In this document: positions 1 through 32,518 of the stretch, piece after piece
Numbering within the stretch: the stretch's first letter is position 1
How the letters are laid out: every line of letters begins with the position of its first letter
IMG/VR virus record: IMGVR_UViG_3300042392_001542
Coordinates: 1 to 32,518 of that record
DNA: 32,518 bases
Origin: a virus
Lineage: Duplodnaviria; Caudoviricetes
Reading direction: 5' to 3' (one strand)
The notes under the pieces: generated by a model
Told to the model about the DNA's origin: nothing
Databases searched by the model: none
The model's input: the letters and a program-made list of their open reading frames with translations, nothing else
Program-made: the position numbers and the translations under genes

Positions 1-1
1 A

Positions 2-208
2 GATGGATTTAATGAAGTATCTATAACGGATGCTAACGGTATGTTTGAGTTAGTTGAATTAGCTCAAGAAGATGTTGAACCAAAGAGTCGTAATATTACT
101 CAATGGCAAAGCTCAAAATATACTTATATTAACTACGGCCATGCAACGGACTTCTTCCGCTACATTGCAGTAGACTTACAAACACTTAAAGAAAAGGAGG
201 AGGACTAA
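2..208 (+). CDS. hypothetical protein, 5'-truncated by the window edge
   Basis: Open frame from position 2 (DGFNEVSITD...KEKEED) to TAA 206-208; its end contains the GGAGG RBS of the next gene. Confidence 0.7.
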   Translation, partial: DGFNEVSITDANGMFELVELAQEDVEPKSRNITQWQSSKYTYINYGHATDFFRYIAVDLQTLKEKEED

Positions 209-210
209 CA

Positions 211-408
211 ATGGCAGATTTATTAAAACACACTTTTGTAAAACGAGCTGACAGCGAACAAGAAGCTGACAATTTAATTTACGAACACAAAGCTATGAAT
301 GATGGAGAAGTTAGCTACAAAGTTAACCACAAAGTCAAAAAAACAAAAGGCGAAGTTGTTGAAGAGTGGTGGGAAGTTACCGTTACTCACAATTACACAG
401 CAGGGTAG
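211..408 (+). CDS. hypothetical protein (65 aa)
   Basis: Strong AGGAGG RBS upstream, ATG start, tight packing. Confidence 0.8.
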   Translation: MADLLKHTFVKRADSEQEADNLIYEHKAMNDGEVSYKVNHKVKKTKGEVVEEWWEVTVTHNYTAG

Positions 409-415
409 GGAATAA

Positions 416-856
416 ATGTATGTTGATATACAAAAATATAGGGAACGAAGCCTAATTGAAAATATACAAGACATACAAATAAAAACTATTTTCTTATATC
501 AAGACTCTAAAAATATGCCGGATAGTTTATTAAAAGAATTAACATACTCTCTTAATGATATGTATGCTTATTTATATGATGGTATTGTAAATACCTCAAA
601 CTATGAAAGAACTACAAAAATTTTAGAACATCTAACAAACTATATGAAAGAAAGATTGATAGATACATATAACACTATAGACGATTATAATTTACCTTCA
701 AACATTATTCAATTAAAACATATATGTAATATGGTAGAAGATAAATTATTAGCAAAAAATTCTGAAGGCTTATATGAAAAAGAAATAAGTTTTATCAAAA
801 GCTATAAACTATATTTATTAAATTTAGCTTACTTTTTAAGTGATTTATTAACATAG
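416..856 (+). CDS. hypothetical protein (146 aa)
   Basis: Long ORF in an AT-rich region, followed by a terminator. Confidence 0.75.
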   Translation: MYVDIQKYRERSLIENIQDIQIKTIFLYQDSKNMPDSLLKELTYSLNDMYAYLYDGIVNTSNYERTTKILEHLTNYMKERLIDTYNTIDDYNLPSNIIQLKHICNMVEDKLLAKNSEGLYEKEISFIKSYKLYLLNLAYFLSDLLT

Positions 857-878
857 TAATAAGTGATTAAAAACAATT

Positions 879-903
879 AAAGGAGCCCTAAAAAGCTCCT
901 TTT
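879..903 (+). terminator. intrinsic terminator (possibly bidirectional)
   Basis: AAAGGAGC-N8-GCTCCTTT stem ending in a T run. Confidence 0.65.
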
Positions 904-919
904 AAATTAAGGTGAAAAG

Positions 920-1177
920 GTGAAGGAATTAGAAATACTAAAAAAGCTCCTGCTGAATAGGTGGGGATGGATATCTTGGCTTATTGCTAATGCAATAGTT
1001 AGTGCTCCTTGGTTAATCATGGGCGCAATGTGGATTATCACAGATGAGCATTGGTTTTTAGCAACAGCAACTGGAATATGGACCTTTCAAATGTTACCAA
1101 TACCATTAGAGTCTATTTTAGTATTTATAATTACTGTCTTCTTTTTTACAGTCGTATTTAAGAAAAAAATAGTTTAG
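920..1177 (+). CDS. small Trp-rich membrane protein
   Basis: GTG start after AAGGTG; 2-3 hydrophobic segments and a basic C-terminus. Confidence 0.7.
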   Translation: MKELEILKKLLLNRWGWISWLIANAIVSAPWLIMGAMWIITDEHWFLATATGIWTFQMLPIPLESILVFIITVFFFTVVFKKKIV

Positions 1178-1184
1178 TAAAAAT

Positions 1185-1213
1185 TTGTTTTTTATTTTAC
1201 TTTATGATATAAT
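1185..1213 (+). promoter_or_regulatory. sigma-A/sigma-70 promoter with extended -10
   Basis: TTGTTT(1185-1190)-17 bp-TATAAT(1208-1213), TG at 1205-1206. Confidence 0.75.
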
Positions 1214-1236
1214 TATTGTATAGAGGTAAAATAAAT

Positions 1237-1848
1237 ATGAATATTTTTTACATACACACCGATCCAGTTATCGCCGCACAAGCAATGACTGACAAGCACG
1301 TAGTTAAAATGATTTTAGAGTCCGCACAATTATTATCAACAGCACACCGTGCATTAGATGGTAAAGAGTTTATTCAATTATCAAAGTCTGGTGCTCGTCT
1401 TAAAAAGTGGAATCATCCAGATCCATATATGGACGCTACTTTATACAAATCTACACACTTAAATCACCCTTCTGGTATTTGGGTGCGGCAGTCGGTAGAT
1501 AACTATATGTGGTTATATCAACATTTTATAGCTTTATCAGAAGAATACTATCAACGTTATGGCAAACGCCACGCTAGTGAATTATTGCTATCAGGATTAC
1601 TTTCAAATCCTCCTAAAAATATTCCGCACATCGGACCAACACCTATGTTAGTTGCAATCACAGATACTCAATGGCACGTACCAAATAATCCATTACAATC
1701 CTACCGCAACTATTATGTTGGAGAAAAATTAAAAACACCCAAAGATACAGATAGATACTATAAAGTATTGGGTTTAAAGGAGGCGCAATATGAAAGTAAA
1801 GTTAGCAACATACCACAAGTACGTGAATTACTGGAACAATTATACTGA
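1237..1848 (+). CDS. pyrimidine dimer DNA glycosylase / T4 endonuclease V-like (Pyr_excise family) protein
   Basis: N-terminus MNIFY...DKHVVKMILESAQLLSTAH plus the YKSTHLNHPSGIW motif typical of this family; ATG 1237 chosen because of the GAGG RBS. Confidence 0.7.
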   Translation: MNIFYIHTDPVIAAQAMTDKHVVKMILESAQLLSTAHRALDGKEFIQLSKSGARLKKWNHPDPYMDATLYKSTHLNHPSGIWVRQSVDNYMWLYQHFIALSEEYYQRYGKRHASELLLSGLLSNPPKNIPHIGPTPMLVAITDTQWHVPNNPLQSYRNYYVGEKLKTPKDTDRYYKVLGLKEAQYESKVSNIPQVRELLEQLY

Positions 1849-2038
1849 TGAAATAAATTTAAGTATGATTAACGCTATCCAAAAAGCCGCAACTTGGGCT
1901 TGGGTAGGTATTTCCAAAGCAACAAAGTTATACGCCTTATATATGATAGACGGCGAAAAAATTTACACAGATTATGCGGGCTTTAGAAAATTGCTAAAGA
2001 CAGGAAGAGAAGCCGGAGTTGATTTAAATGTCCTATAA
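1790..2038 (+). CDS. hypothetical protein (82 aa)
   Basis: AAGGAGG RBS; overlaps the end of the upstream gene. Confidence 0.75.
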   Translation: MKVKLATYHKYVNYWNNYTDEINLSMINAIQKAATWAWVGISKATKLYALYMIDGEKIYTDYAGFRKLLKTGREAGVDLNVL

Positions 2039-2480
2039 TTTAGATGTTGATAAAGTATTTGCCTACACAATAGCATCTGTTAAAGACATAGGTGATGTTA
2101 TTAAAGAATTGATGATACAAGAAAATTACCACCTAGCTCTTGATTTCTTACAAGAAGAAAAGAGTGCGCTTAAAGAAGCTCTTGGTATATTAGCAAAAAT
2201 TAAAGATGATAAATATCAAACAACATTTAATGATATGATACCAAAAAAATTAAAAGATATTGAGTTTGCAATTAAGTACTGTAATAGTCAGCTTATTGAT
2301 GGAAAATATAAATTACTAAATCAAGATGAAGAATACAAATACAATAGAAAGAAAAAAGAACTTAAGATTAAAAACTTAAAAAAATTAAAAGTTATAGCTA
2401 TGAATACAAATCAATGGGACTTCTCAGATTATATTGACGCGCAAATAAAAAAGGAAGAAGTTAAGCTTTATCAGGCTTAA
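2028..2480 (+). CDS. hypothetical protein (150 aa)
   Basis: GGAG RBS, translational overlap with the previous ORF. Confidence 0.75.
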   Translation: MSYNLDVDKVFAYTIASVKDIGDVIKELMIQENYHLALDFLQEEKSALKEALGILAKIKDDKYQTTFNDMIPKKLKDIEFAIKYCNSQLIDGKYKLLNQDEEYKYNRKKKELKIKNLKKLKVIAMNTNQWDFSDYIDAQIKKEEVKLYQA

Positions 2481-2489
2481 GGGTGTTTT

Positions 2490-2720
2490 ATGAGATTAAC
2501 TGTTGATACTTATTATTGGAATGAATACGATGAGCAATGGTATTATGGTGGAGAGCTGGAACTAGCTACCAGAGAAATAAGATATATAGATTTTGATATG
2601 GAAGGAAAATCCAGATTTGGAAGATTGGTTGAATTAAATTTAAACTCACTTAGAGATTATAAAGTTTATTATATAAAAAGAGAAGATGGAGTTTATTTAC
2701 ATAATAATTTTTTAGTTTAA
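2490..2720 (+). CDS. hypothetical protein (76 aa)
   Basis: ORF filling the space up to the tmRNA gene. Confidence 0.7.
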   Translation: MRLTVDTYYWNEYDEQWYYGGELELATREIRYIDFDMEGKSRFGRLVELNLNSLRDYKVYYIKREDGVYLHNNFLV

Positions 2721-2721
2721 T

Positions 2722-3084
2722 GGGGTCGTAATGGTCTCGACGGGTAGTGATTAGTAGAAATGCATGCGGCGTGGTGCCTTAAAGCCAAAACAAGATAACT
2801 GACAACAGTTACATTCCTGCATATACGCCTTCAATGGCATATGCATTAGCTTAATTTAGAAGGAGCTATCTGGGCGAGTCCTCTCTGGTGGGACAAACCC
2901 TGAAAAGAAAGCCAGATATGAGAGTGCGGCTGAACTAGTCACGCTTAAAGAATAATAAGTTTGCTCATACTTTAATTTTGACTTTTTATTCAAAGTATGA
3001 TAAGATAATATAAGAAGCTAAGCATGTAGATGTTTTTATGGGATAGCTATTCGGACAGGGGTTCAATTCCCCTCGACTCCACCA
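2722..3084 (+). ncRNA. ssrA: transfer-messenger RNA (one-piece)
   Basis: 5' GGGGTCG pairs with 3' CGACTCC-ACCA including the G3:U alanine identity pair; T-arm AGGGG-TTCAATT-CCCCT; ATAACT|GAC resume context; tag reading frame 2801-2854 = (A)DNSYIPAYTPSMAYALA*. Confidence 0.95.
2978..3006 (+). promoter_or_regulatory. putative sigma-A promoter inside the tmRNA gene
   Basis: TTGACT(2978-2983)-17 bp-TAAGAT(3001-3006) with TG at 2998-2999, same architecture as the other promoters. Confidence 0.5.
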
Positions 3085-3125
3085 TATTAAATTAGTGCGG
3101 ATAAAACCGCGGAGGAAAAGTAAAG

Positions 3126-3374
3126 ATGAAAGCATTTGGATTATTTTTTACAGGTTTATTATTCACCGCGTTATTTACTGCGTTGCATATGAATTTATTA
3201 AATGATTTAATTCTTCAGTTACCCGATGTTGGTATTCCAGGAACAATATTAGTTCAAGAACTATTAAGGGATTGGATCGCAGAAGGTAATAGCATAACGG
3301 CACAGTTTATTAGTTTAGCCGCAATGCTCGTAGGATTATTCTCAATCAGAATAAAGAAAGAACAACAGTTCTAA
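3126..3374 (+). CDS. small 2-TM membrane protein
   Basis: GGAGG RBS; hydrophobic N- and C-terminal helices. Confidence 0.8.
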   Translation: MKAFGLFFTGLLFTALFTALHMNLLNDLILQLPDVGIPGTILVQELLRDWIAEGNSITAQFISLAAMLVGLFSIRIKKEQQF

Positions 3375-3385
3375 GGAGGACGGTT

Positions 3386-3661
3386 ATGGAAGAAAACAAA
3401 GTGGTGGTTGCACCAAAGAAAGAAAAAAAAGTTCCTACTAAAAAAGTAGCTAAAAATAAAGTAAAACCTACTATTCAAACAAACTTCGCAAGAGGATTTT
3501 TTGTTACAGGGTTACTAGGTATTGTATTTTTTAGCTTAGTACAAGCTGGTATTTTTACAACATTTTTAGGTAGTAACATTGATGAGTTTCTTTTAAACAC
3601 AGAGTTGCAAATTGCAATTACTATGTTTTTAGTAGGAGCTTTTTCATTTACTAAAAAATAA
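3386..3661 (+). CDS. small 2-TM membrane protein with Lys-rich N-terminus, probable paralogue of 3126-3374
   Basis: AAGGAGG RBS; shared FxTGLL and LVGxFSxxxK motifs. Confidence 0.8.
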   Translation: MEENKVVVAPKKEKKVPTKKVAKNKVKPTIQTNFARGFFVTGLLGIVFFSLVQAGIFTTFLGSNIDEFLLNTELQIAITMFLVGAFSFTKK

Positions 3662-3675
3662 AAGGAGGTCTAATT

Positions 3676-3984
3676 ATGGACTTAAAAAAACAAGACGAAG
3701 TAATTAAACTTAAAGAAGGTCAAAAAGTATTTGTTCCTAAAACAACATTTGCTTTTGATACAGAACTAATTGAAGTATTTAATGTATTTCAAGATGACGG
3801 AAGTGAGGCTGTCTTATTAGTAGATAAGAACGGTCACATTATTATGCGCGCAAGAGGAATGGTATTTGGTGATATTGAAATCGCCAAACAATACTATCTC
3901 AACTGGTTGCAAGTAATGCATGATAAGTTAGCGGATAGCTGGAAACCCGCCGAAGCACCAGCACCAACCACTGAAATTAAATAG
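3676..3984 (+). CDS. hypothetical protein (102 aa)
   Basis: AAGGAGGT RBS. Confidence 0.8.
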   Translation: MDLKKQDEVIKLKEGQKVFVPKTTFAFDTELIEVFNVFQDDGSEAVLLVDKNGHIIMRARGMVFGDIEIAKQYYLNWLQVMHDKLADSWKPAEAPAPTTEIK

Positions 3985-3996
3985 TGGTTCCAAAAT

Positions 3997-4025
3997 TTGT
4001 ATTTCGAATACGTATATGTTATAAT
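3997..4025 (+). promoter_or_regulatory. sigma-A promoter with extended -10, flanked by an inverted repeat
   Basis: TTGTAT(3997-4002)-17 bp-TATAAT(4020-4025), TG at 4017-4018; ATACGTATA/TATACGTAT at 4008-4016 and 4025-4033. Confidence 0.8.
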
Positions 4026-4031
4026 ATACGT

Positions 4032-4228
4032 ATAAGAAATGATTCTGGTGCGAAGACTCAAGGCGTAAGCCTATTAGTCATAAGAGTTTGAGTTCTCTCG
4101 ATAGAAGAGACAAACACGGAAAGCACTTAAGAGAAACCGCCAGAGATGGTTCCTACTGACATGGCTTTAGGAGCTATTAAAACGAGAGTCGTAAAGTCGT
4201 CCTCGAGGGTTAAAGTCCCTTCTTTTTT
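4032..4228 (+). ncRNA. unidentified structured ncRNA or cis-regulatory leader (~195 nt)
   Basis: Non-coding, GC-elevated, lies between a promoter and a terminator; nested stems 4044-4050/4138-4144, 4061-4072 (GUAA tetraloop), 4086-4115, 4146-4155/4168-4177. Confidence 0.65.
4205..4228 (+). terminator. intrinsic terminator
   Basis: GAGGG-TTAAAGT-CCCTT followed by CTTTTTT; same design as the terminator at 5991-6016. Confidence 0.65.
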
Positions 4229-4243
4229 ATAAAGAGGTATTGT

Positions 4244-4810
4244 ATGCTATTAATATTATGCGGCAAGACTGCCAGTGGTAAGAATACATATAGAGAAGTT
4301 TTAATGCAAAGAAATCCTTCTTGGCATAGAGCTGTCTCTCACACAACAAGACCAATGAGAAATGGTGAAAAAAATCACCTCCAGTATCATTTTCTTGAAA
4401 CTGTTTCATTTATTACAATGGCGATACAAAACTTCTTTATCGAAACAACAGATTACAGATTATCTGACTATACAGATGATAAATGGTATTACGGATTAAC
4501 CAAGTCTGAAGTTGATAATGATAAAATAAACTTAGCAATATTAAATCAAGATGGTGCAAAAAATGCTATTAAACATCTTGGCAAAAATAAAGTTAAGGTT
4601 ATTTACCTTCACAGTGATAGCGAAGAACTTCGCCGCAGAGGTCACAAAAGACTAGATGACCCAATTAGATTTGAAATGCGGCTAAGAGATGATGAGATAC
4701 AATTTGAAGATATAGAAAAAATAGCGGATTTAGTTCTTAAAACAGATTGCTCAAATGAGCAGCATGAGCTTAATTACCGCACAATAGAGAAACTATTGGA
4801 GGAAAATTAA
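4244..4810 (+). CDS. gmk: guanylate kinase-like nucleoside monophosphate kinase
   Basis: P-loop GKTASGKNT, signature VSHTTRPMRNGE, YHF and YYG motifs. Confidence 0.88.
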   Translation: MLLILCGKTASGKNTYREVLMQRNPSWHRAVSHTTRPMRNGEKNHLQYHFLETVSFITMAIQNFFIETTDYRLSDYTDDKWYYGLTKSEVDNDKINLAILNQDGAKNAIKHLGKNKVKVIYLHSDSEELRRRGHKRLDDPIRFEMRLRDDEIQFEDIEKIADLVLKTDCSNEQHELNYRTIEKLLEEN

Positions 4811-5163
4811 TGTTAAATTTTTTAAAGCAAAAATGGCTATTGATACTTTTATTAATTGGTGTTGTAGTTGGAACAGTTCTTGTAATAACATATCTTGAAC
4901 AAATTGAATTATTTATTAAACAAAACTGGTACGCATTTGCGTTTATGGTTATACCTGCATATTCAGCAGGTGTATTTACAAATTCATTTGTAATAAGAGC
5001 AATTATCACAAGTGCTAGAAAAACTGGTAAAGATAGTTTAGGTGTTAACTTCGGTGAATTAGCCGCAATTGATATAACAGACAAAACAAGAGACAGTTTA
5101 TGGTTCCATGCTATTGTTTTTATTCTATCCGCCGCCGCGATTACATTAATATTTGTTCTATAG
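4810..5163 (+). CDS. 3-TM membrane protein
   Basis: GGAGG RBS, TAATG coupling, three hydrophobic stretches. Confidence 0.78.
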   Translation: MLNFLKQKWLLILLLIGVVVGTVLVITYLEQIELFIKQNWYAFAFMVIPAYSAGVFTNSFVIRAIITSARKTGKDSLGVNFGELAAIDITDKTRDSLWFHAIVFILSAAAITLIFVL

Positions 5164-5176
5164 GAGGACACAATAA

Positions 5177-5437
5177 ATGCCAAGACGATATGATAAAACA
5201 GACTTAAGAGCAGAAGTTCAAATGGCTAAGATGAGTACAGATAAACTTCGTAAAGAATTAAATCTTAGAAAGCCATATGTTCAAGTTGCAGGGTGGTCAC
5301 AACCTTATGAAGTATTGGTAGCAAAATCAAAACCAGTAGTTATAAAAGTTGAAGAACCAAAACCAGCTAAAGCAGGAAGTCCAGCACCTTATAAACCTAA
5401 GCAGCAATTTAAGCCCGCATTTAAGAAGGCTTTCTAG
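5177..5437 (+). CDS. small basic hypothetical protein
   Basis: AGGAGG RBS; Lys/Pro-rich tail. Confidence 0.78.
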   Translation: MPRRYDKTDLRAEVQMAKMSTDKLRKELNLRKPYVQVAGWSQPYEVLVAKSKPVVIKVEEPKPAKAGSPAPYKPKQQFKPAFKKAF

Positions 5438-5440
5438 CTT

Positions 5441-6001
5441 ATGTTGATGTATTTAAAAAACATCAAACAACCTTATGTTTTAGTTGCTGACATAGAATAT
5501 GATAAAGACAATGTGCTTCAATGTGCAGGTCTCATATTTAAATTAGTAGACGAAAAAAATTACATATATCAGTTGGCAGTAAATTTCAACTGGTACATTA
5601 AAGTGCCGAGTGTAGACAAGTATGCGGTCAAGTATACTGGTCTTACAACAGAGTTCTTAAATGAGAATGGAATTAGCAAGGAAGAGTTTATAAAAACTTT
5701 CACGCAATTAATCTCAAACTATAATCCCGAAGATATGTTATTCGTATCTCATGGGGCGCAGAACGATCGATTAGTCTTGAAAAAATTTGGAGTAAACACA
5801 TTACCTCTCCATTCTTATTGTACATATAAGAATGCGCGCCGTATTTTAAACAGGGAAAGTATATTAACACTAGCGAATGTCGCTGAGGAGGCTGGTTATA
5901 AATTATTCGATGAGCACGATGCTCATTCTGATGCTATAGCTACCGCAGTTATATTTTCATTCCTGCAAAAAATCGAGAATAGCGAAAAACAAGAGGGGTA
6001 A
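5441..6001 (+). CDS. DEDDh 3'-5' exonuclease (DnaQ/RNase T superfamily)
   Basis: ExoI DIE, ExoII SHGAQND, ExoIII HDAHSD; the start may be the ATG at 5447. Confidence 0.8.
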   Translation: MLMYLKNIKQPYVLVADIEYDKDNVLQCAGLIFKLVDEKNYIYQLAVNFNWYIKVPSVDKYAVKYTGLTTEFLNENGISKEEFIKTFTQLISNYNPEDMLFVSHGAQNDRLVLKKFGVNTLPLHSYCTYKNARRILNRESILTLANVAEEAGYKLFDEHDAHSDAIATAVIFSFLQKIENSEKQEG

Positions 6002-6016
6002 ACACCCTTCTTTTTT
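5991..6016 (+). terminator. intrinsic terminator
   Basis: GAGGGGT-AAAC-ACCCTTC followed by TTTTTT. Confidence 0.8.
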
Positions 6017-6029
6017 ATTCTCCAAAGAT

Positions 6030-6058
6030 TTGAGTTTTGTTAAAAGTTATGTTACAAT
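6030..6058 (+). promoter_or_regulatory. sigma-A promoter with extended -10
   Basis: TTGAGT(6030-6035)-17 bp-TACAAT(6053-6058), TG at 6050-6051. Confidence 0.75.
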
Positions 6059-6089
6059 TATATTATAGAAAAAACAAGTGAGGTGCTAT

Positions 6090-6548
6090 ATGCGCATAAT
6101 TGATTTTAAGAATTTGAAGATGACAACAGAAACAGAGTATACAAAAGTTATATTTAATTTTGAACTAGCAGATAAATTAGATATGAGTATATTTGATTTT
6201 ACAAAATTAATTAATGAAGATATGCGGGCAAAAATAGTTGCAGCAAACTTATCTGATTATAAAGACCATAACGTTGTATTTGAATTTAAAACAGATTTAA
6301 AAAATATGGATTTAGATCCTATGATTCCGCCACTCTTAACAGCATTTGTTTTAAATCTAAAGCTAGATAAAACAGTGTTTAAACATGGTGAAAAAATACT
6401 TGCAGTGCCTAGACAGTTAAGTATTGATAAAGGGTTTTTAATGGATGCAAATGCTTTAGATTTAGTTAACTATAATTTACCTGTTGAAAAGTTTAATATA
6501 GTTTTCTTTAATGTAAAAGATAAAGCAATTCTAAGCATTATTGCCTAA
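6090..6548 (+). CDS. hypothetical protein
   Basis: ATG at 6090 follows a GAGGTG RBS (the ORF track starts at GTG 6078). Confidence 0.75.
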   Translation: MRIIDFKNLKMTTETEYTKVIFNFELADKLDMSIFDFTKLINEDMRAKIVAANLSDYKDHNVVFEFKTDLKNMDLDPMIPPLLTAFVLNLKLDKTVFKHGEKILAVPRQLSIDKGFLMDANALDLVNYNLPVEKFNIVFFNVKDKAILSIIA

Positions 6549-7053
6549 TATGAATTCTATTGAAATATACACAGACGGCGCTTGCAGTCAAGGAGCTTTT
6601 ATGCCTTGGCCCGGAGGATATGCTGTAGTAGCAATTCTCTCTGACAGGGAACCAATCTTTATTGACGGCAATAAAATGCATACGACAAATAACGAAATGG
6701 AATTGACGGCTTTTTTAAAAGCTTTAGAGTTAGTAGATTTTCAATCTTTTATGAAAGAGTATGAATTCGTTAACATATATACAGACAGTTCTTATATACA
6801 TAATTGCTTTGAGCAAAAATGGTATGAGAAATGGATAGCTAATAACTGGATAGCCTCAACTAAAGAGCCAGTAAAAAATAAAGAGCTATGGGTTAAAATA
6901 CTAGACCTATATAAAAAAGTTAAAGTCCAAACTAAATTAACTATATTAAAAGTATCAGCTCATAAAGATAATGAGTATAATAATCTTGCCGACGAACTGG
7001 CAGTGAAAGCAAAAGAGAGGGTTGAAAATGAAAACTATAGTAGTATTAGATAA
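6541..7053 (+). CDS. rnhA: ribonuclease HI
   Basis: IYTDGAC, TNNEMEL, TDSSY, VKNKELW, SAH...NNLADELA motifs; start is TTG 6541 or ATG 6550. Confidence 0.93.
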   Translation: MPNMNSIEIYTDGACSQGAFMPWPGGYAVVAILSDREPIFIDGNKMHTTNNEMELTAFLKALELVDFQSFMKEYEFVNIYTDSSYIHNCFEQKWYEKWIANNWIASTKEPVKNKELWVKILDLYKKVKVQTKLTILKVSAHKDNEYNNLADELAVKAKERVENENYSSIR

Positions 7054-7474
7054 CATTTTTTCAGCCGATATGGTTAAGGATTTTGACTTCTTAAAAAAGA
7101 ACTTAGACATGAAAAAATATAACGTCATCTCTCCACTTATGTTTATGCTAAAAGATGGCAAATACAACTTAGAAAACTTTACAGTAAGACTTATCGCGAG
7201 TTCAATTTCATTAGGCAATATGTATAATGAGTTTGGAACCATTAAGTCAATTACAGACCAAAACAAAACAACTATTTACTTTGGAATGTCACACACTAAT
7301 GTTAAGGCAAATGAAATTTATGTGATAAATAAAATAGCACTAGATGCGCAAGAAGCTTTATTAGATAGTTATTTAAAAGAATCTAAAGTAACGTTTAATT
7401 ATATTAAATCAAATCAAGCTAAAAAAGATTTTACAGATGTAAAACAGCTTGTGGAGTTCCTGAATGCTTTATAA
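7028..7474 (+). CDS. hypothetical protein
   Basis: ATG at 7028 after GAGG; overlaps both neighbours. Confidence 0.7.
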   Translation: MKTIVVLDNIFSADMVKDFDFLKKNLDMKKYNVISPLMFMLKDGKYNLENFTVRLIASSISLGNMYNEFGTIKSITDQNKTTIYFGMSHTNVKANEIYVINKIALDAQEALLDSYLKESKVTFNYIKSNQAKKDFTDVKQLVEFLNAL

Positions 7475-8726
7475 TGAAAAACAATTACAAGCTATTAATT
7501 CAGTTGAGCCGCAAGTCGTAGTTATCGCTTCGCCAGGATCTGGTAAGACTCACACAATGATTGCGGCGATTAAGAAGCATTTAGAACAAGAAAATCCAAA
7601 GACAGTAGTAGCAATTACTTTTACTAAAAAAGCAACAGAAGATATACAAAGTAAGATATTTGTTTCTAACGAGCTCTTATCTGTTGCTACTATTCACAGC
7701 TGGAGCTTGTCTGAGTTAAATAAATTATCTTTTAAATATAAGTTTAGAGTTAAAATTTTAGCAGAAGATAAGATTAGAGTAATTCTTAAACCTTTTATTG
7801 AAGAATATAAAGTTCACGAAAAGCTTGAAGACTCCTGCTATATGTATATGATGGGAACAATCAATCCAGACCTTCACCAAAATGTGCGGGCAAAATTCGA
7901 TGCTATATATAAAAAATATACAGATTATAAAAGAGCAAGATATTTATACGACTTTACCGACTTGCCACTTTACTTAAAAGATTTACTGATGGAGTATGAC
8001 GAGCATATAACAGTCGGTGCCTTATTTGTAGATGAGTTTCAAGACGTAGACCCAACTCAATTAGAAGTTTTCGATAGAGTTGTTGCAGATAAAAAATTCT
8101 TTATTGGAGACCCTGATCAAGCCATTTATATTTTTAGAGGAGCTAATAAAGAAATATTCAGCAAGTTAGAAGATTTTAAGAGTTATAAGTTAGATATTAA
8201 TTATAGAAGCTATCAACCAATATTAGATTTTGCTTCAAGTTTTAAAAATCAAGTGCAGGATAAATGGTGGATTAATAAAACTACTTATTATTATGCCAAC
8301 GAGATGAAAGCTATTAGAGGAAGTGGGAAGGGTGAATGCCAAATCTTTATAGACCGCAGAGGTCGTTTCTTTGATGCGATAACGGGTGGACCAACAATTG
8401 ACCCAGCTGAAGTATTTAAAGACCAGCTAGAAAACAATCCTTATCAAATTCTTTGCCGCACAAATATTGAAGCAAAGACTTTACAAAAACTTGGTCTGAA
8501 AAATGCCACAACAATTCACCAAGCTAAAGGCATTGAATTTAAAAATGTTTTATTAGTAGATTTTGAACTTCAAAATGAAGAAGATAAAAACGTTGCTTAT
8601 GTAGGTTTAACAAGAGCTAAAGATAAATTAATAGTTTGTCACTATGAAACTTTATTAAACAACATAAAGCATTGCGATAAGAAAAAAATTGAATTTATAA
8701 ATAACGAATTTAGGCTAGCCTTTTAA
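7464..8726 (+). CDS. short UvrD/Rep-family SF1 helicase
   Basis: Q motif (NEKQ), Walker A SPGSGKT, ITFTKKA, DEFQD, GDPDQAIYIFRGA, NYRS, TIHQAKGIEF, YVGLTRAK. Confidence 0.9.
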   Translation: MLYNEKQLQAINSVEPQVVVIASPGSGKTHTMIAAIKKHLEQENPKTVVAITFTKKATEDIQSKIFVSNELLSVATIHSWSLSELNKLSFKYKFRVKILAEDKIRVILKPFIEEYKVHEKLEDSCYMYMMGTINPDLHQNVRAKFDAIYKKYTDYKRARYLYDFTDLPLYLKDLLMEYDEHITVGALFVDEFQDVDPTQLEVFDRVVADKKFFIGDPDQAIYIFRGANKEIFSKLEDFKSYKLDINYRSYQPILDFASSFKNQVQDKWWINKTTYYYANEMKAIRGSGKGECQIFIDRRGRFFDAITGGPTIDPAEVFKDQLENNPYQILCRTNIEAKTLQKLGLKNATTIHQAKGIEFKNVLLVDFELQNEEDKNVAYVGLTRAKDKLIVCHYETLLNNIKHCDKKKIEFINNEFRLAF

Positions 8727-8755
8727 TTGCAAAACAACATAGACTATGATATAAT
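8727..8755 (+). promoter_or_regulatory. sigma-A promoter with extended -10
   Basis: TTGCAA(8727-8732)-17 bp-TATAAT(8750-8755), TG at 8747-8748. Confidence 0.8.
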
Positions 8756-8775
8756 TATTTATATGGAGGAAAAAT

Positions 8776-9753
8776 ATGTTAGATTATAAAAAATTCTTTG
8801 ATATGGAGCCTGGGAAATACTGGAAGCTTCCAGAAAATAAAAAGGCTGAAATTGATAAGTATATGAAAGATCCAAACTATTTGCCTATGATTAAACATGA
8901 CGGAGTATGGGCTAGAGTAATTATTACCGAAACTGGTGTGGTTATTCAAAGTCGCGGTATTAGCGTCGTTACTAATACATACGGTGAGTACCAACTAAAA
9001 GTCCCACACATAACTAATGAAATTAAAAGTCTTTATCCTGTTGGAACAGTTTTACTTGGAGAAATTTGCTACCCATCTTTTAAAAAAGATGCAAACCACG
9101 TAGGTTCTGTTTTAAGATGTTTAGATGATAAGGCAGTCGCGCTACAAGAAAAAGATGAAGATAAATTACACATTTACTTTTTTGATTGCCTAGCCTATGA
9201 TGGACAAGAGGTTTATCAAAACCCCTTCTGGAATAGAATCGGCGGCGATTGGATTAAAAAAGCAACTTATACCCATAAGGCATTTATTGGTTCTGACGCA
9301 AAAGTTTTATTAGAAAGCGTTTGGGACGATGGCGGAGAAGGTATTATTTTGATTAACAAAAACGAACCTTATAATATTGGCCGTGCGAAAGCTTGGCATA
9401 GTATTAAAGTAAAGCGAGAACTTGGAGAAATTGAATCACCAGTTGTCGCTTTTGTAGAACCAAATAAAGATTACACAGGAGACGACCCTCATTGGACATA
9501 TAGAGACTCGAATGGAAATGTAGTTACACAGGCATACGCCAAAGGATGGAAAGCAGGAGTTACAGTAAATTATGAAGGCAGAGTAGTGAACATCACAAGT
9601 GGACTCACTGATGAAGATGCTGAGTATTTAAGTACACCTGAAGCTGCAGAAATAATGAAAGCGGGCAAGTTAATCGCGGTATTTACCGGCATGAGCTTAA
9701 CCCCAGACAGCATACGACATCCTCGATTAATTAGACTTCGTGATGAAGCCTAA
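8776..9753 (+). CDS. ATP-dependent DNA ligase (phage type)
   Basis: Motif I KHDG, III LLGEI, IIIa FFDCL, IV EGIIL, V IKVK, VI RHPRLIRLRD. Confidence 0.88.
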   Translation: MLDYKKFFDMEPGKYWKLPENKKAEIDKYMKDPNYLPMIKHDGVWARVIITETGVVIQSRGISVVTNTYGEYQLKVPHITNEIKSLYPVGTVLLGEICYPSFKKDANHVGSVLRCLDDKAVALQEKDEDKLHIYFFDCLAYDGQEVYQNPFWNRIGGDWIKKATYTHKAFIGSDAKVLLESVWDDGGEGIILINKNEPYNIGRAKAWHSIKVKRELGEIESPVVAFVEPNKDYTGDDPHWTYRDSNGNVVTQAYAKGWKAGVTVNYEGRVVNITSGLTDEDAEYLSTPEAAEIMKAGKLIAVFTGMSLTPDSIRHPRLIRLRDEA

Positions 9754-9765
9754 GGAGGAAGCGAA

Positions 9766-10020
9766 ATGAGAAAATTAGTAGCATTTAAAGCCGCATGGTG
9801 CGGCCCTTGCAAGATGTTGACACCAATCTTAAAAGAGTTACAAGCTCAAGGCTATAACATTGAAATGGTTGATGTTGATGAACATACACAGAGAGCAGAA
9901 GATAATGGTGTTTTAAGTATTCCAACTCTTGATTTTTATGATGGTGATAAAAAATATCGTCGTGTTTCAGGTTTACAAACAAAACAAAAGCTTGTAGAGT
10001 TCTTTGCGGAGAAAGTATAA
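9766..10020 (+). CDS. trxA: thioredoxin
   Basis: WCGPC active site, SIPT cis-Pro motif; adjacent to the RNR genes. Confidence 0.95.
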   Translation: MRKLVAFKAAWCGPCKMLTPILKELQAQGYNIEMVDVDEHTQRAEDNGVLSIPTLDFYDGDKKYRRVSGLQTKQKLVEFFAEKV

Positions 10021-10021
10021 A

Positions 10022-11260
10022 ATGTTAGTCACAAAACGCAACGGAAACGTTGTTCCTTTTGACGCGTATAAAATTGAAAACGCAATACAAAGGGGACTCA
10101 AGAAAATTGGAGTGGTAGATACTATCATTCCAAAAGCTATTGCTAATGAGGCAACTGTTCAAATTCTTGGCGGAAAAAATAAAGAAACTATTCATGTTGA
10201 TGAAATTCACAGAATAGTAGAAAATGTTATTATGAGTAAGGGACTTCATGACCTTGCAAGAGAATATATTACATATCGCTTTCAAAACAAGCAAAGCGTA
10301 TTTAAGAAGAGGGCAAATTTAAAACCATACGAATACCCTGAGCTAATCGAATATGTTAATGCAATTCGTCACTCATATTGGATTCATACTGAGTTTAATT
10401 ACTCAAGTGATATACAAGATTTAAAAGTAAACTTAACCCAAGGTGAAGCAAATATAATCAAGAACGCAATGCTAGCCATCGCGCAAATTGAATTACAAGT
10501 AAAAACCTTCTGGGCTAAGATTGGAGACCGTTTACCGAAACCCGAGATTCAAGCAGTCGGTGTAACTTTTGCTGAATCAGAGGTGCGGCACACAGACGCA
10601 TACTCAACACTTCTTGAATTAGCCGGACTTAATGATGAGTTTAAAACACTTATTCAAGTTCCAGCTATCAAAAAGCGTATAGAGTATTTAGACAAATCAA
10701 TTCAAACACCTATTGATGATAAAGATTATTTTAAGAACATTATTTTATTCTCTATGTTTGTTGAAAGTGTTTCTTTATTCTCTCAATTCTTAATTATGAT
10801 GTCTTTCAATAAACATAAAAATGTTTTGAAGGGTATTTCAAATGCTGTTGAAGCAACTTCTAAAGAAGAAGATATTCACGCAAAATTTGGATTTGATATT
10901 GTAAATATTATTAAGCAAGAAAATACAGGTTGGTTTAATGAAATTATGATAGATCAAGTTATCGAGCTGGTTAAACAAGCCTATGAAGCTGAGGCCGGTA
11001 TCGTTGACTGGATCTACGGGAATATTGATTTAGACTTTTTACCAAAAGCAGTAGTAAAAGAATTTGTAAAAGACAGATTTAATCAAGCTATGAGAGCAAT
11101 TGGTTTAGAAAATGTATTTGAAGTAAATACCGAAATGGTAAAACAAACTGCATGGTTTGCAGAAGAAATGTTAAGTACGAAAAATGTGGACTTCTTTGTA
11201 AAAAGAAGCACGGCTTATTCAAAGAAAACTAAGTCATTCACTGAAGACGACCTTTTCTAG
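10022..11260 (+). CDS. nrdB: class I ribonucleotide reductase beta subunit with N-terminal ATP-cone (NrdBi / class Id-like)
   Basis: ATP-cone VTKRNG..VPFD..KI; ferritin-like ligand motifs QIE, ESEVRH, FVE, EEDIH; C-terminal DFFVKRSTAYSK; ATG 10022. Confidence 0.92.
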   Translation: MLVTKRNGNVVPFDAYKIENAIQRGLKKIGVVDTIIPKAIANEATVQILGGKNKETIHVDEIHRIVENVIMSKGLHDLAREYITYRFQNKQSVFKKRANLKPYEYPELIEYVNAIRHSYWIHTEFNYSSDIQDLKVNLTQGEANIIKNAMLAIAQIELQVKTFWAKIGDRLPKPEIQAVGVTFAESEVRHTDAYSTLLELAGLNDEFKTLIQVPAIKKRIEYLDKSIQTPIDDKDYFKNIILFSMFVESVSLFSQFLIMMSFNKHKNVLKGISNAVEATSKEEDIHAKFGFDIVNIIKQENTGWFNEIMIDQVIELVKQAYEAEAGIVDWIYGNIDLDFLPKAVVKEFVKDRFNQAMRAIGLENVFEVNTEMVKQTAWFAEEMLSTKNVDFFVKRSTAYSKKTKSFTEDDLF

Positions 11261-11269
11261 GAGGCTTAT

Positions 11270-12922
11270 ATGGCATTTGAATGGTTAAACAAAGAGTCGC
11301 GCAAGTTTTTGTCACGCGGCTACTTACTGGAAGGACAAACTCCAGAAGAAAGAATTAGACAAATCGCAAACAAGGCTGAGGAATATTTAGGTATTCCAGG
11401 CTATGCGGATAAATTTTATGACTATATGGGTAGAGGATTTTTCTCGCTGTCTTCACCAGTGTGGTCTAACTATGGAATACAAAGAGGATTGCCTGTATCG
11501 TGCTTCGGTTCTTACATTGAAGACGATATGCAATCTATCTTATATGGACATGCAGAGAATGGTATGCTTATGAAAGGTGGCGGTGGAACATCCGGCTACT
11601 TTGGTGAGTTACGTGGACGCGGAGCTCCAATTAAAAATAGTGGAGAATCCAGTGGCGCAGTTCATTTTATGAAAATGTATGACACTTTAGCTTCAGTTGT
11701 TTCCCAAGGTAGCGTGCGTAGAGGTTTCTTCAGTGCCTATTTACCTATTGAACATCCAGACGCAGAAGAGTTCTTAGATATTGGCACCGAAGGAAACCCT
11801 ATTCAGGGACTTACTCACGGTATCACAGTAACAGACGCTTTTTTAGAAAAGGTAAAAGCTGGCGATAAGGATGCAAGAAAGCTCTGGGCAAAAGTATTAC
11901 AGCGCAGAAGTGAAATTGGTTATCCATATATCTTATTTACAGACAATATGAATAAAAATAAACCTGATATTTATAAAGATAAAGATATGAAAATCTTTGC
12001 TAGTAATATGTGTTCTGAAATTGCATTGCCATCTAATCCAAATGAAACTTTTACTTGCGTATTATCTTCGATTAACTTACTTCACTGGGAAGAGATTAAA
12101 GAAACAGATGCAATTGAAACGCTTACTTATTTCTTAGATACAGTCGTCACAGAATTTATTAATAAAACAGAAGGTAAAGAATACCATAAGAGAGCAAGAA
12201 ACTTTGCTATCAATCATCGGGCCTTAGGTCTTGGTGTTCTTGGTTGGCACTCGTATTTGCAATCAAATATGCTTTCGTTTGAAAGTCGTAGTGCGGCTAA
12301 AAAGAATTTAGAGATTGCAAAAACTTTAAAAGAAAGAACTTATAAAGCTTCGACTGAACTAGCTGTAAAGTATGGAGAACCAGAACTATTAAAAGGTTAT
12401 GGTCGCCGCAACACAACGTTGATGGCTATTGCTCCTACAAAAAGCTCATCTTCAATCTTAGGTCAAGTATCTCAATCTATTGAGCCAGAGTTCTCTAACT
12501 TCTATGTGAAGGACTTGGCTAAATCTAAAACTACAATTAAAAATCAATACCTTAAAAAGTTATTGAAAAAATATGATAAGGACACTGACGAAATCTGGGA
12601 GTCTATTCAAAAAGCAGACGGCTCAGTACAACACTTAAAATTCATGACTCAAGAAGAGCGCGAGGTCTTTAAAACGTTTGCGGAAATTAATCCACATGCA
12701 ATTATTGACCAAGCTGCCGTGCGTCAAGAATATATCGACCAAGCCCAATCATTAAACCTTATGATGCCAGCAAACGTGCCTGTAAAAGAAATCAACGCAC
12801 TTATGCTTTACGCTCATGATATGGGTATCAAGACTTTATACTATCAATTTGGTATGAGTCAGGCGCAAGAACTTTCTCGTAAAAAAGTTATGAGTGAAGG
12901 CTGCGCTAGTTGCGAAGGTTAA
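11270..12922 (+). CDS. nrdA: class I ribonucleotide reductase alpha subunit, short form without ATP-cone
   Basis: VSCF, GGGTS, SNMCSEI (Asn-Cys-Glu), IAPT, TLYY, C-terminal CASC. Confidence 0.95.
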   Translation: MAFEWLNKESRKFLSRGYLLEGQTPEERIRQIANKAEEYLGIPGYADKFYDYMGRGFFSLSSPVWSNYGIQRGLPVSCFGSYIEDDMQSILYGHAENGMLMKGGGGTSGYFGELRGRGAPIKNSGESSGAVHFMKMYDTLASVVSQGSVRRGFFSAYLPIEHPDAEEFLDIGTEGNPIQGLTHGITVTDAFLEKVKAGDKDARKLWAKVLQRRSEIGYPYILFTDNMNKNKPDIYKDKDMKIFASNMCSEIALPSNPNETFTCVLSSINLLHWEEIKETDAIETLTYFLDTVVTEFINKTEGKEYHKRARNFAINHRALGLGVLGWHSYLQSNMLSFESRSAAKKNLEIAKTLKERTYKASTELAVKYGEPELLKGYGRRNTTLMAIAPTKSSSSILGQVSQSIEPEFSNFYVKDLAKSKTTIKNQYLKKLLKKYDKDTDEIWESIQKADGSVQHLKFMTQEEREVFKTFAEINPHAIIDQAAVRQEYIDQAQSLNLMMPANVPVKEINALMLYAHDMGIKTLYYQFGMSQAQELSRKKVMSEGCASCEG

Positions 12923-12923
12923 T

Positions 12924-13020
12924 TAATATTAAACACAGGTTTCTTGGAAAAGGAGGAGCTGGTTTAAAAATACAAAAACGCCCACTATTTCATCTTGGCG
13001 TTTTATGGAGGAATTCTATG
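12924..13020 (+). repeat. cassette leader element copy 1 (two hairpins + RBS + ATG)
   Basis: First 46 nt match copy 2 at 45/46; second hairpin AAAACGCC/GGCGTTTT; ATGGAGGAATT before the start codon. Confidence 0.92.
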
Positions 13021-14307
13021 AAAAATAAAAATCTATTTGCCTTTCTAGTGACACTAACTATGGTTTCGTGTGCGTCACCGTCCTCTTCCTCATCTGAGGG
13101 AGGAATATCGATACCAAATGATGTCCTCATGATGGCCCAAAACGAACCAAGTAGGATGTTTCTTTCGGCTCTGATGATGCCGACATCCTCGTCCAGGACT
13201 GAGACGGTTGCATCTGTTGACTCAAGGACAGTTAGTACTTGGTCAAACACTCTCGGTGACTGGAGCGCAGAATACACAGACATCTTCGACTTCGAGGCCT
13301 CTGGACTACTGAGGTCTGAGGGGTTCGGCACTGACCAGGCTAAGATTTACGCAGAGGTTGACCTAGTCAACTTCGATTCAGAAGTAATATACGATTCCGG
13401 ACCTCAGTATCAATCGTATAGAACAGCATTTGAAAACGAGAGAATCGTCGCCTATTATGACGGCTCAGAGGTATTTCTCGACCTAACGGACGCAGAAGGC
13501 TTCGCATTCGTTTTTGCTCACAGCGGAATCGCTCCCTCGTGGAGCTACTACTATAACTCAATAGAAGGCATCGATAGACCGTCAAAGCTCAGGTTCAACG
13601 CCAGGGAAATAATCGAGAGCGGTCTTCTACCCTTATTCCCAGGTCGCAACGACCAGCAGGTCTGTATAAAGATGTGCTTAGACGACCCAAGCACTGAAGA
13701 GATTGAGTGCAACTCACCTTGCGAAGAAGAACCGGAGCAGGAGCCGAGAGGTCCTCTAACTCAGGAAGAAATCGAGGCATTCGCAGCTTCAATTCTGCCG
13801 ATGTTCGATTATAATTTACTCCAGAGCGAGATATCTGGCACAAAGCTGTCGATAACCTACGAGGCTACTCAGGATGACCTTGTCCAAATGTTTGAGACGG
13901 GATACCTCGGTGGCTACAGCAGGGAAGACTTCGACGAAGAGTACCTCCAACAACTTGACCAGTGGGTAGCTGATGCCGTGGCTGGTTTTCAAATCAATAG
14001 GATGTTTGCATCGGTTTCAGTCGACCTTCTCACTAGCGTAGTAGAGAGCCTAACAATAGACATAGACGTGTCAACGGGCTACTCTTACGACGGGGAAATG
14101 TCGTTCTACAACCCGGAAAGTATTAATGCCGACGAGTTTGGCTTCGAACAGTACCCATATTCTTGGTCCTACTCGACAAGTTACGACATAGAAATATCTT
14201 TGGAAACTTCGGAGCTGTCAAATGAAATACCTATCGCCCTACCTGTAAATAAGGAAGAGTACGAACTCATCGAGCTCGGCCACCAACCTGAAGAAGTTTA
14301 CTATTAA
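13018..14307 (+). CDS. acidic lipoprotein of unknown function, probably horizontally acquired
   Basis: GGAGG RBS and ATG 13018; signal peptide with lipobox MVSC then a Ser-rich linker; sampled lines 42-53% G+C. Confidence 0.82.
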   Translation: MKNKNLFAFLVTLTMVSCASPSSSSSEGGISIPNDVLMMAQNEPSRMFLSALMMPTSSSRTETVASVDSRTVSTWSNTLGDWSAEYTDIFDFEASGLLRSEGFGTDQAKIYAEVDLVNFDSEVIYDSGPQYQSYRTAFENERIVAYYDGSEVFLDLTDAEGFAFVFAHSGIAPSWSYYYNSIEGIDRPSKLRFNAREIIESGLLPLFPGRNDQQVCIKMCLDDPSTEEIECNSPCEEEPEQEPRGPLTQEEIEAFAASILPMFDYNLLQSEISGTKLSITYEATQDDLVQMFETGYLGGYSREDFDEEYLQQLDQWVADAVAGFQINRMFASVSVDLLTSVVESLTIDIDVSTGYSYDGEMSFYNPESINADEFGFEQYPYSWSYSTSYDIEISLETSELSNEIPIALPVNKEEYELIELGHQPEEVYY

Positions 14308-14309
14308 AA

Positions 14310-14404
14310 TAATATTAAACACAGCTTTCTTGGAAAAGGAGGAGCTGGTTTAAAATATAGAAATGTCCACAATTCATCATAGACATTTCATGGAGGAATT
14401 GATG
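14310..14404 (+). repeat. cassette leader element copy 2 (two hairpins + RBS + ATG)
   Basis: Direct repeat of 12924-13020; second hairpin GAAATGTC/GACATTTC. Confidence 0.92.
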
Positions 14405-15499
14405 AAAAAACGATTATTAGCCGTTGCCTTGCCGTTATTAGTATTAGCCTCATGTGTAGGTATGGATATGAGCTCCTCAACAGGAAGTGAATCTTCAGAA
14501 CCAGGACCAGTTGGACTTATTCCTGAAACGCTTGTCGTTCAGTTTGTACCATCTACGTCTATTGACTCAGCTTTATTGACTAAAATTAAAGGTTTAGAAG
14601 ATATGCTAGAACTCGAATTAGAAGATGAAGGATTTGATATTAATGTAAATATTAGTATCGGTACTTCTTATGCCTCAGTTATTGAAGCAATGGCCTCAGG
14701 TCAAGTTCACGCAGGTTTCTTAACAGCTCAACAATATGCATTTGCAACAACAGAGTTTCCTGGCAAATTTGATGTCCAGTTAACTTCTGTACGCAGTGCC
14801 TATGCAGCTCAAATTGATGCGCAAGGAAATGAAATTAAAGATGTGGATACAATTATTGATAATGTAAACGATGCGGCTTACACAGCAGCATTACATCCAA
14901 CTGTAAAAGCTAGCTCTTACTATTCTGGTTTATATATTAAAGCAGATAAGTTAGCAGAATTTGAAGCACAAGGTATGGATTGGCTTATTGGTAAAAAAGT
15001 TGCAACACAAAGCAACACCTCAGGTTCTGGTTATTTATACCCATCATTTATGATGCATGAAAATGACTTGACATTTGTTGATGCAAATCCAAATGTTGCA
15101 AACCGTGAAGTTGAACGTAAAATTGTTGGTGGTCACCAAAACGCATTGTTAGCTTTACTTAATGGTGAAGTTGATGCAACATTTACATTCTTAGATGCTC
15201 GTCTACATGCAAGTGCTTTCAACGCTTGGTTAGAAGCAAACCCAGGTAAAACTCAATTTGCTGAAACTAAATTAGTTGGTTTAACTACTCCAATCTATAA
15301 CGATACAATTACTGCAATCGCTGGATTAAATCCTGAATTAAAGGCCGCAATCCAAGACGCATTTATCAATATCGTTGCTACAACTGATGGCGCAGCCGCA
15401 TTAGCAATTTATAACCATACCGGTTATTTAAAAGCTGTAGATGCTGACTATCAAGGTGAAAGAGATTTCTATCTCTTCTTACAAACCTTACAAGGCTAA
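14402..15499 (+). CDS. phnD: phosphate/phosphite/phosphonate ABC transporter substrate-binding lipoprotein
   Basis: Lipobox LASC; FVPS, SYASVIEAMASGQV, SNTSGSGYLYP, GGHQNALLALLNGEVDA, IYNDTI motifs; operon context. Confidence 0.88.
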   Translation: MKKRLLAVALPLLVLASCVGMDMSSSTGSESSEPGPVGLIPETLVVQFVPSTSIDSALLTKIKGLEDMLELELEDEGFDINVNISIGTSYASVIEAMASGQVHAGFLTAQQYAFATTEFPGKFDVQLTSVRSAYAAQIDAQGNEIKDVDTIIDNVNDAAYTAALHPTVKASSYYSGLYIKADKLAEFEAQGMDWLIGKKVATQSNTSGSGYLYPSFMMHENDLTFVDANPNVANREVERKIVGGHQNALLALLNGEVDATFTFLDARLHASAFNAWLEANPGKTQFAETKLVGLTTPIYNDTITAIAGLNPELKAAIQDAFINIVATTDGAAALAIYNHTGYLKAVDADYQGERDFYLFLQTLQG

Positions 15500-15519
15500 A
15501 AACACAAGGAGGTCATCAC

Positions 15520-16284
15520 ATGATTAAATTTGTAAATGTTTCAAAGACATACACAGGCGGAGTTCAGGCATTGAAAAACGTCAATATTCAAATCAGTGAT
15601 GGCGAATTTGTAGCCATAATCGGCCTGTCTGGAGCGGGGAAATCCACGCTCCTCAGGTCGATTAATAAAATGCAAACAATCACTAGTGGTGATATATTTA
15701 TAGACGAGGTAAATATATCTTCATTATCTGGTAAAAAATTAAGAGAGTTTAGAAGAAACATTGGAATGATATTTCAATCTTTTAATCTCGTAAAAAGAAT
15801 GTCAGTATTTAATAATGTTCTTACTGGAAGAGTTGCCTACCATCCAACAGTAAAAGCGCTTTTCGGTTTATTTCCAAAAGAGGATAAACTAATTGCACTT
15901 CAAGCATTGGAAACAATGGGTATATTAGAAAAAGCATTTGTTAGAGCAGATAAGCTTTCAGGTGGTCAACAACAAAGAGTTGCACTTGCTAGAGCCTTAA
16001 CTCAGAAACCTAAGATAATTTTAGCCGATGAGCCAGTGGCATCTCTTGACCCTATTACTACAATTCAAGTCATGGACGACTTTGCCCGCATCAATAAAGA
16101 TTTAGGTATTACTATTGTTGCAAATATGCATCACGTAGATTTAGCTTTAAAATACGCGACAAGAATAATTGGAATTAAAGCAGGAGAAATAGTTTATGAC
16201 GGTCCTTCTAAAAATATTAATCAAGATATACTTCTGAACATCTATGGAAGAGCTTTAAAACATAATGAGCTCCTGGGACAATAG
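15520..16284 (+). CDS. phnC: phosphonate ABC transporter ATP-binding protein
   Basis: GLSGAGKSTLLR, IGMIFQSFNLV, LSGGQQQRV, ILADEPVASLDP. Confidence 0.93.
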   Translation: MIKFVNVSKTYTGGVQALKNVNIQISDGEFVAIIGLSGAGKSTLLRSINKMQTITSGDIFIDEVNISSLSGKKLREFRRNIGMIFQSFNLVKRMSVFNNVLTGRVAYHPTVKALFGLFPKEDKLIALQALETMGILEKAFVRADKLSGGQQQRVALARALTQKPKIILADEPVASLDPITTIQVMDDFARINKDLGITIVANMHHVDLALKYATRIIGIKAGEIVYDGPSKNINQDILLNIYGRALKHNELLGQ

Positions 16285-16285
16285 T

Positions 16286-17095
16286 ATGATAAAATATATT
16301 TTACCAAGTGGCAAAACAATTAATCAACCATTTAATAAAGTATGGTATGTGCTTGCAGGTCTTGCGGCCATCTTATTGTTCTTTTGGACATTTATAAACT
16401 TTGACCCTAGAAACATTAACCTATCCGAAATGACTATCATTATAGAAAAACTATTTACACCAAAAGATACAAGAACCTGGGAAGATTATTTTAACTATAT
16501 GTTTTCATTATGGCCTGCTCTCTTTAGTACTTTACAAATGAGCTTTGCTGGAACTTTGATTGGTTCAGTATTTGCTGTTCCGGTAGCAATATTATCCTCA
16601 AAAAATATAGTTAAAAAAACTTACATATATACACCAGCGAGAATGCTAATGAACCTAATAAGAACAATACCTCTTTTGGTATTAGCGCTTCTTGCAGTCT
16701 TCTTTGTTGGAATTGGAATACTCCCAGGAATTATATCAATATCGGTATTTAGTTTTGGTATTATGTCAAAGATGTTATATGATATAATAGAAACGGTTGA
16801 CATGAGTTCTTTTGAAGCGCTTGAGTCAACTGGCGCAAATAAAACGATAGCATTTAGATATTCTGTTGTTCCGCAAATACTACCAATATATATTAGTTAT
16901 ATGATATACATATTTGAAATAAATGTGCGGTCCTCAGCAATACTTGGTTATGTTGGCGCTGGTGGAATAGGTTCAATTATAAAAGATAATGTTCTATACA
17001 ACTACGATAGAGTTGGAGCCGCAATAATATATCTGTTTTTTGCGATACTAATCATTCAGCTAATATCAAATTATGCTAGAGGTAAATTACAATGA
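16286..17095 (+). CDS. phnE: phosphonate ABC transporter permease
   Basis: Multi-TM; RTIP, EALESTGA, FEINVRSSAILGYVGAGGIG; ATG 16286 directly after the phnC stop. Confidence 0.9.
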   Translation: MIKYILPSGKTINQPFNKVWYVLAGLAAILLFFWTFINFDPRNINLSEMTIIIEKLFTPKDTRTWEDYFNYMFSLWPALFSTLQMSFAGTLIGSVFAVPVAILSSKNIVKKTYIYTPARMLMNLIRTIPLLVLALLAVFFVGIGILPGIISISVFSFGIMSKMLYDIIETVDMSSFEALESTGANKTIAFRYSVVPQILPIYISYMIYIFEINVRSSAILGYVGAGGIGSIIKDNVLYNYDRVGAAIIYLFFAILIIQLISNYARGKLQ

Positions 17096-17904
17096 CAATA
17101 GAAAAAGTATTGAAGAAAGAACCGAAGAGATGGTTGATAAACTCAATCTTTTTTATAGTCATTACAACTATGCTAATCTTTTCTTTTACAGACTCCTCAA
17201 TAAATTGGATTAGGTTTAATACATTTTGGATTTCTTTAAGAAGCATAGCAAGAGGATTATCAAATATACAATTCGATTTTTTGCTAGGTCGAGGCGTTTA
17301 CGCATTTGAAGAGGGTGTCATATATCTAACAATAGAGACTTTGGCAATAGCATTTATCGCTACATTTTTAGGCGCAATACTTTCACTACCATTTAGTTTT
17401 TTAGCAAGTAAAAATATAGTTGGAAATAAGATTGCACGGTTTGGAGAAATACTTTTAATTTTAGTTAGGGTGTTTCCTGAAATAATACTTGCATTAATAC
17501 TTGTAAAAGGATTTGGAATAAATCCCTTAACCGGTGTTTTAGCAATAGGAATACACTCAATAGGTATGATAGGTAAACTATTTGCAGAGTCAATTGATAA
17601 CATGGACAAAGCCCCATTAGAAGCACTTGATGCAGTCGGTGCAAATATATGGGTTAAAATTAGATACGGGATTATGCCGCAAGTAATAGCAGAGTTTTCT
17701 TCTATTGCGCTTTATAGATTAGACATCAACGTTCGCTCAGCTACCGTGTTAGGTATAATTGGTGCGGGAGGAATTGGTGCTTCACTAATTCTTGCCAGCG
17801 AAAACTGGAACTGGGATATACTTGGAACTATACTATTAGCAATAGTGGTTATGGTTATATCAGTAGACGTAATATCTAGCTTCTTAAGGAATAAGTTAAT
17901 TTAA
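17092..17904 (+). CDS. phnE: phosphonate ABC transporter permease (second subunit)
   Basis: RVFPE, GKLFAE, EALDAVGA, LDINVRSATVLGIIGAGGIG; ATGA overlap. Confidence 0.9.
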   Translation: MTIEKVLKKEPKRWLINSIFFIVITTMLIFSFTDSSINWIRFNTFWISLRSIARGLSNIQFDFLLGRGVYAFEEGVIYLTIETLAIAFIATFLGAILSLPFSFLASKNIVGNKIARFGEILLILVRVFPEIILALILVKGFGINPLTGVLAIGIHSIGMIGKLFAESIDNMDKAPLEALDAVGANIWVKIRYGIMPQVIAEFSSIALYRLDINVRSATVLGIIGAGGIGASLILASENWNWDILGTILLAIVVMVISVDVISSFLRNKLI

Positions 17905-17920
17905 TCTATTCTGTTAAAAT

Positions 17921-17949
17921 TAGACTTTTTCCTAAATGTTTGTTATAAT
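17921..17949 (+). promoter_or_regulatory. sigma-A promoter with extended -10
   Basis: TAGACT(17921-17926)-17 bp-TATAAT(17944-17949), TG at 17941-17942. Confidence 0.8.
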
Positions 17950-17981
17950 TATAGTATAGAAAAAAATAAAAGGAGTCAATA

Positions 17982-18491
17982 ATGACAGCAGAAGAAACTT
18001 ATAATTTATTTATTGAGTGTAGAGATGAGCTTATTGCACTTGGCTATGACCTACCAACAAATCTATCATTTAGTATGAACTATAACTCCGTATCAACAAT
18101 GGGGGTTTGCGTCAGAAGTGGAGATCGATATACTATTAAAATATCAAAATTTCACTGGGAAAATAATGGACCAGAAGAAGTTAGAAATACAATTATGCAT
18201 GAGTTATCTCACGCATTAGATCGAAATAAACATTCACACGACCACAACTGGATGCGGCTAGCTAGAGAGATATCTGTCAAAACTAACACCTCTATTAAAA
18301 TTTATGCTGAATCCACTGAAGGTGAAGAAGTCGCGGCTATGAACAGGGCTGTTGCTTATACAGATTGTCATAAGTGTAGTAATAGACATTATATATTTCG
18401 TAGGACAAAGGTATACAAAAAACAAGCAGAAGGCTACTACTGTAGTACATGCGGTGAAGATGCAAAACTTACTTTTGTAAAGCTTAAATGA
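17982..18491 (+). CDS. SprT-like zinc metalloprotease with C-terminal zinc ribbon
   Basis: TIMHELSH (HExxH), downstream HDHNW, CHKC...CSTC. Confidence 0.85.
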   Translation: MTAEETYNLFIECRDELIALGYDLPTNLSFSMNYNSVSTMGVCVRSGDRYTIKISKFHWENNGPEEVRNTIMHELSHALDRNKHSHDHNWMRLAREISVKTNTSIKIYAESTEGEEVAAMNRAVAYTDCHKCSNRHYIFRRTKVYKKQAEGYYCSTCGEDAKLTFVKLK

Positions 18492-18515
18492 ACTATCAAT
18501 TTTGGTTAGTAGAAA

Positions 18516-18544
18516 TTGACTTTTATTTTATTTTATGGTAAACT
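18516..18544 (+). promoter_or_regulatory. sigma-A promoter with extended -10
   Basis: TTGACT(18516-18521)-17 bp-TAAACT(18539-18544), TG at 18536-18537. Confidence 0.75.
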
Positions 18545-18636
18545 TATTATGTAAAAGAAAATACTTTTACTGCTAAAGGATAAGTAGAGCCCCTTATCAA
18601 ATAGCAAATATAAAAAAGAGAACAGGAGGAAAAAAG

Positions 18637-18924
18637 ATGGAAAAAATTACGCTAACAGCAAAGACAGCTTCCGTTATTAGTTTTTTACAAGCTAATCACG
18701 GCCAATACTTCGGTGACGAAATCGCTGCCGCAGTCGGTTTAAATCCACGAGGAATTCACGGTGTTCTGAATTCATTAGTGAAGAATGATTTGATCGAAAA
18801 GGTTGATACCGAAAGAACGATTTCTACAGACGGAGTCGATGTCGTCAAGGAATATAAAGCATATAACCTTACACCTAAAGGTGAGACATTCGACGTAGAC
18901 GCAGCGACAGTTGACGCTGAATAA
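18637..18924 (+). CDS. winged helix-turn-helix DNA-binding protein
   Basis: EIAAAVGLNPRGIHGVLNSLVKNDLI helix-turn-helix and YNLTPKG wing. Confidence 0.78.
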   Translation: MEKITLTAKTASVISFLQANHGQYFGDEIAAAVGLNPRGIHGVLNSLVKNDLIEKVDTERTISTDGVDVVKEYKAYNLTPKGETFDVDAATVDAE

Positions 18925-18978
18925 TATCAACAAAAAATATATAGGACAAACCTATAATTATTCTATGGAGGAATAACA

Positions 18979-19875
18979 ATGAACGCAGAAAAAGAATTAG
19001 CCAAACAAAACAGTTTTAAAATCGTAGGTGACTTAGTAGAAGTAAATTTAGAAAACAAAACTTCTGGTCGCACAGGTAAGGATTTTATCTCTGGAAAAAT
19101 CGTCATTAAATCATTAATTGACGGAAGACAACAACTTACCGAAGTCGAACTTTACTCTAATAAGTTCAAACAAGACGGAACAGGAAATAAGCTTTTTGAC
19201 ACGTATGCCAACTTAGGCGCGCTTTTAAATAAACGTGTTCGTGTATCTGGAGAATTAGGTGAAAGCCGTTTCTTCTCAACACAAAACTCGCAATTAGTTT
19301 CTACGGTTGTAAATCGTGGACGTTATGTTGCGGCAGCTGATACTGGCGAAAAAGATACAACAGATTTCTCATTTGCTGGTTATATCGTAAAACCACTTTA
19401 TGAAAAGAATTCTAAAGATGGTCAATTAGTTGCTTATGAAATGCTTGTAGCTCAAGCAAACTGGAATAACACTAAGCCAAACTTAGTTAAGTTTACGGTT
19501 GCTAAAGAAAACAAAACTGCTGTTACTGCAATTCAACGCTTATACGAAAAAGGTATGACCGTTAGTGTTCGTGGCAATATTTCAATTATCAATGAAGATG
19601 TTGAAGTTTCTGAAAAAACAGCTTTCGGTGAATCGACTCGTGTTTATCACAACACATATAAGAACTATCTTATTCAAACCGGTTCTCAACCATTAGACAA
19701 AGGCGCTTATTCGCCACAAGATATCTTAGAACTTACTCGTGCTTATGATGACGATGGCATTGCAATTCAAAATGCGGCCAAAGGTCAAGCTACAACTGGT
19801 AAAACAACCACAGGTGGTAAAACAACCACTGCAGCTCCAGCACCAGCAAAGACTCCAAGAACGTCTTTACTTTAA
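18979..19875 (+). CDS. putative single-stranded DNA-binding protein (tandem OB-fold-like; SPbeta YorF position)
   Basis: Two beta-rich repeats (KRVRVSGEL, MTVSVRGNI), flexible tail, strongly biased codons, first gene before the AAA/helicase module. Confidence 0.55.
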   Translation: MNAEKELAKQNSFKIVGDLVEVNLENKTSGRTGKDFISGKIVIKSLIDGRQQLTEVELYSNKFKQDGTGNKLFDTYANLGALLNKRVRVSGELGESRFFSTQNSQLVSTVVNRGRYVAAADTGEKDTTDFSFAGYIVKPLYEKNSKDGQLVAYEMLVAQANWNNTKPNLVKFTVAKENKTAVTAIQRLYEKGMTVSVRGNISIINEDVEVSEKTAFGESTRVYHNTYKNYLIQTGSQPLDKGAYSPQDILELTRAYDDDGIAIQNAAKGQATTGKTTTGGKTTTAAPAPAKTPRTSLL

Positions 19876-19884
19876 TCCAAACAC

Positions 19885-19915
19885 AAAAGGAGTCGTTAAT
19901 AAAGCGGCTCCTTTT
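19885..19915 (+). terminator. intrinsic terminator
   Basis: AAAAGGAGTCGT-N7-GCGGCTCCTTTT. Confidence 0.8.
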
Positions 19916-19939
19916 ACTAATTAACAGGAGAGTGAACAA

Positions 19940-20914
19940 ATGGATTTGACTAAATTAAAACCACATATTATTTCGGAAAGTCTTCATGATAAAATCTTTT
20001 TATTTTATGGTGAAGCAGGTACACGCAAAACAACAGTAGCCGCAGGATTCGAAGGTAGCTTATTAGCAGCTTTTGAAATCGGTTATAAGTTTATTGACGG
20101 TGTTCAAGCCCAGCCAATTCAAAGCTGGTCAGACTTCAAACAATTTTTAAGAGAATTAAAAAGAGATGAAGTTCGTTCTATTTATAAAACAATTATAGTC
20201 GATACAGTTACCTTAGCTTACAGCGCATGTATGGAATATGTCTTAGGACAATACGGCGTTACTGATGCTGGTGATCTTGGATTCGGTAAAGGTTGGAGAG
20301 CGATTCGTAAAGAATTTGAAAAATCAATACTATCTATTCCTCAAATGGGCTACGGGTTAGTCCTAATTGCACACGCAGACGAAATTGAAGAAAAGAACAA
20401 CATTAAATCAAAAGTAGATATCGATAAGCGTCCAGCCGCAATCATTAAAGGTTTAGCGGACTTTATTTTCTATGTTCGTAAAGAATATAAAGATAATACA
20501 GATGGCGCTTTAACTACTGAAAACCAAACAGTTTTTGCTTATAACCAATTAGTAGAAATTGAAACTAAAACACGTTCTCGTTATTTCTCAACAAGGTTTG
20601 AATTTACTTATGATAACCTTAAAGCAGAAATGAAGAAAGCAATTGAAGAACAAAAGAAAGTTGAAGGCATTGTAACTGTTCAAGAAAAAGAATACAGTTT
20701 ACATGAACTTCAAGAAGAAGATTTTGAACAATTAAGACTTGATGTAGTTAATCTTGCTAAAGAGCTTTTAGAAACAGATGCATTTCAAATTGTTGAACAA
20801 AAAATAATTACAATTATGGGTGCGGAAATTAAACTTAGCCAAGCAAGTAAAGTATACGAACCACAACTTAAAATACTTCAACAAGAACTTTTAGACATTA
20901 AAGTAAACCTTTAA
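19940..20914 (+). CDS. AAA_24 / Sak4-like P-loop ATPase (YorG-like)
   Basis: FYGEAGTRKTT, LLAAFEIGY, TIIVDTV Walker B, GFGKGW, LVLIAH. Confidence 0.78.
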   Translation: MDLTKLKPHIISESLHDKIFLFYGEAGTRKTTVAAGFEGSLLAAFEIGYKFIDGVQAQPIQSWSDFKQFLRELKRDEVRSIYKTIIVDTVTLAYSACMEYVLGQYGVTDAGDLGFGKGWRAIRKEFEKSILSIPQMGYGLVLIAHADEIEEKNNIKSKVDIDKRPAAIIKGLADFIFYVRKEYKDNTDGALTTENQTVFAYNQLVEIETKTRSRYFSTRFEFTYDNLKAEMKKAIEEQKKVEGIVTVQEKEYSLHELQEEDFEQLRLDVVNLAKELLETDAFQIVEQKIITIMGAEIKLSQASKVYEPQLKILQQELLDIKVNL

Positions 20915-21282
20915 TGACAAGGAAAGAATTAGAGCAATTGATTTGCGAGCTATACGGTGTAGACGCTATTAACTCAATGATTGATGCTCAAATTACTAAA
21001 TTCCAAAAACTGCACGGGTACTCTGAAAAAGATATTGCCCGTGCGGTTGCTTATTATGTTGAAGTACAAGGTCAGGTGCCTGACCGAAGAAAGGGCATAG
21101 GTATAGTTCCCTATGTCATGGAAGAAGCACAACGCTACTATAGCTCTCAAGCTATCGAACGTGCCCGCATAAAAGAAGAGGCACAAAAAATTACTCAAGG
21201 AGTCACTAAAGTTATAAAGGTGAAACCAAGAAAAAATAAACCTAGCAGTGGTAGGTATATAGTAGACATCGAGAATTTATAA
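20914..21282 (+). CDS. hypothetical replication-module protein (YorH position)
   Basis: TAATG coupling; GIGIVPYV motif; lies between the AAA ATPase and the helicase. Confidence 0.65.
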   Translation: MTRKELEQLICELYGVDAINSMIDAQITKFQKLHGYSEKDIARAVAYYVEVQGQVPDRRKGIGIVPYVMEEAQRYYSSQAIERARIKEEAQKITQGVTKVIKVKPRKNKPSSGRYIVDIENL

Positions 21283-21298
21283 CAGAAAGCAGAGGTGA

Positions 21299-22885
21299 GT
21301 GGTCGTGTCAAAAGCACTATTCGACAGAAATGCGGCCATGATGATTATCGCTGGGTTAATTAAAAATCCGGAGCTAGTCCATGACCAAGAAAATTTCAAA
21401 CTCACAACTAACGATTTTGATAATGAATTTTACAAAATAGTTTTTGGTGCAATCGCTAATATTGCGGCTGAAGGTTCACAAAACATTTCACCGCAAGATA
21501 TTGACCTTTACATTGGTCAATTTAATAAACAATATGAAGTATTTAAATCTGCTGGTGGATATGAATATCTTAGAGGGCTTCAACCCTTTATTGATAGTAT
21601 GGACTCTAGTAAGTTTAATTTTTACTATGAAAGATTAAAAAAGTTTACCGTTTTAAGAGACTTGCAAAAAGCAGGTATTGAAACCAAAGAATTCTATAAT
21701 CCAGAAGTAGACTTTATGCACCTTGACAAAGAAAGCGAAAAGCTTAACAACATTACAGTTGATGACATTGTCAAGACTATTTTAAAGAAAGTTAATAAGG
21801 TAGAAGATAGTTTCGTATCACGAGCTATTACTACAACTCAAAAGGCCGCATTAGGCATTCTTGAATTATATCAAGAATTAAAAGAAAGACCAGAAGTTGG
21901 TAAACCACTTGAAGGCGATATTTTCAATTACATTGTGCGCGGAGCTCGCTTCGGTAAAATGTATATAAATAGCGCTCCATCAGGTCACGGTAAAACTCGC
22001 TTCATGGTTGGCAATGCTTGTGCGATTTCACTACCAAGAATTGAAGGGGATAAAGTTGTCATTAGAGATGACTTAGCTCCTGTTTTGTTTGTAACTACAG
22101 AGCAACAAGCTGATGAAATACAAACACTAATTCTTGCTTATGTTAGTGGTGTTAATGAAAGAAAAATATTATATGGAAATGCTAATTTTGAAGAAGAGCA
22201 AAGGATATTACAAGCTATACAGTTAATTAAAAAATATGAAAATAACTTTATTATTGAAGTAATACCAGACCCTTCTATTGCATTAATTAGAGCTAAAATA
22301 ATTAAGCACATATTTCAAAATCATGTGCAGTTTATATTTTATGATTATATCTTTACCAGTCCTAGTTTACTTGTTGAATATCAACAAAGCAAGATTCGTG
22401 AAGACGTTGCACTTATGATGTTGTCAAATACATTAAAAGAAATTGCGGCACAATACGATGTCTTCGTTCAGTCAGCAACTCAGTTAAATGAGCGCTGGGA
22501 GCAAACTATGATTAGAAATGTTAACCATATTCGCGGTAGTAAGGCTATTGCTGATAAGGCTGACGTAGGTATGATTACAGTAAAACTTGAAGAAGTTCCT
22601 GAAGAAAAAGAAATCGTAGAACAATTATGTAAACACGCTGGTATTGAAATACCGAATGTGGTTACTGATATTTATAAAAATCGTCGTGGTGAACTAACTA
22701 GCGTAAAGCTATTTAGATACTTCGATTACGGTACTTGTAGAACACGAGACTTGTTCTTAACCGGTCTCAATCACAATATACTTAAAAACTATGATAAGAT
22801 TGAATACGATACAAAAGAATTTGACCTATTAGACATTATGACTCAACCTAAGAAAGATGGTGATGACGATGGCGAAATCAATTAG
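21299..22885 (+). CDS. dnaB: DnaB-like replicative helicase
   Basis: Walker A APSGHGKT, VTTEQ, FYDYI, SATQLN, IRGSKAIADKAD, KNRRG; GTG start after GAGGTG. Confidence 0.9.
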   Translation: MVVSKALFDRNAAMMIIAGLIKNPELVHDQENFKLTTNDFDNEFYKIVFGAIANIAAEGSQNISPQDIDLYIGQFNKQYEVFKSAGGYEYLRGLQPFIDSMDSSKFNFYYERLKKFTVLRDLQKAGIETKEFYNPEVDFMHLDKESEKLNNITVDDIVKTILKKVNKVEDSFVSRAITTTQKAALGILELYQELKERPEVGKPLEGDIFNYIVRGARFGKMYINSAPSGHGKTRFMVGNACAISLPRIEGDKVVIRDDLAPVLFVTTEQQADEIQTLILAYVSGVNERKILYGNANFEEEQRILQAIQLIKKYENNFIIEVIPDPSIALIRAKIIKHIFQNHVQFIFYDYIFTSPSLLVEYQQSKIREDVALMMLSNTLKEIAAQYDVFVQSATQLNERWEQTMIRNVNHIRGSKAIADKADVGMITVKLEEVPEEKEIVEQLCKHAGIEIPNVVTDIYKNRRGELTSVKLFRYFDYGTCRTRDLFLTGLNHNILKNYDKIEYDTKEFDLLDIMTQPKKDGDDDGEIN

Positions 22886-23939
22886 AGATTATCGCGAGAT
22901 GCTCTCGCCAGAAGACATTAAAAGAATTCTAAAAGACCATGGGGTTGAATCTGCTAGAGAAAATAATACTATGATTGTCTACTCAACGGTATGCCATAAT
23001 TCAACTCACGACCACGGAAGTGAGAAGTTATATTATTACAAAAAAAATAACATGTTTAAATGTTATACAGAGTGCAACGCAGTGTTTGATATCTTTGAAT
23101 TAATTATTAAAATGCGACGAATTGCAGGAGAAGAAATTTCTTTGCGTAAAGCAATACAATTATGTGGTATAGACAATAACGAAAGCATAGATGAAAATGA
23201 ATACTATGGAGTGCGGGAACAATTAGATTATTTATACGAAATAAACAATCACCCGGAAGATGATCCAACTATTTTAAAAGTATTATCTAAAGATATTATG
23301 AATAGATATGTGTTTGATTTAAACTATCTTACACCCTGGATTTCTGAATCAATTACTCCAGAAACTTTAGTTAAGTATGGTATAAAGTTTGATACAATAT
23401 CAAATGCCATTGTTATACCTTACTATACAGATAATAAAGAACTTGTCGGTGTGCGTGGTAGGTTTTTAAGCCCAGACGCAAAAGCAAAATATATGCCAGT
23501 GAAATATAACGGTGAGTATTTAGCTCATCCAACAAGTAAAATACTTTACGGTCTTGATGTTAATAAAAACGCAATACAACGATTACAAACAATAATACTA
23601 TTTGAAGGTGAGAAAAGCGTTATGAAGATGGATAGTCTTTATGGCGACAATAATATCTCAGTGGCTGTTTCAGGCCGCAACTTAAGCAAAGAACATGTGG
23701 CGCTACTTATGAAATATGGAGTGCAAAATATTATCCTTGGTTTTGATAGAGATTATAAATCACATAAAGAAATAGAGAAAGAATTAAATGAGTATATGGA
23801 AATCTTCAAGTACGCTAAGAACTTCTTCAACATAAGTATTATAATTGATTATGACTTTGTGCTAGAGCATAAAAATGCTCCGATAGATCAAGGTAAAGAA
23901 CTGTTCGAACAGCTAATGCTAAAAAGAATATACTTATAA
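22869..23939 (+). CDS. dnaG: DNA primase (zinc-binding domain + TOPRIM)
   Basis: VCHN...CYTEC zinc domain, VGVRGR, LYGL, LFEGEKS, GFDRD. Confidence 0.85.
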   Translation: MAKSIRDYREMLSPEDIKRILKDHGVESARENNTMIVYSTVCHNSTHDHGSEKLYYYKKNNMFKCYTECNAVFDIFELIIKMRRIAGEEISLRKAIQLCGIDNNESIDENEYYGVREQLDYLYEINNHPEDDPTILKVLSKDIMNRYVFDLNYLTPWISESITPETLVKYGIKFDTISNAIVIPYYTDNKELVGVRGRFLSPDAKAKYMPVKYNGEYLAHPTSKILYGLDVNKNAIQRLQTIILFEGEKSVMKMDSLYGDNNISVAVSGRNLSKEHVALLMKYGVQNIILGFDRDYKSHKEIEKELNEYMEIFKYAKNFFNISIIIDYDFVLEHKNAPIDQGKELFEQLMLKRIYL

Positions 23940-23947
23940 GGTGAATA

Positions 23948-25735
23948 ATGAATAAATTTAATTATAAATTAAAAGAGACACCCTTAAACCTCGATAGTAG
24001 CAATATTATCGAGGACTACTTAAGGTCTCTTGGAATTGAAAAGATCGAAAGCTTCTTGTCGGAACCGTCAATCTATGATGAAGAAAGCTATGAAAATCTT
24101 GAACGAGTACACGAATTAGTAGATACCTTGCATGAAGGTTTCACAACTAATCAAAAGTTTTTTATGCAGATTGACAGCGATGTAGACGGTTTTACATCTG
24201 CCTCAATATTTTATAGATACTTTAAAGACCTTTATCCTGCGGCACAAATTAAGTGCCGAGTGCATAATGGAAAAGAACACGGAATTGTAATGAATTCTGT
24301 GCCGCAAGATGCAAAATATATTATCATACCAGATGCCGGCTCAAATCAAATTGATGAGCAAAAAGAGCTTGTTCGTAAAGGTAAAAAGGTTTTAGTCATT
24401 GACCATCACTTAGTTGATACTTACGAAGAAGTTCCAGGCGCAATAGTTGTAAACAATCAACTTTCGCCAAAGTTTAAAAATAAGTTTCTTAGTGGTGCGG
24501 GTATGGTTTATAAAGTCATACAATGTTATAGCAAGAAATACGGTGATAATAAACATCATCAAGAATATATTGATTTAGCAGCGCTAGGGCTCATTTCTGA
24601 CATGATGGATACACGGGACCTAGACAATAACTTTCTCATCGCTACGGGCTTAAAAACCATTAAAAACGCCATGTTTAAAGCTTTACTAGTAAAACAATCT
24701 TATAGTGTTAGCTCAGTTGATCTTCCTAATAAAATTGACGTTGCTTTTTATATCACGCCCCTCATTAATGCGGTTATCCGTGTAGGCACTACAGAACAAA
24801 ATGAACAATTGTTTCAAGGTTTCACAGAATACAATCACGATGAAACTTATGAAAAACAATACAAGGGAAATGTAAGTTCAGAAACCTTCTATGAAATGAT
24901 TGCGAGAATGGCTTATAATATTCGTAATCAACAAAACAAAGAAAAAGAAAAATCAATGGACTTTATTCGAGGCATTATTGAACAAGATAAATTAGACCAA
25001 AACACAGTTGTTACGGTTATTAGTTCTCAAAATGATGATGTTACCGTTCCAAAAACAATGACTGGCTTAGTTGCAATGGACATTGTAAAGAATTATAAAA
25101 AACCCGCAATGTTATTAAGACCAAGAAATATTGATGGAGAAAATTACTTCTATGGCTCAGCTCGCGCTAATGTGCGACCAGGGTTCAAATCATTCAGAGA
25201 AGTACTTCAACAAAGTGGTTTAATTCATTTCGCAGAAGGTCATGATATGGCCTTTGGGGTTGGAGTTCATGAAGACGATTTAGAAAAATTAACAGCGTAC
25301 TTAAACGATAAATTAAAAGATATTGATTTTGGTACAGAAGAAATTGAAGTAGACGCAATTTTGCGCGGCAGAAGAATATCTCACGACATTCTTACAGACT
25401 TCGCCAAATATAACTACTTATATGGAATGGGAATACCACAACCAAAGTTTGCTTTTGAAATCTTTATTACAAGAGATATGATTAATCTTATTGGTAAAGA
25501 ACGCAATACAATGAAGTTTAATTATAACAATATTGAGTTTATTAAATTCAATGCTAAAGAAATTATACCAGAATTGTTTGCGGAAACAGAAGATGCCTTT
25601 GTGGATGTTAATCCAAAACTGCGTGTAAAGATTATTGGCAGAGCACAATATAATGAGTTCAATGGAACAAAAACACTTCAGATTATTATGGACAATTTCA
25701 ACTTTGAAAAGTCCGCTGAATCTGATTTAATTTAG
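23948..25735 (+). CDS. recJ: RecJ-like ssDNA exonuclease (DHH/DHHA1)
   Basis: DSDVDG, PDAG, IDHH, LSGAG, ISDMM, PLINA..R, GSAR, GHDMAFG. Confidence 0.9.
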   Translation: MNKFNYKLKETPLNLDSSNIIEDYLRSLGIEKIESFLSEPSIYDEESYENLERVHELVDTLHEGFTTNQKFFMQIDSDVDGFTSASIFYRYFKDLYPAAQIKCRVHNGKEHGIVMNSVPQDAKYIIIPDAGSNQIDEQKELVRKGKKVLVIDHHLVDTYEEVPGAIVVNNQLSPKFKNKFLSGAGMVYKVIQCYSKKYGDNKHHQEYIDLAALGLISDMMDTRDLDNNFLIATGLKTIKNAMFKALLVKQSYSVSSVDLPNKIDVAFYITPLINAVIRVGTTEQNEQLFQGFTEYNHDETYEKQYKGNVSSETFYEMIARMAYNIRNQQNKEKEKSMDFIRGIIEQDKLDQNTVVTVISSQNDDVTVPKTMTGLVAMDIVKNYKKPAMLLRPRNIDGENYFYGSARANVRPGFKSFREVLQQSGLIHFAEGHDMAFGVGVHEDDLEKLTAYLNDKLKDIDFGTEEIEVDAILRGRRISHDILTDFAKYNYLYGMGIPQPKFAFEIFITRDMINLIGKERNTMKFNYNNIEFIKFNAKEIIPELFAETEDAFVDVNPKLRVKIIGRAQYNEFNGTKTLQIIMDNFNFEKSAESDLI

Positions 25736-25744
25736 AGGTGAAAT

Positions 25745-26245
25745 ATGATTAATTGGAAATTAGATGAATTATTAAAAGTACAAATGGAAGTGCGCGACGA
25801 AGTAATGAAAAAGCTGAAAACGGCTCCTACTAAAGAAGACCACACTCTTGCTATGCATATTGAATTGTTTGAACTCTTCAATGAAATTGGAACTTGGAAA
25901 TGGTGGAAACATTCACACATCCCAAAGAAAGATAGAATTCTTGATGAGCTAGCAGACGTTATTGCTTTCTTCTTATCTTATATGCTTTTACTTGAACCAA
26001 CCAAACAGGCGCAAGCAGCGTTATGGATGGATGATAACTTTGAAAAGTTTATGGACCCAGAAATTGATGTAATTAGATTTGTATCTGAAAGCGTTACAGC
26101 TGGAACTCAACTTCCACCAATGGTGTTAATGCTAACTGGTTTGGCCGCAACAATTAAAACACTTAATTGTGAATGGACTGAAATCATTTATGCTTATAAC
26201 CAAAAGGCTAAAGTCAATATCGAACGACAAAGAAATAACTACTAA
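25745..26245 (+). CDS. dut: dimeric (all-alpha) dUTPase
   Basis: IELFELFNE, WKWWK, DELADVIAF, K...N..RQ..NY motifs of the dUTPase_2 family. Confidence 0.82.
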   Translation: MINWKLDELLKVQMEVRDEVMKKLKTAPTKEDHTLAMHIELFELFNEIGTWKWWKHSHIPKKDRILDELADVIAFFLSYMLLLEPTKQAQAALWMDDNFEKFMDPEIDVIRFVSESVTAGTQLPPMVLMLTGLAATIKTLNCEWTEIIYAYNQKAKVNIERQRNNY

Positions 26246-26246
26246 T

Positions 26247-26275
26247 TTGACTTTTATCTAAAGTCATGTTATAAT
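26247..26275 (+). promoter_or_regulatory. sigma-A promoter with extended -10 and an overlapping inverted repeat
   Basis: TTGACT(26247-26252)-17 bp-TATAAT(26270-26275); TGACTTT-N5-AAAGTCA at 26248-26266. Confidence 0.82.
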
Positions 26276-26303
26276 TATTGTATAAACTTAAAAGGAGAAA
26301 AAA

Positions 26304-29300
26304 ATGTCAGAAAACAAATACTCAAGTTTGCACGCACATTCCGACTATTCAAATCTCAAAGTTATTGATAGTATCAATAAAGTTGGCGATTTAATAGACG
26401 GTGCTTTCAACAAGGGCTTACATGCCATTGCGTTAACTGACCATGATACATTATCTGGTCACGTAAAAGCAGTTCAACATTTTAAGTCTAAGTATTTAGA
26501 CAAACCTTTTAAGCTTATCTTGGGAAACGAAATCTATCTTACAAGAGAAGGTTTAAATTCTGAGAACTATGAAAAAGGCGAAAAGTTTTATCATGTTCTT
26601 TTGCTTGCAAAAGATGCAGAAGGACATGAACAACTTCGCAAACTTTCATCGCGTGCTTGGTCACGCTCTTTTATTCGTGGTGTAATGAGAACGCCAACGT
26701 ATGGAAGCGATTTAAAAGAAGTCATTGGTTCAAACCCGGGACATCTTATCACAACAACAGCCTGCTTAGGTGGTGTAACCGGCAGTCTGTTTATTTCCTA
26801 TGGTGCGGCAGCTTTGGACGATATTGCTGCTCACTTAGAAAAGATGGGTCAACTCTTCGGTAAAGATAATTTCTTTATCGAAGTGCAGCCATCTATGGAC
26901 GAACAACAAATAGCTTATAATAAGTTCATGGTTGATAACTTCTGGGGTAAATACCCTTTTGTTTTTACCACGGACGCGCATTACTTAAACGAAGAAGATA
27001 AAGATTTACATGCTCAGTTTCTTAGCTCAGCATCTAATGGCGATAGAGACGCGGAAAACTTTTATGCGTCTGCTTTTGTCATGTCCGTACAACAAATCTT
27101 TGAACGTCTTAATTATTTTTCAGAAGATAAGCTTGAAGAGATGCGGCTAAATACTATTCGTATTGCTGACTCTGTTCAAACCTATGACTTAAAAAGTCCT
27201 CAAGTTGTTCCTACAGTTCCAGTTTTAATCACTAAAGACATAGAAAATAAACTAAGTGAATTAAGACTGCAAATCCCCACTAAATATAAATACATTCATA
27301 ATTATCTAAATGCTACAGAAACTCAAGACTTATTTTTTATATATAAAATATTTGAAGGCTTCGTCGCAAAGATAAATGTTTTCAATGAAGAATACCTACA
27401 ACGCTTTAACGATGAGTTAGAACAGGTTTGGGAAACTTCTATTACAATCAAACAACCATTATCTAAATACTTTGTTACGATGGCTAAAATGATTGACATC
27501 ATATGGGATGAAGGAGACTCTCTTTTAGGGGTTTCCCGTGGCTCTGCTGCCGGTTTCTTACTTAACTACTGTTTAGGTATTACCCAACTAGATCCGCTTC
27601 GCCAAGAGCTTATAATGCCCTATTGGCGCTTCATTCATAAAGATCGCCCAGAACTTCCTGATATTGATATTGATACTGAAGGCAGCAAACGAACACGAGT
27701 TTTTAATAAAGTAAAAGAATACTTTAACTCAATAGGTGGTGACGTTATTAACGTTTGCACCTTCGGTACTGAAAAATCTAAGTCAGCTATCCGTACTGCG
27801 GGTCGCGCACTTAACGTTGATGATGATGTTATATCATTTATCGTTTCAATGATTCCAAACGAAAGAGGCTTTGACTGGACTCTTGACCAATGTATGTATG
27901 GAGATGAAGACCATAAAGCAATTGCTAAGTTTCAAGAAGAAATGGGTAGAGAAAAATCCTTATGGAAACTCGCCTATAGTATTGAAGGACTTATTACTCG
28001 TTTAGGTGTTCACGCTTCTGGCGTTATCGCATTTAATGAAGACTTTACAAAACACAACTCGTTAATGAAAACTAGTCGTGGTGTTTTAGTATCTGCTTAT
28101 AATTTAGAAGATACTGAATACGCTGGTGGTTTAAAGTACGACTTTTTAACCATTAACGCATTAGATAAACTTCGCACAACAATGAACCTTCTTTTAGAAG
28201 ATGGTAAAATTCAATGGCAAGGAAATCTTAAAACTACTTACGACAAATATTTACTACCAAAAGAATTAGAATATAAAGATCCCAATATGTGGGCTATGGC
28301 TGGTCGCGGTGAAATTGTTGATTTATTTCAGTTCGACACAAGCGTTGGTTCACAAGCAATGCGGTCAATTAAGCCGCAATCTATTTCGCAACTTGCTATC
28401 GCAAACTCTTTAATGAGGCTTATGGCGCAGGATGAAAACGCTGAGTTACCACTTAATACTTATGTTAAGTTTAAAAACTCAGAAGTTATGTGGTATAGAG
28501 AATTAGAAAATAGCGGCATCAATAGTGATGAAGTTAAGATACTTGAAAAATATCTTAAACCATTATCTGGAGTTGCAGACTCTCAAGAATCAATCATGAT
28601 GATTGTTATGGACCCAAAGATTACAAACTTTTCTGTTGTTGAAGCTAACGGTCTTCGTAAAGCTATCGCTAAAAAGAAGTTTGATACCATCGATAAAATT
28701 AAAAAGATGTTCTATGAAAAAGGAAAAGAAATAGGCACAAGAAAGAAACTTCTAGATTATGTCTGGAGTGTTCAAGTTATGCGGCAAGCTGGTTACTCAT
28801 TTAGTGTTTTACACACGATGGGTTATTCGACTATCGCTTTACAAGAAATGAATATGGCCTACAAATTCCCCGTCATTTATTGGAATACTGCTTGCTTGTC
28901 TGTAAACGCAGGTGCGGTTAATGAAGAAGATTACGAAGACCTTATAGAAGAAGGTATCGTAGAAATTGAAGAAGACGATGAAAATAAACGTGAAGCAAAT
29001 AAAGTTCAATATGGTAAGGTCGCCGCAGCAATCGGTAAATTTAAAACTGAACTCGGCATGAAGATTGAGTTGCCAGATGTTAATCGCGCAAAGTTTGGAT
29101 TTACTCCAGACTCAGAAGCGAACGTTGTTTGGTTTGGTTTAAAAGGTATTTCCAGAATTGGTGATGACTTAATTAGAGAAATCATTAATAATCGTCCGTA
29201 TACTTCTGTTGATAACTTTATTGAGAAGTTAAATAAAACAGGAGCGAGAACTTTAGTAAGCAAAGATAGAATTATATCTTTAATCAAATCTGGCGCGTTT

Positions 29301-30224
29301 GATAAAATTGAAATGCGGCCTCGTGAAGAGATTATGGAAAGCTTTATTTTAAAAACTTATGACAAGAAAAATCGTATTACTTTACAAAATATAATGTCGC
29401 TTGTAAAATATGAGATGCTTCCTATTGAACTTGATTTAGAAAAAAGAGTATTTAACTTTACTAAGCATATTCGCAAGAGCAAACTTAAAGAGTATTATGT
29501 TCTTGATGAGTCTGCACAAGAATTCTATTTTGAAAACAACTTTGGTTTAGATATTGAAAACATCAAGCGCGGAGTTGAAATAGTTATGGCAATCGACGCT
29601 ATTAAGTGGGAAAAGATTTATGATAAGTATATGGAAAATGTTCGTAAGTTTATTGTAGAAAACCACGATAGATTGCTTGAAGAATATAATAAGAAAGCAT
29701 TTGAAGAAGAATGGAACAAGTATGCCGCAGGTAATGTTTTGCAATGGGAGCTAGAAGCTTTAAACTTCTATCATAGCGGTCATGAATTAAATGGCGTGGC
29801 TAAAACAATGCATCATGAAATTACTCCTATACAAAATATAAAAGAAGATGATGTAATCGGAACATTTAATATTGACGGCAAGTCTTTTCCTAAATATAAA
29901 ATTAGACATATTATAGGAACCGTATTAGATAAAGATAAGCTTAAGCACACTGTAACGCTTTCAACTCCTGAAGGTATTATTATGATTAAGGTTTATCGTT
30001 CCCAGTTTTCAAAGTATGACCAAGTTCTATCAACTGTGGCTGATGACGGCACTAAGAATTTAATTCAAGATAGCTTCTTTAAAAAAGGAGTTCATTTAAT
30101 GGTCACCGGAATTAAGCGTGGAGATATGTTTATTCCAAAGGTCTATAAAGAAGTTGGAACGGCACCTATTTTACAAATTGAAATCGAAGGTGGGAAGTTT
30201 AAAAACTTCTATGAAAAACTATGA
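26304..30224 (+). CDS. dnaE: DNA polymerase III alpha subunit (family C, YorL-like)
   Basis: PHP domain HAHSDYS, TDH, TDAHY; SRGSAAG, PDIDID catalytic motif, HASG, KYDFL, GYSFS..H, HhH GLKGISRIG. Confidence 0.95.
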   Translation: MSENKYSSLHAHSDYSNLKVIDSINKVGDLIDGAFNKGLHAIALTDHDTLSGHVKAVQHFKSKYLDKPFKLILGNEIYLTREGLNSENYEKGEKFYHVLLLAKDAEGHEQLRKLSSRAWSRSFIRGVMRTPTYGSDLKEVIGSNPGHLITTTACLGGVTGSLFISYGAAALDDIAAHLEKMGQLFGKDNFFIEVQPSMDEQQIAYNKFMVDNFWGKYPFVFTTDAHYLNEEDKDLHAQFLSSASNGDRDAENFYASAFVMSVQQIFERLNYFSEDKLEEMRLNTIRIADSVQTYDLKSPQVVPTVPVLITKDIENKLSELRLQIPTKYKYIHNYLNATETQDLFFIYKIFEGFVAKINVFNEEYLQRFNDELEQVWETSITIKQPLSKYFVTMAKMIDIIWDEGDSLLGVSRGSAAGFLLNYCLGITQLDPLRQELIMPYWRFIHKDRPELPDIDIDTEGSKRTRVFNKVKEYFNSIGGDVINVCTFGTEKSKSAIRTAGRALNVDDDVISFIVSMIPNERGFDWTLDQCMYGDEDHKAIAKFQEEMGREKSLWKLAYSIEGLITRLGVHASGVIAFNEDFTKHNSLMKTSRGVLVSAYNLEDTEYAGGLKYDFLTINALDKLRTTMNLLLEDGKIQWQGNLKTTYDKYLLPKELEYKDPNMWAMAGRGEIVDLFQFDTSVGSQAMRSIKPQSISQLAIANSLMRLMAQDENAELPLNTYVKFKNSEVMWYRELENSGINSDEVKILEKYLKPLSGVADSQESIMMIVMDPKITNFSVVEANGLRKAIAKKKFDTIDKIKKMFYEKGKEIGTRKKLLDYVWSVQVMRQAGYSFSVLHTMGYSTIALQEMNMAYKFPVIYWNTACLSVNAGAVNEEDYEDLIEEGIVEIEEDDENKREANKVQYGKVAAAIGKFKTELGMKIELPDVNRAKFGFTPDSEANVVWFGLKGISRIGDDLIREIINNRPYTSVDNFIEKLNKTGARTLVSKDRIISLIKSGAFDKIEMRPREEIMESFILKTYDKKNRITLQNIMSLVKYEMLPIELDLEKRVFNFTKHIRKSKLKEYYVLDESAQEFYFENNFGLDIENIKRGVEIVMAIDAIKWEKIYDKYMENVRKFIVENHDRLLEEYNKKAFEEEWNKYAAGNVLQWELEALNFYHSGHELNGVAKTMHHEITPIQNIKEDDVIGTFNIDGKSFPKYKIRHIIGTVLDKDKLKHTVTLSTPEGIIMIKVYRSQFSKYDQVLSTVADDGTKNLIQDSFFKKGVHLMVTGIKRGDMFIPKVYKEVGTAPILQIEIEGGKFKNFYEKL

Positions 30225-31423
30225 GAATAACAATTTGGGATATGGACTGGTTTAATAAACAAAGCTTTATACCTAATCACAAAGCACAAAAGATATCTTC
30301 CTTTCATAAACAAAAGGGAGATATCATTAACTTTGTTGAAGAAAGCGAACATTTGACTTTTGAGTATGATTTGTTGTATATTATAAGAGAGAAGAAAGCA
30401 ACGCCTTTTCCAGCTAGAAAATATATTGATAAACAAAATATCAAATTAGTTGGAGCAGATTTTGACTTTTATGATAATCACTGGGATCTAACTTCTGAAA
30501 TGAAGATGGTGCGGCCCGATTATTCTTTATATGAAGTACCTGAAAATAACGCATATGCTAATGCACATATTATTCAAATGCTCGATGGCACTAAGTTTCT
30601 TCCAGTTTGGCAAGACGCTACAAATGCCGCAGTATCAGGAAAACAAAAAACCTATATTGTAGATGAAAACATTTGGGACTTAAGTATTGAAGACTTAACA
30701 AAATACTTTGATTTAATTAAAGACTATAAAGATATTGCATTTGCTCATCCTATTAGTTTAAAAAGAATTACAACAGATAGGTTTTGGTCTAAATTTAAAA
30801 ACCTACACTTCCAAGGTGGAACAATATTTAAATTCAAAAATGACTTTGGTTCAGAATATTCTGAAGTTAAACAAATCGTAGATAAATTTAAAGAGTTTAA
30901 AGAATTGCATCCGCATATAGAAGTTCAAGGATTTCCAATCAAAGCAGTTATCTATGACCATTGGAAAGATAAAACTAACGGTATTAAAGATTTAAAGAGA
31001 TTGTTAAAGATTACTGACTACGCAAAAAGAAATAAAATACACGTAATCATTAAAACTCCAAAAGATAGAATGATTACTCCTTACTGGTTTTTCTTTGATA
31101 TGATGGAGAACTGGACTACAGAGTCACCATATATTTCTTACATAGAAATGATGTTGCTATCACTAACAAACAGAACTAAAACTAATTGGCAAGAAATATT
31201 AAACAATCCTATAAAATGGTCTGTTCCTCGCGTAGACTTTCTATTACATGTTATTACTAAATACCCAGAAATTCTATCCTATACAACAAGAAAATGGGGA
31301 GACAACAGTATTGACATAACCCATATCAACTTCAAGAAAGTGGTTGAGTTTACATACAACTTCGAGAAAGAGGATACATTAATCAAAATAGGGGAAGCAA
31401 TAAAACGAGGTGAAGAGTTATGA
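30221..31423 (+). CDS. radical-SAM-like protein lacking cysteines (degenerate)
   Basis: N-terminus resembles the phage radical SAM pattern D.D...PN...KIS..HK..GD and PDYSLY; no Cys in 400 aa; ATGA overlaps on both sides. Confidence 0.5.
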   Translation: MRITIWDMDWFNKQSFIPNHKAQKISSFHKQKGDIINFVEESEHLTFEYDLLYIIREKKATPFPARKYIDKQNIKLVGADFDFYDNHWDLTSEMKMVRPDYSLYEVPENNAYANAHIIQMLDGTKFLPVWQDATNAAVSGKQKTYIVDENIWDLSIEDLTKYFDLIKDYKDIAFAHPISLKRITTDRFWSKFKNLHFQGGTIFKFKNDFGSEYSEVKQIVDKFKEFKELHPHIEVQGFPIKAVIYDHWKDKTNGIKDLKRLLKITDYAKRNKIHVIIKTPKDRMITPYWFFFDMMENWTTESPYISYIEMMLLSLTNRTKTNWQEILNNPIKWSVPRVDFLLHVITKYPEILSYTTRKWGDNSIDITHINFKKVVEFTYNFEKEDTLIKIGEAIKRGEEL

Positions 31424-31992
31424 GGCTACTTTTTGTAGATATAGAAACAACAGGTTTTGATAGAAGATGGGACTCAATAATTGAAGTTGCGGCTATCTTA
31501 TACAATACTGACTTGAAAAAACAAATTATAACTTTTCATGAGTATATAAAACCATATAAAAAAATTCCAGAAGAAATAGAAAAGATTACCGGCATTACTA
31601 ATGCGCAAGTAGAGAGCTGTAGAGGCGAGTTTGAAGTTCTTAAGGACTTTATACAATTCGTTAAAGAATATGTCCCTGACGCAATTGTAGGGCATAATTA
31701 TGACGCTTTTGACGGTGAGTTCTTTAAAGCAAAAGCTTCATTTCATTTTCTAAACTGGCCTTTAATAAAAAGCATTGATACGCTAAAAGTTGCGCGCCAA
31801 GTTAAGGCACCGACAACAATGCTAACTGCAAGCGGAGCTCCTTCTTACAAACAACAATCTATTGCGGCTGGATATGGTTTAACATATCAAGCCCACTCAG
31901 CCATAGAAGATGTTAAAGCATTAATAGAAATATATAACAGAATGACTGGTACTCAACAACGTTCTGTAAAACGAAACCTATTAGGTTTCTAG
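31420..31992 (+). CDS. DnaQ/epsilon-like DEDDh 3'-5' exonuclease
   Basis: VDIETTG, ITGIT, GHNYDAFD, IDTL, HSAIEDV. Confidence 0.9.
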   Translation: MRLLFVDIETTGFDRRWDSIIEVAAILYNTDLKKQIITFHEYIKPYKKIPEEIEKITGITNAQVESCRGEFEVLKDFIQFVKEYVPDAIVGHNYDAFDGEFFKAKASFHFLNWPLIKSIDTLKVARQVKAPTTMLTASGAPSYKQQSIAAGYGLTYQAHSAIEDVKALIEIYNRMTGTQQRSVKRNLLGF

Positions 31993-32002
31993 AGGTGATA
32001 TT

Positions 32003-32182
32003 ATGAAATTAGACTTGAGTAAATTTACTAATCAGCAACTTGAAGATATGCTGGAAGAAAGAAAACGGGAAATAGGTATTTTAACTTTGAACCCAAAGCT
32101 TGCGGAAATATTAGAGGAAATTGAGGCAATAGAAATGTTCCTTCAAAAAGAACCTCAGGAGTCCGCTAATGGCAAAGCTTAG
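32003..32182 (+). CDS. small helical hypothetical protein (59 aa), not in the ORF track
   Basis: GAGGTG RBS, ATG 32003, MKLDLSKFTNQQLEDMLEE...GKA, TAG 32180-32182. Confidence 0.72.
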   Translation: MKLDLSKFTNQQLEDMLEERKREIGILTLNPKLAEILEEIEAIEMFLQKEPQESANGKA

Positions 32183-32518
32183 TGAAGAAAAGGTTATTGA
32201 TGAAATAGAAAGTAAAGGTTATATAGTTTTAGATTTACAAAACTATGAAACTATTAGAAGTCCTTTTGTTATCAAATGCCAAAATGAACATGTTCTAGAA
32301 ACAAACCTTTTCTCCTTTAGAAAAGATACTTTTAGATGTCCCAAGTGTGACGGCGGCGAAGTTAAAATAACTGCTTATCCACCAGAAAAAACTGGTTATA
32401 GAATTTTAGCTTTAGATAACGCAACAGAAAAACTTGGACTATCTATTTACGATAATGGCAAGTTAGTTTATTATCACCTACTTACTTTTAACGGTAATTT
32501 TGACTTCAGAATTACAAA
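32169..32518 (+). CDS. zinc-ribbon + RuvC-like Holliday junction resolvase, 3'-truncated
   Basis: AGGAG RBS, ATG 32169; CQNEH...CPKC followed by RILALDNATEKLGLSIY (RuvC motif I-like); frame open to the window end. Confidence 0.68.
   Translation, partial: MAKLSEEKVIDEIESKGYIVLDLQNYETIRSPFVIKCQNEHVLETNLFSFRKDTFRCPKCDGGEVKITAYPPEKTGYRILALDNATEKLGLSIYDNGKLVYYHLLTFNGNFDFRIT

Follow-up and report, generated by a model that had tools for sequence, protein, structure and literature searches.

A selected TGCGG(C) word dispersed over the genomes of one phage clade, a candidate recognition site for the phage primase

The pentamer TGCGG, followed by C in most of its copies, is a selected DNA word dispersed genome-wide in one clade of phages. 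We analysed it in a window of 32,518 nucleotides (the whole stretch, IMG/VR record IMGVR_UViG_3300042392_001542), which represents the replication module of a phage whose replisome is of the SPbeta type. That the word may be recognised by the DnaG-type primase which the phage itself encodes is a reading that we hold with about even confidence. The relevant features of the window are the following.

1274..32105, both strands: dispersed array of 83 TGCGG words, 46 on the + strand and 37 on the - strand, 49 of them TGCGGC
2722..3084, + strand: tmRNA gene, carrying two sites
6541..9753, + strand: RNase H gene, unnamed gene, and genes for a 420-aa UvrD-like helicase and an ATP-dependent ligase
13018..14307, + strand: lipoprotein gene of 47% G+C, without TGCGG, part of a variable cassette
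14363..17904, + strand: phnD-C-E-E transporter operon
18979..20914, + strand: PHROG 2367 gene and gene for a Sak4-like ssDNA annealing protein
21299..22885, + strand: DnaB-like replicative helicase
22857..23939, + strand: DnaG-type primase of the SPbeta YorJ family (PHROG 47), the proposed reader of the word
23948..25735, + strand: RecJ-like ssDNA exonuclease
26304..30224, + strand: DnaE-type DNA polymerase III alpha
30221..31423, + strand: cysteine-free, radical-SAM-like protein of 400 aa, confined to the motif-bearing clade

Judging from gene order, the PHROG 2367 product is likely to be the SSB. The model of the 400-aa protein was of middling quality (pLDDT 63), with no PDB match at E 0.001.

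Exact counting yielded 46 TGCGG and 37 CCGCA on the + strand of the window, in agreement with an earlier sequence-only reading (~46 and ~35), versus 11 AGCGG and 4 CCGCT in a control count. The zero-order expectation for TGCGG/CCGCA is 18.3 and the order-2 Markov expectation 28.6 (z 10.2), and TGCGG is the top-ranked 5-mer. We performed 300 codon-preserving shuffles, each within its gene, which the enrichment had been predicted to survive if real. It did so for both TGCGG (43 versus 14.1, highest shuffle 23) and CCGCA (37 versus 10.0, highest shuffle 20), and TGCGGC and GCCGCA were found 23 and 24 times versus 3.7 and 4.0, respectively, while AGCGG was depleted (10 versus 15.4). The ~5-fold enrichment first claimed is therefore genuine but overestimated: it amounts to ~3.3-fold for TGCGG/CCGCA after codon correction, and to ~6-fold when C comes next.

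Most sites (79) fall within protein genes, where each of the three frames is used, with two in the tmRNA gene and two in intergenic regions. The use of CGG for Arg illustrates selection at synonymous sites, as had been proposed: it is the codon in 14/36 cases after an xTG codon versus 3/336 elsewhere (P 2.5e-13), so that 14 of 17 CGG codons sit right after xTG, and the nine ATG/GTG-CGG positions cited as examples are all as described. A codon or amino-acid artefact is ruled out by the codon shuffles and by the enrichment in frames that do not encode Ala-Ala pairs (15/1, 10/3 and 11/3, observed/expected). Shuffles and both-strand counts thus support the earlier notion of a dispersed cis-signal on both strands. 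The longest gap between sites does lie where it had been placed (12679-14872, 2193 bp), but its length is ordinary (null median 1816, P 0.8, pooled strands). The lipoprotein gene within it is devoid of sites, as reported, but its own codons predict just 0.9, against 3.3 at the average density of the window (P 0.04); the ligase gene, which is native, has none either. A homologue of the lipoprotein gene (42%) is present in the host proxy G001. In the phn operon, credited with about nine sites, we found 10 versus 2.7 expected. The nearest named relatives of this operon are in Bacilli, Acholeplasmataceae and Izemoplasmatales MAGs, and a search for PhnD relatives in viral contigs returned none except the present phage.

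Flank analysis showed that the leading T is strict, with no information upstream and graded information downstream, ending at +1; C is next to TGCGG in 49/83 sites. In the window plus the upstream stretch, observed/expected counts are 60/9 for TGCGGC, 41/22 for TGCGG+D and 37/22 for TGCGC+B, but 14/17 for V+GCGGC. Across the clade, T is the best or joint best base in front of GCGG in 10/12 sets, the first base being relaxed in G071, G077 and G080, and C holds that place behind GCGG in 12/12. We rejected a T7-like trio (TGC followed by GG, GC or CG). Most of the TGCCG excess comes from overlap with GCGGCA on the opposite strand, and therefore just GG and, weakly, GC stand after TGC; TGCCG+D is at 26/22 in the window plus upstream stretch, and at 1.1-1.4x in outgroups as well. 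We found no convincing second word at a fixed distance from TGCGG.

In the window, the mean same-strand gap is 680/823 bp for TGCGG and ~1270 bp for TGCGGC. TGCGGC spacing is more regular than random per strand (CV 0.62, P 0.008; CV 0.59, P 0.004), while the pooled strands give CV 0.88 (P 0.23). Sites are uniformly spread in 6/7 sequences tested. Same-strand pairs closer than 400 bp are at 0.77 in close relatives and 1.13 in far ones, and regular spacing is absent beyond close relatives. Between relatives ~85% identical, sites turn over at constant density, with 52/94 window sites retained over three pairwise comparisons. At fourfold-degenerate positions, G and C are better conserved inside sites than outside (73/115 vs 219/553 and 47/69 vs 406/929, three relatives), and the rise in conservation is shared by all four bases.

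The word tracks phage phylogeny. In a primase tree built by a quick IQ-TREE search, TGCGG observed/expected is at least 1.4 in 38/39 rows of one clade (SH-aLRT 99) versus 0.5-1.3 in 10/10 rows of the sister clade, i.e. enriched in 0/10. Similarly, TGCGGC is at 2.6-6.5x in 12/12 in-clade sets versus 0.5-1.2x in three outgroup sets. Eight cultured phages sharing the primase family showed no TGCGG enrichment in the 50 kb tested of each. As for alternative priming words, the outgroups offered weak candidates, CGGGG in G084 and TAGGG in G081, and their GACC words are partly accounted for by GATC avoidance.

The earlier fallback proposal, that a phage protein acts at the word, gives the best fit, with the primase as putative reader. 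The strict T, blank upstream side and graded downstream side would match the layout of a primase site, described in PMC5737085 as a cryptic 3' template base followed by a purine-started primer. The primase would read the opposite-strand template 5'-(G)CCGCA-3', the 3' A would be the uncopied, cryptic base, and the RNA primer would start pppGCGG(C). The putative template ends in 5'-GCA-3', the triplet that SP6 primase recognises according to PMC2034472 and PMC5737085. Forks would cross the entire genome in either direction, by recombination-dependent or multi-origin replication, and each strand would thus need a priming site every ~0.7-1.3 kb, which would explain why both strands are loaded. 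Reader, primer sequence and cause of the both-strand loading are thus putative; enrichment, use of both strands and all frames, even spread, turnover, confinement to a phage lineage and absence from the host proxy are direct observations. The presence of primase, DnaB, DnaE, RNase H and ligase genes, the match between the word and phage phylogeny, the even spread of sites and the better conservation of fourfold-degenerate G and C within them also count for the primase. So does a control with T7, whose known priming words GTGTC and TGGTC take the top two places among the 16 NNGTC words of the lagging template (1.95x and 1.51x).

The primase is 33-36% identical to SPbeta-family and SEP9 primases, and weakly matches the solved DNA primase chain 4e2k_A. 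It harbours a zinc-binding region (C46/H47...C69/C73) and TOPRIM residues E250 and D297/D299. We scored the zinc-domain beta-4 residue three before the third zinc ligand, Met66 in the present phage. TGCGG is at 2.39x and VGCGG at 1.34x in the 40 loci with M, I or L at this position; with S (3 loci) the T preference is lost (1.87x vs 1.99x), and with R or K (10 loci) TGCGG is at 0.98x, a post hoc pattern that phylogeny confounds. There are exceptions, as the 8 kb of L057, which has Met, lack the motif, and T is not preferred in several aliphatic loci. According to PMC2978363, a cryptic A is determined in Staphylococcus aureus DnaG by Ile56 and Cys57, close to that ligand, and a cryptic C in T7 by His33. 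Based on spacing, Met66 may be equivalent to Ile56.

Other observations argue against the primase. In control genomes, enrichments peaked at 2x in T7 and 1.8x in SP6 (CCGCA itself 1.04x), with none in T4, and the 3-6x excess reported here exceeds them all. A clean origin-linked strand switch was not apparent in six complete in-clade genomes (TGCGG P 0.012-0.37), so that both-strand loading needs an extra assumption; segment directions in these genomes were inconsistent with the replication genes, and the weak regional strand asymmetry (combined P 0.004) had no consistent origin. Cultured phages of the same primase family lack the word, including SEP9 and H1, with Met and Leu, respectively, at the key zinc-domain residue. 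Finally, the UvrD-like helicase, ligase and 400-aa protein share the same clade distribution. Our literature search found no study of YorJ.

This shared distribution suggests a possible, although on balance unlikely, alternative, namely that another clade-confined, strand-specific phage protein reads the word. For the 420-aa UvrD-like helicase, acting together with a nuclease partner, it could be a Chi-like stop of the phage's own making or a signal for recombination; alternatively, the site could serve in helicase loading or restart. Homologues of the helicase and ligase are found in most motif-bearing genomes and in none of the motif-free ones tested. The helicase is present in 8/9 in-clade genome sets, the ninth, G077, being covered just in part, and absent from G081, G084, the outgroup records G082, G083, G085 and G086 and the eight cultured stretches; this survey leaves aside L112 and L114, distant motif-bearing loci on records too short for it. 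A reader of this kind would account for the absence of the word in cultured relatives with the same primase family, and uniform loading of both strands suits a signal needed at any break. However, the features of the helicase are those of an ordinary UvrD, and we saw no nuclease domain in it. Neither the window nor the 31 flanking genes scanned contained a recognisable AddB/RecC-like scanning subunit, and the 400-aa protein has no fold match. The GCA triplet and the zinc-domain correlation would also be left unexplained.

We consider it rather unlikely that TGCGG(C) serves the host AddAB as Chi, loaded both ways to limit resection or promote recombination, as the sequence-only reading had proposed. 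A GCGG core is common to the Chi sites of Bacillus subtilis (AGCGG) and S. aureus (GAAGCGG), as given in PMC8022716 and bioRxiv 2021.07.08.451572. AddA-like ORFs of ~1000 aa occur in many of 61 genomes around G001, none above the curated cut-off, and G001 has an addA/addB-like gene pair, but the alignment of its AddB-like protein (789 aa) with AddB of B. subtilis is confined to the nuclease domain and leaves out the Chi-binding region. In the genus of the inferred host proxy (373 kb, six genomes), TGCGG is neither enriched (380/430, 0.88x; TGCGGC 77/109) nor strand-biased nor prominent by raw count (rank 358 of 512). The predicted leading-strand skew did not materialise, with TGCGG at 0.63-1.32x on the majority-coding strand in nine genomes of the order (1.49 Mb), the host itself being inferred. 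In 21 prophage terminase loci of the family (70.8 kb, partly homologous), AGCGG is favoured (92/61, 1.5x) and TGCGG is not (59/58.5, 1.01x). One bacterium of the same order, G038, does show a GCGG excess (TGCGG 74/49 on the leading and 15/14 on the lagging strand), but its flavour is (A/C)GCGG(A/T), whereas the present phage has AGCGG at 0.5x. Phage P1 carries 50 Chi sites on both strands although the frequency of Chi in Escherichia coli is accounted for by codons, and thus a negative host test is not decisive. Nevertheless, the word follows phage phylogeny and is not clustered at genome ends, unlike P1 Chi, and SPR shows no AGCGG excess (18:15 and 4:8). GAAGCGG and GCGCGTG counts in SEP9 and LW81 had no power, with 0-1 copies expected. 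A DNA-based host search in 401 genomes returned tmRNA and nrdAB matches alone, and the tRNAs of G080 had no match in them at E 1e-22, a weak negative since just two candidates per genome were scored.

It is more improbable still that the clade has a Chi system of its own, with a both-strand word distinct from the likely AGCGG of the host and read by the UvrD-like helicase and a nuclease partner. Such a system would spare phage DNA ends or route them into Sak4 recombination, and would not do so for host DNA.

Very little probability goes to the absence of any selected reader, i.e. to a mutational cold spot, methylation-tied biased repair or a by-product of restriction-site avoidance. Vsr- and HIP1-like are labels for methylation-linked biased repair and repeated words. 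The fast turnover of sites fits such a process, and GCWGC is under expectation in Ala-Ala pairs throughout the clade. In the Enterocloster phage CB457P2, we accept GCWGC avoidance (GCAGC 0 vs 32, GCTGC 2 vs 34); as this near-total loss largely accounts for its GCGGC excess, we dropped this phage of a Clostridia host as a supporting motif case. For the clade, we reject avoidance since non-Ala-Ala frames are enriched. In addition, none of the neighbour classes one mismatch away, TGTGG for instance, shows marked depletion, the raised conservation concerns all four bases, and PF01555, PF00145 and PF02086 methyltransferases were each found in 0/17 phage records (13 complete; phage side only). A DNA uptake sequence, such as the Pasteurellaceae USS with its GCGG core, has a 9-10 bp core and conserved flanks and is abundant in the host; it is rejected because our word has no flanks beyond +1 and is not enriched in the host proxy.

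If the primase reading is correct, the synonymous codons of a large clade of uncultured phages hold a map of priming sites, and the SPbeta YorJ primase family acquires a testable specificity (5'-CCGCA-3', primer pppGCGG). Primase specificity might then be readable from genome statistics and one zinc-domain residue, and GCGG-core words in Bacilli phages need not mean Chi mimicry.

The helicase-primase-RecJ order of the window is that of the SPbeta-type cluster yorI-yorJ-yorK-yorL, found in SPR, SEP9, phiLM33_01, vipetofem, ATCC 8014-B2 and H1. There, too, the cluster comes with a DnaE polymerase, at 27-40% identity, but none of these phages has the word, with 50 kb tested per phage; the motif clade adds the UvrD-like helicase, a different ligase and the cysteine-free radical-SAM-like protein. 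With Firmicute AddAB Chi and P1 Chi, the present word shares a GCGG core, orientation-specific use of both strands of a phage and synonymous-site selection. It differs from Firmicute Chi by its 3' extension (C), the T instead of A before the core and the depletion of AGCGG, from AddAB Chi in that neither the host proxy nor its prophages are enriched for it, and from P1 Chi by its uniform distribution. The T7 site, 5'-(G/T)2GTC-3', and the SP6 site have a sharp 3' template edge and graded next bases, as here. The SP6 template likewise ends in 5'-GCA-3', but its genome favours TTGCA rather than the CCGCA of the present phage. The T7 and SP6 enzymes are gp4-type primase-helicases, whereas the present primase is a stand-alone YorJ-family DnaG, and its word, effectively a hexamer, is enriched 3-6x on both strands everywhere, unlike theirs. 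By the same test, T7 priming words are mildly enriched, and the spacing of the present word is of the order of Okazaki fragments, as in T7, for which PMC12839067 gives 1-6 kb.

TGCGG(C) is a real, selected, lineage-specific DNA word. A direct count bears out the enrichment noted in the sequence-only reading: the window holds 46 TGCGG and 37 CCGCA, and these 83 copies compare with 18.3 expected from base composition and 28.6 under an order-2 Markov model, making it the top-ranked pentamer. The codon-preserving shuffle proposed there as a refutation test left the enrichment intact: TGCGG (43 vs 14.1 expected) and CCGCA (37 vs 10.0) exceeded every one of 300 shuffles performed within each gene, and AGCGG occurred 10 times for 15.4 expected from same-codon shuffles within genes. 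Sites are found in every reading frame, and the proposed tie between CGG codons and a preceding xTG was borne out (Arg is CGG in 14/36 cases after an xTG codon and 3/336 elsewhere in the window). The logo of the 83 oriented sites is one-sided, with nothing informative before the T and a C following TGCGG in 49 of them. For the window plus an 11.6-kb upstream stretch from a record 98% identical, observed/expected counts were 60/9 for TGCGGC, 41/22 for TGCGG+D, 14/17 for V+GCGGC, 36/46 for V+GCGG+D and 37/22 for TGCGC+B. In a largely open-access literature, none of the matches listed for TGCGG and phage was relevant as judged by title or abstract, and those listed on phage-genome primase sites, Chi in phages or SPbeta yorJ did not describe the word.

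Site conservation was compared with three relatives at ~85% nucleotide identity. Window sites are kept in 12/28, 24/37 and 16/29 cases, yet the relatives hold 29, 35 and 25 sites of their own in the same genes, and sites therefore turn over at constant density. In these three non-independent comparisons, fourfold-degenerate G is conserved more inside sites (73/115) than outside (219/553), as is fourfold-degenerate C (47/69 vs 406/929).

The window corresponds to the replication region of a tailed phage whose complete relatives measure 103-130 kb. It encodes DnaE, DnaB, a primase of the SPbeta YorJ family, RecJ, a Sak4-like protein, RNase H, a ligase and a UvrD-like helicase, together with NrdAB, a tmRNA and phn genes. 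In a ~85% identical relative, the tail-gene region is also word-rich (48 vs 16 in 21.7 kb). The features discussed here are:

13018..14307 (+), lipoprotein gene
14363..17904 (+), phn operon
22857..23939 (+), primase, with Met66 three residues before its third zinc ligand, C69
30221..31423 (+), 400-aa radical-SAM-like protein

The longest gap between sites, over the lipoprotein gene, had been used as an argument, a weak one since nothing about the length of this gap is unusual (P 0.8) and sites are likewise missing from the native ligase gene. An imperfect direct repeat of ~105 bp, ~80-85% identical (12921-13025 and 14307-14410), flanks the lipoprotein gene, and between nrdA and the SprT-like gene relatives either carry another lipoprotein gene in exchange or have no phn operon, an arrangement suggestive of a cassette site bounded by repeats. 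GATC is strongly avoided in the window (22 vs 77.5 under the codon shuffle) and absent from the phn and lipoprotein genes too, with similar avoidance in phage sets G068 (6 vs 160) and G081 (0 vs 206). Upstream of the window in G066, L133:10019-14594 groups a glycosyltransferase, a thymidylate synthase and what we read as a serine-hydroxymethyltransferase-like gene, possibly a base-modification or cell-surface module that most of the clade lacks. Another locus (L140, in G068) carries a tmRNA and 39 tRNA genes within 20 kb. Stop codons are likely reassigned in several sets: TGA read-through sharply lifts coding density in G068, G069 (0.60 to 0.82), G071 and G080, the last with a TCA-anticodon tRNA, and TAG read-through does so in G073 (0.68 to 0.88). 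No such jump was seen in flanking stretches of the window phage or its close relative.

A quick primase tree was built from 61 rows; in one of its clades (SH-aLRT 99) TGCGG reaches at least 1.4x in 38/39 rows, the sole exception being L057, of only 8 kb. It stands at 0.5-1.3x in 10/10 rows of the sister clade, and at 1.6-3.8x in three distant rows. Once stop-codon reassignment is taken into account, 12/12 in-clade sets have TGCGGC at 2.6-6.5x and 3 outgroup sets have it at 0.5-1.2x. Of the bases preceding GCGG, T is best or tied in 10/12 in-clade sets; of those following it, C is best or tied in 12/12. Coding and template strands both show enrichment, and density is uniform along 6/7 sequences tested. 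The word is absent from 8/9 cultured relatives (50 kb tested of each). The ninth, Enterocloster phage CB457P2 (L231/L238), was left out because its GCGGC excess is largely explained by near-total GCWGC avoidance (2 vs 66 expected), itself pointing to a host restriction system. Other words were seen elsewhere: the palindrome CCATGG in Enterococcus phage vipetofem (43 copies in 50 kb, for 7 expected), and weak both-strand words, TGAGC(T) in Bacillus phage SPR (50:29 and 38:19) and CGGGG in outgroup set G084 (25:10 and 14:4), which could be priming words of other lineages.

The candidate reader is the phage's own primase, for which the word would be a priming site, a reading we hold at about even chances. 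The opposite strand, 5'-(G)CCGCA-3', would be the template. Prokaryotic primases recognize a triplet, need its 3' base without copying it, and start at the middle base (PMC2034472 and PMC5737085, both in part). From this rule one would expect a primer pppGCGG(C) and a one-sided logo like the one observed. In passages of PMC2978363, the cryptic base is set by the residues immediately ahead of the third zinc ligand, namely Ile56/Cys57 in S. aureus DnaG (cryptic A) and His33 in T7; an excerpt of PMC5204125 reports that a lysine at that zinc-domain position matters in C. difficile. With M/I/L three residues before the third ligand (40 loci), TGCGG is at 2.39x and VGCGG at 1.34x, with S (3 loci) at 1.87x and 1.99x, and with R/K (10 loci) at 0.98x and 1.09x, a pattern confounded with phylogeny and with exceptions in L057, SEP9 and H1. 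From spacing and the S. aureus numbering, Met66 presumably matches Ile56. What speaks most against the primase reading is that sites load both strands everywhere and show no consistent switch at an origin; forks would therefore have to run in both directions throughout the genome.

Another phage-encoded protein reading the word is unlikely. The UvrD-like helicase, the ligase, two exonucleases and the cysteine-free radical-SAM-like protein are common to motif-bearing genomes, and none turned up in genomes without the word; because they share its distribution, such readers are inseparable from the primase on that basis. The radical-SAM-like protein, which lies between DnaE and the 3'-5' exonuclease, is conserved throughout the clade.

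The sequence-only proposal of Chi-site mimicry stood as regards a dispersed selected signal; that the word is the host's Chi appears quite improbable. Small Bacilli genomes around G001 are the best proxy and would represent the host. G001 encodes a homologue of PhnD and one of the lipoprotein. The upstream stretch carries a tRNA-Arg with 91-94% identity to tRNAs from 15 G001-group genomes and at most 89% to other rows among the matches listed. This group lacks enrichment (observed/expected 380/430 for TGCGG and 77/109 for TGCGGC; 373 kb, six genomes), and 21 prophage terminase loci, from 15/201 family genomes searched, favour AGCGG (92/61), not TGCGG (59/58.5). Across nine of the order's genomes (1.49 Mb), TGCGG is at 0.63-1.32x on the majority-coding strand. 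In favour of Chi, in G038, a bacterium of that order (115 kb), it is at 74/49 on the leading strand vs 15/14 on the lagging one, with GCGG at ~1.8-2x on both strands and a milder GCGG excess in G032 and G037. The flanks preferred in G038, however, are A/C before and A/T after GCGG. Its chromosome (L292, L293, L299-L302) shows an excess of AGCGG(A), CGCGG and GCGGT, which, with AGCGG at 1.5x in the prophage loci, may mean that this order has a Chi resembling that of B. subtilis. For the AddB-like protein of G001, alignment to AddB of B. subtilis is confined to the nuclease domain; Chi contacts come mainly from domain 1A (PMC4614115, in part). B. subtilis Chi is not enriched in the 50 kb tested of phage SPR. 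The host-negative result is not decisive, because phage P1 selects Chi on both strands though E. coli Chi frequency follows codon usage (bioRxiv 10.1101/2021.07.08.451572, in part). According to the same excerpt, P1 Chi sites cluster at genome ends, unlike the evenly spread word. Mutation or repair bias is very improbable as a source of the word, no methyltransferase of three families tested having been found in 17 records.

Among controls for the primase reading, GTGTC ranks first (1.95x) and TGGTC second (1.51x) of 16 on the T7 lagging template; GGGTC comes fifth, and the opposite strand also shows some excess. T4 showed no priming-word enrichment, and the best SP6 word was TTGCA (1.8x). The SP6 triplet is 5'-GCA-3' (PMC2034472 and PMC5737085, in part), and the template here likewise ends in GCA. 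TGCGGC spacing in the window is regular on each strand, not when strands are pooled, a regularity not seen in distant relatives, and sites on one strand lie 0.7-1.3 kb apart, similar in order to the 1-6 kb Okazaki fragments of T7 (PMC12839067, in part).

Follow-up and report, generated by a model that had tools for sequence, protein, structure and literature searches.

Just upstream of a guanylate kinase gene (gmk), the phage DNA analysed here carries what is, by sequence comparison, a structured and conserved RNA element: a new motif of narrow range, which belongs to no catalogued family and which, in the searches made, was found in one phage clade only. We read it tentatively, at a probability of roughly 0.4, as a transcription attenuator that would set the read-through into the gmk operon; an RNA that acts in trans and whose terminator leaks comes close behind in likelihood, and accounts for these data almost equally well. 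The window, i.e. the whole stretch analysed, is a 32.5-kb virus record (32,518 nt) with an estimated completeness of 26%, and gmk is the first of four genes of an operon (4244-6001, plus strand) closed by a strong terminator.

The element, about 190 nt long, lies in a gap of 259 nt (3985-4243), the largest internal one of the window after the tmRNA gap, and its GC content is elevated (0.447 in 4043-4221 vs 0.344 in the window), both as originally noted. All the stems and repeats that had been claimed can be read in the window at the positions given for them; the 10-bp stem 4146-4155/4168-4177 even reaches 11 bp, as 4145-4155/4168-4178. Single-sequence and alignment folding give the same helices for the 5' domain (Table 1). 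Taken alone, the window copy has an unremarkable folding energy (z -1.39; 16 of 200 shuffles as good), and those of two homologues, L013 and L015, reach z -2.5 and -3.1; as the window copy folds little better than its shuffles, the case for the element rests on comparison.

Table 1. Features of the gmk locus and partners of loop L4 (positions of the window)
Feature	Positions	Strand	Description
tmRNA gene	2722..3084	+	RF00023, 133.7 bits, also called by ARAGORN; about 950 nt 5' of the element
Predicted promoter	3997..4025	+	-35 at 3997-4002, 17-nt spacer, extended -10 at 4017-4025; predicted start near 4032
Inverted repeat around the -10 element	4008..4033		9 pairs kept throughout the rows, both bases being changed in 2 of them
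5' domain	4044..4144	+	P1 closing stem 4044-4050/4138-4144, P2 hairpin 4055-4079, P3 hairpin 4086-4115, purine-rich 22-nt strand 4116-4137
P4 hairpin	4145..4178	+	11 bp; 12-nt loop L4 (4156-4167), putative switching strand
P5 hairpin	4183..4205	+	5' side 4186-4192 can alternatively pair with L4 (7-bp pseudoknot); loop repeats the terminator-loop sequence
Predicted weak intrinsic terminator	4205..4228	+	5-bp stem, 7-nt loop, U tract; G4205 common to P5
Ribosome-binding site and gmk start	4229..4246	+	can pair with terminator 3' side and U tract; hairpin -4.5 to -5.4 kcal/mol
Guanylate kinase family gene (gmk)	4244..4810	+	PF00625, E 4e-11; phrog_1815
L4 partner 1, purine-rich strand	4120-4124		5 bp; kept in 6/6 fully covered rows
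L4 partner 2, P5 arm	4186-4192		7-bp pseudoknot; mismatch gained in two RNA-contig variants (U4162A)
L4 partner 3, P5 loop	4193-4198		6 bp; kept in 8/8 rows
L4 partner 4, terminator loop	4163-4170/4210-4217		8 bp; kept in 6/6 covering rows

Protein-anchored scans yielded five sequences, those of the window, L002, L006, L013 (same as L014) and L015, and contigs of RNA libraries (depth 3-11) added three further variants. Over 4043-4221 the identity to the window is 91-98%: 176/179 for L002 and for L006, which are identical to each other in this interval, 164/179 for L013 and 163/179 for L015. The gmk gene is 80-96% identical in the three complete cases (544/567, 470/567 and 452/567) and the tmRNA gene gives 363/363, 327/363 and 269/363 in three near-complete ones; compared directly, element and tmRNA show 98 vs 90% identity in L018 and 91 vs 74% in L015. 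The element is thus better conserved than the adjacent genes, and more tightly so than the tmRNA of the phage itself.

The changes that do occur respect the predicted helices. Homologues and RNA-contig variants together hold 25 distinct substitutions, 14 of them in stems, and none of these 14 breaks a pair; random placement would break about 9.6 pairs and never reached zero in 20,000 trials, a comparison in which the helices derive from the same sequences as those counted, the window alone predicting nearly the same set. Three pairs are changed on both sides, 4064/4069 in P2 and, in P4, 4154/4169 (in L015 and one X1 contig) and 4152/4171 (in that same X1 contig), and at 4189/4200 a mismatch becomes a pair. 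P1 is without covariation because it never varies. The claim of a structured RNA is therefore borne out; of the check proposed with it, homologues and covariation, the first half succeeds, the structure being conserved in close relatives, but the covariation score of the five DNA rows alone is not beyond that of shuffles (41 of 500 as good).

That the element belongs to no known family, as had been claimed, agrees with Rfam 15: at the gathering threshold the window gives the tmRNA alone, with sub-threshold matches only at E<=10 for the element, and L013 and L015 likewise give only the tmRNA. BLAST against annotated phages and plasmids found no distant homologue, an exact 27-base pattern had 0 matches in species genomes, and two gapped patterns run over viral contigs, with 48 of 51 and 17 of 20 matches outside the clade, gave no convincing homologue. 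The model R1 met no matching leader at 77 other phage gmk loci, and no homologue either in virus records (5 + 42 + 38) or in 151 + 151 genomes chosen around G006, a genome of the candidate host lineage. As R1 was built on five close sequences and many records are fragments, distant homologues are to be considered as not found rather than absent. The apparent homologues in L159, L342 and L352 were rejected, lying wholly or partly inside reading frames. 6S RNA is a long rod with paired ends and a central bubble; it was rejected too, the predicted and consensus folds of the element being multi-branched with separate 3' hairpins, and RF00013 giving no match. G006 itself, possibly incomplete, has no 6S RNA match at E<=10, and its RNase P RNA is found. 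Among the listings returned by literature searches no description of the element appeared; in supplementary files 3-6 of PMC10690425 its 19-base core and three contig numbers are unmatched, and the alignment archives of that work may hold the motif.

The original prediction gave the element its own promoter and terminator, and both are indeed predicted, by different means: the promoter by a matrix trained on 5 intergenic promoters elsewhere in the window, the terminator by a generic sigma-70 scan that did list it but missed the promoter at 4017. With the matrix this site ranks 7th among 32,458 positions and second among those outside the training set, and its -10 element is invariant in 5/5 homologues. 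The inverted repeat around it is a possible operator; in the distant phage record L023 a promoter palindrome also precedes gmk, just 5' of 5001. On the other strand, a promoter-like site at 4266-4239 was discarded, its final -10 base being lost in L015. A strong promoter-like site (2978-3006, rank 8 of 32,458) also occurs within the tmRNA gene, and could drive the genes 3' of it.

Several properties of the region between promoter and gmk argue for attenuation. The predicted terminator stands between the predicted promoter and the first gene, and is about half as stable (-5.1 to -6.7 kcal/mol) as the operon-closing one at 5991-6012 and its L018 homologue (-11). Downstream of the site at 4017, which scores 19.0, the best promoter score is -10.3 in 4036-4235 and 0.2 in 4236-5990; as nothing promoter-like exists in 4036-5990, the four genes from gmk to 6001 likely need transcripts passing 4228. 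Such transcripts might be those seen in RNA libraries, since in 7/7 RNA runs examined, from 3 studies (8 runs listed), contigs bridge 4228 into gmk with at least 31 bases on each side. In these 7 runs no contig stops at the terminator, but ends, strand and level cannot be read from contigs; two of the runs cover the 5' domain. The libraries with this region carry the labels lake water, wetland or plain metagenome and may contain DNA; two contigs start 5' of the predicted start, so that upstream read-through or DNA contributes. Short RNAs are often lost during library preparation. The conservation continues through the ribosome-binding site, the gmk start region being identical at 39 of 40 bases in L018, the top of 14 start regions compared (the next at 38 and 37). 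Hairpins resembling the one at 4205, sharing a G-rich stem and an A-rich loop followed by a U tract, are also found at 5991-6012, at 26944-26957—within the polymerase gene—and at 10723-10743 of L018; they possibly represent a phage-specific terminator design or a protein-binding site.

The anatomy also offers a candidate for the moving part. L4 has four mutually exclusive partners (Table 1), among which the claimed pairing of 4163-4168 with both copies of its complement (4193-4198 and 4212-4217) is kept in every covering row; the other claimed pseudoknot, 4095-4100/4183-4188, is readable in the window, but only 4 of its 6 pairs survive in L013 and in L015, i.e. in 2/5 homologues. P5 and the rival 7-bp pseudoknot gain strength together, by 4-6 kcal/mol: P5 goes from -5.6 in the window to -9.6 in L013 and -11.7 in L015, and the duplex of L4 with the P5 arm from -6.2 to -10.7 in both. 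The changes being common to L013 and L015, this co-strengthening may reflect a single event. The loop-loop pairings never change on both sides and are thus without covariation support; the same holds for the 8-bp alternative fold with the terminator loop, which is conserved with no double-sided change. As the other terminators of the phage have similar loops, the match of L4 with the terminator loop may even be due to chance.

If the element is an attenuator, L4 would be the switching strand, passed between its partners. Bound to 4120-4124, to the P5 loop or to the P5 arm, it would leave the terminator free to close; bound to the terminator loop through the 8 bp that extend into the stem, it would make termination fail, and so would P5 by taking G4205. 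The 5' domain would then act as the sensor, and a phage or host protein is a likelier trigger than a metabolite, because the RNA is found in this clade only. Should the trigger be a metabolite, our guess would be a guanine nucleotide. A bolder version, which we consider rather unlikely, is a riboswitch class native to phages: a 100-nt multi-helix sensor of (p)ppGpp or GTP would hand L4 among its four partners, the terminator loop last, and so tune the nucleotide supply of the phage to the stringent state of its host.

Some observations fit an attenuator less well. The U4162A change of two RNA contigs weakens the pseudoknot, no long antiterminator is present, and a matching leader was met at none of 77 gmk loci from other phages; the single gene context makes synteny uninformative on cis action. 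A conservation exceeding that of tmRNA over the whole length is more than a simple switch needs, and it rather suits a stand-alone non-coding RNA gene acting in trans, as protein scaffold or decoy or as antisense RNA through L4, and feeding gmk by a leaky terminator. This second reading, hardly less plausible to us, accounts for the predicted promoter and terminator, and the phage does have other RNA genes, a tmRNA and six tRNAs. It might even have a target in the DnaB-like helicase gene, whose start region (21301-21310) could form 10 base pairs with L4 at -14.1 kcal/mol; a 9-base core of this match is unchanged in 8/8 close loci (L280-L287). Over 41 start regions 20 of 500 shuffles do as well, and since L4 was one of six segments tried the match is not significant after correction; furthermore U4162A would introduce a mismatch into this pairing too. 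No target beats shuffles for the purine-rich 22-nt strand. The RNA contigs weigh weakly against a separate transcript, none ending at the terminator and the 5' domain being so seldom covered. The helicase start region itself has the most GC-rich spacer among those compared and a likely GTG start near 21307.

The remaining readings are related to known RNAs. The likeness to tRNA is the most persistent one to any known family, yet it is confined to the last hairpin. One could imagine that a new 5' domain became fused to part of a serine tRNA, its variable arm and T arm giving the last two hairpins: 3' halves of tRNA-Ser or tRNA-Ile make up most of the weak R1 matches inspected, few shuffles equal the best local alignment with any of 44 tRNAs (3, 0 and 0 of 300 as good), and the last loop differs by one base from a T loop among the tRNAs compared. 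This descent nevertheless seems improbable. The signal is gone without the last hairpin (93, 21 and 16 of 200 shuffles as good), several of the compared tRNAs had been chosen by R1 itself, T-loop position 56 is an A, the anticodon arm is absent, and a tRNA-Ser T arm is likewise the best alignment for another of the phage's terminators. A complete tRNA-like cloverleaf was rejected, ARAGORN calling none at its 80-90% threshold and giving calls only at 70%, with inconsistent anticodons. We give even less credit to a ribozyme, whether self-cleaving or left over from a permuted RNase P core, despite the very high conservation and a series of short motifs in the 3' half that follow one another much as in the P2-P3-P4 core of L157's RNase P RNA. 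No Rfam ribozyme matches, and the RNA contigs display neither joints nor common ends, though contigs cannot show ends; on a permuted profile made with 48 of the 56 RNase P RNAs fetched, 315 of 2000 shuffles score as well as the element, and on a hand-picked core 46 of 2000. A native type B RNase P RNA was discarded as well, its profile around P4 being equalled by 733 of 2000 shuffles. Among the three possibilities initially advanced—new sRNA, ribozyme or ligand-responsive attenuator—the attenuator fits the anatomy, by the weak terminator, the promoterless gmk operon and the contigs across the terminator, the sRNA stays nearly as plausible, and nothing supports the ribozyme. Just as doubtful is a remote relative of the purine riboswitch that would have retained its loop-loop module. 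The loops 4158-4164 and 4189-4195, at near-correct spacing, score 11.8-12.6 bits with L2 and L3 matrices from 28 of 30 fetched members, against 13.7-25.6 in the members, with 19 and 9 of 2000 shuffles as good, and the downstream gene acts on guanine nucleotides. RF00167 finds nothing, though, and the ligand-binding strand J2/3 scores -5.8 bits vs 11.8-15.1 in true members; this family, moreover, was picked after several others had been tried.

The phage that carries the element also codes, in the window, for ribonucleotide reductase, ligase, DnaB-like helicase, primase and DNA polymerase III alpha. Compared with the helicases of SPbeta-like Bacillus phages, its own shows about 32% identity; the sole lead to the host is one transporter protein with a 45% match to a protein of a Bacillales MAG. 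An overlapping record (L336, 1317-9707) represents the upstream part of the same phage, with the six tRNAs, SHMT, ThyX, a family 4 glycosyltransferase and a metallophosphoesterase. Within the replication region, 12910-17904 holds a lipoprotein-like gene of higher GC content, together with a complete operon for an ABC transporter of the phosphonate type. Near the element, two small hydrophobic genes 3' of the tmRNA (3126-3661) diverge far faster than their neighbours (55-70% in most homologues), function searches gave nothing usable for the 102-aa protein encoded upstream (3676-3984), and a small basic 86-aa protein of the gmk operon (5177-5437), with no family in our searches, is a candidate RNA binder.

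Compared with known systems, the 3' end of the element recalls the 3' half of tRNA-Ser by its 5-bp stem and 7-nt loop after a hairpin the size of a variable arm; it differs by the absence of an anticodon arm and of CCA, by the changed position 56, and by the U tract that follows, as in the other terminators of the phage. With the purine riboswitch it shares a gene of purine metabolism downstream and possibly two similarly spaced loops resembling L2 and L3, without J2/3, without a three-way junction around these hairpins and without a match to the model. In being a predicted structured RNA of viral contigs it is like the candidates of Fremin et al. 2023 (PMC10690425). Another close system is the guanidine-IV riboswitch (GGAM-1 motif), from which it differs by about twice the length, an additional multi-helix 5' domain, several rival loop partners, no Rfam match, a position before gmk rather than a guanidine exporter and a range of one phage clade, so that it does not count as a member. 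The common point is a hairpin loop that lies upstream of an intrinsic terminator, itself in front of a gene, and has a sequence complementary to the terminator's loop; in guanidine-IV this pairing is proposed to destabilise the terminator and so to allow read-through (PMC7736828, PMC10907184). Short enough for in vitro testing in a single experimental round, the element would, if acting in trans, be a new phage RNA gene alongside tmRNA and tRNAs; if a switch, it would provide phage-specific control of nucleotide metabolism by loop-terminator pairing, a route so far proposed for guanidine-IV riboswitches.

Follow-up and report, generated by a model that had tools for sequence, protein, structure and literature searches.

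A two-hairpin RNA leader at a lipoprotein-swapping slot behind nrdA in a phage genome fragment

The 32,518-nt stretch of phage DNA analysed here (the window) carries, behind nrdA, a repeated element that is a real RNA leader at a slot where lipoprotein genes are swapped; a literature search of partial coverage found no description of this case. In the window and its relatives the slot consists of this leader, a phage ribosome-binding site (RBS) and a signal peptide, and holds host-derived genes that differ between relatives. The element is likely an mRNA stabiliser and translation signal rather than a site-specific recombination site. We consider it somewhat probable that it works as an intercistronic leader of the phage, stabilising and tuning the translation of the cargo as part of a host-gene slot.

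The window represents part of the genome of a large phage (relatives of 18-43 kb were rated 11-35% complete), and its ORFs include nrdB-nrdA, DnaB, primase and DNA polymerase III alpha. The features that the analysis draws on are as follows.

2722-3084: tmRNA
8727..8755, + strand: sigma-A-type promoter-like site (10/12, extended -10; promoter scan), upstream of ligase-trx-nrdB-nrdA
10022..11260, + strand: nrdB, ribonucleotide reductase small subunit with N-terminal ATP cone (Pfam PF00268, PF03477)
11270..12922, + strand: nrdA, fixed left border of the cargo slot (stop codon 12920-12922)
12924-13020, + strand: element copy 1 (hairpin 1 12929-12967; hairpin 2 12975-13004; RBS 13007-13012; AUG 13018)
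12945..12955, + strand: 11-mer of copy 1, UGGAAAAGGAG, invariant and complementary to the host 16S 3' tail
12988..12993, + strand: hairpin-2 loop motif of copy 1, complementary to the geneX start region (6 bp)
13018..14307, + strand: geneX, GC-rich lipoprotein of 429 aa (stop codon 14305-14307), between both element copies
14310-14404, + strand: element copy 2 (hairpin 1 14315-14353; 11-mer 14331-14341; hairpin 2 14360-14389; loop motif 14373-14379; RBS 14392-14397)
14402..14458, + strand: signal peptide (19 residues) and lipobox of phnD
14402..15499, + strand: PhnD-family phosphonate/phosphate-binding lipoprotein (PF12974; best host match 63%)
15520..17904, + strand: phnC, phnE, phnE (ABC ATPase and two permeases), no element between these genes
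17921..17949, + strand: promoter-like site of sprT (promoter scan), fixed right border of the cargo slot
17982..18491, + strand: SprT-like gene (PF10263), the first conserved gene past the slot
19940..20914, + strand: Sak4-like single-strand annealing protein (phrog_124, E 7.9e-33), 2 kb downstream of the slot

The initial annotation had reported two promoterless copies bracketing a foreign gene. Both copies are there, one after the nrdA stop codon and the other after that of geneX, and their first 46 nt are identical at 45 positions. The promoter scan gave no + strand site in either copy. The promoter-like site at 8727..8755 is likely the source of the transcript that enters the element, and the cargo would be reached by read-through. 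Compositionally, geneX is indeed foreign, with a GC3 of 0.52 compared to 0.16-0.36 in the 40 other ORFs examined. It belongs to no Pfam or PHROG family, and no close homologue that could mark its donor was found in 351 genomes of the host family at E 1e-45. Its predicted fold is an open beta-sheet (moderate confidence, pLDDT 67.6). The model matched LppX with Z 8.6 and rmsd 5.5 over 155 aligned residues, tied with outer-membrane barrels, and Foldseek returned no usable match (TM at most 0.2). An LppX/LolA-like protein is accordingly offered as a lead from the model.

Fold and covariation of the element

Element copies in relatives were located through NrdA and not through the element sequence, with L127 added from a metagenome scan. 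The NrdA search kept 79 loci, eight of them with at least 93% identity, and the element stands directly behind the nrdA stop codon in six of these eight; in L016 and L017 it is absent and nrdA has other neighbours. L127 carries the same element as L019. There are seven distinct copies from five phage lineages (one copy in three lineages, two in two), and the two-hairpin fold is kept on the mRNA strand throughout (alignment A1).

Over both basal helices, 95.7% of 117 alignment cells are paired and seven pairs show two-sided changes. None of 500 shuffles matched the observed covariation, and slid controls were 33-51% paired. Because the copies are related, and relatedness inflates a shuffle test on only seven of them, these values are to be read as counts and not as probabilities. 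Hairpin 2 is 100% paired, with two-sided changes at five of its eight pairs; in both window copies it forms 8 bp and a 14-nt loop, and three two-sided changes separate the two, just as the initial annotation had it. Hairpin 1 is weaker (91.8% paired), with two-sided changes at one pair or two, according to the alignment chosen for the divergent L015 copy. Two C-A cells trace to the out-of-register L015 row, and one-sided changes to G-U on the top strand occur in three cells at named pairs. When folded as DNA, the top strand was more stable than the bottom strand in all four copies tested, which indicates the mRNA strand. Folding z-scores were -2.42 for copy 1 and -3.85 for copy 2. Collectively, the paired fold and its compensatory changes across seven copies, above shuffles, suggest that the structure is under selection, as had been claimed. 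The GNRA-capped top stem described earlier did not hold up: it has no compensatory changes in seven copies, and its pairing of 87.9% equals the shuffle mean. In the RNAalifold consensus a 12-nt loop is left open on top of hairpin 1, and this loop holds the invariant 11-mer.

A 19-nt pattern of the element (up to 3 mismatches) matches twice in the whole window, against 0.01 expected by chance. Neither copy matched any of 4227 Rfam families at E up to 5. The covariance-model search that had been proposed was run on 95 sources and found no copies beyond the seven (next best 19.4 bits). There were no extra copies in four related phage records or in other viral scans, and no match of note among 50,697 GenBank phage records. 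An additional match in L099 was rejected, since it sits within coding sequence. In the metagenome scan the element was present in 5 of 46 loci, the other 41 having been discarded by eye for missing hairpins.

Cargo of the slot and position of the crossovers

Variable cargo behind the element had been put forward as a way to check the initial annotation. When the nrdA-to-sprT interval was compared in relatives, five lipoprotein layouts were found.

Window and L014: element, geneX, element, phnD, phnC, phnE, phnE
L015 and L020: element, geneX, element, pstS-like gene, bmp
L018: element, Ser-rich lipoprotein with lamin-tail domain, bmp
L021: element, bmp
L019 and L127: element, bmp; plus a bmp remnant in L127

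The first gene after the element is always a predicted lipoprotein gene, and most of the cargo serves the uptake of phosphate, phosphonate and nucleosides. Second genes are often preceded by an RBS alone. In L015 and L018, bmp lies downstream of another gene with only a short RBS spacer and no element of its own, so the idea of an element in front of each cargo unit has to be given up.

Homologues of PhnD, Bmp, PstS and geneX are all present in one host genus, with identities of 63% for PhnD, 63-84% for Bmp, 56-79% for PstS and about 40% for the C-terminal part of geneX. This genus is in the same family as Bacillales bacterium UBA6120, which belongs to order RFN20. The element might have been no more than the native leader of a captured host gene, duplicated once. 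It was absent from the host-lineage genomes searched, and the leaders of host cargo genes are unlike it: those of host phnD, pstS and geneX-family genes score at most 17.6 bits with the model, and the bmp donor at 98% identity has a different leader. Among 151 genomes the covariance model gave weak matches in 21 (best 33.4 bits; 26 candidates scored per genome), and the 15 weak-match genomes that were inspected lacked the layout of two hairpins, RBS and ORF. Among 18 host-genus genomes it matched in four, at up to 26.5 bits, with no element copy, and the hairpin-1 pattern was found in 0 of 401 genomes. Judged by leader sequence, the element is not the native bmp leader and is probably not the phnD leader; the bmp test is direct, and the phnD test is indirect because the true phnD donor is unseen (closest 63%).

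The hairpin downstream of host bmp has the same 8-nt basal arm as hairpin 1, and the pattern of this arm occurs in 9 of 18 host-genus genomes, in seven next to bmp by coordinates. Because the 8-mer is present at four places in the window and the alignment scores lie within the shuffled range, we do not claim that hairpin 1 derives from the post-bmp hairpin. An origin from the phage's own terminators was likewise rejected, with local alignment scores in the shuffled range.

The capture of a host gene can be followed in L127. A stretch of 1,081 nt in its slot is 98% identical to bmp of host genome G297 and is the sole such match in 12 kb. Over its first ~100 nt this bmp does not resemble the host gene (21 and 26 differences per 50 nt), the initial 50 nt matching the signal peptide of phage L021 with two differences. 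The 5' crossover lies in the conserved codons right after the lipobox and is also present in L019 (213/213 nt identical). At the other end, the host stretch extends beyond the stop codon as far as the loop of the host downstream hairpin and is joined, over ~3 shared bases, to a 248-nt remnant of an older phage bmp, which is identical to other phage bmp ends at 184-190 of 248 positions. This 3' joint was observed in one contig only; we take it as real because an assembler needs a long shared word to create a joint. These comparisons point to a host bmp captured behind the phage's own leader and signal peptide. By analogy, the pattern would be the homology-facilitated illegitimate recombination described in PMC5361080. 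As in the C-terminal displacement that this source reports for T6SS effector-immunity arrays and Rhs, a constant 5' anchor is combined with an illegitimate 3' joint, and the 3' piece of the old gene is pushed downstream. In contrast to those systems, L127 keeps a phage leader and signal peptide as its constant part and has taken in a host uptake gene. The capture is recent (98% identity), and therefore the donor genome, and so the likely host, can be named.

The crossovers that could be mapped lie at the RBS, at the lipobox or inside a cargo gene. The phnD gene of the window and the PstS-like gene of L015 have the same 19-residue signal peptide, its 57 nt differing by eight synonymous changes, but their mature domains are different; host PstS signal peptides differ. 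Neither of the L127 crossovers falls within the element, and this speaks against an attC-type site.

The element is also exchanged between strains in its own right. The window and L015 differ at 30 positions in the 100-nt bin of copy 1 and at 0-7 in the other 31 bins, in agreement with an exchanged patch of ~90 nt and with the portability ascribed to the element at the outset. Hairpin 2 of window copy 1 is nearest to that of L019 (three differences), hairpin 2 of copy 2 is nearest to those of L015 copy 2 (none) and L018 (five), and the two window copies differ from each other at 14 positions in this hairpin. They appear to be two old alleles, also found singly after nrdA in relatives, that were brought into tandem. 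As each occurs singly, the compensatory changes are older than the tandem arrangement.

The Sak4-like protein encoded downstream of the slot is a candidate recombinase for these captures. At 324 aa, however, it exceeds the 290-aa limit used in PMC2896510, a source that describes Sak4-bearing phages as highly mosaic and the fidelity of Sak4 as unknown.

Proposed working of the leader and alternative readings

The longest invariant run in the seven copies is the 11-mer (column shuffle P 0.002). Its region pairs with the host 16S tail, recovered from two of five genomes, at -10.5 to -14.3 kcal/mol in all seven copies, compared to -9.3 to -10.5 kcal/mol for the true RBSs of the same copies; per copy, the 11-mer pairs as strongly as the RBS or more so. 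Compared with 24 window RBSs, which span -7.2 to -13.4, it falls inside the range or exceeds it, and some of these RBSs are equally strong. The only start codons beside it are CTG or TTG at 1-3 nt, none of them usable, and the real AUG follows at a distance of 56-62 nt. A leader peptide was rejected for want of a usable start codon. Accessibility of the 11-mer is partial, with a mean unpaired probability of 0.36-0.66. In Bacilli, a strong Shine-Dalgarno (SD) sequence without a start codon has been reported to stabilise the mRNA downstream of it (PMC3997798, PMC2358910). RNase Y and RNase J are both encoded in all five host-genus genomes. With its 16S complementarity, its lack of a start codon and a host that has both RNases, the element fits a STAB-SD at the level of sequence. 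Separately, a post hoc look for long-range partners of the 11-mer gave the nrdB-nrdA junction, second-best in the window at -10.9; this pairing is kept in four element-bearing loci and absent in L016.

The hairpin-2 loop pairs with the start region of its own gene over 7 bp in five of seven copies. It covers 6 bp in window copy 1 (P 0.12), L015 copy 1 shows none (P 0.76), and these two exceptions are the copies that precede geneX, whose start context is its own. In the remaining copies, in which just two loop alleles are represented, single-copy P is 0.014-0.053. Pairing of at least 6 bp was found in 0 of 12 other window genes. The RBS is left in the connecting loop, and the arrangement is compatible with an H-type pseudoknot, its geometry judged by eye and not by pseudoknot energy. 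Competing folds that cover the AUG come to -2 to -7 kcal/mol. Host leaders also pair over the AUG, over at least 7 bp in 13 of 15 bmp leaders and at least 5 bp in 15 of 15 pstS leaders, those compared being related to one another.

We propose that RNase Y, as the probable nuclease, cleaves the nrd transcript in the AU-rich stretch between the stop codon and hairpin 1, and that hairpin 1 and a 30S subunit at the start-less 11-mer would block RNase J in the manner of a STAB-SD. Initiation would be tuned by an H-type pseudoknot in which the loop of hairpin 2 covers the AUG. Cargo genes would be acquired through recombination that is anchored in homology, either at the RBS, at the lipobox or in conserved codons, and that ends in an illegitimate 3' joint; the Sak4-like protein would probably assist. 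A second element copy may arise when alleles of two lineages are joined, and the two would then serve as a PeSL-like homology pair. The element is likely also usable as a homology patch, which makes it partly PeSL-like in its working without being a PeSL.

The nearest models for the stabilising part are the STAB-SD of cryIIIA and the polypurine 5' stabilisers of Bacillus (PMC3997798, PMC2358910), which are described as having a start-less 16S-complementary stretch upstream of the real RBS. As there, a stem-loop lies alongside and the host lineage has RNase Y and RNase J. Unlike them, the putative stabiliser lies between cistrons and would need a cut to reach a 5' end, part of its 11-mer is engaged in hairpin pairing, and downstream of it there is another hairpin that covaries.

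A different reading takes the element for a PeSL-like shuffling cassette, in which recombination between copies inserts or excises element-gene circles and any RNA role is secondary. The initial annotation had drawn this analogy, and the topology bears it out: the window and L015/L020 have element-geneX-element, and L018, L019/L127 and L021 have one element and no geneX, the same arrangement as drawn for ORF192 of RB49 (PMC2839356), where a gene stands between two copies in one phage and relatives have one copy; here the gene downstream of the element differs too. The PeSLs reported for T4-type phages (PMC2839356, PMC4122927) are likewise ~100 nt long, run from a stop codon to an SD and start codon, contain a stem-loop and occupy a hypervariable region. 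Moreover, the nearest neighbour of hairpin 1 is not that of hairpin 2, a sign of crossovers or conversion within the element. Other points speak against the analogy. The element has no strong sigma-70-type promoter and its stem-loops are not called as + strand terminators. One or two copies are seen per fragment (relatives 11-35% complete), compared to about 50 PeSLs per genome (PMC2839356), and the search gave no exact empty allele for the window strain. The cargo consists of host lipoproteins, the host lineage is within Bacilli, and the mapped captures cross over outside the element. Homologous recombination, furthermore, does not require compensatory changes. We regard a shuffling cassette as unlikely.

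The two hairpins could also be a leaky terminator or attenuator pair, hairpin 1 guarding the nrdA 3' end and hairpin 2 with a U-run cutting read-through. Both hairpins do lie downstream of a stop codon, in most copies the GC core of hairpin 2 leads into three or four U, and the hairpin 3' of host bmp shares its basal arm with hairpin 1. However, hairpin 1 is followed by a run of A and not of U, the + strand terminator scan names neither hairpin, and local alignment of hairpin 1 with host and phage terminators stays in the shuffled range. Termination would also leave the 13-14-nt loop of conserved sequence and the invariant 11-mer unexplained, and we judge it quite improbable.

A translational switch controlled by a protein or ligand is a very doubtful reading. 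A protein would bind the invariant loop, or the nutrient state would decide whether hairpin 2 is open or forms a pseudoknot over the AUG. It would suit the location of the 11-mer in the consensus loop, the competing folds over the AUG, and a cargo devoted mainly to phosphate, phosphonate and nucleoside uptake whose host leaders show the same kind of pairing. Yet there is no Rfam match, one element serves unrelated cargo, and 16S complementarity covers 10 of the 11 invariant bases. A CsrA site was rejected, CsrA being found in 0 of 5 host-genus genomes.

Finally, an attC-like single-stranded DNA site served by an integrase elsewhere in phage or host, which the initial annotation had also raised, is extremely improbable and already largely refuted by the mapped crossovers, which are scattered, outside the element and without a fixed base: the hairpin after the stop codon, the AAC/GTT pair at the base of hairpin 1 beside a bulged A (7/7 copies) and promoterless genes behind one promoter do recall integrons (PMC5027507), and an enzyme could be unseen in related fragments that are 11-35% complete, but the cores match RYYYAAC at only six and GTTRRRY at only five of seven positions, the span from core to core is 41 nt compared to the 57-70 bp given there for small attC sites, the more stable fold is that of the top strand and not, as is usual for attC, that of the bottom strand, and PF00589 was found in 0 of 5 related fragments and 0 of 41 window ORFs.

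Significance of the slot

Phage-borne pstS, phnD and phnE have already been reported (PMC11310336), and the slot contains the same gene classes. Unlike the genes in that account, they share a single slot here, in which Bmp-family and other lipoproteins take turns with them and the leader is common to all, with phage signal peptides. The RNA motif has real covariation and no Rfam match. Each part has known analogues, and the system is therefore a new combination rather than a new class.

In its most far-reaching form, which we think unlikely to be right, the element would be a portable platform for expression and secretion: a start-less SD stabiliser and an AUG pseudoknot switch that copies the control of host lipoprotein leaders, with element pairs that release and acquire element-gene circles. 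A host surface gene of any kind would then be stabilised, regulated and exported as soon as it had recombined behind the element, and the phage would have a promoterless, recombinase-free counterpart of the integron.

For the reading that we favour, a stabilising and tuning leader in a host-gene slot, the meaning lies in how phages make use of host genes. Captured host genes need phage signals for expression and export, and the acquisition of these signals is rarely visible. It is visible in this slot, where the phage retains the structured leader, the RBS and the signal peptide while the mature domain behind them changes.

Promoter repeats and structured RNAs in the window

The repeated promoters of the phage are not the two-hairpin element; they belong to a promoter-like repeat that has an extended -10. 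Five copies of this repeat are present in the window (1167-1231, 6012-6076, 17903-17967, 18498-18562 and 26229-26293). The window also carries the following RNAs and structured regions:

2722-3084, phage-encoded tmRNA (133.7 bits)
3984-4244, intergenic region of 259 nt with strong predicted folding (-71 kcal/mol), located 3' of a promoter-like hairpin
18560-18615, short structured leader preceding a 95-aa gene at 18637, kept in the phage relatives L018 and L021

Comparison of the 3984-4244 intergenic region with Rfam gave no match.

Sequences related to parts of the element

The Shine-Dalgarno-like 11-mer that is invariant in the element is complementary to the last codons of nrdB (window 11250-11260), which rank as its second-best partner in the window and also adjoin the nrdA ribosome-binding site (RBS). 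This complementarity is retained in the element-bearing relatives and is missing from L016, a relative lacking the element. The small reductase subunit (window 10022-11260), not the large subunit, carries the ATP cone. The heptamer AAACACA, with which hairpin 1 starts, was also found outside the element at window 15500, after the phnD stop codon, and at 19879, after that of a 298-aa gene; both occurrences precede a Shine-Dalgarno (SD)-like stretch.

Insertion sites and the host source region

In L021, an AT-rich gene (21% GC) for a 177-aa lipoprotein-like protein lies after sprT (L021:4120-4653), and the window lacks this gene. This position is a second insertion site. The sprT leaders of three relatives (L015:5340-5369, L021:3575-3603 and L127) include a 15-nt stretch identical to the RBS region of host bmp, which is absent from the sprT leader of the window. 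The spacer from pstS to bmp in L015 (4153-4177) is similar to the host pstS RBS region and is able to pair over its AUG. At locus L268 of host genome G297, bmp and pstS are on opposite strands, 3 kb apart, with a response regulator and a sensor kinase between them. The two cargo genes therefore derive from a single host region.

Leaders of the host phnD and bmp genes

The phnD leaders of the host lineage have in common a hairpin whose loop carries the motif CUGGAC, observed at all five loci read (L157:455-550, L182, L183, L185 and L186). The L157 leader had no match of note in Rfam, and the hairpin is a candidate cis-regulatory RNA of the host. Upstream of host bmp (L193-L207), the leaders form a long hairpin, variable in sequence, 3' of the -10 box; next comes a second hairpin that pairs over the AUG and holds the SD in its loop. 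This arrangement is a candidate RNA motif of the host.
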